Shown in pieces: positions 1 to 64,000 of a stretch of DNA of 64,000 bases. The stretch is from contig OY253669.1 of NCBI GenBank assembly GCA_958009085.1, positions 1,240,001 to 1,304,000 on the forward strand. The letters are read 5' to 3'. Numbering within the stretch: the stretch's first letter is position 1; each line of letters opens with the position of its first letter. Origin of the DNA: Protoeuglena noctilucae. Taxonomy: Eukaryota. The translations under genes were made by a program, and so were the position numbers. The notes under the pieces are model-generated. The model did no database searches, was not told the origin of the DNA, and was given only the letters and a program-made list of their open reading frames with translations.

Positions 1-1371
1 CGGATGGCGCACCACCCTTGACAGCTGGCCTCTCTTCGTGGGCAATGCACACCAGATCGCCCTTGGACAGGAGCTGAGGTTCGGAGAAGAAACGGCGCAG
101 CGCCGCTGCCTTGGCGTCCTCCTGTGGGCCACAGAGTGCTGGACCGTGTCAGTCATCCAACCACGCCATGTCGCCGACGCCAGCGCATCAAATCTTCCTT
201 CTAGCACCCGGCCTCTGAAAGTGACATATCAGACACCCAGTTGCTAGAGAAATCGCAGCTGCGGTGCCAGCCCGAGCATCGCGCCGCACAGCGCGCCACG
301 ACGAACCTGGGGCCGATTCGGTTCGTCGCCATCGGTGCCTGACCCGTCACCCACGCCCACGCCGCGCAGAGAGGAGCTAGCCCCCAGCTGCGTGTCCTTC
401 GCCGCTTCCCTCCACAGCGCCGACACCGTCACGTCTCGCACGAGGGAAATATCGACGCTGGCAGCGCGGCACACGCACCGCTCCAGGACCGCCCAGTCCC
501 TGACGTAGGTCGTGCCGGTGCCACCCCCGGGCGTCGCCACCGCGTGGCCCGACGCCGAGGCGCTCCCGGCACCCGCACGCGCAACCCCACCTACATCGCC
601 CGCCGCGCCACCGCCGCCGTTGCTGACAGCCCAACGCCCAAAGCCCAAAACGATGGATCCCGGGGGCACGGCGCCGGGGTGGGCCAAGGAAGCGGCGAGG
701 CGGTCGCGCAGGGACGCCGGCGTGACCCCCGGGCACCCCTCGTCATCCGGCGTGCGTTGGCCCGAGCCGGCCCCCACCGCCTCCCCCGCTGCTGGCACCG
801 ATAGGACGACCCCACCCCTGCCGAGCATCAGCACCCGCAGCTGCGCTCGCGGCGGCGGAGCGTCGCCGGCCCCCCCGGTCGCCACCATCAGGGCGTCCAA
901 GTGCGCGGTGCAACCCCCCATCGACTGTGCCAAGCAAGGGGCCAAGTATAGGACCCCATGCTCCGCCATCGTGCCGTCAGGAAGGATCCCCGCGCCAGAC
1001 GCCCCCGATGCGTCCCCCGGCAGCGCCCAGACCTGGGCAAAGCGCCAGGGGCCCACAGGGATTGACGACCGACGCGAAGAATGGCCCCGCTGCTCGCACG
1101 CCGTGGCGTCCTTGGCCGCTTCATCTTCCTCGCGATCCGAGCGCTTCTGCTGTGCATCGGAGCAGCCGTCACCGCTCGCCAGGCGCAGCTGCACGATGCT
1201 GCCCGACAGCAGTCCTAGGTCCCGGAGAGTGTCGGTGCTGGCGGCAGCCGCCAGGCGCGGGTGGCGGTCAAGCCCTGGGATCGGCACGTCCAGCACGCGG
1301 AAGGGGACGCCCGTCTGCGAGGAAGGCGGACAGGTGTCGGTTGGGGCCGCCGAAGGTCTCACTGTGAACAT
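1..1371 (-). CDS. PEX6: Peroxisomal AAA ATPase PEX6-like protein, N-terminal part; runs off the window start
   Basis: ATG at 1371, exon to 307, intron 306..122 (GT..CAG), exon from 121. The segments 'LRDLGLLSGSIVQL', 'RFAQVWAL', 'LYLAPCLAQSMG' and 'ALRRFFSEPQLLSKGDLVCI' resemble the plant PEX6 N-terminal region. The AAA domains are not in the window. Confidence 0.65.
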
Positions 1372-2247
1372 CACAGCACGCGACGCCGCTTCGCGCAAGT
1401 CACCACGCGGCGTGGCTGGTCTCCCGTACGCACGCCCCGATCGGAATCGTTTTGTAAGCCTTGTTGGAAGAGGGAGGAGCCACTCTGCGGGGAATGCACA
1501 CAGCGGGGGCTCTTGCTCGCCACGGTCACGGTACTCACTGCAGCTCTGACCGTGGAGATTCTTTTGCGTCAATCGCCGGGTCGTCTACCCAGGCTACTCG
1601 ACTCATTCCTTGTCCATCCAAGCCTCACCAACGCGGAGGATGTCGTGGGCGACTGCGCACAGGACGGGGACTTTTACTGGGCTCCTGGAGGGCCTGCAGC
1701 TCTAGCAACGTCTGCGCCTGTCATACCTCGTGCATTCGCTTCGACGCAATGCACCATCCGACTTCCCAGGCCGCAGTGGCGCGCACAGTCCTGTCTGAAA
1801 CCCACGCGGCTTGGCTCACCAGCAGCCTGGGCTTCCGCGCCATCTCCGCATCAAACTGTGATACAAGAGCGTCTCGCGAGCATGTCTGTCGATTGGAGGG
1901 TGTCCCTGTCCCTCTTCACGCGCAAATCCACGGCAACACGCGCGTTGCGCTTTATGGGCGAAAACACTGTGAGCCGCCCGGTCCCTGGAGCATGCCAGCG
2001 CAAGCTCTGCAAGTACATGCCGCTGCCTGATCCACTAGGGGCTCCACAGGCACTCGCGTCAGGCAGCTACGCCAGTCTGACTTAGGTTGGAAAGGGGCCT
2101 TGGCGTAAACGCGCTCGTCTTTGCTACTGGGCGGCAGTGGCGTCCTCAACGCGTGACGGCGGGCCTTTGTGAGGCCAAAGGGGTCACTCTCTCGAACCCG
2201 GAGAGCTCGATCGCCCCGGCTGACTAACCCGCCGCAAAGCCAGGAAA

Positions 2248-3650
2248 ATGACGCGCGTCGGCTTCCCAGACGACGGGAGTCCCATTCCGGGGGGCATCTC
2301 CGAGCGGCTGGTGCGCGGCCGGCCGAGGGACTGCACTGCCACCGCCGCTTGGCGGAAAACTGCACGCCGCTGCTTGCGCCGGGCGATGGCGCGGCTTTGC
2401 GACGCTGCTGAGCCATGCCCCCGCCGCGCACGCAGTGGAACGACTCGCTGGACGTGGCTTACCAGTCCCTTCACCACCCGTTCGTCGTGGGCCTGTGCCA
2501 GGGCACGCTGCCCCGTGATGCCTTCCAGCACTACGTCGGCCAGGTGCCTGGACAGCGCAGCGAGCCAGATGAGCGAGGATTACCTGCGGTGCTGCTGCGA
2601 ACCGTGTCGCAAGTCCCCCGGCCTTCAGGATTTCTTCTACCTGGGCGCGTACCTCGAGAGCTACGCCACAGCCCTGGAGAGGGTCGATGCCGAGGCGGAC
2701 CCGGAGACGCACGCCGTGATCTCGAGGCTGCACCGGGCCTGCCAGGACGAGACGGGGCTGCACAGCGCCTACTGCGCCAAGTGGGGCGTCGACCCGACCG
2801 TTGCTGAGCCCTCTGAACCCTGCCTGGCCTACGTCAATTTCCTGCTGGGTGTCGTCCGCTCGGGGGCGCCCGTGCACGAAATCCTCGTTGCCATGCTCCC
2901 GTGCACGCGGCTCTACGCATGGTTAGGGCGCCTGATGCTCCTGGCCGACGGCCAGCGGAACCAGTACGGCGCGTGGGTCATGAACTACGGCACCGAGGAC
3001 TTCCAGGTGCGGCGCTTGCGTTTCTCAGATGGTTTGCACACAGCACAAATGGACACCGTCGCCATGCGTGGCCGGTCCGGTTCCTGTCGCAGGCGCTGGC
3101 CGCCACGAAGGAGGCGATGATCGACCGGATCTGTCCCCAGGACAGTGCCACGTACCAGAAGCTCCTGGGTTACTACAGGTGCTGCCGCCAGGCTACGTGT
3201 CTGGGCTGTTATGGCAGGAGTCAGCGGCCTGACGTGCGCTGCCCATCCACCGCCGCCCCCAGGGAGGCCATGCGGCAGGAGGTGAACTTCTGGGGAGCGC
3301 ACCCGGGCCTGCACCTGCAGCGCATGAACCTCGGGGCGGTCGAGGTCGACCCGAGCTACGGCCTGAGCGCAGAGCAGCTGCAGCAGGTCGCAAACGCGGC
3401 GGCGGCGTGCAAGGGCAACGCAACCGACGGCAAAGCGCCCATGAGCATCCGGCTGTCCCCGGGCTGGCGACTGACCATCTCGGGGCCCACGGCAGCGGTC
3501 CCCAGCTCCACGGCCCGCCCCCTGTTCCACGTGGTGCGTGTTTTCCGAATCAACGAGCTGACTTGCGACGCATTTGCCATCGCGGAACTGGACCGTGCAT
3601 TCATCTCCTCCGCAGCCGAGGGACGGCGCGACGGGCCGCCTGCTGGATGA
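2248..3650 (+). CDS. TenA/thiaminase II family protein (Cys-type) with a C-terminal extension; 5 exons
   Basis: Spliced product contains 'SLHHPFVVGLCQGTLPRDAFQHYVGQDFFYL', 'AMLPCTRLYAWLG', 'YGAWVMNYG' and 'AMRQEVNFW'. GT-AG introns near 2311, 2544, 3008 and 3179; TGA stop. Confidence 0.85.
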
Positions 3651-3889
3651 CGCGCCTGGCGAGTACACGGCGACCGGCTGGCACGAGACTCTCGCGTTCC
3701 TGACTTCGTAACCAGGCCACGCGCCCGTGTTCATCGACGAACTGAGATGTTAAGAAACGGTAGTAGGAGCTCTAGCAGGAGAATACTCACGAGGAGTTGG
3801 CCTTTTCTTGAGAGAAAGTAGTTGCGAGGCTGGCTGAAGCTGGGAAGGCCGCGGGCAGGTCCTCTGTGGCACGTAAGATTCTTCACAAC

Positions 3890-5412
3890 ATGGAAAACGG
3901 GCATGCGTCTCGGGACAGGGCGGACAGGGCCGCGTCGGGGGCGGGCGCGGAGTCCAGCGAGCGGATCCTGCCGCCCTTACCTCTCGCCAACTTCCGCACG
4001 CGATTCGTCGTCCCCGATGATGTCAAGGACGAATGGCTTCCCTACTTCAGGCAGCTGACACTGTCGAGCCTCGGCGGCAGCCTCCATCGCGAACTCAGCG
4101 TCAGCTTTGCCGCGACCTTTCACCCGCGCACAGGACCGACATGTACGGCAATTTCGGCCTGCGCCGGTGGCCTTGGTACGAGTACATCCGCCTGCCCGTG
4201 TTCGCGATCACCGTGCTGCCGCTCCGGGTCACGGTGCTGGCCATCGTGAGCGTGAGCCTGCGGGTGGCCGCGGCCATCCAGACGATGCTGGGGACGAGGG
4301 CTGCCAGGGTCTACGCGCACATCAACGGGATGTTCAGCTGCATGACGGGCGTGGTGTGCGGCTTCGGCGTCCTCCCGCGCGTCATCGTCGTGGATGCGCC
4401 CCCAGCGGGCTGCCCGGACCGATTCACAGAGAACGGCGTGCTCATGCGCCCCCCGCTCGTCATCAGCAACCACTCGAGCTACGTGGATGTGGCCATGATG
4501 TCCGGGCTGCTGTACCCCTCGTTCGTGGCGCGCGCGGGAACCGAGAAGCTGCCTTTCTACGGCCCCGTGTCCAAGACCATCCGCTGCATCCTGGTGAGGC
4601 TTGCGACTGACCGTGGCTTCCAGCCTTGCACTGCCAGGGAGCGTCGTCACCCGCGGGTCGGCCGCCGGCGCAGGTGGAGAGGGAGCGCCCCAAGAGCTCA
4701 GCGGGCCAGGAGGAGCAGAGGCCCTCGAACGGCAACGACTTACCCCTTGCGGCGCAGCAGGTGAGGGCACCATTGCTGTGGTTGTCCCGTCACCGCACCT
4801 GTCCCTGCCGTAGCCGCCCGTGTTGCCAGCGCTGCCCCGTCCACCCTGCAGGTGGTCGACCGCTTGCGAGAGCTCCGGGAGCGGGCGCGCACGGGCCGGC
4901 CCTTCCGTTCCCTGATGATCTTCCCAGAGGGCACGACCACCAACGGCCACTTTCTCATGCAATTTAGGATCGGCGCTTTCCGTGCCGGCGTGCCTGTGCA
5001 GCCCTACCTCCACGTCTACCGCTCCACGACCGCCAGCGTCTCCTGGGAGTCCATGTCGTTCCCGATGCAGTTCTTCCTCGTCCTCTGCTCCCCCTTCACC
5101 CTCTCCCGCACGTACGCGCTCCCGCCCTACTATCCCAGCGCCCAGGTACCCTAGGGGCGCTTGCTGCCGTCCGCGGCCCTGGGCAGAACACCGCACCGAC
5201 GCGTGTCCTACGTATGTTCCCCGCAGGAGGAGAAGGACCCGCTGCTGTACTCCAGGAACGTCCACTCGTACATGGTGGAGTGGTCAAAGAGGCTCCCTTG
5301 GCTAGCTGAGCGCGGGGGGCTGATCCCCACCGATGCGACGCTCGCCGACAAGCGCGACTTCCATCGGTGGCTGCTGTCGGGACGCCTCCAGGACGCGAAG
5401 AAGGCCGAGTGA
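3890..5412 (+). CDS. Lysophospholipid acyltransferase (LPEAT/LPCAT-like); 5 exons
   Basis: Acyltransferase motifs NHSSYVD (HX4D) and FPEGTTTNG; N-terminal 'PYFRTDMYG' as in plant LPEAT1. The first intron (4051..4133) is GC-AG. TGA stop. Confidence 0.9.
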
Positions 5413-5614
5413 AGAGTGGCGCAGCTCCACTCCACAGCGCAACAGCAGGGCTCTGGCGAGGGTATCTGCCGGAGTTTACCTTGAATCCCAGCGAAGAAAC
5501 GGAGGCACTCTTTTCTCTTCCAGTGTCAGAGGAGAGGCTGACGCAGACTGACTGAGTTTTAGGGCCACCGACGCACTCCACGGCTCCGAGCGGAGCTCGC
5601 AGCAGCTGGCTGCG

Positions 5615-8600
5615 ATGCTGCAGGTCGCCCCGCGCATCGCTGGTGCGCTATCGCGTTCCGCGTGCTCGGAACGACGTATCAGCGCGCCGACGCCCTGCAT
5701 CACGCGCCCCTGCCCAGGGCTGCAGCTGATCAACCGCCAAGGACCCGTCGCCAGGAGCCTGTCGGGGTTTGCTGGGAGCGTAGGCGGCGCGCAGTACGAG
5801 AGAATCGCGTTTGCAGCGGCCCCCGAGCTCAAAGTCCGCGCAGAGGCCGCGATCAGCCAGGGTGTCACGCTGCACAATGGAGGGGCGACCGTGCGGGTAA
5901 GCGCCCCCCTCGCGCCTTTCCGACATCAATGCCGGCTTTCTTTCGTACCGATACGAAGCTTGGTGGTCTCCGCGCGCCCGTGGGATGCGCAAATGCGGCG
6001 AACGCGCCCCACCCCAGGTGTGGGCGCCCTGCGCGAATGGCGTGCGACTGCAGCTGAGGGACAGTGCCAAGGAGATCGAGCTCGACAGAGAGGGAGACGA
6101 GTGGGTCGCGACCCTCGCCGCGGGGGTTCTTAAGGTGAGCGCGGCGGGAGGTGCGACGTGGACGTTAGCTCTCGAGGACTGCTCGATCCTCCGCGCCGCT
6201 GCTGCCGACCCGGGCTCCGCTGCGTCCTATCTGCAGCACGGCACGTGCTACCGCTTCGTGGTCAGCACCAGGGATGGCCGCGAGGTCCAGCGCCGCGACC
6301 CGTACGCCCGCTGGACGGATTACGACTCGTACTGGTGCTTTGTGGACGACCCCGCCGCGTACCGGTGGCGCACGCCGGCGGGAGACCAGCGCCCGTTCGA
6401 CGAGTACATGATTTACGAGATGCACGTCGGCAGCTTCACCCCGGAGGGCACCTTTGCCGCCGCCAAGGAGCGGCTCAAGCACGTCGTGGACCTCAACTTC
6501 ACTGCTGTCCAAGTCATGCCGCTGACGGAGCACTCGGACCGCTGGGGGTACAACCCCCGGCAGCTGCTCGCCGTGCATGGCCCCTACGGCACCCCCGACG
6601 ACTTCCGCGCCTTTGTCGACCACGCCCACGCACTCGGGTGCGCCTGCTGGCGAGGCCCACGCATGACTCGCGCCCGCTCATGCGACCTGCGTTGTCCACC
6701 TCTGTATTCGTCGTCTAGTGAGGCCCACGCATGGCTCGTGCCCGCTGACCCGCCCCGCGCTGTCTGCTTCTATACTTCTGCAAAGTCTCACGTCCCTCTG
6801 TCCCGTCGCGTTCCTCAGGCTGTCGGTGATTGTGGACGTGGTCCTCCACCACGGGGCCGTGGAGCGCAACGAGCTGTGGGACTGGGACGGCTGGGAGGAG
6901 ATGGGCAACGGCGGCATTTACCATGAGCGTGCCCCCGACACGCAGTGGGGCCGGGCCTTCGCTTTCTGGAAAGCCGAGGTGCGGCGCATGGTCCACGACG
7001 CCTGCACGTCGTGGCTCGGGGACTTCCGCTGCGACGGCCTCCGATTCGACTCAGCCAACGACCTCCCGCCCGACGTCATCCAGCCCCTCACGTGGTCCCT
7101 GAGGTGAGAGCTCTGGACAGCACGAGAGCTGAGAGCGCTAGGTAGCACGGAGAGATTGAGATATTACATATTGCTGGGCTGGCAAGGGGTCTCTGCCCAC
7201 CTTGCGCCTGCCACGGGCGCCCTCGACCATCTCAACACACACGCTAGCGACACCTGTTCGCATTCGCGTCAGTTGCCAGTCTCAGCACGCCAGTGACACT
7301 CGATGGCACCCGTTGCCATCGCCGCGTCCTCGTCGCTGCTCTCAGGGAGCGTTTCCCCGGCCGCATCCTCACGGCGGAGGTGACCCCTGAGAACCCCCTG
7401 TCGGTGCACGAGGGTGGGTTCGACTCCGTGTGGCTGCACTCGGGGTACTTCGACATCATCCAGCAGCACCGGGCGCTCGGGCGCGGCCACCACGGCGGCG
7501 GGGACTGGGCGGCGGGGTGGGACCTCCCTCGGCTCCGCACGGTCATGGGCCTGCACTCGGGGTTCACCTCCCCGACGCAGTGCATCAAGTACCTGCTGGG
7601 AAGCCACGACCAGTGCGGTTGCACCCACGGGGGACACTACGAGGACTACAAGGTGAGCGAGAAGCCACGGAGGGGCGATGGCTGCGAGGTCGGATGGCGA
7701 GGCACACGCGAGCAGCTTTGATGGGATGGGTTGCTGCCGATGGCCGCCCGTTGCGTCCGACCGGTCATGGGCCCATTTGGCATGACATGGCCGCATTCGC
7801 TGCCGACCCGGCCATGGCCGCAGATGATTGGGGGCCGTCACCGGTACGCCACAGACCAGGTGGGTGGGCGCGAAGCTGGTTGCACGTGTGAATGCAGTAA
7901 TTGCGTGTTGACAGCTTTCGGGTTTGGTTTGCTGGGCGCTCTGGACACGATGCCGGAATCACTGGCTGCAGTACGGAGGCGGGCGGGAGGACAAGGGAGC
8001 TGCGGCGGCGGCGCGGCTGTGGTGGACGTCCAACGTCGGCGCGGCTGGGCTGACGATGATGTTCATGGGGACGGAGTGGAACCAGACGGCGTGGTGGGAC
8101 GTGGACGAGCACCACCGCCTCCAGTGGCAGCTGGGACGTGAGTGACTAGGGAGGGCTGGGGTAGCAGGGGGCCAGTCGGTGGTAGCTCAGCGTCTCATGG
8201 CATCGATGGTGACCTGCCTATGTGACATTGACGGATGGTGACTCATGCAACACGCCTTGCGCCTGCACAGAGGACCAGCTGGGCCGGGAGATGATGGCCT
8301 TGGTCCGCGATTCCAACGCGCTCCGGTGGCGCTACCCCGCGCTGAGGCGGGGCTGGGCGAACATCCTGCACGAGGATCGCCCCAACGGGGTCCTGGCGTT
8401 CGAGAGAGTGTCCGAGGGCGACCTGCGCATCGTGGTGGTGGTGAACGCGGGGCGCGGCAACTGGCAGGGTGACGAGTACGGGGTGTGGGTGGGGGGGGGG
8501 TCCCTGAAGGAATGCTTCTCCAGCCAGGACGTGGCATACGGTGGCTGGGAGGGCTGGAAGTCGAACAAGGGCCGCGTGGTGAATGTGCACGAGGGCAAGG

Positions 8601-8716
8601 CGTGGATCAGCATCCCCGAGCAGTGCACGCTCGTGTTCGTGGACTATCCGTGGGAGGTCGACGCTGGGGCTGGGGCTGGGGCGGGGGCCGGGGCTGCGGC
8701 CGGGGCTAGGGCGTGA
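5615..8716 (+). CDS. GH13 alpha-glucan enzyme with a CBM48-like N-terminus (TreZ/branching-enzyme-like), probable plastid transit peptide; about 8 exons
   Basis: Motifs 'VRVWAP', 'RRDPYAR', 'IYEMHVGSFTPEGTF', 'WGYNP', 'DVVLHH', 'DGLRFDS' (nucleophile), 'TAEV' (acid/base) and 'GSHDQ'. Ser/Arg/Ala-rich N-terminus. TGA stop. Confidence 0.88.
8662..8708 (+). repeat. (GGGGC[TGC])n hexamer repeat encoding the Ala-Gly tail of the GH13 protein
   Basis: gctggggctggggctggggcgggggccggggct; translates as AGAGAGAGAGA. Confidence 0.8.
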
Positions 8717-8973
8717 GCACTGAGCTGCAAGGGCCTAGGCAGCGCCGCTTGGCAGACGCTCACGTCTACGGGGCTGTGTTGGACTGGCAGTTTCAAGCAT
8801 CGCCTTTGCGTGGACGGTACTGGTTCGAGCCTGTGGCTAGTGGAGAGGCTAGCTATCTCGTCTGCTACCCAGTGAAAGCAGGAAAATGCTCAGAGAAGGC
8901 GCGAAAAGGGAGGGGCTGTCGAGGAATTGTCACGGTATGGGAACAGAGGGGGCGTGGTACGCCGCGCGTGCTG

Positions 8974-10866
8974 TCAACCGCCTTCGAATAAGGTGTGCAT
9001 GCCGTGGTTGAACTTGGAGAAAGTGGCGGACACCAAAAGACCTGCGGCAGTGGGTGCGGTGACAAGACGGTTGTGTGCAACAAGTGGGCCGTGGCCTGCA
9101 TGGATAGAGGGGCCCCATCCCTGCCGCCCTCTTGCCTGAGTCAGCCAGATCTCGGACCCAGGCTGGCGCCTCGTCTCAGGTGCCCATCAGTTTGATCTCA
9201 AGGATCGCGTATTCTGAGCAAATACTGTCCCCAGGCACCGGCTTTTCCTGCACGGCAGGCACGGCGCATCACTCTGGTCACCGTCGCTGCCATGAGCAAG
9301 TGGGCGAGCGCGTGCAGGGCTGCGTGCATCTGCAGTGCTCGTCACACCTGAGGGTCGCGGTGCCACCGCCCCTGCTCCAGGCAGCTGGGCTGGCCACGAG
9401 GGCTCTCCAGGAACATGCACACGTGGGTGTCCATGGAGATGCGCACAGCCGCGTCGTAAGGAATCTGCACGCACCGAGGGCAGCGGGGTCGCACAACGCC
9501 ATCCCAGCGCGGGCGGCGCCGCAGGCCGCGAGCAAGGCAAGCAGCCCTTGCCTGAAACGCAGCGCGCATGTACTGGGTGCGCACGACGGGCGCCAGGCGC
9601 TGGCCGATGACGGCCCTCTGCACGTCCGCGAAGAGTTGCGCGAAGGGCGCAACCTCCCCGGGGCTCTTGCCCTTATTCGTCAGCGCCCGGGAAGCCTCCT
9701 CGACCGTCAGGGCGCCCGTCAGGAAGGGCACCACGCTTTGCTCCGGCAAGGCAAACCTGTCCTTCCTCCCCGAAGCCTCCTCCCCCGGCTGCTGTGCCTC
9801 GGACTTGCGCTCCACGTACACCACGGACGGCTCCCGCGGGCCGTACCACCGCAGCCGAATGGCGTCTGCCTTGGGGTGCATGTTCTTCTGGCGCCCGTGG
9901 TGCAGGTCCCTCTCCGCGTTGTCCAGGTAGGCCGAGTTGATGAGCTGAGAGTCCCCGGTGTAGTCCGACGGGTTGTAGCGGAAGAGCGGCAGGTGGCGGA
10001 GGATGGACAGCTTGACGGCCGACACGTCCTCCTGCCGCACCCAGAACTGCGAGAGGGCGAGGGACGCGCCGGGAGCCGTTGCCCGACACGTACGCGCATT
10101 GTCTGGGACCAGAGAACACATGACGGTGCACGTGACTGACCTTGGTGGTGGCGCGCACAAACTCTTGCGCGTCGTCCTCGTTCTTCTTGCCCGCCCCGTC
10201 CGTGCCTCGCAGGAGCGCGTACACCTCCGAGAGGTCCACGAATACCTCCGTCGCAGCGCCCTCCAGGGGCGTCGATTCGCGTTCCAATACCAGTATCTCA
10301 TGCGCAATGGCGTCCGCCTGTCCTCGTGCCGAGGCGGCCCAGGCAGGGTCGGCAAGCGCCCCGGAGACGGCCGCGTCCGCAACCCAGTGTCGCAGCTCGG
10401 AGCCACTGCGGAGCCAATGGGACGGGAGGTTGGCGAGGGGCCAGCTCGATTAGGTCGGGGGAAGGAGCGGGAGCGGGCCAACGTGCTTTACGCACCAATG
10501 CTGGAGGCGACCAACGCTTCGGTGCGCTGCCATCTCTCCCCCCGTGCACATGTGAGACGTCTCAAGCCGATTCACTGCGAGAGGCGGCCGGATAGGCTGG
10601 TTCGCGCGAGGGCACACGCATGCGAAAGGATGCGCGCTCCCTCGTCGCGACTCACCGTCCGCAGGGTCTTTACTGTCGAAGAACAGCAGAGACACGGAGT
10701 TTGCGTCACAAGACCCGCCGCCCAAGCCTTCCAACAGCTGCCTGCGGGCGCTACCGGGCATTACCAGACGAGCTCGCGTCGTGGCGACCTGCCGCAGCGA
10801 CGCGACGTCGAGCGCGACGAAGAATCGACGAGCGAGACGATCTATCCTAAACGCACGTCGTGGCAT
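8974..10866 (-). pseudogene. VTC4: Degenerate VTC4-like polyphosphate polymerase: reduced SPX remnant, internal TGA, no recognisable transmembrane tail
   Basis: VTC motifs 'QEFVRATTKFWV', 'DSQLINSAYLDN', 'AIRLRWYG', 'VYVERK', 'VRTQYMRAAFQIPYDAAVRISMDT' and 'AILEIKL..*DEAPAWVRDLADSG..FSKFNHG'. In-frame TGA at 9178..9176. The 5' exon structure is uncertain. Confidence 0.7.
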
Positions 10867-11861
10867 CGTCGCGAGCCCAAGTAACGACGCGCGCGGTTCG
10901 CTGGAACGCTGCCGCATGCGCAAGGTCGCCGCCCATTTCTCCCATCACCTGGGCCCCCACGGCCGGCCGTCCCCACGTGAGCCCCACAGGACCACCATGC
11001 ATCCCACTCCCATCGCGGCAATCGCGAGGCGCCGCAGCCACGAGCGGGCGCGGCCTTTGGTGGAAGCATCGGGCCATGGGACTCCTGGGCTGCTGTCCAT
11101 GATAGCAATCCCTCTAACGCAACCCTAGGGCAGTGCGGGTGAAATGTCCAAGCGTTGGTGGGCGCAAGGAGCTGTGCCATCCCTCTTAGATGCATTCTTA
11201 CACAAGTCGACGGGTAGATGCGCATATCCAGCCGGGGAAGACGCGCCAGTCGTCACGCCGAAGTCGCAGCAGTCGGTTTGCTTGGCGCGAGCAGATCGGC
11301 GTCCCGTCAGCCGCGGGATATCGGAGAGTCAACGTTTGGCTGGCCGGCGCAGCTCGCTTCGCCTAAACTCGCCTCTCTCGCCCCTCGCTGCTCAATGGTG
11401 AGATGACCGATGCGTCGGGTGCCGTTGCCGTCTCTCCACTCTCAACGCACGCGTCCCTGTCTGCGCGCGGGATGCAGCGCCCCCTCGCGCTCGAGCGCTG
11501 CGGCTGCAAAGCGGCATTGGCATCGTCGGTCAGAAAAAATGCGTTTAAGCTTCTTGCAGCCGAGAGGTGGCTGCGCTCGGGGCCTGAGCCGCCCGTAGGG
11601 GCTGGGATCCGCGAACGGCACCATGCCTGCGGGTGAGGGGCCCCGAACGAGCTCCAGGAGCCCAGCGCCAGACGGGGAGAGCACTGCTGGAAGTCTCCAC
11701 GATGCACACGCGTCCTCGGTGGATCGGAGGGCGTCGCGTCGTGCGCTCCCGCACGTTCAGTCGCAAGGGGCGCTCCAGGTGCGCGCTCCACGCTTTCGTC
11801 GCCGCTGGCAGGACGCGTTGCAGTTACAGTGTGACGCTACCGCCAGGCAGTCCCGCCGCAG

Positions 11862-14800
11862 ATGGAGCATCGTCGTAGCGAAGTGTTGACGCTGGAGGGC
11901 GAGGCATCTGTCGGGCCGTCCTACCGGCACGCCCCTCCGGTGCATTCCCCGAGGCTGCGGGGCCACTCGCAGGCGCACACTAGCGAAGCGCATGCAGCGG
12001 CCGACCACGGGGCGCGGGCGAAGGCCGCGAGCCCCTACCTGGCCTCCCCCGCGCATCCGCCCCCTGTGCGCTCGTCGCCCTCTCCGCACAAGTCTTCCTC
12101 GCGGATCCTTCGCTTGGAGACGACACCGTCGCCGGAACAAGCGCCCGTCGGGCCGGTCCTCTCCGCTTCGCAAAGCGCGGAGGCCCTGCACCGCCACGAG
12201 GAGGAACGCCGGTCCCCTCCGCCCTCCACGTCGCCGCCTTCCTCCCCCTCTCCCCACCTCGCGTTGGAGAAGGATGAGAAGGACTTGAGGGATCCCGGCG
12301 GCCGCGCGGAGGGGAACGGGGACGGCGCAGCGGGGCCACGGCGCACCATGTCGAGCCATGCCCGCCTCGACGGGGCGGCCTCCGCGCGGCCGAACGCCCG
12401 CGTGGTCGTCTCAGTCGCTTCCAAAGCAGACTCTGCAGCGAAGGAGCTCGGCAGCGAGGCATACAGCGGGGACGTGCGGCCAATTGCAGACATGACGCCG
12501 GAGGAGCTGGAGAGGGAACGGCTGCGACTCAAGGGAGCTTCGGGAGCGGACACGGCCCCTCTGCCACGGTGCGCCGCTTGAGGTCCACCGTCATCTCGGC
12601 TTGCAGGGCGTCTCTTGGCCCGTCGCTTGGCCCGTCGCGCCCGTGCCAACACCTCACCCTCGCTCTCCCCACGCAGGTGGAACAAGGCGCTGGGCCCCAG
12701 CTTCCGCATCTCCCGCGGGGGGACTCTGATGACTCTGCTGGCGAAGAACAAGGAGGAGGTGGAGCCCATGCTGCCCGTCGTAGAGGCCTTTGAGGCGGAC
12801 GCCTTGGATGAGCTGGGCGTGGGGAGCGGCCACAGCACGGCCGGGAGGGAGCACGAGGGCTACGGCGACGACGAGCGGAAAGCGGGGCCCGCAGACAATG
12901 AGGGCGAGGCAGTGAAGGTGAAGGGGAGCTACCCCGTCTTCGCGCTCCCGGACGCGGCCGCGGTGGCAGGGAGCGGGCCAGGGACGGCAGGGGTGCTGCC
13001 CCTGACGAGGTTCGGGTCGACGCCCCGGGGCCCGGCGATGCCCGCCAAGGCCTCGCGGCTGGCGGCGGTGACGCGCGCGGGGGCGGCTCCCGGTCCCCGC
13101 AACCACGTGTGGCCGGCGCCCGACTCCGACGACGCCCGGGGGTCCCTCCTGGCCGAGGGCGTGCCGTCGTCCAGCGTGGCGCGGGGCGCCGGCAGCGCGG
13201 TGACGGCCCCGGCGGAGCCGGCGACCAAGGTGCGCGACATGGTCAAGACGTCCGTGTGGAACGCGGACGCGGACTTCGTGGAGATGGTGCGGCAGCGGTC
13301 GTGGAAGGCGCGGGCGCAGGGCATCGCCAAGCGCATCGTGTCCAACCAGGACTTCGAATTCACCGTCATCGTCCTCATCTTCGCCAACTGCATCACGCTC
13401 TCCATGTACCGGCCCCTGGAGGGCGACAGCGCCCCTTTCAACAGGCGAGCGGCTGCGTGACGCACAATCCCGCGTCACTATTTGCAGATTTGGCGTCTCC
13501 CGCGGTCGCATGCCTCAGTGCCAAGCATGCCCCGCCCGCCCTCTGGGTCCCCCGCAGCCGCCTGGCGATGGCCGAGCTCGTCTTCAACGTGGCCTTCTCG
13601 GTCGAGGTCGTCTTGCGCTTCATCGCCGACGGCGGCATCCGCAACTACTTCCGCGAGGCCTGGAACGTGTTCGACTTCCTCATGGTGATGGCGGGGTACT
13701 CCTCCCTCCTCCCCGTGGGCAACAGCAACACGGGCGCGATCCGCGCGCTACGTGCGCTCCGCGCCCTGCGCCCCCTGCGCACCATCACGCGGTTCCAGAG
13801 CCTCCGCGTCATCGTGGTCGCCTTCCTCGAGTCGGTGCCCATGATCGGGCAGGTAACGATGCTCATGTTCTTCGTCATGGTCCTCTTCGGCATCTCGGCC
13901 CTCTCGCTCTTCTCCGGGGCCTTCCACTACGAGTGCTACGACCCCGTGACGGGCCAGCCCGAGACCTACCCCAACCCCATCCTTCCCGACGAGTTCGGCT
14001 GCGGGGGGTGGCGCACGTGCCCCCCGGCGTTCCCCGTGTGCCGCCACAGCAGCGCCAACCTGGCCATCAACGCCGCCGGCTTCGACAACCTCGCCACGTC
14101 CCTCCTCACCGTCTTCCAGATCATGACGCTCGGCGACGCATGCATCGTGATGTACAGGGTCATCGACAACACCTCCTGGGCATCCGCCCTCTGGTTCGTC
14201 GCCCTTATCCTCTTCATGACCCACCTCTCGCTCAACCTCTTCCTCGCCGTGCTCAAGCTCGAGTTCGGCCGGGCCCAGCGCGCCTTTGCCGAGGAACTCA
14301 AGGCGACGCGCAAGTCCACCAAGAAGACGACCTTCGCCAAGGCCATCAATTTCGTCCGCGCGGGGATGCACAACTTCGTGGACCGGCAGCGCGCCAAGGT
14401 GCGTGGCGCGGACTGGCACGTGCTGCGCGGCGCGACGTCGGGAGACCTGCTGCGTGTCGCGTGGCGCTGCCACCGTCGCCCGACCGCGTGGCCTGCGGAC
14501 GCAGTGACATATCTGCGTTTTTGCTCTTGCTCTGCAGAGCCTGGACCTCCTGGTGGACGCCAGCGAGGGGTCCGTGGCCTCGGCCATATCAGGGCTGCCT
14601 CCGAAGAAGCTGACGGAGGAGCAGCGCGTGGCCATCCGGCAAGCGGCGCTGGAGGAGCTCGTGAACGCGGAGCGGCGCGTGGTCGTGCGGGCCTGGCTGC
14701 GGCTGCGGCTGCGTCTCATGCGGCTTTCGGACAGCACGGCCTTCAACAACTTCTTCCTGTTCGTCATCCTCGTCAGCACCGTCTTCATGGCATCCGAGTA

Positions 14801-17800
14801 CTACGGCATGTCCGCGACCTACACGGCCGTGCTCAACGGTGAGTGGCATGCATAGCGGGGCCGAGGCGGCAGTGCGTTCGACACCTGTGCATTTAACTAC
14901 CCGCGCTCCGCTGGCGCCTCTCTGAGAGAAGCGCTCGGCCATGTCCGCCTGCTCTCTTACGCGATCCACCGCGCCCCCGCTCTCTGCCCGCAGTGGCCAA
15001 CTACGTGACCACCGCGCTCTTCTGTTTCGAGCTGGTCATCAAGATGGTCGGGTACACGTTCTGGGGCTACATGAGCGACGGCTTCAACGTCTTCGATCTC
15101 GGTATGGTCCTCCTGTCTCTCTTGGACATCTTCTTCCTGTCGGGAGGAGGACTGCAGGCGCTGAGGGCGCTGCGATCGCTGCGGGTGATTCGGTCCCTCC
15201 GCGTCCTCCGCATCTTCAAAATGTTCAAGTACCTGCAGTCCCTCAAAAAGATCGGCGACGTGATCATGCAGGCGCGTTCTCCCCACGCTGCCGCGGGGCT
15301 GGCGGCAATGGGGTACCACCTTCGCACCACCAAGACACGTGCACAGCTGTCGCGGCGGGACGCTTCAAGTGACGCGTTCCGTGTCCGCAGAGCTCCGGGT
15401 TCTTCTTCTCGGTCGCGGTGCTGATGATCCTGTTCATGCTGGTCTACACCATCATCGGGCTCCACACGCTTGGCGCCGTGATGCTGGACGACAGCTGGGC
15501 CACCAACAACTTCTCCTCCTTCGTCACAGCCCTGCGATCGACCTTCCAGGCGAGGATCTCAACCGGCTGAGCTCCCTTCCTTCGCCTTGCTGCTAGCCTA
15601 GCCATGCTTGCCCGTTGTGTGCCGTGAAGGGTCCCATGTTGGCGCGTTGGCGCGTGCAGCTACGGGCCCGCGCCCTAACCTCCCTCCTTGGCTCTCCTCC
15701 GCAGCTTTCCACGCTCTAGAACTGGCAGGTGCAGATGTTTGCGTACGTGCGGGCGTCCGGGTGGGGCACCTCGGCCTTCTTCATCACCTGGGTCATCCTC
15801 AGCAACATCATCCTGCAGCAGCTCTTCCTCGCCGTGATCATGGAGGCCTTCGAATCCAAATACGACACCGAGGTGAGACGAAGAGCTACGCGCGGAGAGA
15901 TTGAGCGGGAAACGCGGCACACGCATCGGTGGCATGACCGTGGCTGTCGCCACTTTCACAACACGCGCAGGTGACGAAGGAGATCAAGTTCCTGTTCAAG
16001 CGCACGGCCAAGGGGCGCAAGCAGGGGCCCAAGAACAAGACGCTGAGCGACCAGGACCGGCTGGGGTCCAAGGTGGGGGCGTCGGCGCTGATGGGCCCTC
16101 GAGAGGAGAGCGTGACGTCTTTCCGCCCAGGCGCGGACGGGCCCAGGGGAGGCGGCGCGACGAGGTTCGGGCCGTCCGCGACGGAGAGCGCCCGCATGGG
16201 CGACGCGGGGCTCCCGCTAGGCGCCCAGTTGGCACGCGACACGGCCTCTGGGACCGTGCCGGTGTTTGCCCTGCACAAGGACGACTCGGTGGGCGGTGGG
16301 CAGCCGGGCGCTGCTCTGACCGAGAAGGTCCCGGCGCGGGTCACGCGGTTTGCCCTCGCGGATGGGGCTGGGCCTGCCGTGGCCGTCCGCACCGTCCCGG
16401 CACCTGTCCTGGAGCGCCCGAGCGTGGCGTTCGCAGACGCACCGGCCGAGGACGGCACCGAGCCGGGACCGCTCTGGGCGACACCCGCGCGGCCCAAGAG
16501 CGCCGCGGCGACGCCCCAGCGGATGCATGTGGCGGATGGTGCTGCCCCGGCATCCCCAGCGATGTTTGTCGGGGATGAGCCGGCGACGGTCGGGCGCGAG
16601 GCCGCGTCCCGGCAACGGCCGCAGGAGTTCCGGGGCTGGGTCGCCGATGCCGAGCCCGACGGTGCGGGTCGTGGCGCGCATAGCCCGTTGCCAGGGCCGA
16701 CGGCCCCTGGCCCAGTGGCTGAGTCTCTGGGGTCGGCTCACCTGTCGGGGCGCGTCGCGCGGGCGATACCCGGCTCTCGGGTGGAGTTCTCGGGACGGAG
16801 GACGTCGTCCTCATCTAAGGAGTTGAGGAGCGTGCGCGGGTCCGAGGAGGCCGTGGCACAAGCGAGGGTGGCTGGCGGCCGCCTCGCCCGCACGACGTCG
16901 AGTTCCTTAGCGGAGCGGATCGGGCGCGGCCTTTTTCCGCCGAGCGCGGGCCCATGGGGGCGGGTGGCACCCACGCTCTTCATCCCGGAGTGCACGCCCT
17001 TGGACGTGCCGTCCACGCCCTCCCCGACCGGCAGCCGGCGGCTGCGGGGCTCCGTCGACGCGGCATCGATGCCCGGCACGCCCCACCGCGGATCCTCGGT
17101 GTCAGGGCGCTCCCTGTCCCGCCGCGCGTCAGACCGAGGCCTGCGGCCCCAGCGGTCGCTCTACGAGAGCCCTGTGGGGCGCCCGGTGAGTCGGTTCCGG
17201 ACGAGCGAATCCCTGCACGAGGCGTCGCCGGGAGCGACCGCGCGGCTGCCGTCCTGGCGGGAGGACCGCGCTGGGTCAGCTGTCGGGGAAGCGGCATTTG
17301 GGGCCGAGGGCAAGGGGCTGGCGCACGCGGACGGTGGCGCGAGGGACGTGCGGCCGGCCCCAACCGCGCGGGTCGATGCGGAGGGTCTGGCGGCGTCGGG
17401 ATGGGACCTGAGCGAGCTGGCGGGCGTGCGACGCAACACGGTGGTCCCCGCTGGCCCCGTCATGGAGGACTGGTTCCAGCGTCCCGGCAAGGAGTCGAGC
17501 GCGGTGGGTAGGGATGACTCCGGCGGCTTGGAAACGGGCAAGCGGGTGAAGGCGGACCGGGCGGCGCGGGAGTCGGGGTACAGCGACACGGCTCCCAGCG
17601 TGAGCGAGGTCTCCCGGACGTCCGGGTCGCGGTTCTCGTTCGCGGGGGACTTCGGCGAACTCACGGAGATACAGGATGAGGTGAGCGCGGGGTCGCAGCG
17701 CCGCAGCGTGGCCAGCATGACGCTGCCGTTGCCAGCGTGCGCGTTGACTAGCGCTGTTGATTGACTATGCCCCGTCCTCGTGCGCAGTTGGCGGATCTCG

Positions 17801-20800
17801 GGAGGGACGAGTGGGGCTCGCTGCACAGCGGGAGCACGCAGACGACGGTGACGCAGGGATCGATCCCTCAGACGGCGGTGCGGCGCAAGAAGGGCGGCAA
17901 GCGCACGCCGCCGCACCTCAAATTCCAGGGCAAGGCTTTCGGATTCCTGGACACCTAGAGCCCCTTTCGCCGCACCTGCTACCGCATCGCCACCAACAAA
18001 CGCTTCGAGGTTTTCATGCTCGTTGTCATCGCAAGTGCGAGCCGCGCCTGTGCCATACGCCGCCATCTGCAGCGCCGCGTGCCATGATTGCCATCCGATG
18101 CTGTGACCCTCTGCTGGACGCTCTGTCGCTCCCCGCGCGCAGTCAACTGCGGGATGATGATGTACGACCGCCCCACGATCGTCAAGGGATCAACGTCCTA
18201 CGCGGTGCTGTACTGGAGCGACGTGTGCTTCACCGTCCTGTTCGGCATCGAGATGCTCATCAAAATGACAGCCTTCACGGCCAAGGAGTACATCCGGCAC
18301 ACGCCCAGCGCGGTGGACACGGGCATCGTGGCCACCAGCGTCCTCACCCTCGCTCTGGAGAGCTACCTCCACCAGATCAGCGTCATCAAGGGGCTGCGGG
18401 TGCTGCGGGCGGTCAAGCCGCTCCGGGCAATCACGCGCAGCGCGGGGATGCAGCTCGTCCTGCGCTCCATCCTCCTGGTGAGCCGCGCAGCGGTACCTGT
18501 AATGCCGCGGCCCACCGTTGGCGCCCCGGTGCCGCGCCGGCTGTGCATGGGTCCTGCTTACGACAACTGCCCCTTGGTTGAACCTCCCGCAGTCTATGGT
18601 GGCCATGGCCAACGTGTCAGTGATCCTGCTGTTGTTCTTCATCATCTTTGGCATCCTGGGCGTCCAACTCTTCGGCGGAAAGTTCTACTCTTGCAACGAC
18701 CCGACCGTCGACGGCAGGACGCAGTGCGTGGGCACGTTTGTCGACCCTAGCTCAGGTGCGGGATGCTGGGCGCGGCGTGCAGTCGTCGAGAACACTGGTG
18801 CGCTGCAGTTGCCCCGGGGTGCGTTGGCCGGGGTCACTAGGACCCTAGCCTCGTCCTGATGCTGCTCTATGTCCCATGGTGCATGCCCCGTCCTGCCCCG
18901 TCCCTTTCCTTTGCCATTTACACACACCTGGTGCTCTCACACCTCACACGTCACGCTCGCGCGCCTCGCAGGGGCCGTGACCCAGCGCGTTTGGAGCAAC
19001 AGCTTCTTCAACTTCGACAATCTCGGTCACGCGCTCGTCATCCTCTTCGTTTTTGCCAACCAGGACAGCTTCACCGACCTCCTGAGCCTGGCCATGTCGA
19101 CGCGCCAGCCCGACCAGCAGCCGGTGCCCGGGGCGAACAACTGGGCCGTGCTCTACTTCATCGCCTTCATCTACATCGTCGGGTTCTGCATGATGAACAT
19201 GTATGTTGGGTGAGGGACGCGCGGGGCGGGGCACACAACTTGGCAAGTCGTGCCCCTCGCTCACAGCCGCCGGCGGGGCGCGAGGGCGTCTCGACCCCTG
19301 TCCCACCCGGTCTGGGCGCCGCAGCGGGGTGTTCTTCCATTTCACTGTGTGAAATTCCCCTTTCTCGCCTCTTCTCTCCCACAGAGTGGTGTTCTTCCAG
19401 TTCACACGCATCAAGATGCTCAGCCAGACGGGCACGGCCTTTTTCACCAAGGAGCAGTCCCAGTGGGTGGAGCTAAACAAGGTCCTGGCACGGTTGAAAC
19501 CCGAGGTGAGGCCTTGGGTGGTGGGTGTGAGCCCCGGGCATGCGACATGAGTGGGGTGGTGCTGGCACAACTGAGAAAGGAGGTGAGCATCAGGCTTGTG
19601 GCATGGAAGGGGTTTGCCGGCATGGTGTGGCTGTGTCGGGACCTCCGCGTTCCGACGCCGGCGTGCGTCCCTCGGCCTGCAGGGCAAGCCGCAGGGCCAG
19701 TCGCGGTTCAGTCGCATGTGCGCGCGCATCATCATGTCGCCCAAGTTCGAGGCCTTCATCATGGGCGTGATCGTCGCCAACGTGTTTGTCATGGCCCTCA
19801 CCTGGTACAGCGAGCCGCCCGCCATCGTGATGCTCCAGACCATCTCCAACTACGTCTTCACCGCCATCTTCCTCGTCGAGGTCGTCCTGAGGGTGAGCCA
19901 GGCTAGCTTTTGCATCAGCGCAGGGGGGGCCCACGGCTGGTGGCAGCCCGGCGCCATGCCAGGACAGTCTGGCCGTCTGCGCAGGGAGCGGTGCCAGGCT
20001 AGCTTGTGTGTCAGCACAGGGTGCCATGCCAGGCAATGGCGGGTGCCACCACCGGATGCCACTATATCGCGTAACCCCTTGCGCCACTGTTCCCTCTGCA
20101 GGCCTCTGCGTGGACGTGGCGCGTCTACTGGGTCTCCAGCTGGCACCGCTTCGACTTCTTCATCTCGGTCGTGTCGCTGGTGGACGTCGTGGTGTCCCTG
20201 GCCGCCTCCGCCGTCAACATCGGCTTCATCCGCATCCTGCGCGTGCTGCGCCTGGCGCGCATGCTGCGATTGATCAAGCGCGTCCGGGGCCTCAACGACC
20301 TCTTCACGACTCTCTACATCTCCCTGCCTGCCCTCTGGAACGTCGGCGCCCTCATCTTCCTCCTCTTCTTTGTCTACGCCTACATCGGGGTCCAGATCTT
20401 CGGTCACCTGGCGCAGTCGACCGGGGGGGCCATCAACTACCACGCGTCGTTCGCCGACTTCGGCAAGGCCATCCTGACGCTCTTCCGCGCCTCCTGCAAG
20501 GACGACTGGTCGCCCGTGATGCAGGGCATGATGGAGAAGCCCCCGGCGTGCTCGTACGCCGCCGGCACGTGCGGGACCCTCTTCACGCTCCCGTACATGC
20601 TCTCCTTCATGATCCTCGTCGGCATCGTCATGATCAACCTCTTCCCGACCGTCATCATCGAGAACTTCGAGACGACGATGCAGCAGGAGGAGTGGACGCT
20701 GCAGCCCGCCACCCTCGACACCTTCGTGGTCCTATGGGCCAGGTACGACGACGGGTCGGGGACCATCCTGCCGCGGCAGTTCGAGGAGCTCCTCGTGGAG

Positions 20801-21765
20801 ATCGGGCCTCCGCTCGGGCTGAAGAAGAACGCCTCGCCCAAGGAGATCGTGCAGGTGAGAGACTGTTGACGGATGGCGAGGGACGGCAAGGGTAAAGTGG
20901 AGTCGGCAAATAAGGGGCTGTTCATGACAAGAGGTGGCTAGGGCGCAGCACAAGCATGGAGCTTATGCAGGCAATGCCAGTAGGGAGGCTCGCTGCGTGC
21001 TGCGCGTGTGCGTGTGGTCCCTCGCATCGCTCTCTGACGCGCGCCCTGCCCATGGATGCGCCCCCGCAGTTCGTGACGGAAATCGACATTCCGCTGACCA
21101 CGGACGGCCGCGTGAGCTTCGGCGCTGCGTTGTACGAATTGGTCCGTCGCGTGTGCGAGGTGGATCTCCCAGAGGGCGAGGTGCTGCGGCAGGTGGAGCG
21201 GCTGTACAAGCGGCTCCTCAAGGGCGTGGACATGTCCAAGGAGGACCACAACAACTTCTCGGCCTTTGTCATTGTCAAGCGGGTGCAGAAGCGGTGGCGC
21301 CACCTGTGCCGCGCACACAACCTCGTCGATCGGCACGCCGTCAGGTCCCTGCGCGCCGGTGTGCCCTCCGCGCAGCTCGTCGTGGTGAGGCCCGCGCGGG
21401 TGCTAGGGTTACAGCTAGGGGATAGCGACACGTCCCTGAGCCACGCTGGGCCAGCGCGTCACGCCAGTTTTCCAGTGCATCGTGGTTGCAATCGTGACGC
21501 AACCCCCGTGCCCGCACCCCCGCAGGCTCCGCCGCGGACTCTCAAGCAAGAGTTCGCCAAGGCGTCCACGAAGGTGCCGGGGCTCGCGTTCAAACTCGAC
21601 CGCGCCAGCCTGAAGGCCTTTTTGTCGTCCGAGCTGGGCCGCGAGCTCATGGCCAGGGACGGCGGCGCTATTGCGGGGCTCGCGCTCCCGTGGACGCGGA
21701 CCGGGTCGCAGCGCCACTCCATGCGGCGCGGCCGGACCCAGGAGGAAGAGGATCAGAAGCGATGA
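11862..21765 (+). CDS. Four-domain voltage-gated cation channel alpha subunit (Cav-like); about 18 exons, two in-frame TAG codons
   Basis: Four 6-TM repeats, each with an S4 segment (RALRALRALRPLR; RALRSLRVIRSLRVLR; KGLRVLRAVKPLR; RILRVLRLARMLR) and a pore loop. C-terminal EF-hand-like 'WARYDDGSGTI' and IQ-like 'VKRVQKRWR'. TGA stop at 21763-21765. Confidence 0.93.
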
Positions 21766-22044
21766 CCAGGGCCCAGCAGAGGGCCCTCGAGGCAGCGGTG
21801 ACCGTGTGCGGAGCGTGCCGCATCCCTTTGTGCAGTTTTGCGACACCTGTCTTGTCCGTTTCCTCCATTTTGCGTGACAGCGTCCAACACCGCGTCTTGC
21901 GTTAGTTTCCAGGCGCACGCTGCAGCATGCCGTGTCGCACTCATGCCTTGGACGCCGGACGCCCCATGTCAGCCTCCGTTGGCGCTCGCCGGTGCTGCCA
22001 CAATTCGCGTTCCCGCCTTGGTCATGGCTTTAGCGCCTCCGCTA

Positions 22045-22065
22045 CCCCCCCCCCCCCCCCCCCCT
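22045..22065 (+). repeat. Poly-C homopolymer between convergent genes
   Basis: A run of about 20 C is directly visible. Confidence 0.9.
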
Positions 22066-22273
22066 TTCGTAGGCTCCAGTCGCATGCCCAAACGAGTGCC
22101 ATGAGCGGTGCGCTCTTCGCCGCGTACATCGCGTATACTGAATGGCTAGTTTGCCTCACAACTTGCTTGAAAGTCTACGAGCTCAGAGAGAATCGAGCAG
22201 GGCTACATCAGCCCCCAGGGGGCAGCTGGGCGACGCCTTGATCCTTGCGACCCCGTCGCCGGCCTGCGTGTTT

Positions 22274-22659
22274 CTACTTCGTGATTAGGTAATACAGGTT
22301 ATAGGCGATGCTCACAGACCCGAGCCCCGCGATGTAGAGCCAGTAGACGCGGTTGACGGTGTCGTCGCTGTCCGTGGCGTTGTAGACCCACGCGTGCCTC
22401 CGGTTCTGCGGCGCGCAGCGGCTGGGATCCTTGGAAAAAATACGGGAGAAAGCGCGCCAAGACGCCGCGCGCGCCCGGGGCCGGGAAACGGGACCGGTCG
22501 CACGGTCGCACGGTCGCAAGGCGTCACCTTCGCCTCGGCCAGGTGCCGCTGCTCCGTGATGATCTTCGGCGAGGAGAGAGTCCCAGTCTGGGTTCCCGTC
22601 GACGCCTGGGTGGCCATGCCCCGGCGCGCTGCCTGGGCGAGCTGCCGAAGCGACCGCAT
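22274..22659 (-). CDS. Small mitochondrial single-TM protein, cytochrome c oxidase subunit VIIa-like; 2 exons
   Basis: Presequence-like 'MRSLRQLAQAARRGMAT', then 'KIITEQRHLAEAK|NRRHAW...YWLYIAGLGSVSIAYNLYYLITK'. Size and layout resemble plant COX7a-like proteins. TAG stop. Confidence 0.5.
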
Positions 22660-23416
22660 TGCGCCCTGCGTCCGTGCGCCCCAGAAGCCTGCGGGCCGGC
22701 GCGGACAGCCTCCCAAGCTTGCTTCCTTCCGCAAAGTCGTTCCCGCGCTCCCCATCCGTGGGCTTGCGCGCAGCAATGCGTGTCCATCAGGGGCCAGAGC
22801 ACGCCAGCGCACGCCGATGGCGACAGCCGGGTAGTAAGAGATGCGCCGAAGAGGCATCGCTGCTCCGGGACGGCACACCTTCGACAGCGAGTTGGGAAGT
22901 TCAACCACAATCCCGACGCCCCTCCTTTGAACCACTGCTCGGTAGCCCCTCGCGAAAGGACAAACATATGCGGTTGAGCGCGGCCAGGCAGCCGCATCCG
23001 TTACCCCTTCGTTCTGACGTGTCGCCGAAACGCAGGCTGGGACTCCTTCTCAGACGCCCAACGTCGCCATGCCCCGTCCATTGTTGAGCCCCTCTGCGCG
23101 GGGGGGTGGGAGCTCCTGGCTTAATTCCCCGCCCCGGGCACTTCAGCGCATTTTCAAACCTGCGAGTGACATCGCCGGCGAAATGTCGCGCCCGGGTGCG
23201 CCGGAGCTTCCCGGGCGCAGGGAGGTGGCTGCGATTCAAATGTCTCAGGTGTGCGAGGGCAGGCGCGGGCGATTGGACGGTTTGCACGCTTCCATCACAA
23301 CCAGTTGTGACCCCGGACCAGGATGTCTTCGCCATTGCCGCGACCCCGCACATCGCCGCGTTACTGGCCACACGTTGTGGCACGGACGGGTAACGGGCGC
23401 CGGCGAACCGGGGAAC

Positions 23417-26400
23417 ATGGTTGAAACTGCTCCTCCCTCGCAGGCGGGGGGGGTCGCCGAGGGTGTTGGGCCCCCGCTGCCTTCCCAGGCTTATCCACCG
23501 GCGCCTCCTCCGGCTGCATCGTCTCCGCTTCTGAGCGGCGTCAGTCAGCCTGCCGGTGGCCCTGCCCCGCCCGCGCTGGGCTTCGCCACGGCTGGCGGAA
23601 TCTCGTACGGCGCCCCTGGTGCATCCGGCAGCGCCCAGTGGACGGCGCAGCAGGCGGCCATGTACCCGCAACAGCAGCAGCAACAGTTGCAGGAACAACA
23701 GGCGGCGGCGGCACGAGGGCGCTCACCCTTGACGGCTCCTGGGCCCTCACCTCTGACAGCGGGGGGACCAATGGGATACGAAGCGACCATGCCGGGGCAG
23801 CCCTGGCAGGGTTACGTCCCCCAGGACTATCCCTCGCAGGGCTACCCCGCGCAGCCAGGGGCAGCGGTCGGGACGGGGCAGTACTACCCGCCAGGGCAGC
23901 CCCCGTACGGCGGGGCCAGGGGCGCCGGTGTGGGTCAGTACCCTGCGGTGCCAGGGGCGGACCCGAGGCTGCAGCGGGTACCCCTGCCGGCGGGCCAGCC
24001 CCTTCCGGCCATAACCGCCGCGCCGGCCGTCAGCCCGTTGGCGGCGGCGGCGGCGGCGAGCGAGGGCGGCCAGCCGGGTCTGCGGTCCCAGCCCTCCAGG
24101 CTGCGCATGCCGCTGTCAGGGGGTAGTTTCCGCTCGCCACCGAAGATCACCGGGAGGGACCCCCGTGCGTACTACGACCGCGTCCCCATGAGGGTGTCAG
24201 AAAACGTGGACATTTTCAAAAACGGGGACGCGGGGTGGCTGGCCCTGGCGGCGAGCGCCTTCTACAACCCGCTGCAGGCGAGCACTGGGGCGCAATCTAC
24301 CGGCGTATGCTCATCCCTTGCTCAGCCCTCGCGCCTCCCTTGCGCTGTGTCTGCAGTCGCTCATCACCCTGCACCGCACCTGCATTCGCTGGTCTCTCTG
24401 TGGCCGCAGCCTCACCCCAAGCGATGGGCCTTCGACCACTCCAAGGGCTACCGCATCTGCCTGGACGGCATCTCCGGCATCGAGCTGGGGTTCGTGCCGG
24501 GGGGAGCCCTCGACCCTCGCAACACGCCACCCGAGGTAAGCGAAGGACGCCTGCCCTGCATAGTATATACACAACCATGGTTACCATGGTTTTACATGGC
24601 GACTGTAGGTGTCCTGGAGGTTGATGTCACATCCTGGTTTCAAAGCTGCTATCATCGGCGGGCTTTGCGATGGAGCTTACACCGACGAGTGGACCCACCG
24701 CCCCCTGCAGTGGCTGAGGCAGTCCTCGATGCATCCGGAGACCCTGCAATGCCGCGTGGTGCTGCGTTTCCTGGACGGCCGGACCGGGGCCTTCTTCGGC
24801 AACGACTTCGTCACTAGGAACGTCGACTTGGTGCGCGAGAGCAACGGGACATACAGGCGAGCGGCAGACCGACACCGCTTATCATCATCACTGCTGCGCA
24901 TCGCAGACCTCTGAGGGCGACAGTCTACACCGCACGCCTGTCACTCTGTCGCCCACGCGCCTCTCCGCCCACCACTGCGCTGCTGGGATGATGCCCTGCC
25001 TGGTCAACCATGTGCTGCATGCATGTCGGCACTCGCAGGGCTCCGTTCGAGCAAGACGTCTTCTTCCACACCCGTCTGTTCGACCACCAAGTGCAGCTCT
25101 TCGTAGAGGTGCAGCTGGTGCAGAAGGGGTCGGGGGCGCAGGCGCAGGCACAGGCGCAGGGCGGGCGGCCCCTCCAGGACGTGACCAACGCGGGCGCGGG
25201 GGCAGACATGGAGACCGGTCCCAGTCGGGGTGCTTACCCGGGCACGGCCCAGGCCGGCGGCCAGGCCCAGGCGCAAGTGACGATGGAGGTGGTCCAGGGG
25301 TACCAGCAGCAGCTGGCCGCGCAGATGCAGCAGGCGACGGCGGCGGGGTATGCCCCCGAGCTTCTGTCGCAGCTCAAGGCGCAGCAGGAGGCGGCGCTGG
25401 CGCAGCTGTGGCAGATGTTCCTGGCACAGAACCCAGAGTACGTGCGCGAGGCGGAGGAGCAGCGGCGGGCGCAGCAGGGAGCGGGCGCGGCGGGCCAGCG
25501 GGGAGCGACGGGTGGAGCGCAAGCGGCGGCCGCACAGGCCCCAACGGGAGCGACAAGCGGCGCGCAAGCGGCGGCCGCGCAGCCCCAGCGGGCAGCGACG
25601 GGCGCAGCGCAAACGGCGGCAACACAACCCTCGAAGGGTGCAGGGCCGTCAGCGGCGGCCGCCGCCGCTTCGACGGGTAAGGCTCAGGGCAAGCCGCTCG
25701 ACCCGGACCGTGCTGCGACGAGGATCCAGTCGGTGTATCGTGGCAGCCGCGACCGCAAGGAGCTCTCGCGGGCCCAGGGGGGCAAGGCAGCCCGCGCAGC
25801 ACAGAGCGCAGGGCCTGCGGCAAAGGGCGAGGCAGGGAAGGGCGGGGCGCAGGGTAAGCCGCTGCCGCCGGTTGGTGCGGGCGGTGCTGGACCAGCTCAA
25901 GCATCAGGAATGCCTGCGGGTTCCTCGACAGCTGGGCAGGCTGGGGGTCTTCCGGTAGCTGGACAGGGCGCAGGTCTGCCACCACTTGGGCCTCGCCCGG
26001 GCGCGGCGAGCGAAATCACCGCAAAGGACGGGTCGCCAGGGAGCCTGGGTGCAGGGAGCTTAGGAGCGGGTAGCGTAGGCGGAGGGAGTGTGGGTGCAGG
26101 GAGCTTGGGTGCAGGGAGCCGGGTCTCAGGGACGGGAGTGCAGGGCCAGGGGTCAGGGACCTCTGGGACTTCCCCGCTGCTTGCGGGCGGGAGCCAGGGG
26201 TCAGTCGGCGACTCAGCCGCGGGAGCGGGCTCGGGGAAGCTGCCGCCGTTTCCAGGGTCGGGGCCTGCGGCGGGTTCTGCGGGGGGGTCTGCGGGGGGGC
26301 GCCCGGCCCAGCTGGCGCCACTGAAGGGGACGGGCGGGCCTCTGTACTCTGCGGTGGTGAAGGGGTCCGGGCCGGTGGCAGAAGCGAAGGTGGGTCGCGC

Positions 26401-29400
26401 CGGCATGTTTTGGCTCCATGTTACTGCGCTTAGCTTCTTGGCATGCAGCTGTCTCGTGCCTTGCTCAACCCGGGTGTGTAATCAAACAGTGGCGTCCCCC
26501 ACACGCAGGAGACGGATAAAACGGCGTCGGGGCAGCCGGCAAAGAAGGGGCTCTTCGGGTTCAGCCTGTCCAGGGGCGCCAGAAACACGGAGGCATCGGG
26601 GTCAGCACCCGCAGCCACGCCGGGTGGCCCGGCCCCTGCCCAGGGGGCCCCCGGGGTCCCGAGTGGGAGTGCACCTCAGCAGCCAGGGATGGTGGCGCAG
26701 GCAGCTGCACAGGGGTACGCGCAGGCAGCTGGTCAGGGGTACGCCCAGGCGGGGGCCGCAACTGCACCTCTGCCGGCGGCTATAATGACTCAGGGGTACG
26801 GGCCAGCAGGCGCTGCCACTGCACCTCTGCCGGCGGCTGCGATGACTCAGGGGTACAATCCAATGGGGGCGACTGCATTGGGGTCCAGCGATCCGCGGAG
26901 CATGGTGGGCGCACAAGGTCAGCCAGCCGCTTCTGCTCAGCCCGGCACTGCTGGGCAGCCTCAGCCACTGCCAGGTCAGGCATACCCGGGCACGCAGCAG
27001 CCCCAGCCGTTGCCCGGTCAGGCATACGCGGGTGCACAGCAGGCCCAGGGCCAGCCCTTGCCTGGCCAAGCGTACCCAGGCACGCAGCAGCCCTTGCCCG
27101 GGCAGGCAAATACTGGTGCGGGCGCACACCAGCTCCAGCCCCAGCCATTGCCTGGTCAGACATACCCGGGCACGCAGCAGCCCCAAGGCCAGCCCGGCCA
27201 GCCCTTGCCCGCATCCCATGCAGGGGCGCAGCACCAGGCTGCAGGGGGGCAGCCTGGAGCCTATCCAATTGCAGCGGGTGCTGCGTATCCAGTTGCCCCG
27301 GTTGGTGGCTATCCGGCACCTGGAGTCTCGCAGCCACAGGCCGCAGCTAGGGGAGCTGTGCAGGGCGCGCCGTATGCAGGGCCGGCGCAGGTCCCGCCTG
27401 TGGCCGGTGGCTATCCGGCACCTGCCCCGGCACCTGCGCAAGCCGTGCCCGGCCAGCCTGGACCAGGCGCTGCGGCGAAGCAGTCGCCTACCAAGCAGCC
27501 GTGGTTCGGCAGGCGCAAGGAGGAGAAGGCGGCGAAGGCTGCCGCCAAGAAGGGGGCGGCGAGCGCCGCGGCCCCAACTCCCTCCCCGCTCGCCCCCGCA
27601 TCGCAGCCCGCGCAGCCTCAGGCCGCCGGCGCGCAGCTGCCCGGCCGCCCGGGCCCGGGTCAGCAGCCGCAGTGGCGGGCTCCCGCACCGGCGCCTGCGC
27701 CCGTGCCTGCCCCCAAGGCGGGCCAGCGGGCCGGTGCGACTGCGGAGGTCTTTGCGACGGTGCATTGGTGCGTGCTGCCCCTCTTCCCCAAGACGAGCAA
27801 GACGGAGCGCGTCAACATGCAGCTGCGGCGTGCGGTGGCCAAGCCGGGCAAGGCGCCTGAGGACGAGTCGGGCCTGCGCTACAAGCAGGGCCGGAACCTG
27901 ACTCTGGCGACCACGCTGCGCAAGAAGGGGGCCGGGGAGTACCCCGGGGAGGACGGCAATGCGGACGTGGGCGAGGGCATGGTGGGCCTGGTAAAGGACG
28001 TGGTGTGGGACGCCATGGAGCGGGTAGTCACGTCCGTGGTGGCGATCCGACTGCAAACGCAGCTCAGGGAGGCGTGCAGAACGGGGCCCTTCGAGTACCA
28101 GCTGCTCGCGGAGGCCAAGGCTCGGCTGACGACCACGCAGGTGAATGGCGGCGTGGCTGGATGATGCAGAGTGGGTGATGGGTGCGGGACGGCTTGGTGT
28201 GGTGTGGGTGATAGCAAGCCGGGGTGTTGATAGGTGAAGCGTGCCGTTGGCACGGGGCGTGGCGTTGAGCGTGACACGTGGCCCTCCCTGCGCCCGCAGA
28301 GGCTGGGGAAGCTCATCAGCTCCGACGCGCGTAGGAGCGCCACGTGCTGCGTGATGGCGAGCATGTCAGCCGACCAACGCACCCTCAAGCTCCAGAGGAA
28401 CGTCCCAGAGAACTACCTTTTCGCCTCCTCGTCATTCAGTGAGCGGCATCCGCACGCCCGCGCCCTGCCGCGCCACAGTCGGTGCCCCGGCTGTCTGACC
28501 CTAGTCGCACCCCTCTGCTCACCGCACCCCCGCAGTCCCTGGCATCGTGCGCAAGCGGCAGGACGGCAGGATCTCCACGGAGGCCTCCTTCACGACCCTC
28601 TTCCTCCAGGTCTCGCCGCGCCCCGCCCCTTGCAAGGCCCTCGCAGCGCACTTGAGGTCCTTCCGCGCCGTGCTTGCCAAGGCCGTGCGGGCGCAGCTGC
28701 GAGCCAAGACGGGCGGCCGGGGGCGCTACCTCCTGCGCGTCACCGCAACCAACGGCCTGTTCTGGTGACTGCGCGATGCCTCGCTTTGTGGGCGATGCTG
28801 TTGGTTGCATGCCGCGCCACACCTGTGGCGTCCGCCTGTGCTATGCATGACTCCAATGACCCCCCGAGCAACTTCCCTGCCCTATCTCGTCACGCCGTCC
28901 ATTGCTCCATTCCCTCTCCTCTCGTTCGCCCAGGCTCAACAAGCCCGCCCTCTTCGACGCCCTCTCGGCCAGCGACCTCTCGGGCCAAGGCCAGCCTGAC
29001 AACGAGCTCGTAGGGATGCCCGTGTCAGAGGCCCTCGAGGTGCTGCCGCTCCCCAGCGACCCCTACACGGCGCTCTTCGTGGAGCTGGTGTGGTCGGCCA
29101 ACCCACTCCGCAAGGGCGAGGCGCCCCCGCCCATCGAGGGTGCCCCTCAAATGGCTGACGACAAGGTGAGGGGCGGGCAGCATCAGTGGTGACGAGGCGA
29201 GCCTCAATGCTTGCCAATCCAGGACTCTCTGTTCTGTCCTTGGCTCTCCTCATTACTCTCGCCGCCCTCCTTGACCCCCGTAAAACCCCGCACCATTGCG
29301 TTGCCCCCGCAGCGCCGCATGCTGGAGGGCCGGCCCTCCCAGCGCCGCAGCTGGCGCACCCTGACCGGCGCGGGATCAACCCCCGACTCCCAGCAGCCGC

Positions 29401-32400
29401 CGGTCGAGGTTCCTTGCCCCAAGGAGGCGGGCACCTGGCCCGTGCCGCTCGCCACGATGTCGTACCAGCCTCCCCGGCCCGACCAGGCCCGCCCCGGCGA
29501 CCTCACGGGCTACGTCGGGGTCGTGTCCACCACGGAGGTCGTTGCCTGGACCGTCCTGTTCCCATTCGACCCCAACACGTGCGACCCTGAGACGCCCGAA
29601 GTCGGATTCCGCACCGGCCCTCTCCAGGTGCCCAGTCAGCTCGCTAAGCTCTCCCGCGCACCAGGCGTGCTGTAGCTGCCGGCAGACCTCTGCTCCCAGC
29701 AGATGGCGTATGGCTGTCGCGTGCCTGCCACAGTGCGCCACCCGTGATAGGTGGGAGTGCTTACTGACTCCACCATGCTTCCCGATGCCCTGCAGGCTCG
29801 CATGAGGGGCGACTTGGTCCCCTGGTCCATCTCGCGCAAGGCTGACGTGGACTTGCGAGCGGCTGAGGGGGTCTCCATGGCTCTCGAGGTGCGGCAAAAC
29901 ACACGGGCCTGCTATGACGCAACACTTGGCACAGCCTGTCCTCATAGATGTCGTATCTGTGAGCCGTGGCCGTCAACCACCTTCGCCTGCTCGCATTCTC
30001 GACCGAAGGATCCACAGGATGGAACGCGCTCGGCTCAACCTGACCCAATGGTGGAGTGCCTGCATGGCATAAAGCTCGAACCGACCGCGCCCCCTTGCCA
30101 CTCCGCCCCCGCAGCTCAGCGCCATTCCCGGCAGGGACCCGTACCTGAGCGAGGAGATGCAGCAGCTGCGCCGGGAGTGGGCGGGGGAGGCCAGCAAGGA
30201 GCCCCGGGGGTCGCTGGCTGCGATGGCCGGCAGAGACCCACGCCGGCTGCTGGAGGCGGCAGGGCCGGCGGGGCCTGGGCAAGCAGAGGACGCTGCGATG
30301 CAAGAGTACTGGGAGCGCCAGGCCTTGCTCGCGGAGCAGGAGCGGGCGCTGCTGTCCATGCAGGCGAGTGGGGGGGGTGTTGCGGTAGCACGGTGCGTGC
30401 TGCATGGGGAGTTGTGTTGGGGTCATCTCTGCCTTTTTTCTCCTGGCGCTACTTGCGCTGAGCTATTGTGTAAAGGTAGCTGCTGTGGTGGCGGCCCCTG
30501 GCAGTCCTGGCTCATCACCAAACGGGGGCGCTGATGCGTGACGCTCGGGTGCGTGGTTGTATCTGTGCTTGCAGGACCAGGTTCGCCAGCAGCAGATGCA
30601 AGTGGAGGCGCGGCAGAGGGAGCAGATGACGTACGAGCAGTACCAGCGATACCAAGAGGAGCAGCAGCGGAGGGGGGCGGGGCAGGCCGCTGCGCCGCTC
30701 GCCCCCGGGCCCTCAACTGCCGTCGGTGACGTGCGGTCGCCCGTGGGTGTCAGGGACAGCGACGCCTCGATGGTCGCTCTCAGGACCCTGGCAGATCAGC
30801 AGCGGGCCCACGAGGCGGCCATCCGGGCCATGCACGCCCACTTGCAGGTGCGCATGACAGCGCGCGGTGACTCACCTACGGTGTGTGTTGTCGTGCAAGT
30901 CTTGGTGGTGCAGGGACTGCCTATCTGTATGGCGCGACGACTGTCTCTAAGTCCATATATCGCTTGGCCATATACTAGCAGCCAGGCTCGGCGCTGCCTT
31001 GATAGCTGTGAGACCCATCCAACCTGGGTCTCGTTCCGACTGCAGGCCACGGCAGCCCAGGGCGCCCCCAATGCCCAGTACCAGCAGGCGCTGCAGGTCC
31101 AGGTGAGAGTGGCCGATTACCTTTTAACTGCCGTGAGTGCTACACTCAGACAGCCCTTGCAGCGTGCTGCGCAAGCACCCCTGCCACCGACACCACAGCA
31201 CCCATTCTTGCCTCTGTTTCTGTCATTGCAGATGCAGCAAATGCTGCAGCAGCTCGCGGTGGTCCAGCACCAGATGGCGGCCCTTCACCAGCAGACGTCC
31301 GCGGCCCTCATGGCCAGACAGGGCCCTGCCTCGGACCACGCGCAGAACCTGCAGCGGGTGCAGGTCGCCGATCTCCAGCGCAAGCAGCGGGCGCTGCTCG
31401 AGGCGAGTGACAGTATGACTGTGACTGCAATGGGCCGTGACGCCCTGGCGGGGCTGTTGACTCGACCCTGAATGTGCTTCCCCAGGCCGGCAGCTCTCGC
31501 TCGCCGCACCTGGTCATATATGAGCTGGTTCGACGTCCAACTGGCTGCATCAAGGGACCTGATCATCGCTTCTCTGCCTCCGGTCGCAGGGCGCGGCTGC
31601 TAGCACCGTGCAGAGGTCCGTCCGGGGCATGCTGCAGAAGCGGGGGTGGCAGCCGACGCGTCCCCCGACCATCAACGGTGCGCTGCCGTTGCTGCTGCTC
31701 AGCCACCCACCAACAATGACACTCCGTTGCCCTGACCAAACCCCCACCCAGCGACACTGCTCAGTCACACTGCGTACCCCGACGGCCCCGCCCCCAGGCC
31801 GCGCCGTGGACCCGTCCTACTACGTCAAGCAGGCGTACCCCACCGCCGCGGCCGTCCCGCACCCCGAGATGACCCGGGAGGAGTTCGAACGGCTGGCACG
31901 CATGCCCCCCACGACCTACGCCGGGGGCACCCAGGCGTGGGGATCGCCCCTGACCTACTCGGGAGCGCCGCCAGCGCCGGGCGCGGAGACCTACGACCCC
32001 AGCCGCGCAGACAAGGCCAGGTGAATGCTCAGTTAGTTGGCCATGCTGACACCGCAGGGATGCACCACTCAGTGCGCTGCCGGTTGCCTGGCCAGGCAGA
32101 GAGTTGTGGCACAGGGTCCTTGCTGCCCCGAACCTTGATTCTATCAAGCAAAGCCAGAGGTCCTGCCCTTGTCCACACGCCCCCCGTGGCCTCTCCGCTC
32201 TCAGGGTCTACTCTCGCGCCATCGATGATGCTCTTCCCAAGGACATGGCCTCCGTCCTCCGCCACCCGGGCGCCCTCCACGCCCTGGACGCGCACGCCGT
32301 GGCGCGTCGCCTGCGGGGCGCCGTCGACTTGAGCCTGGAGACCATGGATGACCTGGACGCCAACGACGTCGTGCTGCAGTTCGTCGCCGTCCGGCGGTCC

Positions 32401-35400
32401 GGAGGCGCGGTGCCCCAGGTGCGGATCCCTGACCTGTCTCTTTTGTTGATTCGCTCGTCCTTCTTCAAAGTGGGAACGCCTGCCCGGGCGTGGGGCGTGG
32501 CTTGACCTGCCTGGTACCCCTCGCACATGGGCCACCTCCCGCGCGAGCCTGAGCCACTACTGACCCCTAGCCTTGCTGTCAAACATGTATATTTCAAAAT
32601 CTCTCATCTTCTATCTTTTTACCAACCGCAGAAGGTCTACTTTACCACGCGCTTCTTCGACTGCGGCCCGGCGGTGTCGGAGATCGCCAGTGTGGCCGTG
32701 GACCCCGCGGACCCGGGGCTGGCGTGGGTGCTGGGCGGCGGCGGCACCCACACGGGCGTCGCGTGCAAGTTTGCCATCGACGACGACGACGAGGGGCTGG
32801 ACGCGGAGACGGGGGGTCGCCGCGCCGGTTTGATACGATACCTCGCCGGCCGCTCCCTGCACGTCGACATGTGGGACGGCGACAGCCTCATGCACCTCGG
32901 CACGGTGTCCGTTCCACTCATCGGCGCATTGCGGCAGGTGAGGCGCACCCTGGGCGCTGCGGGGCAGGGCAGCCATGGTGGCACCGCCAACGAGCGGGGG
33001 TGCTCAACCCAGGCAGGTGGTGTTTTGTATGGGCGTCCGCTGAGCCCGCTCCAATTCGTTCCCCACCCGCAGGGCCGTCCCGCCTGCGAGACCCTTCTGA
33101 GCGTGCCGCTGGACGTCCCCGTCACCCACAACTTGGCTCCGGTGGAGGGCACGCCGTCGCCGCTCTCGCATCCGCCCCAGGGCGCCGCCACAGCCAGAGA
33201 GGTCCTCGAGAACGCCCCGCCAGATTACGCAACCGTGCCGCACGACTTCAGCGCACGGGGGCACCCGGGCGACCACAGGCCCAGGGAGCCGTACCCCGGG
33301 TATTACCACCCGGCTGTCTCCGGCGCGCACCCGGCAGGAGCGCCTGGCCACGAGATCTCGCCCCTGGCAGCGGCCCTCGCGAAGCAGCAGGACCCAGCGG
33401 CCCCAGCGGCGCCGAGCACGACCCGGTCGCCCCTCCTGGGCGCCGTGAATGCTCCAGGGACGGTGTACGGCCCAGGACCTGTCACTGGGCCAGTCCCGGG
33501 CTTTGGCCCAACCGCTGCGTCCAGTCCGTTGCAGGCGGCAGTGGTTGCGCAGGCGGCGTCGGCTGGCATGCCCCCAGGCCCAGCTGTCACGGGATACGCG
33601 GGGCCTGGCCCGCACAGCGCGTATGGCGTCGCGGCACCATACGGCGCCGGCGGCCTTGCACAGGGTCCCGTCCAAGGGCTGTACGCGCCCCCGACCGTGT
33701 CGCCACTCGCTGCAGCGGCCACACAGGCCCATAGTGCGCCCGTGCCTCACACGGCGGCTCCTCCGTACGCACCCCCGACCGTGTCGCCACTTGCTGCTGC
33801 GGCCGCACAGCCTTACGGTGTGGCCATGCCTCGCACAGGAGCTCCCTCGCACGCGCCCACAACATCGCCACTCATGGCTGCGGCACAAGCGCAAGCTGCG
33901 TCGCATCACCGCCTCGGCCCCGGCCCTGTCGCTGAGTCTGTAGCGCCCCCAGGGCCCGTCGCCGAAGCCGGCCCCCTGTCCCCCAACCAAGTCCAACGTC
34001 GCACCCCCGCACAGCCCCCCGCTGCCAGCCGAACGGCTGCCACACCCACGCGGGTTCCGGCGGGCACCCCGACAGGCCGATCGTCCCAGGCAACCGCCCC
34101 AACGACCTCTGGCGGGGCCTCGCGCCCCACGTCACCCGCCCGGCAACACGCGCAGGCAGGGCACGCTCACATGGCGCAGCAGCCCATGTGGGTCCCTCAG
34201 CAGCAGGGCCCTGCTACCACCTCCGGGTACCCGTATGGCAGCGCTGGCGGCGCCGCAGCTCATCAAGGGTGGTACGCGGGCGGGGCGATGTCTGGAGCGG
34301 GAGCGCCGGCCGGTGCGTACGCCCCAGCGCAGGCGCCCGTGCCAGCGCGGGCCGTCGTCGCCGCGCCGGATCCGTCATCGGCAACGCCGCTATCCGACGC
34401 GGGTCCCCTGGGCGAGTTGCCGCTGGAGTCCCGGATCAAGGGCCATGTGATCGTTCGCCTGCTCTGCGTGGGACGGAAGAGCGACAGGCTGGCCACGCGG
34501 CGGCCTGCGCGGGTGGAGGAGGTGGACGAGGCGGTCGGGGTGACGAGCACGGCATCTGGCAAGCTGCGGGTGCGGGAGATGGACTTGGCGGCGGCGGCGG
34601 ACGTGGACGCGCGGCGGAGGCGAGAGGGCCACGTGGCAGAGATGGCGCGAATGGCGGGGGTCCCGTCGACCGACGCGCGGGCGCACACGGACGGCGCGGC
34701 CACGGCGGCGCGGGAGAGGGAGCGCGTGCGCAGCCAGGCCATCTCGCAGCAGCTGCAGCGGCGGCTGGGGCGGACCTTCCGGGGGCCCTGCCGCCTTGGT
34801 CAGGCGTTGCTGGTCGAGTACGAGCTGTCCAATGACACGTCGGCGCCCATGGTGGTCGCCATCGAGTCGCAGGACCCGGGGGACATGACGGTGGTGACGG
34901 ACGTGGGGGAGTGGCGCCGCCTGCGCGCGCAGTGCATCGCCAGGGGAGCTTTGTGGGGGCTCTGCCGGCCGCCAGGCGCGGAGGGGCGGGCGTGGGTGCC
35001 CGGGGGCCCCGGGAGCGGCGGAGGCGAGGGCGTCAACATGCCCAAGGCCGCGCAGGGAGCTGGGGTCACGGCCACAGCCACGGCCGTGGGTGGGGACGAG
35101 GTCTCTGACGGCCGCACAGTGTTCCTGGCCCCCAAGGAGCGCGTCGTGGTGCCGTTCCGCGTGCAGCTGGTCCGCGGGCAGCTGCCGCCTCCCGGGCAGG
35201 CCCTGGCGCTGCGTGCGACCTTCACGCACGTCCAGGCGCGGCGCGTGGTGGGCGCCATGGAGGTGCAGTGCCTGGTGGCGCCCCTGGTGGTCGACCGCAC
35301 GTTCCGATTCAAGGCTGGGGAGGGCGAGATCATGCACCGGTCGTTGGACCTGGCGCACCTTCCGCCTGTGCTCTCCATGGAGCACCCGCTCGCCGGCAAC

Positions 35401-36544
35401 CAAGGTGGGTCCCCTGCCCGCTATGATGCATGATATGGTCTGCAGCTTGGCTGACAGGGTGCCAACACCTTGCTAACACCCTGACAAGGTCTTATCGACA
35501 CCCGCTCGTCCCTTGCGACCCTCGTGAGCTCTTCTTGCCCCTTGCAGGCCAGCCTTACGGTCCCTACGCGACGCTCGCGCGGCCGACGGCGCGTTGCAGT
35601 TCCTCGGACCGCGCGTCTGTCTCGGTGGCGGGCATGGTGGTCTCCATCAAGGCCCGGTGCGGCAAGGCCCCGGAGATGATGCAGTTCCTGGTGTGCTTGT
35701 ACGCGGACGTGGACGCCGACGAGCCACTCGAGACGTGGGAGGTGTTCGTGCACTGGTAAGGCGTGACTGAGCGACTTACGTCGTGTGTGCGTAATGTCAA
35801 CCTGTGTCTGCATCTGCACTGCATCTACACACATGTGTGATTGCCAACGACACTCCCCCCGCAGCCTGCGCCGTACGGACGTTCGGTGCCATGCGGGCGA
35901 GACGACGTCGATGCCGCTGCTGATCAAGGGCCTGGGCCACAGCCACGCGGTGCGGGCGTACGTGTCGCACGCCGACGAGGTGGACGTCAAGCCGGACGCC
36001 TTCACCCTCCCGGCCAGCGGGCTGTTTGAGCTCACGGCTCGCGTCCGGCCCCTCCGCGCCTTCGGCCGCATGGACGCCCTCGTTCACCTGGTGGACCAGC
36101 AGACAAGGGAGCTCGTGCACGCCCTCGTCATCACGGCCGACGTCGGCCTGCCGTGCATCACCCGCGCGTTCGAGTGCGAGGTCCCACGGGGCACCTCCGT
36201 GCAGAAGAAGTTCAGCTACCAGAACCGGTGCGTGGCTGCTGGGAGTGGCTGCGTTGCGGCATGGTTTTCAGCCTCTTTGTGGCTGAATCTCAGCTTCTCA
36301 ACTCCTTCTGCACTGCAGGTACTCCCGCCCGCGGCGCTTCTTCCTGCACACCTCCCACCCGCAGCTCGTGCAGCTGCGGCGCGGCGTCGTCGAGGCAGCG
36401 GCCGGAGAGGTCGTGGAGGTCGGGCTCGCCATCAACGCGCGGATGGAGACCCGGCCGGGGATCGTGGAGGCGCTGATATATATCAATGACGAAGACGACC
36501 GCAGCGAGGACTGCATTCGCGTGCGTGTCTCCGTGCTCCAGTGA
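23417..36544 (+). CDS. NPHP4: Nephrocystin-4 (ciliary transition zone protein) with large Gln/Pro/Gly/Ala-rich insertions; about 22 exons
   Basis: Motifs 'FLDGRTGAFFGND', 'DVFFHT', 'DDLDANDVVLQFVAV', 'VYFTTRFFDCGP', 'RYLAGRSLHVDMWDGDSLMHLG', 'PLVVDRTFRF', 'ETWEVFVH', 'KKFSYQN' and 'LIYINDEDDRSEDC' match the NPHP4 motif order as recalled. TGA stop at 36542-36544. Confidence 0.88.
26950..27215 (+). repeat. Coding tandem repeat in NPHP4 (about 5 copies of QPLPGQ(A/T)YPGTQQP)
   Basis: Visible in the DNA (cagcc.ttgcc.gg.ca.gc.tacc..ggcacgcagcag) and in ORF 26689..28164. Confidence 0.85.
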
Positions 36545-37012
36545 ACCTAGGCCTGTATGTGTGTTTAAGGATCTATCTTTCATGCTGCAACATAGGCTGG
36601 CCCTCTCAACCCCATCGGGGAGAACATGCGTTGGCTTGCGAGCATGTCAAGTGCTGGCGTGAACCGTCAGTTTGCCGCCGCTTGGTCACGCCCCGCGAGA
36701 AGCAAAGAGACGTTCAATTCTGTGCTGTGTATAGCGTTCATCGTCGATCGCTATCGGAAGAGGGGGCTTTTGCGGCTCCATCCGTTGAGGTGACCCTTGT
36801 GTGCAAAGGGCGCCCCCGAAGAACGCGCCCCCCGTCGGTCTCGATGCTTTGCTCAACTCGTTATTTGATTTGCAATTGCTAGAGCCTGGTCCTGCCCCTT
36901 TAACGTGGCGACAGGGCCCAAGCTTCGTCGCGTTGTTACCATGTCGATTTCTTAACTCGCGCTCGAATTGTGCTCAGTTACCTCTCGCCCCGTACTCCCA
37001 GATCGATCCAAA

Positions 37013-40000
37013 ATGGGAAACTGCGCCGGTAGGCCTGCGGGGGAGACCGGGGACGCTGGCGTTCCGGTAGCGAGCCCTCCCCGGCACCGCCCATCAACTC
37101 AAGCGCGCCGTCTCCGAGCGCCTCCAGTCGGGACTCCATGAGGCCAAGCGCAAGCTTGAGGTGATTTACGCGCACCTGTCATGCCTATCTCACCTTGCAG
37201 CCCCGCGGCTCGCGTGTTCGGCGCCCCAGGGCTGCCCCTCCGTCCCGTGGTTGCAGAAATCAATTGAGCGCGTCTCATGCGGCGGCGGGAGCGGCAGTGC
37301 CGCAAACGACGAAACCGTGGAGAGGCCTGCGAGTGCGCAGCGGAGACTGTGGGCCGGCAAGGCAGCCCAGCCCAAGCTGGTCCGCGTTCACATGGATGTC
37401 GACGCCGATGAGGTGCGGCAGAGCTCCTCAGGCCTCTTCTGCGCCCTTCCCTGACCACTTCCCTTCCCGCACTCTTATAAACCCAACTTTACTCATTCCC
37501 TTGCCTCTCAGCTTGTCCGCGTGCGCATCGTCCCCGCCGGGGCAGCCCCGAAGGTCCCTCTGTGGAAGCTGGCCCGGCCCAAGGCACTGGAGAAGCCCAC
37601 CGATGTCCGTCCTCCCCTGGCCCCCCCCGCCGCCGCGCCGCTGCACCGCGTCTCCGGCGCCGCTTCCCGCCCCTCCGTCACCACCCCGCGATCCGAGCAT
37701 CGGTCCGAGCTTTTCTCATCGGAGGCCGGGGATGTTCGGGCCCGCCTGCCCTCGCCGGGGCTCACCAGCGCCGCCTCCACGCCCCTGGCCCCCGCGCTGA
37801 CCCAGGCGGAGGCCAGCGACGCAGACACGCCCTCCGGCCTGGGGCCTGGCAGCCGCAGCTTCGCCTTCCAGTCTCCCAACCTCCAGAGCTTCGACGATCT
37901 GCTGCAGGCGGCCCAGGTGCGAGACGCCTGGCAAGCATCGCCCCACGCGAGCGGGTGTCGTGCTGCAACATGCGTCCTGCGACACCGCGTGTCTGGACCT
38001 CCCACCCCAACGTGGTCCCTTCGCCCCCGTGTGCCGCAGTCGAGGTCCGGGCGCGCCGCCGAACCCGCACCTCGGACCGTACGCCACGCCCCCGTCCCCT
38101 ACATCGTGGGACCCGACTCAGCAGACCCACGCCCGGTGGACGAGGCCCGCGGCTCCCAGTCCCGTGGGCCGTCCGTGGCCACCGCAGCCACGGCCGTCAC
38201 GCCCACGCAGCGCAACGACGGCGATGGCGACGATGACGACGACCGCACCGTCTCCCAGAACAACGACGACCACTCGCCGGACCGAATCCATGCCTCACAC
38301 CTCGGGGCATCGAGCCCCGTCAACGCGGCTGCGGGCGGCCAGACGAGCCCGCCGGTGGCAGCCGGCCGCGTGCGGGTGCACCTCCCGCCGCTGCAGAGCC
38401 CCCCGGGCCCCCTCGGCCCGGTCGTGTCTGCGAGCCCCCCCACAACTGTCACCGCCGCCAGCGCCCTGACCGACCAAGACGAGGCCGGCGCCGCCAGCTC
38501 CGCTTCGCTGATGCTCCTGGCCGCCTCCGGGAACGCCCTCCAGGCCCAGGTGCCCGTGGGCGCGCACGAGGACGGATATGCCTCGGCAGACCTCACCGCC
38601 TCCGCCACCACACGCACCGGGAGCGGGGCCGTGCCGGACCTCCGCGAGTCCACCCAAAGCTCCGCCTCGTCGCTGGCGCGGTCGACCACCACGGGACGCC
38701 TCCTGACCGCGGCCAAGAGCCGCGCGGCCCAGCGCATCGGTGAGGGGGGCCCGGCACTCTCACCGACCATGCCATACTTGGGGCGGCGATCGCATCACCA
38801 CCCTCCTGCCTGTCACACGCTATGCCATTCTTGACCGCATCTCTCGCCTACATATCGGCTGTCTGTTGCCCTCTCTTGGCCGCCCTGTTACTCATACCAA
38901 CTCTGCCTTGCTTTCTCCTTGCAGCCCAGCGGTCGGTGTCCCTTCAGTCCGGCTCCTCGTCGTCGCCGAGCGACCGACCGGCTCCCTCCCGGACCCAGGG
39001 CGCCCTGCCCATGCTCAGCAGCCCCGCGCGCACCCTCACGGCCAGCACGTGCATGGGGTCGATGAAGGCGTGGCCCGTAGACCACCCCGAGGCGTCGGGG
39101 ATGACGGCACCGCCGCAGTCGATGAAGGCCTGGCCGGTCGACGTCTCGGGGACAACCGTCGGGCCGCCGCAATCCATGAAAGCGTGGCCGGTGGATGTGT
39201 CCGGGACCACTGCGGCCCCGCAGAGGTCGGTGCAGGCGTGGCCCGTCGACGCCTCGGGCGTCTCGGGGGCCACGTCGCTGTCGCGGGCCCCAGAGGCCTC
39301 CCAGGTCCTCGCGGGGAGCCCCATCGCAGTGTCTGCGGCCGCACAGATGCGCGCGGCGAACGCCCCGCCCGTCGCCGTCAGCAGCCCGGCTGGCTCTGAC
39401 CACCGGGGCCCGTCCGCGGGCCCCGCTGCTGCGCGCCCCAGTCGCCTGTCCATCGCTACGGGATCGCCGCTCGCCGGGACGCCCAAGTCAGGCACCCCGC
39501 AAGCGCCTGTGCACACGCCGGGAGGCACTCCGCTCAGCGGCATGTCGAGCGCCTGCATGGCGTTCGCGTGCGGGTCGAGCCTCGCGGGCACCGAGCCCCC
39601 CACGCCCGCGTCGGCCATGGTCGGTGCGGAGGGAGCGCCTGCCGACGCGGACTGGGCCCCCCGCAGTGATGGGCGGCCCTCCCTGGGGCACCTGTTCCGC
39701 AGCACGCTGGCGAGCGGCCCCACGTCGGGGGCAGAGGAGGCCGTGACGCCCTTCACGCGCGCGCCCCAGACCGCCGGGGACTCCCCCGGTGGCCAGTCGG
39801 TGAGTCTCCTGAGCATCTGTGCCTGCTCTGTAACTACGCGTGACTGCATGGCAAGCTCTGTATAGCAGGCATACATGCAGATAGGCTTTGCATGACAGGC
39901 ACCAATTAACGGGACCCTTGATGTGTTGCGATGGCCGCAGTCGGTGCCCTCGCTGGACCTTCGTGGCATCTCTCCAAAAGTGGAGGCGTCCGAGGGGGCG

Positions 40001-40183
40001 GTCAATGACGAGAACGTCGACACGATCTCGCCTGGGGTGGGCAGCGCGGGGCGCGCCCGGTGGAGCAAGCGGGTGGGCGCGGCCGTCAAGGCGGCGGTGG
40101 GTGGGCCCGTGCGGTCGGTGCTGGGCGCGGCCAACGGCGTGGCACGGACCGTGTCCGGCCGCGGGTCGTTTGCGACCGAGTGA
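37013..40183 (+). CDS. Hypothetical Ser/Pro/Ala-rich disordered protein with internal repeats and a possible N-myristoylation start (MGNCA); about 6 exons
   Basis: Consistent GT-AG exon chain ending in TGA at 40181-40183. The first exon needs a 1-nt frameshift near 37079 to join MGNCA to 'PGTAHQLKRAVSERLQ'. No family recognised. Confidence 0.55.
39058..39270 (+). repeat. Four copies of a ~57-60 nt coding repeat, QSMKAWPVDxSG(T/M)T
   Basis: SMKAWPVDH / QSMKAWPVDV / QSMKAWPVDV / SVQAWPVDA in ORF 38822..39865. Confidence 0.85.
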
Positions 40184-40400
40184 TGAAGTGATGTGATCTG
40201 CGACCATCTCTGTTCGAATTGAAAGCTGCGCTTACATATATGCCTGAGCCGGGCTACATGGCCCATCACGCACCACAGGGTGCGTGAGCACCACAGCGTC
40301 ACACACGCGTCATGTCGTGCGGCATCTCTAGCAACCTCTAGATGCTTCTGCCCAAGGAATCTTTCGCTGCTATCCGATGGCTCGGACGCCTGTCTGGTGT

Positions 40401-43400
40401 CTACTGGGCGCCGGTGAAGGAGAGGCGGCCCCGGCTGTCGACCAGAGCCAACCGGTGCTTGCCCTGATAGGGCGCGCCAACCACAGAGACCTGCCGGACC
40501 TCCCGCATCGGCAGAGCCACGCACCCGGCCGTCGGGATGACCACCTTGGTCGCCACCTGCATGTCCTCGTCGCCCGCGGGGCGCTCTGCGTGGAACGGGG
40601 CACACGCGTGCATGACCATCACAGTGCCATGCAGAGCCTCCATGCAGAGCCAGGCTACAAGCACGCCACAATCTCAGCACCAAGACACAAACAAAGACAC
40701 AAACATCCTGTTTACATTTGACTACCTCTTCCATTCTCTCTTTCTCTCTCTTACCGGCTGCCTCGACCTCCTTGGCAGGGACCGTGAGATCTTTGGCGTC
40801 AATCAGCCGCAGCACGCTGCGGTGGCCCGAGGTGAAGCACGCCAGGAGCGGGGCCTCCGCCCCGGGGACGTTGAGCACGCCGGACCCGACCGTGACCGTC
40901 TGGAGGATGCGGCCAGAGTCCAGGGACCACGAGGCCACCTGCAGGGAAAGGGCGATGTGAACGGTGGGTGGTGACGGCGAGGGTGGTGTACACGCAGATG
41001 TGCGACTTATGACCGTGGATGTGTATCATAGATATTCCACAGAGACATGGAACGTGCTGCATTGGTGCAGCCATGTGTCGCGACGACTGCGATTGAGATT
41101 GCGTGGTCAGCTACCCCGTCCATGTGGCTACCAAAAACCACTCGCCTTGCCCTCCCTGTCGTCGAAGGAGATGCAGACGCCGAGGCTCTCCATGACCGCG
41201 AGCCCCGCGACCTCCGAGGAGTGCAGCGACACGGTGAACTGACGCTCGCCGTTGGGGCCCCAGCTGCTGATGGCGCCCTGGTAGGTGTAGGACAGCAGGC
41301 GACCCGTCGACTGCGGGAGAGAGAAGGTGGCAGCGGAAGGGTTTGAGGCTTTGGGTGCTGATGCACGTACCGCTACCTTCAAGGCCCGCGGCCCATTCGT
41401 CGTAGCCAGTGTCTCACCAGCGCGATGCAGTTTTTGACGCGTGAGCGATGCGCCTCGACCACTCTCCCCCCGCCTGCGACACAAGCACGGCATGTCTTTT
41501 GCACTTTGTGACACACACGCATGGAGCGTAGTCATAGTTATCCACGCCCCCTTGCGCCTGACCTGACTGGGCGACGGGGCGGAAGTAGATCTGGCCCGTC
41601 TTGTCCCAGGTAACGACGTTCTCGCCCGCGCAGATGAGCCCCAGAGGCTCGCCGCTGTGGAGAGCATCCATGGACCGTGGGTCCCAAAGGTTCGTACCTG
41701 CATGGCAATGCCCAGACCGTACACAGGGTGAGTAGCAACGAGTGAAGGCGTGCACAGAATGTGTGCTTCGCAGTTGCTTCTCCGTCTTTGCTATCCCTCG
41801 CAGGCATGAGACACTCTCTTGTAGGGCAAGTTGAAAAGCCAATGTGCCGTTGTCGCGTCACGCACCCTGGTCGAGGTCCCACAGGATGACGCTCTTGTCC
41901 CGGCTGATCGTGGCGCACTTGGCGCCGTCGCCGACCGCCACCGCCGCCAGCACCACGCCCTGGTGGCCAACCAATGCCTTGCTCTCTCTCCCGGCGTCCC
42001 ATTCGTGTACCGTGAGGCTCCCGGCCGTGTCCCAGACGAGCACGCCCCTCTTGCCTGCGATCGGAAATTGGATAAGTCAATGTAAGGAATGGCCAAGGCC
42101 ATGCAGTGCGGCCAGGCTGACACTACTCCTAAGAGGGCTCAGGTGGCATGTTGCAGAGTGCCGGGCCACCCACCCAACCCAGATGCACCAACCACACCCT
42201 CCCTATCCCCCCCAGCCCCTCGCCTGGCAGGATGAGGCAGCCGGCCACGGACCACTTGCACTCGCGGATGACAGGCTCCTTCTCCAGGTCTTCCAGCAGA
42301 GCTGCCTGCTTGCCGCCCCACGCCACGACAGCGGTGCCCTCGGCGGAGACTTGCAGGCCCGTCACAGCGGACTGCGATCGATGGATGGAAGCGAGACAGT
42401 TGAATGTGTGTAACAAGCATTGACAACCCCATTTAGAAGCTCCCAAGAACGCCTAACCCAATGCCGGGCAATGCAGACGACTCACCGCCAGCTGCACCGT
42501 CGCTGCGCAGGTGCCCGGGCTGCCGACCATCTGCCATGCGCGGACGGTGCCATCCCACGACGCAGAAACGACCAGGGGCAGCCCATCCGCGGATTTGGCA
42601 ACCGCACACGTCTCGATCGCGGCCCTGCGCAGGTTGTCAGAAAAGAGGTAGTGTCAGTGTTGAAGTCATCAGTCTCAGCCTCAGCGATAACATAACATCG
42701 GCATGCCTCCAGGTACAAGCGCCCGCCACCACCCGCACTCACGTGTGCCCATTCGCGACGCCGATGCGCTTGCGTCGGTCCACGTCCCACAGCTCGATCT
42801 GCGGGGACCCCGCGGGCCCGCCCCACGCCGCCAGCGCGACCTTCCCGTTGGGCAGCGTGACCTCAGTGACCCCCGCCACCTTCCCACCCAGCATGGGCGC
42901 GTCTGGCTCCCCAGTCGCCTCGTCCGCCTCTGCCACCACGCCCACGTCCCACACCACAATGGCCTCCTCACTCCACGAGACCAGGCGGTCCTGCCCCACG
43001 CACTCGGCCCGAAGCACGTCAGAGGCGTGCTCGTCCAGCTCCGTCTCCACCACTGCGAGGGTGTGCGCCACGCGGACGGAGCTGTTTGTGAGAGGCATGA
43101 GCGTGATTGTTGCAGATGTTTTGTTGCAGGGTTGCAATGCTTGTTGCAGCGGCACTCTGACATGCGCTGTGAATGCCTGTCGAGGGCCTGAAACGGGTGG
43201 TGTTGGAGAGCAACACCAACGCAGGCGGGTGTGCTCACCGGGCCCGTTGTCCGGGACGTCAATGATCTTGACGACGTTGTCGAGGGTGCTGATCAGGCGC
43301 GTCGTGGAGCGCTCGGCGTTCCGCGTCACGGACAGGTGCAGGCGATTGGCATGGCCCCTGTGCATCCAAGTGTGGATGACCGCATCACTCACGTCCGCCA

Positions 43401-46400
43401 TCCTACGGATCTGCGGGAAGGGACATGCGGAGCTGTCTCGCGCATGCACCTGGCTTGTAACAAAGGCGTCGAAGCCAGTCCCGCAGGACAAGTGTTTTGG
43501 GCAACACATGGAGCAGAGACAGAGCCCGGTTCTGCCGCGCTAATCATCTCAATGCGCCGCTCGCCTGCATCCACGCCTCCGGCCCGGTGTCTGGCCCCTG
43601 CCGCGGGACCTCCACGATGCACACGTCATTGTGGCCGGGCAAGAAGGCGCTCTTCCACGTCGTCTGCTTCGTCTTGGGCTCGCGGTTGTACAGCCAGTAG
43701 GCCAGGTAGCCCGGCTCCAGCTTGTGCAGGATGGTGCCCGTGGCAATGTCGATCAGCACCGCGTTCTTGCTGCCCCACCTGCGCGCCGAGCAAAGCAAGG
43801 CAGCGTCGCACAGAGGTGAGATGCGATCCTAGCTACCCTTAGCAATCACAGGTCCAGGCATCGTCATCGCAAGCGCTGTGAAAGCCGGCCCTGTCGCCGA
43901 GGGTGCATTTGTGGTCTAATAAGTCAACCAGCATCCCCCACTCACCCCGACACGAACGCCCTGGTGCAGTCCTCGCTGACGCAGAGCAGATCGTGCTCCG
44001 GCGACCCGCACTGGGTCTTCCACACGAGCCCGGGGCTGGAGTCGAGGCGAGAGCCCCACTCCACGTTTCTCATGAAATCGTCGCCTTGCTCCAGGAACCC
44101 CACGTCCCACAGGAGGCAGTGGGCGTTGGCCACGGCAATGACGTGCCACCTGTTCTTGAACTTGAAGAAGATGGCCTGGTCGACCTTCCCGCTCGTGCCC
44201 ATGAGAGACACCAGGGGGCTTTTTTCCACGTTGTCCAGAGGCCGCTGCAGGGGCACGCGAGAGCGAGCGATGCGTCAGCAGGTCAGAAGAGCGGAATAAG
44301 GACTGCTTCATCGCTGGGCAATGGTGTCGCTTCATGCGACTCAGCAACCGCTGCGTCCGGCTTGGTTCACCGTCTTGATACCCTCTCATGTCTTGCCACA
44401 TCGCCATGGCTGCTCACATGCATGCAACCCAGCGACATTAACACCCTCACCTTCTCTTCCTTGGCTTTCTGCCGCTCTTTCTCTGCCTTCTCCACCGCCT
44501 CTTTCCGCTTCTCCGGGTCAGCTTCGTAAGGCATCCGGCCCTCGTCGGACAACCGCCAGATGTTGACGCAGCCCAGCGCGCCGTCGGGCCCGTACGCCAT
44601 GGCCATGCCGCCACCATCGATCAGAGAAACAAAGTTCACTGCAGGGGAGTGGTTGGCATAGTCACGCATGGATGCAACGACGTGACAGTTACTGCGATGA
44701 GACGGCTGAGGTGGAAGCGAGGTAGCAATGTCCATTAGGAGCAAGGCTGGCACGACATGACGGTGCGTGTGGGGTCGCCCCCGGTGCAGTGCCCCACCCG
44801 CTCCACGCGGCACCCACCCGAGGCCTCGTTGGCGAGCTTGCGGCCCACGGCTGTCCCGAACTCCATCGTCAAATCCCACACGATGACCACCCCGCGCTCA
44901 TTCTCCCAGGTCAGCGCCCGCCGGTTGCCGTCCATCATGTGGCAACCAATCACTTGGTGGTGCATGGCGTGGCCCTTCAGGATCATCGCGCGATCGGGCT
45001 CCTTGCGCCACTTCCACAGGTGGGGCTCCGCGTCCTTGTTGCTCCACAGGAAAATGGCGTCGTCGCAGGGCGTCACGTGGCACTCCTTCGCCGCGTTGCC
45101 CGGCCGCTGCCACGACGCCATCGTCTCGCCCGTGGCCACCTCCCACACCTGCGGAAGCACCAATGCGGGCCGAGACTCACACTACCTGGGCCCACAATGT
45201 CAGGACTGATCAATCAGGGCTCACACCCCCAGCCCCTCGCACCTTGATCCATCGGTCTTCGCCCCACGTGACGAGCATCAGCGCTCCCTGGGGCGTCTTG
45301 AAGTGCGTGGCGCCAACCACGGGTCCCGAGTGCGCGCGGAGCGTGCTCGCCGCCATCCCGCTAACCAAGTCCCACACTGCGGGCGCGTGTGCAGCATCAA
45401 AGCGTCAGGCATAGAAGCGCCCAGCGCGGGTACTCTGCCCATCTCGCACCCCTAGCAGGGCCTGCATTGGCACCCCTGGCCTGCATTGGCACCGCCCAGT
45501 CACTGCGCCCTCACCGATCACGGTCCCCTGCGCCCCCCAGGACACCAGTCGCTGCTCTGCCTCGAGGACCTTGCAACCGACGACGGCGCCCGTGTGCCCC
45601 TGGAGCTTGAAATACATGCGACCGAAGGCCTGGGACCTCGGGACGGCCGCAACGCCCGGCACTTGCGTGGACAGGTCACACACAGCTGCCGCGGGGGCGT
45701 GGAGTGGCGACGCCTGCGAGAGAGATGGGAGCAATGTATGTCAGGTGATGGCGCCTGACCGTGATCCTTACAGCGCTGTGGCAGGCGCGCGTATGCCAGA
45801 GCGCGGCCCATTCCTACATGCCGGCAAGCACCACGCACCTCGGGCAGGGCGACGAGGGTGGGAACCAGGAGATCCGGGCTGGCTTCGACGGCCTGGCCCA
45901 CCAGGCCCAGGGATCGGATGACGAGGGAGATGGTGCGGCACAGGGACTGGGCTGCCACTGACCCTGCTTTGCGTGCGGGCGGGTGGCGCGCAGCAGCTCC
46001 GAAAGCCTGCGGGCGTTACAGGGGCGGGCAATGTGAGCGTCGCGGCCATGCACATGCAGCGGCACCGGGGTTGCAAGTGGGTCGTGATATGATGAGAATG
46101 TCGCAAGCAGCCCATACCTGGCCGAGTGTTCGCGTGCCATCTGTAGGTCGAACACCGTCTGCAGGATGGGGATGGACACGACCAGAGCGGTGACGTCCGA
46201 CAGGGTCTGCTCGTTGCGATCGTCGCCCATGGCATTGATGATGGCGGCGGCGTGCGTCAAAGAGTGCTCTGCCACATACTCGGACATAGTGAGCGTCGGC
46301 AGAGGGTCCGCACGAGCCTCTGCGACCAGACGAGGTGAGACTCGCTCTTGGCTGCAGTGGCATAGCAACGTGGGCGACAGCTGCGCCATTCACCGCTGCC

Positions 46401-49400
46401 CTGGTTGCGGGTACATGTGTCCCGCCAGCCACGCACCCGCAATGCACTAGGCCAGGATGACGCGGTGGCCGATCGCAGGGTCCGCGAACCAGTCTGCCGC
46501 CGCCTCTCGGTCCGTCAGCCAGTCTGACACGCTCTTGTGGAACACTTTGGCGTACAGACGGTCCCTGGGGCCCTCCAGCTTGATGATGGTCTCCAGGCTC
46601 CCCAGGATGGCCAGCATGTTGCCCACGTCCGTGTCGCACATGCGGGCGAGCTGCGGGGGACGGGAGGACCAACAGCCATGGTCGTCTGGGTTCCAGCAGG
46701 GGTCTCGAGGCGCGACACGCAACAGTTGATGTGAGCACTGTCCCACAACAGTACGACGAGCACAGGCTCGCCGCAATCATGAGTATCGTGACTGCATGGG
46801 CCCACTTGGGTGAATAGCATAGGCTCACCTCCGTGACTAGCATGGGCTCCTGGGCGGCCATCATGGCTGGGAAGACCTTCTCCTTAAGCAGCAGCATGGC
46901 CCCATGCGATGAGTTCCTCACCCACCCAGACATGACCTGCAGGCGTGGGACAGCAACGCAGGCGATGGGTGCAGGGACCGATGGAACGGACCGGGCCTGA
47001 GCCAGCTGCCTTGCGTATACAGCGACTCAGTCCAGCCGCCTTGTACAGGATGAGCCAGTCTCAGTTAAGCCGCCCTGCTAACATTGAGTCAGTTTATGTC
47101 TGTACAGAACCCCGGTCACCCTGTCATAGGCGTCCTCCAGGGACTGCGGCAGCTCCACGGCGATGTCCTCGACCGCCGCGCCCTCCTCGAGCGATGACAG
47201 GAACTCTGCAATGCGCAAGGGACGACCCCGAAGTCACCTCGCCAGTGACCCCATCAGAGCCCCTCTGCTGATGAATGAGACCCGCTGGTTGCAATACATG
47301 GACAGACCTGGTTGTGACACATAAACAGCTCCCCTCGCTTCCCCAAGCAGTCCTCGCGGCTCCTCACCCGTGTCGTCCAGCACGGCCGTCGCGTAGGTGT
47401 AGGACCCCCGTGCGTTGCGCATGACAGCCGCAACAGCCGCGTCGAGCGCGGTCGGCGGCACCTCCTTCTTCAAATGGTGTCGCACGAAGGCCCTCAGGTC
47501 CTGCACGTTCTCCGGGCGGTCCGGGTCCAGGTCGTAGGTGTGGTAGGCCGCCTTGACCCGGTCCACCACCTCGGGGTACGGCCGGCTGGTGACCACCATG
47601 CGGACGTGGGGCGGGAGGCGCCGGAAGGACGACGTAATGAGCTGCAGGAGGCGGTTGCGGTCGGCCGTCTTGGCCGCCTCGTCGAGAGCGTCGATGAGGA
47701 AGACCACGGGGTGGTCCGAGGGCAGACCGGCGTTGATGGGGCCGGCCATGAGCTCCTCGAACAGGTCCTTCACTGAGAGCGTGTCCCAGTGCCCCGCGTC
47801 CTCCATGATCTCCTGCAAGTTGCGTAGGAGCTCCGAGGCCACCGCGGGCTCCCTCTCGGCCAGCTGGTACGCCTGCGGGAGGTGGGGCGGTGGGGAGGTG
47901 GGGCGGTGGGGCGAGGCGGTGGAGGGGCCGGGTGGGGCCGGGAGGACTGGGCAGGTGGGCAGTGGAAGTGCTGGTGGCGACGATGAGCGACAAACAAGCA
48001 GGCGAGGAAGTGCAACGAGAGTCCTGTACGCAACTAGCAAGCAAGGCGAGCGCCGTCAATTACTCTCACCAGTGACGCGATCATGTGTTTCGGGCTGGAC
48101 ATGCGCGTCGAGTCGTGTCGCGTGAAGTGGGCCGCGATGACCAGCTCCTTGCGCTCCTGGCAGAGCTTGGCCGAGAAGACCGTCTTGCCCATGCCGGGTC
48201 CCGCCGTGAAGAGGAACACCTGCGAGGGGGGCGTAGCGACAACCTAGCCGCACTCGTCGCACAGTGCGTGCAGACGCATCGCCAAAGGCACACCCAGCAG
48301 GGCAGGTTACTGCAGAGACAGTGAACAATACCTTTTCCTTCGACTGCGTCTTGGCTGCCTTGAACCAGTCGTCCACTTCCTTGACCAGCCAGTCACGGGT
48401 GCCATTCAGCAGGGCTCGCAGCCCGGCCTTGATCGCCGACCGTGGCATGGCTGGCTTCAGGATGGCGCGCACCTCGCTGAGCTCCTGCAGGTGTGAAGTA
48501 AAAAGGAGTGAGTCCACAGGAGCGTCGCAAGGGGCATGCACGTCGCGCATGGCAGGGACACCGGGACGCTGAGAGATTGACATGCGTGCTTACCATGCGG
48601 TGCACGAGGCTGATGACGTCCAGCGCCACCGAGCCCATGAAGACCTGCAGGCACCTCTCCATCGACAGAGGGACGCCGAGCCCCTGCGAAGGTGGGAGGC
48701 ATCGGGCGGTCTCCCTTTGCTCTCGGTTACGCTGACGTCGCATGGCAGTCGGGGTGATGCTGGAGAATTGCAGCGCGCATCCCAGCCCTCGCCTGCTTCT
48801 TGGCGTTCCGGACGGCCTCGTTCCAGAAGAGCAAGAGCTCCGCGCCCTCGACCACCCCGTCGTTCACGCAGTAAATGGCCGGCAGCACCACCAGGTCCAC
48901 GAAGAGCTCCTCTCCCGTCTTGGCAAAGTGGATGCCGGCACCAACCAACGCGTCCTCCATCCTGTGCCCCGCCTGGCTGATGATGCGCCCCACCTCGCCG
49001 CCCGCCATCGCCAGGGACTTGCGGAAGGTCGACATGCTGACTGCAGGAGCAATGGCCGAGAGCCTTGTCCGGCACTTGCACATCCACCCAAGGCAGCGGC
49101 AGGCTCGGGCCCCACACGCACGAACTGTAATACGCGCGAGGTTTGACCCCCCGCCGTCCGCGACGCACCTGAGGCCTTGGATCCGAAGACGCTAACCCAC
49201 CACCGCTTCATGTCGATGGGCAGGTCGTCTGGGAGCTCCGCCATTTTAGACTGCTCGGCGAAGTCACGGATCCCCGCCAGCACCCTGCAAGCATGTCGAC
49301 AGCATCAGTCAAACAGCCACGGAGCCACCATGCCACCCTGTTAGCGCTCCATCGGCACTGCTGCTGTGCGCCAGGCATCCCCCCAGATCAGGGTACCCTG

Positions 49401-51204
49401 TCCTTCCCCACTCACATCTGGTTGCCCTCATCCATCTTGGCGGCCAGCTGGGCACCCATATCCTTGATCTTGGCCTTAATCTCGATCCCCAGCTCCTTCA
49501 AGTCGCCCCGCAGACCCTCCACCGAGCGAGTAATGACACCCTCCAGCACGCGCGTGTCGATGCTCATGGACTCCATCACCGCCCGCATCTTCGACTCGTC
49601 CTGCGGGACACCAAGACAGCGACCGCTCCCGTTGCGGACCTCCAGTTGCAAACCCTTGCCTTCCCGCACAGACCACCGGCTTGGCCATGCTGAACCGCTT
49701 CTGCTCCTTACAGCCAGTGCAGATCAGGGGCAGTCAGGGTGGGCCGAGAACCGCTCGCTGCAGTGCCGCGGGTCACCTGCGCCACGGCTGCGAGCGCCTG
49801 GGACACGTCCGCGCACCCCGTGGTCTCGAGCAGCTTGGCCTCCAGCTTCTCGTCGTTGTCGTAACCCTTGCACCCACCCGCGACCCCCAGCGGCTGCATC
49901 ATGATCTTGGTGCGCACCGTCCGGTCCCACGCCTGCGACAGGGGCTCCCAGGGGCGCTTGCTGGGCGGCGCTGACGGCATGCATGCTGCTCGCACAAACG
50001 CCTCACCCGTGCTGGTGCATGCATGTCGCATATACATGTATGGACCAGATGCTATGTCACGCACGCAGGAAATCCGTGGCTCACCTCGTCCAGGTCCCGG
50101 TGAGCCTCCTCGAAGTCCTGCTGGTCGTTGCTGGACGTGAGCATCTTCTTCCACCACTTTTTCCCCACGAACTTCTTCACCAGCTCCACGCACTCCTCCA
50201 TGCGCAGCCTGACGTCGTTGATCTCCTTCTTCATGCTCTTGAGCGTCTCTCGGTCGGTCTTGGTCAGGCAGTTGGACAGTTCGAGGATGAGGGCGGTCAG
50301 GCGGGCGCAGTTGTACCTGTTCTCGACCACCTGCATCGAGGCGTCGAAGATGGCGCCGGCGGCCGCCCACACGGGGCCCACGATGACGCCGAACGGCGTG
50401 CCCGCCAGCGCCTTGCCCACGAAGTCCAGGGCAGACCCCACGATCTGAGCGCCGATGCCGGACAGGAGGCTCTGGTCGATGCTGCCCATCGTCCCCACGA
50501 TCGAGAGCACCTCGTCGATCTTGTTGGTGGCGATCTCCATGGCACCCTCGTCGTTGACCCGCGAAAGCTCCTCTTCCGTGAACGGCTTCACGCCCAGGCT
50601 CTCCTCAACCACCACCTCGACCTTCACGGGGGCGTCCTGCTGCTTCTGCTGCTTTGCAGGGATGGGAGCCGCGGCCGCGGGCTTCGCCGCGGGCGCAGGT
50701 GCCGTGGCAGGGGGGGGAGCGCCAGCCGCTGGCTTTGCTGCCGCCGCGAACTCGGAAGCGAAGAAGGCCGCGTGAAAGGAGTTGTCCACCACCTGCGGGA
50801 AGGCCCGCACAATGGACTGAATGCCAAGCAACGGAGACCCATCAGGCTCCACAGGATTTCCCCGCCTTGCCTTGCGCATTCGATCCTGGAGGATGCCGTC
50901 CTCGAAATATCGATACATGACCTTGCCGGTGATCAAGTTTGCCGAGAACACGGCCTCGTATTTCGCCAACAGCTCCTTGGGCATGTCTGGAGGTGCAAGG
51001 CGCGGCGCCCGTTAGGCAGGGGATTGCCGGCGCCCACGGACGCAGTTGCAGTGAGTCAGTTTATGACACAGCATGCGATCGGCAAGAAGAGCCGGGCGGA
51101 TACTCACCCAGCGAGTATACCCACGAGCGAGTGTCCGAGACGTCCCATTCCGAGGGATGCGGCAACATCTCGGCCCCCAGGGGCTTCGATGCGCCGCAGC
51201 CCAT
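40401..51204 (-). CDS. NLR-like STAND protein: MGCGAS acylation motif, SAM-like domain, MLKL/HeLo-like helical domain, NACHT NTPase, WD40 repeats; about 25 exons
   Basis: ATG at 51204 (MGCGASKP). SAM-like 'WDVSDTRSWVYSL..KYEAVFSANLITG'. 'RDWLVKEVDDW', Walker A 'AGPGMGKT', Walker B 'FLIDALDE', sensor 'VVTSRP', and many GH..WD repeats. One in-frame TAG (46449..46447) and a phase problem near 45960. TAG stop at 40403..40401. Confidence 0.85.
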
Positions 51205-51598
51205 TGCTCCCGACCTTCTGGCCCCCTTCTGCGTGGCCCTAAGCGCACAAGCTGCGCAGTCTTTCTTCCGTGCAGGACTTCAGATTGGACAGAGCGTTGA
51301 CCGAGCGTGGGACCGCTCCCCGCGTCACGCAGACGCACTGGCTAGACCACAATGATGACAGAGCGCACGAGACGTCTCACACGGAGCGGCAAGGGCGTGC
51401 CAGAGCACGTCCGTTTCTCGGTCCTGTTGGCGTTAGTAACGGTTCTACTCGGAACGGCGCACACAACTGAGTTTACGTGCTCGCGGCTCGTCACGAGACC
51501 CATCGACCCGCAGCTCCTTGCAGGGCCCTGAGCCTGGCTAGCCTTGCCGTGGCTCAGCCTTGCCCTAAGGGGCCCATTGAGAGCGTGTGAGCAGCAGT

Positions 51599-52803
51599 AT
51601 GGCCGACATAGGTGAGCCTCGAAATGAGAATCGCGATGTGCGATGCCTCGCTGGGGCGAAGAGAGGCGCGCCGTCTCGGGGGAGGGGGACACATGACGGG
51701 ACATTTCATGACCCGCAGAGGCCGCGACCGCGGCCATCATGATCCATCCGCGGCTCAGAGAGGTGTTGACGGATGAGCTGTGTCCGGCGAACTGGAAGGG
51801 GACCTGGCAGGACGCATACCAGACCCTGAAGTCCTGCACGGCGTTCGCAGAGAGCGCGGCACTGCCTTCTCAAGAGAGACCTCCACAGGCGAGGGTGCAG
51901 CCTCCGTGGCGCGTTGAGGTGCAAGCTAGGACGGGCTTGCACCAACTTTGACCATGCAGCAATCCTTCACCGCTTTGGTCGATGCAGGCGTGGGGCTTCT
52001 GCCATGGGCCGGAGTACAACGACCAGTACTACTGCAAGGAGCACGACGAGGATTGCGTCGCGGGCAGCTGCGTCTTCGGGAAAGGGACGGTGTGGTGGAA
52101 CGACGTCAGCGCGAGGCTGGTCCCTCCGAAGCCGGGCCGGTACGCTCTGTGCTTCCGGTATGGGGCATTCTACAGTGCCCAGGCGTGGAACATCTCCGTG
52201 ACGTGCCCCAAAGTTGGGTCCAAGGGCGGAGACCTGGTCTCAGAGAGGACGTGGCGCCCCAGGGTGCGTACACGCGCCCTGTCCCACACGTGGCGTGCCA
52301 TCCGCAAAAACTGCGCTTGGCGAGCTGTGCTCGGTGCTCCACCCCAGCCACCGTCGTGTGCGATCCTTGCCGCAGGACGGTCAGCAGATGCGCTGGTACG
52401 TCATCCCGGACATCGAGATTGCGCCGGAGTGCGTGGGGCAGGCCGTGCAGTTCAGGATGTGGGACCATGGGTCCGGCCACAGCGGCGAGAAGTGGGACTG
52501 CGGTGCGTGTGTGCGGCACGTGGAGCTGGCGCAGAGCCTGGTTACACCAGTGCGTTTCCGACTTCTCGCTCTCTGCCAGCCTCGGATCGCTGCACGGCCG
52601 CTGGTCCAGGATGGTCCCGGACTGACCCTCACCGACTGGCAGCCATGACCTCCCAGTGTTGTTTCCCCGCAGCGATCCTGGTGCCCATGGAGCTGCTGGA
52701 CCTGAGCGTGGGCCGTGCAAACAAGACCGTTGTCGTCATCGGGGACGAGGGGAATGAGGAGGAGGGCGAAGAGGAGAGCGGTGACGACGAAGACGACTAC
52801 TGA
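51599..52803 (+). CDS. Phloem protein 2 (PP2)/Nictaba-like lectin-domain protein with an acidic tail; 5 exons
   Basis: Exon chain MADI|EAATAAIMIHPRL..|AWGFCHG..'TVWWNDVSARLVPPKPGRYALCFRY'..'VQFRMWDHGSG'. The Trp-rich pattern resembles the PP2 domain. TGA stop. Confidence 0.5.
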
Positions 52804-52938
52804 TGCATATGCGAAGATGCTGCGACGTCCACTGCGGCGCTTCTCCGGTTCAAGAGCAGCGCGCGCCCCGCAGTCTGCAACCCCGCAGTCTGGAACAACC
52901 ACGATCCCCATAGGCCAGAAAGTCTCCTTGTCTTGACG

Positions 52939-53550
52939 TTATGCCGACGCCTTCTTCTGCGACCGCAAAACGTTGATCAAGGCTTCGCGACGCGCCCATA
53001 ATAGTGCATCCCTTGTGAAAGACCCTAACCGTGTCTGCGCGTGTCCCAGCCAGCTTCCCACCTTGTAGAAGGGGTCCCAGCGCTCGTACCACTCCTCGGG
53101 AATGGGGTCCCCGCGGTCGAGCATGGTCTTGACGATCTTCTGCCGGCGGAAGAACTGCGAGCACAACGGGCATCGGCCAATAGCTTCAGCAGCTGCGGAC
53201 GGAAAGGGCGGCCAGCAGCAGCATCTGCCAGCTACTGCCCACTCGCCTCCATGTACTGGCACATCAGGTACTCGTGCTTCTCGTGCTTGCAAGACCAGGG
53301 CGTGAACTGCGGAGGGGGCGCGGGGATGCGGTCGATGCTTGGGGGAACACGCAACGGGGCCCGCCCGCGACGCCGCGCGGCGCGGTCAGCCGCGGACCTT
53401 GCTCTTGGCCCTACAGTCGTTCAGCTTGACCAAGAGGTGAGCGCAGAAGTCGCGGTACTGGAGAGGGAGGCGGGCCCGTGCCATCTCCGCCTCTGAAATC
53501 TTCATGGTCGGGGGCGGGACGCCCTCCACCTCCCACACCCGCGGCGCCAT
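52939..53550 (-). CDS. NDUFB7: NADH:ubiquinone oxidoreductase subunit B18 (NDUFB7); 4 exons
   Basis: 'MKISEAEMARARLPLQYRDFCAHLLVKLNDCR...PWSCKHEKHEYLMCQYME', the twin CX9C signature. TAA stop. Confidence 0.92.
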
Positions 53551-54222
53551 CTTCTACACAGCCCGATGTGTCCTGCGGAGACTACGATTCCGACGTTTGA
53601 CGCCCCAAGACGCCGGCATCGCCACGTCTTCGTGCGGGCAAGGCAGCCGGCGCCCCGGCCGCGATGGATGCACGCCGTGCAGGGCATGCACGAGTTGGGG
53701 GCATGCCATCGACGACTGCGCAGCGTCGCGGGCGCCTGCGTCCCCACAGGCTTGCGCCAGGGTGGGTCCAGGAGGCACGGGGCCCCAGATGGCGCAGCCT
53801 GGCCCAGATGGTGCGCGATCACCTCTTCCCAGCCGACGTGTGGCCGTCCCCTCCTGCTATCCTTACGCTGCGCTCCTTAAGGCCCGGGCAATCACTCCAA
53901 ATTGATGGGTTGCTGCGAGGGCACGCACTGCGAGCGGCTTTCACCCTTCCAAATTCTCCTTCTCGGCACTCAAGATGGTGTGGAGCGCAGAGTCGTCCCC
54001 GGGCGCGACGAGAGCCGGAAGCGTGGCGTTCTTGCGGCGCGCGTTGCCAGCCAGGCCGCGGTGCGGAGTTTTGGCACAAAGCCATCACCATTCGAAACTC
54101 CTGATGTCAGCTTTCATGCGCTGAGACGCTGGAATTCACTGCTGGGGCTCCTGTGAGCCGACTGCAGCGCACCGGTACAGAAAGACAAGAGGACGCGCAC
54201 TCTGCCCTCTCGCCAAAGGCCG

Positions 54223-55083
54223 ATGTCTTCTAGTGGGGGAACAACTAGCCAGGTGAGCGCAATGCCTTTGCCACTACGCCACCTAGCGCTCGGATTCCAG
54301 CTATGTCCCGTGGGCCCAGACTCTGCGGGGCTGGCTGAGCGCGCGATGCGGTTGGCTACGCAGCTGAAGCCTCCGAGTCAGGAGCTGCGCGTTCCACTAG
54401 TCTAAAGCCGAGGGCGACGCGCGGCAGCATCGCCCTAACTGTGAACTTGGGGTGCCTCGCAGCCCGAGAAAGCCGCGGCTCCAATCGAGACCGACCAGGC
54501 TCATCCGACGAAGGCGGACTCGAACGGGACGGGCGCATCCTCGCGCAAAAGGTCCGCGCCTGAGCCTGGCGACGCTACCAAGCCGAAGCGACCGGCGGAC
54601 GCCGACGCCGAGGTGAGCCGATTGAAACGGCGTTTGGCTAAGCCTCGTCTGCGAAGTTGATGAAGAGCGCATGCGGCGGGACAAGTGCGCGGATGCGCGC
54701 AGGAACGAGTGCATAGGGGTCGTTTTTGTGTTGCACCCGCAGAAGATTGGAGACCTCGACCTCCTGAAGCGCCTACGTGACGCGGACGAAGAGGGATTGG
54801 TGGGCGGTGAGAAAGTCAGTCAGGTTGCCGCACCTGTGCGCGAGGCAGGCGGGGAGGAGTTGCCGCCACGCAAGCCCCAAATCATCGACAGCAAGGTGAC
54901 CAAGGAGGGTGACGGTGGTGGCTGGCACCAGGGTCGGCGCTGGTGGGAGAGCGCAACGCGAACAGCGCCTCCTCTTCCTGCTCCATTCAGATTCGCAACA
55001 CGGCCGTGCCACACAAGCCCCGCATCGGTCCTCAGTACCAGGCTGTCGTCCCAGACTGGCGGGACCCTGCCGAGCAGCGCTAA
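54223..55083 (+). CDS. Small (~140 aa) protein ending in an ELM2-like motif; 4 exons
   Basis: MSSSGGTTSQ|PEKAAAP..|KIGDLDLLKRL..|IRNTAVPHKPRIGPQYQAVVPDW with phase-0 GT-AG introns. TAA at 55081-55083. Confidence 0.65.
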
Positions 55084-55170
55084 GGTGCGCCCCCGTCCCG
55101 CACATTGCCCTGTGACCTGCCTACATTCCAGCCGCCGTCACCCAGCTCCCCGTTCGCCCTCCCTGCAGCC

Positions 55171-58100
55171 ATGGCGTCCCCACCCCGCTTGCCCCGTGGC
55201 GCGGCAGCTGCGGTGCCTGGCCGCTTTTCGCTGCTTCTGCTCGCCGAGGGAGAGGTCTTCGTTTCTGACGCCCGCGTCGCCTGCCTGGAGGTCCCGGAGG
55301 CCGCCACCCCGGCCGGCCACGGCCCACGGTCGGACGTGGGGGGGCGCCTCCGGGTGTGCTCCGAGAGTGTCGTGTTCGAGCCCGACGAGCGCGCCCTTCC
55401 CCTCGTGCGCATCGAGTTCGCCGCGTGCACCCGCGTGGACGCCGTCTCCAGCGCCGACGGCACCACCCTCGCCCTCAGCTGCACCCACCTCGTGCGCATG
55501 CGCGAGGGCGGCATCGACCACCCTTACCTCCGCGCCTCGGCGGGGCCCGACGGCGACATCGAGTTTGTCTTCTCTTTGGTAAGTCGTGCGAGTCGCTGCA
55601 ATGCTCAGGAGGTGCCCTTGGGTGTTTTCCAGGCATGCACCTTTTGCGACCTTGTCACGTGACCCATGGCCCGTGTCATACACACCGCAGGCCTCGTCTA
55701 CGGACGACGTCGTGCTCGAACTGCAGCAGTACTTCTCCGCGTCCCGCTGGCCACCCTCGGAGCGAGCCGATATGCTCCGGTGAGCCTGGGGCACAGTTGG
55801 CACAAGCGGACGCATGCAAGAGGAGGCCTGCGACCGCTGTGACACCGCCCCGCCCGTGATGATGGTTCCAGGGAACTGCTGCGCCGTCGTCTCGATGCGC
55901 TGACGTTCGATGCGAGCCGATTGGAAGATTTCGAGGAGGTGGTGCACCTGGACCAACCTGCAACGCTCATCACGCCGCTGGTGCGGGAGCCGGGGCGGCT
56001 GGTCCTCACCGACAAGCGCCTCTACTTCCAGAGGCTCTTCAACGCCGGCGGGGGCAAGGGGCTGGCCTCGCACCCGCTGGCCGCGGTCGCGGGTGTGGCG
56101 CGGCGCGTGCACGGCATGAAGCGCACGGCCATCGAGGTGAGTCAGTGAGGACAAATCAATGGATAGCGAAAGGTGGCTTGATGGCATGCATTACCTCTCC
56201 TGCAGCTGCACTGATCTGCTGTTGCCACGCCCAGCACGCCACTGCCCCATCCCATGGACCATTCTGCCTTGCCCTCAGGTCTTTTTCTTCGACAGCGCCG
56301 CCATCGCGGGAGGGGGCCCCAAGGCGGTGGCCGGCGGCCCGCTGTCCCCCAACTGGGGCGCAGCGAGCGCGACGTTCGTGTTTGAAACGCACCGCGCCGT
56401 CGACGACGCCCTCCGCCACCTCCGGACGCTCCCTGCCGTCGGGTCCGCCCTCCTGGGCCTCTGCAGCGCAGGGTCTCCTGTCCCTGTCGGCCCCTTGGTT
56501 GCTCCGCGCGGCCGTCGCCTGGCAGCGCGGCCTCGTGAGCAACTTTGAGTATCTCATGTGGCTGAACATCGCGGGTGGCCGCAGTTTCAACGACCTGTCC
56601 CAGGCGAGGGAGCGGACCTGCTTGCATAATGGTGTTTGCACATGACCTGTGCTGGGGTGGGCTTGCAGGACACTGCTTTGGCAGGACAGTGTGGGGTTCC
56701 ATGGCGGCAACTACACCGTTTGCGTTCCATCGCAGTGGCCCGTCATGCCGTGGGTGCTGTCGGACTACAGGAGCGAGGTCCTCCGCCTGCGCAATGACGG
56801 CGCTGAGGGTGCGGAGAGCGGAGAGGGAGTCGCGCGTGATGCGGATGGCTTGGGAGAGGCGGCGGCGACGGCTGCCGGCGATGACCGGGACCCAACCGCC
56901 GGCACGGAAGGGGTGGAGCAGGGTGCGGGTTCGGGTGCGGTCGCTGGCGCGAGCGCGAGGAGCGGTGGCGAGGACGGAGCCACGTTCCGCGACCTGTCCA
57001 AGCCTGTTGGGGCACTCAATCCCAGTCGGCTGGAGAGCCTGAGGCGAGTGCTGTTAGGGACTTGTGCTAGCCTCAGGGCTTCGTTCTGGCGGAACCTTTG
57101 GCTGGTCAGGGAGGGTGGGACCGTATTATGACGCCACGCCTTGCCGTTTGTGCCACAGGGAGCGCATGCGGGCGATGCAGGAGGCCTTGGCGATGGATCC
57201 CACGCTGCCGATGCCGGCGCCCTATCTGTACGGCACGCACTACTCGACGCCCGGCTACGTCGTGTACTGGCTCGCGCGCGCCGCCCCTGGCCACCTCCTC
57301 CGCCTGCAGGTGTGTGCAGGGGCAGCGGACAGGGCCGTTGCAAGGGCCTGTGAGAGTCTGCAGCCATCCTCAAGAAAAGCCATGCAGTGTCTCTTTAAAT
57401 GCAATCTGCTCGGCAAGCTCCACTGGACCCCTGCCCACCTTGCTGACCGCTGATGACTCTTTTTGCGTCTCACTCGCAGAGCGGTCGCTTTGACGAGGCC
57501 GACCGCCTCTTCGCCTCGATCCCCGCCGCCTGGGACAGCGTGGTGTCGTCCCACATGGACCTAAAGGAGCTCATCCCCGAGTTCTTCCTCCCAGACCCCT
57601 CGTTCCTCCACAACGCAGGCGAGGGCGCGTGTGTTTGTCGCATGCGGGAAAGGCGCCCCGCGTGCCTGCACTTACCCAGCTGCTCTCAGGCAGTGCAGGT
57701 CTATCACAATGCGAACATGAGTGCTAGACGTACTGAATCTCGCAAAGTCTCCGATCGTTGCTCCAGGTGGCCTCAATCTGGGTCGCAAGGCGTCAGGGGA
57801 CAGGGTGGACGACGTCGTGTTGCCTCCCTGGGCGGGGGACGACGCAACGCGCTTCCTCGCCGCCCACCGCCTGGCGCTGGAGTCCCCCGCGACCAGCGCG
57901 TCGCTTCACAAGGCGAGGCAGAGCAGCTGCTGGTGGTCACGGGCCTGTGCTGGGAAGGGACACCCTCAGGGGTCCTCAGGTCATGCCGAGAGATACCCGT
58001 TCTTAGATACCCGTGCGATGGCACCGGCTTACCAAGTAGGAGGAGTAAGGGACCAGACTCGACATCAGCGGAGCACCGCAGTGCTATTCGCCCTTTCGCC

Positions 58101-60166
58101 TCGTCCTCGCAGTGGATTGACCTGGTGTTCGGCGCCCTGCAGCGTGGGGAGGGGGCCCTTCAGGCAGACAACCTGTTCTACCCCGTCACGTACTTTGTCA
58201 GCGACGATCCGGGGGACGACTCCGCAGGTGCGGCAGGGCGCTTGTTGACCCACCACGTGCAACACCATGCCTGTCGGCGCTTGCGTGTGCCTGAGTGACC
58301 CATGGGTGCCACGCTGGGCTGTCCATCACGGCCATTGGGGAGCTGGAATGTCACTATCTGTCTGCCTTGCTGCTGACGCAGGTCCCGCGGTGGACGACCC
58401 AACAGAGCAGGCGGCTGGGGACGCGCGGGTGGCCGCTTCGTATGGTCTGACGGTCGAGGCCCTGCAGCAGCAGATCTACGAGTTCGGGCAGTGCCCCAGG
58501 TGAGGGGCTACTCGCAATCGTGGTAATGACGTGTCGCGACGGTCACTGTACATGAATTGAGGGTGTCAAGGATGGAATGTCGCTGTCCAGGCAGGTGCCA
58601 CCCGATGCAGCGACGCTGGGGTGTACTCCAACCCCAACAGATGCTCACAGCACGTACCGAAAACGCGTTCGGACACCTATCCTTCCCCGCAGGCAGCTGT
58701 TCCTCGTCCCCCACCCTCCGCGCCGCTGGGCCCCCGACGCCGACGCCGTCCCCGCCACCGTTGCCCCTGGGGTGGACGCGGCGTCTCTGACAGAGCTGGC
58801 CTTCCAATCAAGGCCCGTGAGCGAGCCGAACCTCGTGCCGGAGGACACCGACGCCGCCGACACTGGCGCATCCAATGCCGGGCAGGTGTGTGCTTAGGGT
58901 GGTGGTGTGCTTTGAGGGCTATGCTCAGAGTGGTGTGCCCAGAGTACCACCGTCATTGTCAAATACCCGAGTCGCACTCTCCCCTGCCCCCGCGCCTGCA
59001 GGGCAAGTCCAGGGCTGCGAGCGGCGCCCCATCTGCATCCCAGCACCTGACGCGGTGTGTGGTGCAAATCATGGAAGACGCCATGGCTCGGTGCCGGGCC
59101 ATGGAGGGCCGAGCGCTGGACGAGAGGCACACGGCAGTCGCAAGGTGACGCCATGCACCGAGTGACTGTGACTCGAGCTGGGTCGATTGAAGGACAGATG
59201 GGCGGCTACGCGTGCGCGGATGCGTGCGCGGATGCGGTCACGAAGCTATGAGCTCACACCCTACCCTCGTCTGCCGTCCCCGTGTTGATTGCAGTGGCGC
59301 CGTGCAGGGATGCCTCCTGGCCATCGCAGCTGCTGCGGCAGCGATCTCCACAGCCGACCCAGACCTCCAGGCGCTGACGGCAGCGGCGGAGGCGGCTGCG
59401 GAGCGAGCGGTGGCCGAGAGGGAGGCGAGGCGCGCGAGGGATATTGCAAGCCAGGAGAGGGACGCAGGCGTGGGTGGGGTCACGGACGGGACGCGGGTCG
59501 ACGAGGGCGGCAAGCCGGCTGCGACGGGAGCGGCGACAGGCGACGATGTGCCAGGAGAGACGCCGTTGCAGGGCCAGGCGAGTCGCTGCTCGTATTGCCA
59601 ATCCCACCTCACTCATGGTCGAAAGCGATGGCTTCGTTATGCCACCCGGCCGCGTCACTGGTTGCGTGCTGTGACGGCTGCCACCGTCGTCCCCGCAGCC
59701 GTCTGCCTTTTCCAAGTTCTTCGCCAAGGTGGCGAGCAGCGTGTCAGCGCGGGCGCCGCGGCTTGCCCTGGGCGGGGAGGGCGCTGAGCCAATGAGCCCG
59801 GGGGCATCCGGGGCGAGAGCGGCCGAGGGCATGGCGACGTCACCCGGGGGCGGTGGCCGGCCCAGTGCGCGTGGTCAGAAGCCGTGGGGCCTCGGTTGGG
59901 GCGGAGGGTGGAATCCCTTGGCGGGTGCGGGAGGGGGGTTCTCCAAAGCCGGACCCGGTTACCGTGTGGGGGGTGCACAGGAAGGCGGCCAAGTGGATGC
60001 GGTGGACGCTGAGGTGCGGAGACAGGCGGCGGCGGAGGCGGCGGACCGGCGCGCGCAGGCGGCGGCGGCGCGGGGCGCAGGAAGGGGTGGGGCGGGGCCC
60101 GGTGCGGAGTCGAGGGGCGCGGGCGGGAGGGACGATGACGCCATTGTGAAGGGCTGGCTGTCGTGA
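55171..60166 (+). CDS. FAN/NSMAF-like PH(GRAM)-BEACH protein without recognisable WD40 repeats; about 14 exons
   Basis: 'RFSLLLLAEGE', 'PGRLVLTDKRLYFQ', and BEACH motifs '[34 protein letters not shown]', 'FRDLSKPVGALN', 'YGTHYSTPG', 'DLKELIPEFF', 'WIDLVFG' and 'EFGQCPRQLF'. Apparent frameshift near 56456. TGA stop. Confidence 0.88.
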
Positions 60167-60321
60167 GCCGCGCGGCCGAGTCGATCGTATCTGTATCCTA
60201 GATGCCGTCGAGCCACTGTATTTTCAAGAGCTTGCGTGTGGCTGGCGGGGGTGACCCCGTGGCCATTTGCGAAGAGCGGGGCACGACACCACTTCCTGAC
60301 AGCCACCCGCGCCCCGTGCGT

Positions 60322-62673
60322 TCAGACGGGCCCGTCCTTCGCCATCGCCTCGATGTACCGATCGTAGAACTTGGCTGCCATCTCGTAGTCGTTGAGCAGC
60401 GTGTAGCAGTCGGCAATGACCCCGTACGCATCGGCGTCGCCCAAGTGATCGTCCATGGTGTTGGACACCTGGCAGGGAACGGGAAGAGGCCAGACTAAGT
60501 GAGCCTCACCGCGAGTGGAAATGCTCTCGGCACTGGCCCAGAACCCAGCGCAGGAGGGGGCAGGAGGGTGCAGGAGGGGTACACTCGTTGCAGGACAACT
60601 GTGATGGGACCCGCCCCTGCCCTACCCCATGCTGCCTGCATGTATGTTCCCTCATGAGAACCGGCACTCACCTCCAGCACCTTCTCCAGGTACGTAATGG
60701 CCTTCTTGTAGTTGCCCATGATTTTGTGAGAGGCCGCCAGGCCACGGAGGGCCCTGCGCTCCTGGACCTTGCTGCGGGGGTGGAGCAGTGACAGCATTGG
60801 GACGCGATTTGAGTGCGTGCCACCCACCGGCCCCGCCACTTCGGCAGGCCGCACTGTGGGAGGCCATGCGCTGCGCGCGTAGGGAACGGGGCGTGTGACG
60901 GCACGATCGTGTCACAAGTACTCACTTCCCGTTGGCCCGGGAGAGGAGGTGCGCCTTCTCGAAGCGCACGAGGGCGCTCGGGCCGTTGCCGTCCTTGAGC
61001 AGCCGCTTGCCCTGCGCAGCACAGCAAGCAGCGTGCATGAGCACCCTCTCACCAAGGGCAGCACAGGCGTCACGCGGTGCATGTCAGGCGCCCCATGGCC
61101 TGTGGTGGCACCAGAGCCGGGGCAAGGACCATAGTCCACGTTTTACAAGAAACACGACATGCCGCAGCGAGCAAACCGCCTCACCTCGCGCAGGGCCGCG
61201 CGGCACTCGTCCAGCGGCTCGTCCAGCGAGGCGTCCACGAGGGCAGCGCTGGCCGCACCCGCGCTCGACCCGCCGGCGGTGGACGGAGCCAGCGGCTGCC
61301 ACGCCTCCGCTGCGAGCGACGAAGTGTCACTGGTAATCTAAGCTGCCAGCGTCACGCGTGCAGGCCGAGCACGTCGCACGTGATGCTCTCGTTCCCAGCA
61401 CACGCAACTCCTCTCCGCAGGAGCGGCACTCTCGCGTCGCATCGCAATGATGGGTTCCAAACACACAGCTCCTAAGATACCGTGCCGGCTCGCGTTCTCG
61501 CCTGTCGCCTCGGGAGGCACCGTGACGACCGCCGAGGCAGCCACCGTGTGGCTCGGCGCGTAGGACAGGCCGGGCGCGTAGAGCGTCCCGACCCGAGCCT
61601 GCTGCCGAAGCTGCTGGTTGACCTGCCGGAGCTGCTCGTTCAGCTTCTGCAACAAATGAAGGCGTGAGACGTCGGCAGGCATGGGGTTGCCGAGTGTTTG
61701 GTGCCGCAGAGTCAGCGCATTCTGAAGCAGCGCACCTCGAGCTCCTGCTTCCGCAACCGCGCGGAGATGCCAGACACGGTGGCTCCGATCAAGGCGACCG
61801 TCTCGGTGATTCCCACCACGTCGACCCCGAACGGCGTGGCGCAGAGGCCCACCTGCGACTCCTTGCTCTCCGCCTCGCCTCGCTCACTGCGATAGATTCG
61901 AGCGGCGCGGACGGATGGACCAGGCGCGGCGCCCCACCACGTCGCGCTGCGCATGAGCGGAGTGTTGCACTGGGGCCCTCACCGGAGCTGGTTCAGCTCC
62001 CGCTGGGCCCGCGCCTCCTCCTGGAAACGCAGGTCGATGAGTTCTTGTTCCGCAATGCTCAGCGGGCCCTGGTCTCCCCTCTGGCGAAGGTAGGCCTCCA
62101 CCGCACCCGCGGGGCTGCGAGGGGGGCGAAGGAGCCAGGGATGTCATCGAATCTGCCATTATCGAGGCTCGACATGCGGAACATGCCTGTTGGAACCGTG
62201 AGAGTGGGCTTGGGACAGGGGGGGCGTCGTCCGCGGGCGCGGAGGGGGCAGATAGGGGGCGGCTCAACCTGGAGGAGCCCGCCTCGGATGCACACGTATG
62301 GGGCGTTTCGGCAGGACCCAACACAAGAAATGCGCTCGGCTACACCACGCACGAGTCCCGACAGCGGCGCGAACCCCGCGCGGTGAGGATTAGGCTGCAC
62401 GATCGCATGCGTCGGGACGGGTGCCAAGAAAGGCGGGCCTGGGCCGTCCCCCGCCGGTCAGGCGATCCAAGCTGACCCGTTACCTACGCCGTAGCAGCTC
62501 AGCACCCACCTTGCCACCAGGCACGCGGCGAGCGCGAAGGAAAGGCCCGCGGACACGGCCGCACTGATCCTCTCCGGCGCCTGGACCGCCCGGCACTTGC
62601 AGGACCGGTGAGTCGAGCTGGAACTGCCGGCAGTGCCAGCACGCAGCTGAAGCGCGGGGCGGATGGCGGCCAT
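60322..62673 (-). CDS. FLU: FLU-like plastid TPR regulator of tetrapyrrole synthesis; 8 exons
   Basis: Transit peptide, 'LCATPFGVDVVGITE', TM segment 'ALIGATVSGISARLRKQELEKLNEQLRQVN', and TPR region 'ERRALRGLAAS..DAYGVIADCYT'. TGA stop. Confidence 0.88.
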
Positions 62674-63526
62674 CGCCCCGGGCTGTTGACGTCGCGACGG
62701 TCCGCGAGAGGTGGGAAGGGAACGTGGTCCGATGCCGGGCTCCGTGTGCAGGATTTAGCTAACGGGAATCACCGACGCGTTCAGCGAAGCGGGCCGGGAT
62801 CCGGTTGCGTCCCGAGCGCGTTTGACAGGTCACAAAGACTGCGACGCCGTGCTGCTTGTCCCGCATTGTTGCGAATAGCGTGCGAAGGTTCGGCGTCTTG
62901 CGGAGCGCGCGGGCGCTTCCGGGTTTACCACCCGCCAGAGAGTGCGCCTCGCGCGCGCGCGTCATCCGTCGATAGCCGCGTCGCTGGCCACGCTGCAACG
63001 CTGCTCGATCCAACGCGCCTCTCGCTAACATTTCGCGAGCACCCAGCGCGACTGTCGTCGGCGGAGGCCTCGGTGGACAGGGAGACCGGGGCGCGGTGTC
63101 CGGGGCCTCGCCGCGGGCCTTATGCTCATCATGGACGGGTTTGGGAAAGCAGGAGGCTTCAGTCCGCTGGGTCCGGGGGCCCAGGGAGAGCATGAGGTGC
63201 GTGACGCATCGCGTGCCCCGGCCGAGGGTTGTGCGCGCCGGCCGGGGAGGGATGCGCGCGCGACGCGGAGCTGGTGCGTGGGTCGTCTCATGAAGCGTTG
63301 ACGCGCGTCACTAGGAATCCGCACCGCTCGCGCGGGGCGACGGGATTGGACGAGGGGGGGCCCGTCTGCAGCATGGCCCCGGCGAAGGCTCATGGGCACA
63401 CGCGGTGGTCTGTCGCATGTATCGTTTATCCGAGGACGCTCTTTCGATGCCCTCGACACCGCGAGCGCCGCGCGCTGCGGACGGCCTCCGCCCCATGCTG
63501 GCCTTGTCGGCGCTTGCTCGCAGGGG

Positions 63527-64000
63527 ATGGAAGATCCTTACATACGGCAGCTCCTGTTAGAGTTCGAGAGTGCTCCCAAGGGCACGGCGCCGCCCGGCCC
63601 GACCGGCCATCCCATGGAGGACCTGCCCAAGTGAGGCCGGCGTGGGCGCCTAGGTGGCACGTGGCCCCGACGTGCCGCGCCGGACGTGCGGCCCTCCCAC
63701 CCTGCGCCGCTTGCAGGGACCTCGGAGAGGACGACGGGGACGAGGACCCTGCGCCCAAGCGACGGCGCGGCGCGAGCCCCGATGACGGGGAGTCCGGGGA
63801 CGAGGATGGGGGCCACAAGGGCGGGAAGCGAGGGCGGGAGGCCGCGCAGAAGAAGGCGTCGAGGGAGAAGCTTCGGAGGGAGCGCATCAACGAGCGGTTC
63901 TCCCAGCTGGCAAAGGTGGGGTGCGGCACAGGGCGCTGGCGGTGCGGGGGTTGGCCTGACCTGGTAGCCCCGTCGCAGCGCCCCGACCCTCCCGTCACCC
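63527..64000 (+). CDS. bHLH transcription factor (subgroup IVb/IVc-like); partial at the window end
   Basis: Second exon encodes 'KKASREKLRRERINERFSQLAK', the basic region/helix 1 typical of ILR3/bHLH104-type factors. The start codon is uncertain. Confidence 0.75.

Follow-up and report, generated by a model that had tools for sequence, protein, structure and literature searches.

Four in-frame stop codons were identified in three genes of the window, the 64,000-nucleotide stretch of DNA analysed here, and every one of them is exonic. They are real genomic features, not assembly errors, and they mean that either stop codons are sometimes decoded as amino acids in this genome or the window holds an unusual cluster of very recent knock-outs; the former is our tentative preference. 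The window is eukaryotic nuclear DNA of ~67 % GC with GT/GC-AG introns. The in-frame stops comprised three TAG, one TGA and no TAA codons, and affected three of ~14 neighbouring genes, at least two of which are transcribed. The genes and stops were as follows:

8974..11050, minus strand: VTC-domain (polyphosphate-polymerase-like) gene, 8 exons, 5' limit approximate
9176-9178, minus strand: TGA in the VTC-domain gene, exon 9135-9246
12729..21765, plus strand: four-domain voltage-gated cation channel gene, modelled with 16 exons and 2278 codons and a TGA end, start codon uncertain
15717-15719, plus strand: TAG in the cation channel gene, 12 nt into exon 15705-15872
17956-17958, plus strand: TAG in the same cation channel gene, exon 17788-18034
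40401..50984, minus strand: MLKL_N/RPW8-like, NACHT and WD40 (NLR-like STAND) gene, modelled with ~30 exons and ~2000 codons
46447-46449, minus strand: TAG in the MLKL_N-NACHT-WD40 gene, exon 46437-46650, three codons before the exon end

All four positions agree with an earlier sequence-only reading, which numbered the minus-strand stops by the highest base of the codon (46449, 9178). It was also correct that each stop is preceded by C; because C occupies the third position of 46 % of codons in the window, this has a chance of ~4 % and is unremarkable. Our own gene finder, run with a low stop penalty over ~11,000 modelled codons, added no in-frame stop to these four in any credible sense-strand gene, and the housekeeping-type genes (GH13, acyltransferase, TenA, NDUFB7 and BEACH) contained none. 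All three affected genes belong to dispensable types: one is NLR-like, one encodes an ion channel and one is a VTC paralogue in which neither SPX nor transmembrane domains were found. Three of the four sites could be aligned to homologues, the two channel TAGs ungapped in most HSPs and the TGA beside short loop gaps. Separately, the acyltransferase gene has same-frame stops (TGA 4762 and TAG 5152) within its modelled introns.

Independent data support the authenticity of these codons. A 37.5-kb contig from run X4, which belongs to a different study, was identical to positions 2500-19436 with no differing letters, and a comparison of four runs likewise reported zero differing letters over ~20 kb. 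All sampled words of 12900-21800 were present in six runs, and identical sequence occurred in contigs from three studies, comprising both DNA and RNA, as well as in independent ORF records. Base-calling error, which had been offered as a mundane explanation, is contradicted by these comparisons, and we consider assembly or base-calling error of any kind extremely improbable.

The VTC-domain gene (Pfam VTC, E 4e-31) has its closest homologues in green algae, and direct reading of the sequence places its terminator at TGA 8974-8976. All seven introns are supported by RNA, and in RNA contigs from runs X7 and X10 the TGA exon is spliced to both its neighbours (joints 9040/9135 and 9246/9347). The TGA at 9176-9178 is in frame in the spliced mRNA, with the conserved motif FSKFNHG 3' of it. 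It lies 35 codons ahead of the terminal TGA and 41 nt ahead of the last exon junction, and the WV..L..SGL and FSKF.HG motifs are kept within the 35 codons 3' of it. This codon is also the exact end point of two ORFs derived from transcripts, P0151 (387 aa) and P0184 (421 aa), whose last residues are ...LEIKLMGT. No frameshift, splice-site loss or downstream decay was found in the gene. The residue opposite the TGA was Gly in 22 of 31 homologues and otherwise Val, Ala, Asp or Glu, which points to GGA as the probable ancestral codon, altered by G>T at its first position. Selenocysteine was considered and rejected at this site, given these aligned residues and the lack of a SECIS element, no Rfam family having reached its gathering score within the window.

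The cation channel gene displayed Pfam Ion_trans matches in four blocks, and its exon map was derived from tblastn against P0002. The 2278-codon model contained two internal stops, both TAG, and no frameshift; its 15 introns are all of the form GT/GC...CAG, the gaps between HSP-defined exons are all intron-sized, and the gene is covered by RNA contigs. TAG 15717 occupies the selectivity-filter position of the domain II pore loop (T-L-*-N-W). The 13 HSPs covering this site, most of them ungapped there, carry Glu in 12 cases and Asp in one, which points to GAG as the likely ancestral codon, again through G>T at the first position; a PDB two-pore-channel alignment also covers the site. TAG 17956 lies just before S1 of domain III (FGFLDT*SPFRR), in an exon (17788-18034) with CAG at its acceptor and GTGCGA at its donor. 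It is ungapped in alignments to Cav/Nav structures, with D (4), T (4), E (2) and S (2) opposite it across 12 HSPs from 11 homologues. Exons before TAG 15717 share 43-51 % identity with P0002 and those after it 45-64 %, so that conservation downstream of the stops matches that upstream.

In the NLR-like gene, Pfam matches to MLKL_N, NPHP3_N/NACHT and WD40-type domains were identified, the Walker A and B motifs are intact in the gene model, and the terminator is itself a TAG (40401-40403). The internal TAG at 46447-46449 falls in a winged-helix-like segment 3' of the NACHT domain, 10 nt ahead of the donor GTGCGT of intron 46320-46436, with the exon's acceptor at 46651. A weak Pfam HTH_TANC1 match (E 0.0057) reaches up to the TAG, and no homologue was found to align opposite it. 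The 29 modelled introns are GT/GC...CAG; across the channel and NACHT genes together, splice signals are kept in 44 of 44 modelled introns and all acceptors are CAG, with the caveat that a false intron called by our gene finder could hide a frameshift.

Among 14 gene models, 11 end in TGA, two in TAG (22274 and 40401) and one in TAA (NDUFB7). The sequence-only reading was thus right that ends are mostly TGA and that two are TAG, and wrong in counting two TAA ends, and its judgement that a clean TAG reassignment is not supported is upheld by the same counts. Third codon positions in the window are 90 % G or C, and random nonsense mutation under the window's codon usage would be expected to yield ~69 % TAG, 17-20 % TGA and 11-14 % TAA. 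The observed 3:1:0 matches this expectation, and the apparent TAG bias therefore needs no TAG-specific mechanism. The suggestion that all four stops could be CAG or CGA changed by one C>T did not hold, since Glu at TAG 15717 and Gly at the TGA imply GAG and GGA.

A clean, ulvophyte-like change of TAG (and TAA) to Gln, leaving TGA as the sole stop, would suit the 11 of 14 models that end in TGA; however, TGA itself occurs in frame, two models end in TAG and NDUFB7 in TAA, and only three TAG codons occur per ~11,000 codons against 348 CAG in 9,422 counted. Gln was present in no homologue at either aligned TAG column, and a TAR=Gln code, raised previously, also misfits the Glu column of TAG 15717 and the Gly column of the TGA; we regard it as highly improbable. 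Restoration of sense codons in the mRNA by RNA editing, U-to-C or similar, is similarly improbable. The TGA exon is covered by spliced RNA contigs of two runs with its letters unchanged, transcript ORFs P0151 and P0184 stop at 9176-9178, contrary to the U-to-C restoration proposed there, and homologues imply G rather than C at the first codon base; rare variants are lost from assembled contigs, so partial editing would still be compatible with these data. Removal of the stops by alternative splicing is only a little easier to entertain and still very unlikely. The AG of TAG 15717 could serve as a 3' splice site, losing five codons in frame, and our gene finder did take the frame-preserving exon start at 15720 under a heavy stop penalty. 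Against this, that acceptor scored 0.0 bits whereas the CAG at 15702-15704 reached 8.3 bits (17 curated acceptors scored 4.5-11.8 bits), all 44 modelled acceptors are CAG, and the codons skipped would be those of the pore filter, which is ungapped relative to homologues. Moreover, RNA contigs include the TGA exon, and TAG 17956 and TAG 46447 have no usable flanking splice sites.

A far more serious alternative, which we consider quite possible, is that the code is standard and the stops are very recent loss-of-function nonsense alleles in dispensable genes of a single clonal, haploid or homozygous lineage, still transcribed and undecayed. The 3:1:0 proportions fit this explanation, as do the single-step changes implied by the aligned residues (GAG>TAG and GGA>TGA) and the presence of two stops in the channel, which would be expected in an already dead gene. 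The affected families often vary in presence or integrity, and zero variation over 20 kb in four runs suggests a single clone. A premature stop as close to the last exon junction as the TGA, 41 nt before it, would escape junction-dependent mRNA decay. On the other hand, three of ~14 adjacent genes carry four nonsense changes with no frameshift or splice-site loss detected, and there is no decay 3' of the stops. Were frameshifts at least as frequent as nonsense changes, we estimate a chance of at most ~6 % that all four changes would be nonsense. Among 24 single-step deviations in 240 strongly conserved channel and VTC columns none was G>T, so this low-power test does not point to a burst of G>T changes. 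Two marks of a pseudogene were not seen: no frameshift, lost splice site or decay was found in the channel, VTC or NACHT models, and transcription has not been lost in the VTC gene or the channel, both of which have RNA contigs, the VTC mRNA being spliced.

We tentatively favour ambiguous stop/sense decoding, the dual use that had been put forward from the sequence and that stays live as one of two remaining readings. Under it, UAG and UGA would keep their role as terminators but would, at a small fraction of their occurrences, be translated as sense, and ribosomal readthrough, presumably the work of suppressor tRNAs or of a changed release factor, would yield full-length products from all three genes. 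It is favoured because the stops are real, exonic and identical in independent DNA data, because the TGA is present in mature mRNA, and because the sequence 3' of the stops is undecayed and the stop codons are the only lesions detected in the affected genes. In wild haploid strains 1-2 % of genes carry nonsense alleles, and three of ~14 far exceeds that rate. Amoebophrya sp. ex Karlodinium veneficum also offers a precedent (PMC12005148). Weighing against ambiguous decoding, no tRNA gene was found in the window and Pfam scans found no eRF1 gene there, only four sites are involved, in genes of dispensable kinds, and the proportions of stops are those of plain mutation. At both well-aligned sites the stop resembles the product of one G>T step, from GAG in one case and GGA in the other, and TGA and TAG end 11 and two of the 14 gene models, respectively. 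No programmed readthrough signal was detected: minimum folding energy over the 90 nt after each stop was not lower than in other windows of the same mRNAs (z 0.24, 1.93, 0.90 and -0.45), so that no RNA structure stands out 3' of the stops, and the codons that follow them differ (AAC, AGC, TGC and GAC). Homologues, at very few sites, suggest that UAG would be read as Glu and UGA as Gly. UAG=Glu is rare, and UGA=Gly is not known from eukaryotic nuclei. A more specific version, in which a GC-rich, intron-rich marine eukaryote without a close sequenced relative occasionally reads UAG as Glu and UGA as Gly via suppressor tRNAs while both still terminate, is doubtful; such suppressors would lie one anticodon base from tRNA-Glu(CUC) and tRNA-Gly(UCC).

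Translation of the stops would mean that an ambiguous stop/sense code has arisen independently once more, in a GC-rich lineage, and the very low stop usage may reflect codon capture at an early stage, one that theories of code evolution need and that is seldom observed. UGA=Gly, if true, would have no precedent in a eukaryotic nucleus. Under standard annotation perhaps one gene in five would then be cut short or wrongly spliced, and in public ORF records the VTC gene already stops at its internal TGA. Should the stops be knock-out alleles instead, they are nothing out of the ordinary, though they still carry the useful caution that GC-rich codon usage alone can mimic a TAG bias.

Among known systems, unitary pseudogenes and segregating nonsense alleles share with these genes single-base premature stops, dispensable families and mutation-like proportions. 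Unlike those, the genes described here show no frameshift, splice loss or decay, three of ~14 neighbours are hit and transcription continues. In-frame stops are abundant in Condylostoma, karyorelict ciliates and Blastocrithidia, whereas here there are ~4 per 11,000 codons. The UAR=Glu of Blastocrithidia matches the Glu column at TAG 15717. All three stops can be decoded as sense in these organisms, a double meaning comparable to that considered here, with termination there dependent on context (PMC4967479, PMC12153298, bioRxiv 10.1101/2022.04.12.488043). Dasycladales, Cladophorales and Trentepohliales use a TAR=Gln code, which resembles the present case in that nuclear stop codons change meaning within an algal lineage; the change is clean from TAA and TAG to Gln (PMC2984419), whereas here TAG and TAA end genes, TGA also occurs as an internal codon and residues other than Gln align at the sites. 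In Amoebophrya sp. ex Karlodinium veneficum, about half of gene models contain in-frame stops of every kind while termination is otherwise normal (PMC12005148). As here, low-density, mixed in-frame stops lie in intact, transcribed genes whose ends use the same codons, and the argument is made from independent data sets, transcription and the implausibility of pseudogenes (PMC12005148). That case differs in that essential genes are hit and suppressor tRNAs were found (PMC12005148), compared with three of ~14 genes and no TAA case in a 64-kb window, and in that the inferred residues are Gln and Trp (PMC12005148) where Glu and Gly align here. The present genome is further set apart from that of Amoebophrya by its GC richness, with 90 % G or C at third positions, and by its GT/GC-AG introns.

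Four in-frame stop codons were confirmed in three genes of the window, and none is an artefact: a TGA at 9176–9178 (−) in a VTC-domain gene, TAGs at 15717 and 17956 (+) in a four-domain cation channel, and a TAG at 46447–46449 (−) in an MLKL_N-NACHT-WD40 gene (hereafter the NACHT gene). The window, with a GC content of approximately 63–70 %, is eukaryotic nuclear DNA, because short introns interrupt its genes; no tRNA genes were found in its 64 kb. Pfam scans of stop-free ORFs together with our own gene models gave the following list.

Genes of the window (from Pfam and our own models, unless stated)
~2250–3120, + strand: TenA
~4130–5412, + strand: lysophospholipid-type acyltransferase
end at 8716, + strand: GH13 alpha-amylase-family gene
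8974 to ~11050, − strand: VTC-domain gene
~12729–21765, + strand: four-domain voltage-gated cation channel
23.7–40.2 kb: large genes without a Pfam match (own models)
40401–50984, − strand: MLKL_N/RPW8-like, NACHT and WD40 gene
52939–53550, − strand: NDUFB7
from ~54.7 kb, + strand: PH_FAN-BEACH gene
60322–62673, − strand: TPR gene

The closest VTC homologues were green-algal, at 45–49 % identity, and the closest full-length channel homologue reached just 38 %; no close relative of the organism is therefore present in the protein libraries searched. Metagenome contigs yielded no relatives, either in a protein scan with the record P0001 or in a DNA scan with the 32-base stretch adjoining the TGA, and a protein atlas returned the VTC family alone, without useful relatives. 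GC–AG introns were unusually common window-wide, accounting for two of 14 introns with RNA support, 10 of the 44 modelled for the channel and NACHT genes and 25 of the 115 modelled overall (e.g. 9042–9135 and 9465–9551 on the minus strand; 13445–13518, 15272–15390 and 15550–15704 on the plus strand).

RNA contigs cover the VTC mRNA well. Those from two metatranscriptome runs defined seven introns, with minus-strand ends of the form GT...AG or GC...AG, and joining of the exons placed TGA 9176–9178 in frame within exon 9135–9246. Beyond it the reading frame runs on for 35 codons, crossing a GC–AG intron and including DSGLL and FSKFNHG, to a terminal TGA at 8974–8976. The VTC mRNA carries UGA, because RNA contigs of runs X7 and X10 bridge the exon on both sides and two spliced transcript-contig ORFs, P0151 and P0184, have ...LEIKLMGT as their last residues, ending exactly at the TGA. 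When the spliced VTC protein was aligned to 31 homologues with MAFFT, Gly stood opposite the TGA in 22 of them, Val in five, Ala in two, and Asp and Glu in one each, one Gly row (P0156) being a badly aligned fragment; conservation of the 35 residues past the stop was at least equal to that of the remainder of the protein. The VTC-domain protein lacks an SPX domain and a C-terminal membrane domain, in which it differs from VTC4 homologues (~730 residues), and has an unrelated N-terminal region of ~150 residues.

The channel model comprised 16 exons and 2278 codons ending in TGA, with the two TAGs as its sole internal stops. Exons marked by HSPs to the homologue P0002 were parted by intron-sized gaps alone, and identity to this protein was 43–51 % upstream and 45–64 % downstream of TAG 15717. 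Residues opposite the two TAGs were read from a tblastn search of 39 channel homologues (P0002–P0040) against the window. TAG 15717 lies 12 nt into exon 15705–15872, in the domain II pore loop, where 12 of 13 HSPs carried Glu and one Asp at the selectivity-filter position of a T-x-E-x-W motif. TAG 17956 lies in exon 17788–18034, whose acceptor is CAG and whose donor is GTGCGA, and aligned gap-free with the pre-S1 segment of solved Cav and Nav channels; the residues opposite were Asp (4), Thr (4), Glu (2) and Ser (2) in 12 HSPs from 11 homologues. A search for transcript-derived ORFs across the channel TAGs returned none, the genomic ORF P0183 being the only record. An X10 contig starting at 17186 should, because of its length of 1530 nt, cross TAG 17956. 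A joint from 15815 to 18597 (side 21) was set aside, having very high depth and a foreign appearance.

The best solved-structure match to the domain II pore and S6 (15705–15872, +) was domain II of the two-pore channels TPC2 and TPC1 (E 3e-8), and the remaining domains likewise have unusual pore motifs, with D in place of E and no W in domain I. The II–III linker (15971–17680, +) is a single open exon of ~570 codons, crossed unbroken by RNA contigs at 16432–16870 and 16603–17678; no homologue was detectable beyond its own record. Antisense to the channel, at 12929–20925 (−), lie long ORFs repeatedly ended by TAG, which our gene finder took up as false genes; at this GC content ORF length means little.

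TAG 46447–46449 lies three codons ahead of the donor GTGCGT of intron 46320–46436. Homologues of its exon were not found, PDB matches (RapA, E ~0.1) were dismissed as chance, and a weak HTH_TANC1 match (E 0.0057) tentatively places the stop within a winged-helix-like segment. The GPGMGKT and DALDEA motifs of the gene model are intact. The protein, of ~2000 residues in ~30 exons (40401–50984, −), joins an MLKL_N/RPW8-like four-helix domain to a NACHT NTPase, a TANC1-like winged helix and many WD40 repeats, an NLR-like arrangement with a head of the plant- or animal-type membrane-disrupting kind.

The sequence-only reading had named base-calling error as a mundane explanation, which fails. An independent 37.5-kb contig from X4, a run from a separate study, matched 2500–19436, a span that includes three of the four stops, with 0 differences; all sampled 31-mers of 12900–21800 were present in six runs, some of them of a named organism and belonging to a study distinct from that of the metagenome, and comparison of four runs with 2500–22400 reported no differing letter. 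One X4 contig has an extra C after 22044 relative to the window, between the ends of the channel gene and a small minus-strand gene; no other difference was reported over the 20 kb. Contigs as long as 606 kb carry the genes. U-to-C restoration, also raised earlier, is unsupported at 9176, where the RNA contigs, P0151 and P0184 all keep the TGA; a minority of edited molecules would be compatible with assembled contigs. Splicing could in principle remove TAG 15717 if its AG served as acceptor, dropping five codons in frame. However, this site scored 0.0 bits, whereas the CAG immediately before it reached 8.3 bits (range of 17 curated acceptors, 4.5–11.8 bits), and the five lost codons are required for the homologue alignment. 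All 15 channel and 29 NACHT-gene introns were modelled with a GT or GC donor and a CAG acceptor (44/44), and every curated acceptor in these two genes is CAG as well.

Among 14 modelled gene ends, 11 were TGA, one TAA (NDUFB7) and two TAG (the NACHT gene at 40401 and the small gene at 22274), and clean reassignment of TAG was thus correctly rejected from the sequence at the outset. The small gene (22274–22617, −) has two exons, 74 codons, one predicted membrane helix and no Pfam match, and sits where RNA contig depth is high. The triplets that follow the internal stops differ (AAC, AGC, TGC and GAC), the 90 nt after them show no more stable folding than other stretches of these mRNAs, and an Rfam scan of the window found nothing, and therefore no SECIS element. 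All four are preceded by C, but C is the final base in 46 % of codons, and the pattern is therefore unremarkable.

Further in-frame stops were sought, at a reduced stop penalty, with a home-made gene finder that had learned first from 17 curated introns and later from its own predictions; none was found in credible sense-strand genes. Early versions over-spliced the window, and the tuned version still merges adjacent genes and calls false antisense genes. The extra stops that it proposed were the true acyltransferase gene end and antisense artefacts. TGA 4762 and TAG 5152, apparent in-frame stops of the acyltransferase, both lie inside modelled introns (4761–4851 and 5146–5226, +), one in each, whose flanking exons share a genomic reading frame; they imitate internal stops on straight-through reading of the raw sequence. 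The RNA-supported GH13 gene has ~890 codons and 0 internal stops.

Ancestral CAG and CGA codons changed by C>T had been proposed for these stops, wrongly, as the columns show Glu (12/13 HSPs) and Gly (22/31). The informative columns (TAG 15717 and TGA 9176) point instead to GAG and GGA, with a first-position change from G to T. Given the codon usage of the window, stops arising from random single-base changes would be 69 % TAG, 17–20 % TGA and 11–14 % TAA, and the observed 3:1:0 is therefore explained without a TAG-specific mechanism. Under plain mutation the probability that TAG arises from GAG is 0.15–0.28, and that TGA arises from GGA 0.06–0.14. At conserved columns of the channel (read from HSPs) and VTC genes, 0 of 24 single-step deviations were G>T, but ~1–2 were expected, which leaves this test little power to reveal a G>T burst.

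Recoding and mutation account, by rough estimate, about equally for the aligned columns. Dual use as stop and sense, rightly considered in the sequence-only reading, would mean that the organism decodes some stop codons ambiguously, and we place it a little below an even chance. Recoding would require the meanings Glu and Gly, both uncommon. It is also disfavoured by the small number of sites, by the dispensable classes to which the affected genes belong and by TGA as the dominant terminator. Recent nonsense alleles are a plausible account that falls appreciably short of evens, given their high density (three of ~14 neighbouring genes) and a downstream sequence without decay; moreover, all four lesions are stops and none a frameshift, though the gene finder might mask one behind a false intron. 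The remaining probability is divided among splicing rescue, RNA editing, a clean reassignment and sequence error.

Literature searches for algal in-frame stops or ambiguous codes gave no report fitting a GC-rich alga. Ambiguous decoding would have a precedent in Amoebophrya sp. ex K. veneficum, where sparse in-frame stops of several kinds occur beside normal termination and suppressor tRNAs were found (PMC12005148). The authors of that work argued as we do here, with the suppressor tRNAs as an addition (PMC12005148).

Follow-up and report, generated by a model that had tools for sequence, protein, structure and literature searches.

Does an in-frame TAG at the selectivity filter of an ion channel end translation, or is it decoded as an amino acid? 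The question is raised by a plus-strand gene of Protoeuglena noctilucae, located in a stretch of 64,000 nucleotides (contig OY253669.1, positions 1,240,001 to 1,304,000) that is referred to here as the window and that supplies all position numbers. In our model, the gene (13272..21765) codes for a four-domain Cav/Nav-like channel in 16 exons; its 5' end lies somewhere upstream of 13272 and was left unfixed. The first exon ends at 13444 and is followed by exons at 13558-14398, 14538-14838, 14994-15271, 15391-15549, 15705-15872, 15971-17680, and 17788-18034 (exons 2-8) and at 18143-18477, 18593-18755, 18972-19209, 19385-19505, 19683-19892, 20102-20854, 21070-21384, and 21526-21765 (exons 9-16). 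The splice joints were taken from RNA contigs and then set to GT/GC..AG, except that the first intron (13445-13557) was placed from the reading frame and from an RNA contig end at 13444. All 15 introns are canonical, 12 of the GT-AG and three of the GC-AG type, and exon 5 is bordered by GC-AG introns. The coding score stops at the TGA that closes the frame (21763..21765).

Four Ion_trans (6TM) repeats are joined in this single spliced model and would form one polypeptide only if two in-frame TAGs were both read through. The Pfam Ion_trans matches had E values of 6.4e-44 for domain I, 3.4e-18, 0.0053, and 1.4e-6 for domain II, 1.1e-16 and 6e-11 for domain III, and 5.3e-36 for domain IV. Domains III and IV are thus conserved downstream of the first TAG, as the first-pass annotation of this DNA had stated. 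In the translation, the S4 segments of all four domains carry R/K at every third position (R-A-L-R-A-L-R-A-L-R-P-L-R in domain I). A match to GPHH, a Cav C-terminal region, reached E 0.0034 and 17.7 bits, which is below the cut-off of 26.8. Filter rings read EEEE or EEDD in Cav and DEKA in Nav channels, with a conserved Trp after each residue. Alignment with homologs revealed neither a canonical Cav nor a canonical Nav ring in the channel; its pore residues are G/D-A in domain I, TAG-N-W in domain II, D-S-F in domain III, and D-D-W in domain IV. Its ion selectivity can therefore not be assigned.

The nearest four-domain Cav/Nav/NALCN channels found were those of green algae, namely the EukProt protein P0011 and the Volvox reticuliferus protein P0001, with which the domain IV exon shares 39-45% identity. 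Like green-algal four-domain channels, the protein has four Ion_trans repeats with regular R/K spacing in each S4. With P0011 it has two pore motifs in common, the unusual D-A (for E-G-W) in domain I and T-L-[E]-N-W in domain II, and with some marine relatives the position of an intron just before the filter codons. In contrast to the homologs, it has a TAG as the domain II filter codon and another TAG before domain III, and its pores deviate in domain III (D-S-F versus G/x-W/Y) and domain IV (C-K-D-D-W versus T-G-D/E-x-W). Among 1.84 billion representatives, no relative above about 50% identity to the domain IV exon was detected other than its own ORF, and a search for orthologs with the linker exon as query matched the window's own ORF alone.

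The first TAG (15717..15719) is codon five of exon 6 (15705..15872), which encodes the last part of the domain II pore loop and S6. The preceding GC-AG intron (15550-15704, GCGAGG...CGCAG) terminates in the CAG that serves as acceptor in the mRNA. Past this CAG at 15702-15704, in the sequence ...ctcctccgcag|ctttccacgctcTAGaactggcag..., the frame reads L-S-T-L-TAG-N-W. When the TAG was read as X, positions 185-239 of Pfam Ion_trans were matched across it (E 1.4e-6). A MAFFT alignment that included 30 homologs places the TAG in the column of the domain II filter Glu, which is Asp in some of them; the most similar pore motif is that of P0011, with T-L-E-N-W versus T-L-TAG-N-W. Related metagenome loci have GAG (Glu) at this codon in 12 of 17 cases, and in the remaining five the match has a later start or is immediately preceded by an intron or a break of the frame. 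Over the part that matched the 51 amino acids after the TAG, the identity of these loci is 44-59%, and they inform on the ancestral codon only. Judged from related sequences, the ancestral residue at this site is clearly Glu, and the TAG is a single base away from GAG, the codon of the relatives.

Two metatranscriptome runs (X7 and X10) yielded assembled and spliced channel mRNA; a third metatranscriptome (X11) has contigs on parts of the gene, without a listed splice joint. The X7 and X10 contigs join 15546 to 15702 with three ambiguous letters, and only a shift by +3 gives GC..AG. One X10 record covers 15702-15870 with no other letters. Likewise, a DNA contig from another study (X4) covers 12000-19436 with no other letters; its depth is even, at about 45-50, across the channel gene, and no other letters occur over 10 kb. 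The first-pass annotation had placed a CAG acceptor at 15704 and, behind it, an in-frame TAG on the filter Glu; both the sequence and the RNA contigs agree with this. Two of its explanations, an assembly error and use of the TAG itself as a splice acceptor, are refuted as far as most of the molecules are concerned, because the DNA of the other study equals the RNA contigs and because the joints in RNA contigs from two runs lie at 15704. Editing, which it had also considered, does not occur at a high level in the RNA contigs, whose majority sequence keeps the TAG. All four runs consist of contigs from which rare variants were dropped, so that minor alleles, minor isoforms, and low-level editing would be hidden. 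The sole difference between RNA and DNA over 10 kb was a C>T exchange at 13290 in one X11 RNA contig, which is non-synonymous (CGG to TGG); the samples thus contain more than one sequence variant. A 21-letter joint from 15815 to 18597 was set aside, as it had a very high depth and came from another transcript with a short word in common.

A second in-frame TAG, absent from the earlier annotation, is located at 17956..17958 in exon 8 (17788-18034), just before S1 of domain III and within the spliced mRNA. The exon is bounded by RNA joints from 17678 to 17786 and from 18034 to 18143, and no other letters were reported. Homologs have a variable, mostly acidic residue (D, E, N, S, K) at this position. 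The base call, the splicing, and the presence of both TAGs in frame in the mRNA are established by these data. The two TAGs are the only in-frame stops ahead of the TGA in the 2,313 codons of the channel model, which is free of frameshifts. GC3 was 0.94 before the first TAG, 0.86 between the TAGs, and 0.92 after the second, compared with 0.67 in introns. With values of 0.86-0.92 downstream of the TAGs, the codon bias of the channel has not decayed.

The third in-frame TAG, likewise missing from the earlier annotation, lies on the minus strand at 46447..46449 in a neighboring predicted MLKL_N/NACHT/WD40 gene (about 50984-40401). In the predicted model it is located 10 nt ahead of a G|GTGCGT donor, and its phase agrees with the next exon. 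The homolog P0223 is collinear across both the TAG and the exon junction, and the helix motif at this site continues in nine homologs, in which W, H, G, A, R, or C is aligned to the TAG. The three in-frame sites, a small number, thus correspond to different residues, namely Glu in the first case, D/E/N/S/K in the second, and W/H/G/A/R/C in the third. In total, the 64-kb window contains three in-frame TAGs in two of about 12 genes, or in about 10,300 codons; only the first had been pre-selected by a scan. No in-frame TAG occurred in the about 6,000 other predicted codons of accepted gene models, in which TAG was allowed as a sense codon. By our estimate, this absence fits a uniform low rate, with about 1.7 TAGs expected and P about 0.18.

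These models came from a recalibrated exon-chaining predictor that fuses some neighbors and predicts antisense artefacts, and that we used only to locate sites where a TAG is needed. Twelve further TAGs in two minus-strand models were discounted as artefacts, nine of them in a chain antisense to the channel and three in a single exon antisense to an acyltransferase exon (4101-4589). We also rejected a TAG at 29673, which sits just past a donor-like site (CAG|GCGTGC), a TAG after the NDUFB7 exon, which by its reading frame, and not by inspection of the DNA, is just past a donor-like GAG|GCGAGT, and a TAG at 53554, which is upstream of the NDUFB7 start. A weak minus-strand segment (28299-28439) with a TAG eight codons in was disregarded on account of an overlapping plus-strand segment. 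A simpler flank-score scan for in-frame stops, which is insensitive near exon ends, found the second channel TAG alone, in a gene used for training.

TAG also appears to terminate genes in the window. Among nine exons flagged as possibly terminal, one of which is a known artefact, two seem to end at a true TAG terminator. On the minus strand, the NACHT-WD40 gene apparently ends at a TAG at 40401..40403, where GC3 drops from 0.875 in the 40 codons before to 0.55 in the 20 codons after (binomial P 0.0003); no usable donor is nearby (best score -0.8), and the homolog alignment stops near this TAG. A small two-exon gene on the same strand (22659-22528 and 22405-22274), for which neither Pfam nor the protein atlas returned a family, apparently ends at a TAG at 22274..22276. 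In this case, G or C is the last base in 78 of 87 codons ahead of the TAG but in 14 of the 21 that lie between it and the next TGA (binomial P 0.004). Both calls rest on codon statistics over 20-21 codons and not on transcripts or the ends of homologs. From the sequence, there is no sign that TAG would be avoided as a stop codon in the window. A further TAG, at 5152, is a candidate terminator as well; the only donor close to it is weak.

The surroundings of the TAGs were inconspicuous with respect to read-through. The base after the TAG is A at the first and second sites and T at the third. Known programmed read-through motifs are of the UAG-CAR-YYA type or consist of a stop followed by an RNA structure. 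The channel TAGs have the contexts CUC-UAG-AAC and ACC-UAG-AGC, neither of which is of a read-through-promoting type, and the predicted downstream RNA structure is unremarkable (fold z scores of -0.66 and +1.93). The 64-kb window contains no tRNA gene. The channel uses GAG 82, CAG 60, AAG 61, TCG 45, TAC 40, and TGG 33 times and has few codons that a single change would turn into TGA or TAA. Given this codon usage and a genomic GC3 above 0.9, TAG would result from most nonsense mutations of a single base, and its occurrence at all sites is expected.

On balance, we regard the premature TAGs as probably being expressed nonsense alleles under the standard genetic code. TAG would then be an ordinary stop codon in this alga, and the first TAG would replace the domain II filter Glu in this copy of the channel. 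Translation would presumably stop inside the domain II pore loop, so that no working channel would be made. The gene, still transcribed and correctly spliced, would represent an expressed null allele or a young unprocessed pseudogene, and the nonsense change would probably be recent. A recent nonsense mutation had been listed in the first-pass annotation as an alternative and gives the best fit. The decoding of TAG as Glu or Gln, which it had preferred, is unsupported by the window in view of the apparent TAG terminators, the differing residues at the three sites, and contexts that do not favor read-through. Some observations speak against the nonsense reading. Apart from the TAGs there is no decay in 2,313 codons of a gene that is still expressed, and in-frame TAGs in two of about a dozen genes are many for a healthy genome.

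The second and third TAGs keep alive a different reading, to which we assign a lesser but appreciable likelihood. TAG may be leaky or ambiguous, in that a suppressor or near-cognate tRNA would read some internal TAGs while TAG near the 3' end would still terminate genes. The internal TAGs would be tolerated or be true rare sense codons, and both the channel and the NACHT-WD40 protein would be made in full length. This is consistent with three in-frame TAGs in two unrelated long genes that lack in-frame TGA and TAA, with an intact frame, splice sites, and codon bias downstream of each, with acidic residues aligned to both channel sites, and with a density that fits a uniform low frequency. However, two genes apparently terminate with TAG, the three sites have no aligned residue in common, and neither a read-through context or downstream structure nor, in the window, a tRNA gene was found. 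Moreover, the exclusive occurrence of TAG is what nonsense mutation predicts from the codon usage, and the accessible parts of the literature did not reveal a reassigned nuclear TAG in a GC-rich marine green alga. An early, ambiguous reassignment, in which TAG ends genes but internal TAGs are translated (at the channel filter perhaps as Glu) and persist as rare sense codons in long genes such as the channel and the NACHT-WD40 gene, is in our view doubtful.

It is improbable that the assembly contains a null allele or redundant copy and that the same cells or population also harbor an intact allele or paralog, be it in a heterozygous diploid, a mixed culture, or as a recent duplicate, in which case the organism would still have the channel. 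Minority variants are dropped by contigs, and the X11 difference at 13290 points to more than one variant in the samples. Yet the X4 depth is even across the gene and other letters are absent over 10 kb, the TAG form is present in RNA contigs from two runs, and the linker ORF (P0076) occurs on 15 contigs in one identical sequence, with no variants in its 90% cluster. We consider it very unlikely that minor splice forms remove both stops and provide a low level of open reading frame. One such form would use the AG of the first TAG (15718-15719) as acceptor, with an in-frame loss of five codons, and the other would excise an in-frame internal intron of 111 nt (17848-17958) that ends at the second TAG. 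Both TAGs do end in a pyrimidine-AG, exon 5 is flanked by GC-AG introns, and a GTGACG is present at 17848, 111 nt before the end of the second TAG. Against this, among the joints listed, the X7 and X10 contigs revealed the CAG acceptor only and an unbroken exon 8, the first form would delete the filter itself, and a CTAAC branch-like site at 15676-15680 favors the first AG. Neither high-level RNA editing of the TAG nor an error in sequencing or assembly found any support, and both are practically excluded; for the majority sequence they are refuted by the identity of the other study's DNA with the RNA contigs of two runs.

If the TAGs are plain nonsense alleles, a large ion-channel gene has been caught just after its inactivation, while still being expressed and spliced. 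Its annotation should then mark it as disrupted, and the case would hint at a lineage that is losing a voltage-gated channel. If TAG is instead partly decoded, a marine green alga would have a new variant of the nuclear code at a rarely observed ambiguous intermediate stage, and every gene prediction for the organism would need to be revisited. As far as the literature at hand extends, an early reassignment would bring nuclear stop ambiguity to a green alga that does not belong to the ulvophycean lineages with TAA/TAG=Gln.

The channel resembles expressed unprocessed (unitary) pseudogenes and natural nonsense alleles in that premature stops interrupt a gene which is otherwise intact, transcribed, and correctly spliced. 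Unlike these, it retains its frame, splice sites, and codon bias despite two stops, and a neighboring gene is affected as well. With programmed read-through it shares an in-frame UAG followed by conserved coding sequence, but neither the contexts of its TAGs nor an unusual downstream fold. Reassigned or ambiguous nuclear codes include the ulvophycean TAA/TAG=Gln code and those of Condylostoma, Parduczia, Amoebophrya, and Blastocrithidia. The window differs from such codes in its low density of three TAGs in about 10,300 codons, in the different residues at the three sites, and in the apparent use of TAG at gene ends. In the published work as far as accessible, reassigned nuclear stop codons are described for ulvophytes, ciliates, and Amoebophrya, and organelle cases for green algae. 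As in ambiguous stop-codon codes, in-frame TAGs are present within conserved coding sequence in two genes, and TAG apparently terminates genes too.

The window has a eukaryotic character and a G+C content of 63–73% per 2-kb window (~66% overall). On the plus strand, positions 15700–15725 read ...ccgcag|ctt tcc acg ctc TAG aac tgg..., corresponding to L-S-T-L-TAG-N-W behind a CAG at 15702–15704. The sequence is exactly as read in the first-pass annotation, with a CAG acceptor followed by an in-frame TAG at 15717. The upstream coding block ends with ...R-S-T-F-Q at 15549, and the next bases are GCGAGG, not GT. Public runs containing this stretch comprise four metatranscriptome runs and several DNA runs from two other studies. 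Contigs of the RNA runs X7, X10, and X11 and of the DNA run X4, which stems from a separate study, were placed on positions 12000–22000; as contigs they represent the majority sequence only, and minor forms could escape. The RNA joint leads from 15546 to 15702 with three ambiguous letters, and only the +3 placement yields a canonical intron, the GC-AG intron GCGAGG...CAG at 15550–15704 (+). Thus, the mRNA takes the CAG acceptor and not the AG of the TAG. The same two joints flank the exon in an X7 contig. Neither record 1 of X10 (15702–15870) nor the X4 DNA contig (12000–19436) contains any other letter. The identity of DNA and RNA contigs together with the CAG joint excludes three options that had been raised for this site: an assembly error, use of the TAG as the main splice acceptor (among the joints displayed), and, at contig level, high-level editing.

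The RNA contigs are spliced, and 14 joints between 12000 and 22000 were assignable to GT..AG or GC..AG introns. A 15th intron (GC-AG, 13445–13557, +) was deduced from the frame and an RNA contig ending at 13444. Joining the 16 exons resulted in a single frame of ~2,313 codons that takes in the conserved N-terminal region, closes with a TGA at 21763, and has exactly two internal stops, both TAG. The second one (17956–17958), which the first-pass annotation had missed, is located in exon 8 a few residues upstream of S1 of domain III; this exon is flanked by RNA joints, and no differences were reported inside it. GC-AG introns are unusually common in the channel gene (13445–13557, 15272–15390, and 15550–15704, that is, 3 of 15). 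All have a CAG|GCG donor, two being RNA-verified and one inferred. By our own count of predicted sites, [C/G/A]AG|GCGAG is also the best nearby donor of ~11 further coding segments in other genes.

Translation of the spliced frame revealed four Ion_trans repeats (domain I, E 6.4e-44; domain II, 3.4e-18 and 1.4e-6; domain III, 1.1e-16 and 6e-11; domain IV, 5.3e-36) and spaced R/K residues in every S4 segment; the conservation of domains III and IV noted earlier is borne out by these matches. This predicted architecture places the gene in the four-domain voltage-gated cation channel superfamily. Since the filter ring is non-canonical (G/D-A in domain I, TAG in domain II, D-S-F in domain III, and D-D-W in domain IV), we assign it neither to Cav nor to Nav. 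The most similar pore, T-L-E-N-W, occurs in the EukProt homolog P0011, which shares the unusual domain I pore. No relative above ~50% identity was found among 1.84 billion representatives, and the search with the linker exon returned no relative. An alignment with 30 homologs confirmed that the first TAG occupies the position of the domain II selectivity-filter Glu (Asp in some). In addition, 17 related marine-metagenome loci were fetched, with 44–59% identity across the matching portion of the 51 residues that follow the TAG. Glu is encoded by GAG in 12 of them, three of which also share the intron position just upstream; the remaining five are uninformative at this codon, owing to a later match start or to an intron or frame break ahead. 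The ancestral codon was thus GAG, from which a single G-to-T step leads to TAG. At the position of the second TAG, the homologs vary but are mostly acidic, with D in Volvox and several others, and also E, N, S, and K.

A predicted gene on the minus strand (~50984–40401, ~2,035 codons) encodes an MLKL_N/RPW8-like, cell-death-type N-terminus, an NPHP3_N/NACHT NTPase, a TANC1-like winged helix, and WD40-like repeats, a predicted NLR-like architecture in an alga. It contains a TAG at 46449–46447, 10 nt upstream of a G|GTGCGT donor whose phase fits the next exon of the model. The 1,527-residue homolog P0223, which shares 64% identity with the NACHT exon, is collinear across this TAG and the exon junction, and the helix motif continues in nine homologs, where the TAG column is filled by W, H, G, A, R, or C. 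These alignments argue for a third in-frame TAG, in a second predicted gene. Elsewhere in the window, a codon-score segmentation trained on the channel gene detected no deep in-frame TAG, TGA, or TAA. An exon-chaining predictor permitted to use TAG as a sense codon did so, within accepted models, twice in the channel and once in this NACHT-WD40 gene; the remaining accepted models, comprising ~6,000 codons, made no use of it. Nine predictor TAGs in a minus-strand chain overlapping the channel antisense and three in a single minus-strand exon antisense to the acyltransferase exon (4101–4589) were discounted as artefacts. The window contains no tRNA genes.

TAG also looks like the real terminator of two genes. 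A small two-exon gene (22659–22528 and 22405–22274, −) ends at a TAG after 87 codons; GC3 drops from 78/87 before this TAG to 14/21 between it and the following TGA (P 0.004). It has no match in Pfam or the protein atlas. The N-terminus of its product resembles a presequence, a single hydrophobic helix lies at the C-terminus, and the gene is convergent with the channel gene, the stops being ~500 nt apart. The frame of the NACHT-WD40 gene closes with the TAG at 40403. Its vicinity offers no usable donor (best score −0.8), GC3 falls from 0.875 before to 0.55 after it (P 0.0003), and the homolog alignment stops close by. Nine exons were flagged as possibly terminal: these two TAG ends, five TGA ends, one TAG candidate at 5152, and one TAG artefact (20087–20926), whose true donor fell outside the scanned range. 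Thus, TAG is not avoided as a stop in the window.

We lean, if only slightly beyond even, towards the standard code, under which the channel gene would be a null allele that is still expressed, or a young pseudogene. This reading accords with the termination of other genes at TAG, with the lack of an aligned residue common to the three sites, and with the missing read-through signature: the channel TAGs lie in the contexts CUC-UAG-A and ACC-UAG-A, and nothing is unusual about the folding downstream of them (z −0.66 and +1.93). That all three stops are TAG carries little weight, because TAG-adjacent codons dominate (GAG 82, CAG 60, AAG 61, TCG 45, TAC 40, and TGG 33; few are adjacent to TGA or TAA) and most nonsense mutations would therefore create TAG. 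However, the channel gene has two stops, yet its 2,313 codons are free of frameshifts and each of its 15 introns is canonical; GC3 amounts to 0.94 before, 0.86 between, and 0.92 after the TAGs versus 0.67 in introns; and two RNA runs yielded assembled spliced mRNA, a third having contigs on parts of the gene. Moreover, a second gene within the same 64 kb is affected, and three TAGs in ~10,300 codons do not conflict statistically with a uniformly low frequency, under which their absence from the other 6,000 codons has a probability of ~0.18 (our estimate).

A leaky or ambiguous TAG is the main, though less probable, alternative. Stop-codon reassignment is described for the nuclear code of ulvophytes, ciliates, and Amoebophrya, with organelle cases in green algae; among the cases listed in the literature surveyed on green algae, none concerned an alga like P. 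noctilucae. The in-frame TAG is real; its decoding as an amino acid, favoured in the first-pass annotation, is a possible reading that found no support in the window evidence. An intact allele or copy elsewhere is unlikely, and a rescue of the frame by minor splice forms, which majority contigs could miss, is rather improbable. Error or editing is negligible given the agreement of DNA and RNA contigs.

The only RNA/DNA difference listed over 10 kb is 13290 C>T in one X11 contig (depth 5.7), by which a CGG codon (Arg) in the N-terminal region of the channel becomes TGG (Trp); strain variation, an error, and C-to-U editing are all possible causes. The X4 contigs break at 19407–19441, and a contig of 35 letters there is covered about twice as deeply (85 versus 45), which suggests that a short word of this stretch recurs at another place in the genome. 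One RNA contig of very high abundance (depth 231 in X7, 46 in X10) matches just ~21 letters at each of 15794–15815 and 18597–18617, its remainder being unrelated; it is probably a different transcript that has short words in common with the channel gene. Pfam matches identified NDUFB7, the complex I B18 subunit (53553–53232, −), and a FAN-like PH domain (55225–55572). Further neighbours identified in this way, in the regions 9342–10272 (−) and 2415–8716 (+), are a VTC-domain protein, a TENA/THI-4 protein, an acyltransferase, and an enzyme of the alpha-amylase family including its C-terminal beta domain.

Follow-up and report, generated by a model that had tools for sequence, protein, structure and literature searches.

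Two in-frame TAG codons in a transcribed, otherwise intact-looking four-domain calcium channel gene of a planktonic green alga

In a marine, planktonic, high-GC green alga that is abundant in the ocean, a gene for a four-domain voltage-gated channel carries two TAG codons in its reading frame, one of them at the selectivity filter. Has this gene recently been disabled, or are the codons removed, edited or decoded, with a full-length channel as the product? We addressed this question in one window, the whole 64,000-nt stretch of DNA analysed here, using genomic contigs, RNA contigs from ocean samples and alignments to related channels.

The channel gene and its two TAG codons

The features on which the argument rests are as follows.

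12729..21765, plus strand: four-domain voltage-gated cation channel gene (green-algal CAV2-like), first ATG to TGA
13559-14398, 14996-15271, 15705-15872, 18145-18477 and 20102-20854, plus strand: exons matching Ion_trans in Pfam
15705..15872, plus strand: exon 6, domain II pore loop and S6, containing the first TAG
15717..15719, plus strand: first in-frame TAG, at the domain II selectivity-filter glutamate, codon 770
17788..18034, plus strand: exon 8, end of the II-III linker, pre-S1 and start of S1 of domain III, containing the second TAG
17956..17958, plus strand: second in-frame TAG, codon 1448 from the first Met
18014..21762, plus strand: spliced ORF of 797 aa, domains III-IV and C-terminus, starting at the first Met past the second TAG
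21763..21765, plus strand: TGA terminator of the channel gene; ORF P0271 ends at the same residue

The exon model was built from RNA-contig joints and splice-site reading, and its frame was then checked. It holds 16 exons and ~2264 codons with both TAGs counted; 14 of the 15 introns were modelled (11 via RNA joints, three read from the sequence), and intron 15 is carried without an explicit model. The spliced frame runs for 6942 nt from position 12582 and has exactly two internal stops before the TGA, both TAG, which bears out the claim of an earlier note on this DNA that the gene has two TAGs and no visible frameshift. A separate data source confirms exons 8-16: a spliced JGI/IMG contig of 4728 nt carries the called ORF P0271, whose sequence matches residues 1468-2264 of the model exactly; the gene caller on that contig had opened P0271 at the first Met beyond the second TAG.

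Pfam Ion_trans (PF00520) matched five of the eight exon translations scanned and covered all four repeats, with E-values of 6.4e-44 for domain I, 3.4e-18 and 1.4e-06 for domain II, 1.1e-16 for domain III and 5.3e-36 for domain IV. The four repeats were likewise covered, in order, by tblastn of P0003 and P0004. In the translations, each S4 has a basic residue at every third position: AIRALRALRALRPLR (I), LRALRSLRVIRSLRVLR (II), LRVLRAVKPLR (III) and IRILRVLRLARMLRLIKR (IV). With these four repeats and arginine-rich S4 segments, the gene resembles Chlamydomonas reinhardtii CAV2 (P0158) and the green-algal Ca2+ channel alpha subunits, and its identity to green-algal four-domain Ca2+ channels is 43-44% over about 750-890 residues. 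The filter also follows that of relatives, with G/A/S in domain I, E in II and D in both III and IV, except that the codon for the domain II glutamate is TAG here. The hallmarks of a four-domain channel are partly present: there are four tandem six-helix Ion_trans repeats with a basic S4 in each, but the domain II filter position lacks an acidic codon and the frame is interrupted by two TAGs, also in the mRNA. CAV2 and its relatives differ from this gene in having neither the two in-frame TAGs nor a stop codon at the domain II filter glutamate.

The joints of exon 6, which holds the first TAG (15546>15702 and 15870>15969), are present in both the X7 and the X10 RNA contigs, and Ion_trans aligns straight across the codon (residues 2-55 to profile positions 185-239 of 241; 28.1 bits, cut-off 25). 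The corresponding column is E in all 25 aligned green-algal-type relatives, one further row being gapped, and E (6) or D (2) in a wider set of eight. That the codon sits exactly on the filter glutamate would be a coincidence under random decay.

Around the second TAG the letters read GGA TTC CTG GAC ACC TAG AGC CCC TTT CGC, and the translation of 17788-18024 is KFQGKAFGFLDT-X-SPFRRTCYRIATNKRFEVFMLV, the same string as in the earlier note. Joints at 17678>17786 and 18034>18143, seen in RNA contigs of both X7 and X10, bound exon 8 on both sides and could be refined to GT..AG introns (upstream 17681-17787, GTGAGC..GCGCAG; downstream 18035-18142, GTGCGA..GCGCAG). The TAG is therefore mid-exon, 57 codons in from the start of an exon that has no internal joint. 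It aligns to the motif G-[KT]-[SA]-[LF]-x5-[D/H]-[NH]-P-x-R that relatives carry just before IIIS1, as had been proposed for the domain III pre-S1 region, in a column occupied among 26 relatives by D (14), H (7), T (2), K, Y and S (1 each).

Apart from its two stops the gene looks intact, with four repeats present and splicing correct. No frameshift or further internal stop was found in the spliced frame, and no splice-site loss was seen at the 14 modelled introns or at intron 15. The protein departs from 26 relatives in five of 71 columns that are invariant otherwise, always by a mild change (L>I, Y>F, N>H, N>S and T>C); other lone lineages do so in 1-6 columns (18 in one partial sequence), a span that includes the present count. 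So few and such mild changes, with no further lesion, sit uneasily with decay; as a search for relaxed constraint, however, the five columns of 71 have little power for a young event. The closest relative is P0004 (Pedinophyceae sp. YPF-701), and a close ortholog was not found, the best identity being 43.5%. Searching the TAG exon against longer proteins yielded 14 candidates, none significant, and scanning metagenome contigs with exons 9 and 14 gave 366 and 91 pattern stretches, none confirmed.

Both TAGs are genuine in DNA and in spliced mRNA

The DNA contig of culture run X5 (37,526 nt, depth 137) spans 11500-19436 with no other letters and no gaps. Over the first TAG lie two spliced RNA contigs, one of 1048 nt from X7 and one of 640 nt from X10, again with no other letters. 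For the second TAG, RNA support is counted from X10 only, because the X7 contigs listed near it end at ~17929 and resume at ~18005. The X10 contig, of 1530 nt, is accounted for over its full length (493+249+334+161+240+53 nt over five joints) and spans the whole of exon 8 unspliced (17786-18034 as aligned, with a 2-nt joint ambiguity). No other letter occurs at 17956 among the aligned contigs, which come from X5, X7 and X10; runs X8 and X9 show a word share of 0.6. The second TAG is thus real and mid-exon in the channel gene, as had been claimed; it is present in DNA and in a spliced RNA contig, and the assembled mRNA, which keeps the codon without a joint inside exon 8, agrees with the claim that no intron removes it.

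The interrupted frames recur elsewhere: P0269, a 63-aa ORF ending at the second TAG, occurs on 13 contigs, and P0272, an ORF starting after the first TAG, on 18. A search of 58-188-aa proteins gave one match among five candidates and did not find a read-through variant. The disabling lesions are therefore present both in genomic DNA (X5) and in the transcript (X7 and X10). A consensus error, which the earlier note had named as one way to refute its reading, or an assembly error has practically no chance of explaining either codon and found no supporting point, since depth-137 culture DNA has the same letters as RNA contigs assembled from different ocean samples and the TAG-broken ORFs stand on 13-18 contigs of the protein collection; the comparison refutes it unless all data sets share one source.

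The channel transcript was assembled end to end in ocean metatranscriptomes from two samples, at word depths of 3-32, and RNA depth along the gene in X7 climbs towards the 3' end, from 3-7 to 18-32. Strong nonsense-mediated decay of a disabled gene's transcript would not lead one to expect such end-to-end assembly, although contig depth gauges this poorly.

Recent disablement and the alternatives

The reading we favour, and consider probable, is that nonsense mutations disabled the gene recently, making it a unitary pseudogene or a null allele that is fixed and still transcribed. A GAG-to-TAG change would have destroyed the sole selectivity-filter glutamate, in domain II; the other nonsense change, in the linker between domains II and III and close to the start of the latter, would have arisen second or first; and the time elapsed would have been too short for indels, splice-site losses or promoter decay. 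That translation stops at both TAGs is our inference, and so are which hit came first and how recently they occurred. Transcribed unitary pseudogenes described as 'pseudo-messenger RNA' (PMC1449882) are similar in that a spliced mRNA has its frame broken by premature stops and the lesions lie in one gene. They differ from the channel, whose lesions are nonsense only, with no indel and with conserved positions unchanged; a channel pseudogene would therefore be very young.

How unusual such a pair of hits would be depends on the mutational target. Both stops being TAG means little: in this GC3-rich coding sequence 525 single-base changes could create a stop, and 364 of them create TAG, with GAG>TAG forming the largest class when mutations are weighted for a GC-to-AT bias. 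Nonsense changes make up 2.6-3.1% of point changes in the coding sequence, and the ratio of indels to point mutations was taken as 0.1-0.2, as green-algal mutation-accumulation studies are reported to give. Two disabling hits that are both nonsense would then arise under neutral decay with roughly p 0.03-0.07, an estimate that depends on the assumed indel ratio, and two nonsense hits without a frameshift or splice-site lesion are mildly unusual for neutral decay. The earlier note judged two TAGs without a visible frameshift to be more specific than one would expect if the gene were decaying at random; this view is partly supported, by the missing frameshift and not by the shared identity of the stops.

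Alternatively, UAG may be decoded at both sites, with a full-length channel made and an acidic residue or Gln at the filter; this could come about through a suppressor tRNA, a near-cognate tRNA or a reassignment that is still early and rare. We rate this as unlikely. The gene has features in line with such decoding, including the lack of frameshifts, correct splicing, changes at only 5 of 71 invariant columns, a transcript readily assembled from ocean RNA, and two columns that both fit an acidic residue (E in 25/25 at the first TAG, D in 14/26 at the second). Judged from these alignments, an acidic residue or Gln would be most compatible as the decoded amino acid.

If UAG were decoded generally, in-frame TAGs would be expected beyond the channel. 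We parsed the genes of the 64-kb window, to which this count is confined, allowing TAG inside exons at a small penalty (-3, that is, 3 nats per TAG). The parser was trained on the channel gene itself, so finding that gene again does not test it independently; strand comparison removed the antisense 'shadow' frames, rich in TAGs, that accompany real genes. At this penalty the parse placed two TAGs in 2330 channel codons vs none in 7502 codons of 102 other exons. Were TAGs evenly spread, both would fall in the channel with p ~0.056; they therefore cluster in one gene, as decay predicts. At zero penalty the parse admitted three more TAGs, weak ones at 25956 and 37068 and an ambiguous one on the minus strand at 46449. 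The last of these, at 46449-46447 in an NLR-like gene, would stay in frame as a third TAG given the donor with the better score (PWM 4.6 vs 1.2), which would favour decoding, but the parse prefers a splice that splits the codon once a TAG costs 3 nats. Two other candidates were rejected: a TAG at 4840-5409 lies within an in-frame intron of an acyltransferase gene (its PPYYPSAQ/EEKDPLLY is presumably an acyltransferase motif), and one at 29673 lies downstream of a usable donor, with flanking pieces of negative coding score.

A TAG also appears to serve as a terminator next to the channel:

22274..22276, minus strand: TAG apparently terminating a neighbouring small two-exon gene, from the sequence read and the parse

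This minus-strand gene ends ...LITK-TAG, with GC3 of 0.80 before the codon and 0.65 after it, and is strongly transcribed (RNA depth 96.5 in X7 and 57.1 in X10 in bin 22143-22500); its C-terminus had no homolog in Pfam, solved-structure sequences or the protein atlas. A code with UAG reassigned would show TAG in many unrelated genes and TAG unused as a terminator, and neither feature appears in the window; a wider or genome-wide change of code is not supported.

The local setting of the two codons, CTC TAG AAC and ACC TAG AGC, likewise argues against decoding. Both have A at +4, and a purine there favours termination; downstream RNA folds no better than 200 shuffles (z +1.13 over 141 nt and +1.75 over 76 nt). 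Neither TAG thus has the leaky context or stimulatory downstream structure of programmed readthrough, and no tRNA gene was found within the window.

The precedent for decoding comes from Dasycladales, Cladophorales and related ulvophycean green algae, whose nuclear code is reported to read TAG and TAA as Gln (PMC2984419). As there, a green alga has TAG inside a conserved coding frame. In the ulvophyceans, though, both codons turn up commonly across many genes, with TGA as the sole stop, unlike the 0 TAGs in 7502 other codons here, the apparent TAG terminator next door and aligned residues that are E and D rather than Q. That UAG is read as an amino acid at least at these two positions, in a channel gene that is expressed and otherwise intact, seems to us similarly improbable.

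Set beside disablement, the remaining readings fare worse. Shorter products might matter, with the TAGs separating cistron-like parts such as the 797-aa domain III-IV half, which would arise by re-initiation at the first Met past the second TAG or from an internal transcript; we hold both routes to be quite improbable. P0271 is indeed a long open frame directly past that TAG, and RNA depth in X7 is higher towards the 3' end (3-7 to 18-32), but libraries primed on poly(A) ordinarily show such a bias, and the depth of contigs cannot reveal where transcripts start. Moreover, the first TAG cuts domain II in mid pore loop and leaves an upstream piece unable to form a pore, and independent cistrons would have no need to share one frame, as the sequences on either side of both TAGs do.

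Minor splice forms that remove the stops are very unlikely. The AG of each TAG could act as a 3' splice site, at a cost of 5 codons at the first or 57 at the second, or an in-frame 81-nt intron, 17878-17958, could be removed. All three options preserve the frame, and the donor at 17878 (GCG/GTGCGG) scores 3.5, the 97.5th percentile of GT/GC sites. None of the three joints occurs in the RNA contigs, though contigs drop rare forms, and the two acceptors at the TAGs reach -1.9 (52nd percentile of all AG sites) and -2.6 (45th percentile), compared with 5.6-9.4 for 15 known ones. The deletion at the first TAG would also take out the filter motif itself. The 81-nt GT..AG intron, examined as a candidate in its own right, was rejected, its joint being absent from the RNA contigs and its acceptor scoring -1.9 vs 5.6-9.4.

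RNA editing that restores a sense codon in particular conditions or life stages is still harder to credit. Its precedent is restorative A-to-I editing of in-frame UAG (PMC10776026, PMC11156358) in fungal genes that, like the otherwise intact channel, are whole but for that codon and still transcribed. Unlike those, the X7 and X10 RNA contigs have no other letter at either TAG, and UAG-to-UGG would give Trp where all relatives have Glu, leaving the ancestral residue unrestored. We know of no nuclear editing of this kind in green algae.

Implications for the channel and the alga

CAV2, the Chlamydomonas counterpart, controls ciliary beat switching (PMC11621555). If UAG were decoded, a stop codon would specify the single selectivity-filter glutamate of the channel, its most function-critical residue; this would be a new case of nuclear stop-codon recoding in green algae, either an incipient low-frequency reassignment outside Ulvophyceae or a gene-specific limit on channel dosage. 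Decoding is directly testable, as cultures and ocean RNA data exist. If instead the gene is in decay, as we favour, a flagellar-type calcium channel would have been caught at the moment of its loss, transcribed and broken by nonsense codons only. It would help to date when traits of excitability or motility were lost, and would caution those who annotate environmental genomes that a gene in this state can be taken for an intact one.

Exon structure of the channel gene and the residues replaced

The gene for the four-domain voltage-gated cation channel lies at ~12.6-21.8 kb on the + strand, in a window of 63-73% G+C, and its third codon positions reach 89% G+C. Its exon model combines 12 splice joints from public RNA contigs with three introns read from the sequence.

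Channel exons, from RNA joints and sequence reading
12729-13444, 13558-14398, 14538-14838, 14994-15271, + strand: exons 1-4
15391-15549, 15705-15872, 15971-17680, 17788-18034, + strand: exons 5-8
18143-18477, 18593-18755, 18972-19209, 19385-19505, + strand: exons 9-12
19683-19892, 20102-20854, 21070-21384, 21526-21765, + strand: exons 13-16

All 12 RNA-contig joints have canonical ends (10 GT..AG, 2 GC..AG). The open frame starts at 12582, with its first ATG at 12729, and the joined frame of 6942 nt is interrupted by only two stops ahead of the TGA at 21763: TAG at 15717 (TAG1, exon 6) and TAG at 17956 (TAG2, exon 8). A 797-aa ORF called by a third party on a spliced 4728-nt JGI/IMG contig (P0271) is an exact substring of the model (residues 1468-2264), which independently confirms exons 8-16. 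GC donors were found in three introns, 13445-13557, 15272-15390 and 15550-15704 (+; GCGAGC, GCGCGT and GCGAGG), two of them seen as RNA-contig joints, and this GC-AG share is unusually high for a single gene.

With exon 14 as query, HMMER found 10,582 hits at E <= 0.001 among 1.84 billion representatives, with top full-length matches in Myrmecia bisecta (P0003, 5.5e-97) and Pedinophyceae sp. YPF-701 (P0004, 1.0e-96). By source names the relatives are green-algal, and further include Chlamydomonas (annotated as a voltage-gated Ca2+ channel alpha subunit), Tetradesmus, Tetraselmis, Ulva and Bryopsis; in the literature, CAV2 is linked to ciliary beat switching (PMC11621555). Identity to the model is 42-46% across about 650-890 residues, so that a close ortholog is lacking among the relatives found. 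In an alignment with 26 relatives, the TAG1 column holds E in 25/25 aligned rows (one row gapped), within the L-[TN]-[LM]-E-[ND]-[WFY] motif of the domain II selectivity filter, and in a wider set of eight relatives it holds E in six and D in two; the Pfam Ion_trans alignment runs uninterrupted through this codon. At the TAG2 column the relatives carry D 14, H 7, T 2, K 1, Y 1, S 1.

Reading of TAG across the window

The main rival to loss of function is that UAG is decoded at both codons, which we consider unlikely. TAG and TAA have been described as glutamine codons in ulvophycean green algae (PMC2984419). In the channel gene, the base after TAG is A at both sites, and RNA downstream of the two codons is no more stably folded than shuffled sequence (z +1.13, +1.75). 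The window contains no tRNA genes. We parsed both strands of the window with codon and splice-site scores trained on the channel gene; an in-exon TAG was permitted at a low cost. Once antisense shadows had been removed, no in-frame TAG was found in 102 non-channel exons (7502 codons), compared with two in the 2330 codons of the channel as parsed (p about 0.056 for both falling there under even spread).

Other genes in the window, from Pfam
2629-3680: TENA/THI-4 family
6089-8704: alpha-amylase with its C-terminal domain
9176-10260, - strand: VTC-domain protein
55169-58885: protein with FAN-type PH domain

Two candidate in-frame TAGs were rejected. One, in an acyltransferase (LPCAT-like) gene, mimics an in-frame stop and sits in an in-frame 81-nt intron (5146-5226, +) with the atypical donor GTACCC; the other, at 29673, lies downstream of a usable donor amid non-coding statistics. 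A further TAG at 46449-46447 (-; HRVILA-TAG-CIAG), in an NLR-like gene, may be split by a weak donor (TA|GTGCAT, score 1.2); alternatively, use of the stronger donor 11 nt further, CGG|GTGCGT at 46436 (score 4.6), would leave the codon in frame and bring the number of in-frame TAGs to three. This large, multi-exon gene (about 40500-51000, -) encodes at its N-terminus a domain of MLKL_N type (PF22215, E 1.9e-7, above the cut-off), followed by NPHP3_N/NACHT (47360-47881) and WD-repeat-like exons, a predicted joining of a cell-death-type executioner domain to NACHT in a green alga.

A small two-exon neighbour gene (22659-22277, -), which has the top RNA depth of the RNA-covered stretch, appears to end ...LITK-TAG. 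Third-position G+C falls from 0.80 to 0.65 at this TAG, and no homolog confirming the C-terminus was found in Pfam, a solved-structure search or a protein atlas. Its product starts with a presequence-like stretch and contains a single hydrophobic helix.

The two codons in DNA and RNA

As the earlier note had described, TAG2 (17956-17958) lies mid-exon. It sits 57 codons into exon 8, and no intron takes it out: it is real in both DNA and mature mRNA. A DNA contig from a run labelled with a cultured organism (X5; 37,526 nt, depth 137) covers 11500-19436 with 0 differing letters and 0 gaps. This culture run is probably independent of the window, for which marine-metagenome samples are flagged as the possible source. 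A 1530-nt metatranscriptome contig (run X10) consists of pieces of 493, 249, 334, 161, 240 and 53 nt with five joints, and since it is thereby fully accounted for, all of exon 8 is present and unspliced. A protein collection holds a 63-aa ORF ending at TAG2 on 13 contigs and a 79-aa ORF beginning after TAG1 on 18; the absence from it of a read-through variant (58-188 aa, five candidates, one match) is weak evidence.

Three explanations are less likely still than decoding. Functional shorter products might be made from the gene. Rare splice forms could use cryptic sites, set beside the unspliced exon 8 of the X10 contig. Condition-specific RNA editing could alter the codons, as in reports of UAG restorative editing in fungi (PMC10776026, PMC11156358); the RNA contigs list no alternative letter at 17956, covered by X10 (the listed contigs of X7, a second metatranscriptome run, stop short), and 0 other letters at TAG1, which one spliced contig each from X7 (1048 nt) and X10 (640 nt) covers. 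Assembly or consensus error is effectively excluded by the same letters in DNA and RNA contigs.

Across the channel gene, the sole difference seen in three RNA runs is T for C at 13290 (+) in one contig of run X11, which turns a CGG (Arg) codon of the N-terminal cytoplasmic region into TGG (Trp). Between the channel and neighbour genes, in intergenic or UTR sequence, one base is missing at 22045 in an X5 DNA contig (depth 160.5 of 281.8).

Two TAG codons in an otherwise preserved channel gene

All four repeats match Ion_trans, and basic residues are retained in all four S4 helices. Of 71 columns that do not vary among the other 26 sequences, the channel departs at 5, each time mildly, compared with 1-6 departures in other lineages without a close relative and 18 in one partial sequence. 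This lies within the range of lone lineages and does not indicate long decay; the comparison has no power to detect a young disabling event.

It had also been proposed that two TAGs without a frameshift are more specific than random decay would predict, a claim that holds in part. The identity of the stops is unremarkable: 364/525 single-base nonsense changes in the coding sequence give TAG, with GAG>TAG the largest nonsense class under GC-to-AT-biased weighting. That both are nonsense and neither a frameshift is somewhat unusual. Nonsense changes make up 2.6-3.1% of point changes in this coding sequence, and the indel-to-point-mutation ratio in green-algal mutation accumulation is 0.1-0.2, so that frameshifts are expected to exceed nonsense hits ~3-5 fold; given that ratio, the probability that both of two disabling hits are nonsense is roughly 0.03-0.07. 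The pattern therefore carries some force, but less than the low prior for recoding and what the remainder of the window shows.

Transcribed pseudogenes have been treated as pseudo-messenger RNA (PMC1449882). Among the matches listed for transcribed in-frame stops and nuclear code changes in green algae, none concerned a planktonic green alga or the channel gene, which does not prove absence from print. Taken together, we consider it fairly probable that the channel is a young nonsense-disabled gene, fixed in a near-clonal ocean population in which its transcription persists.
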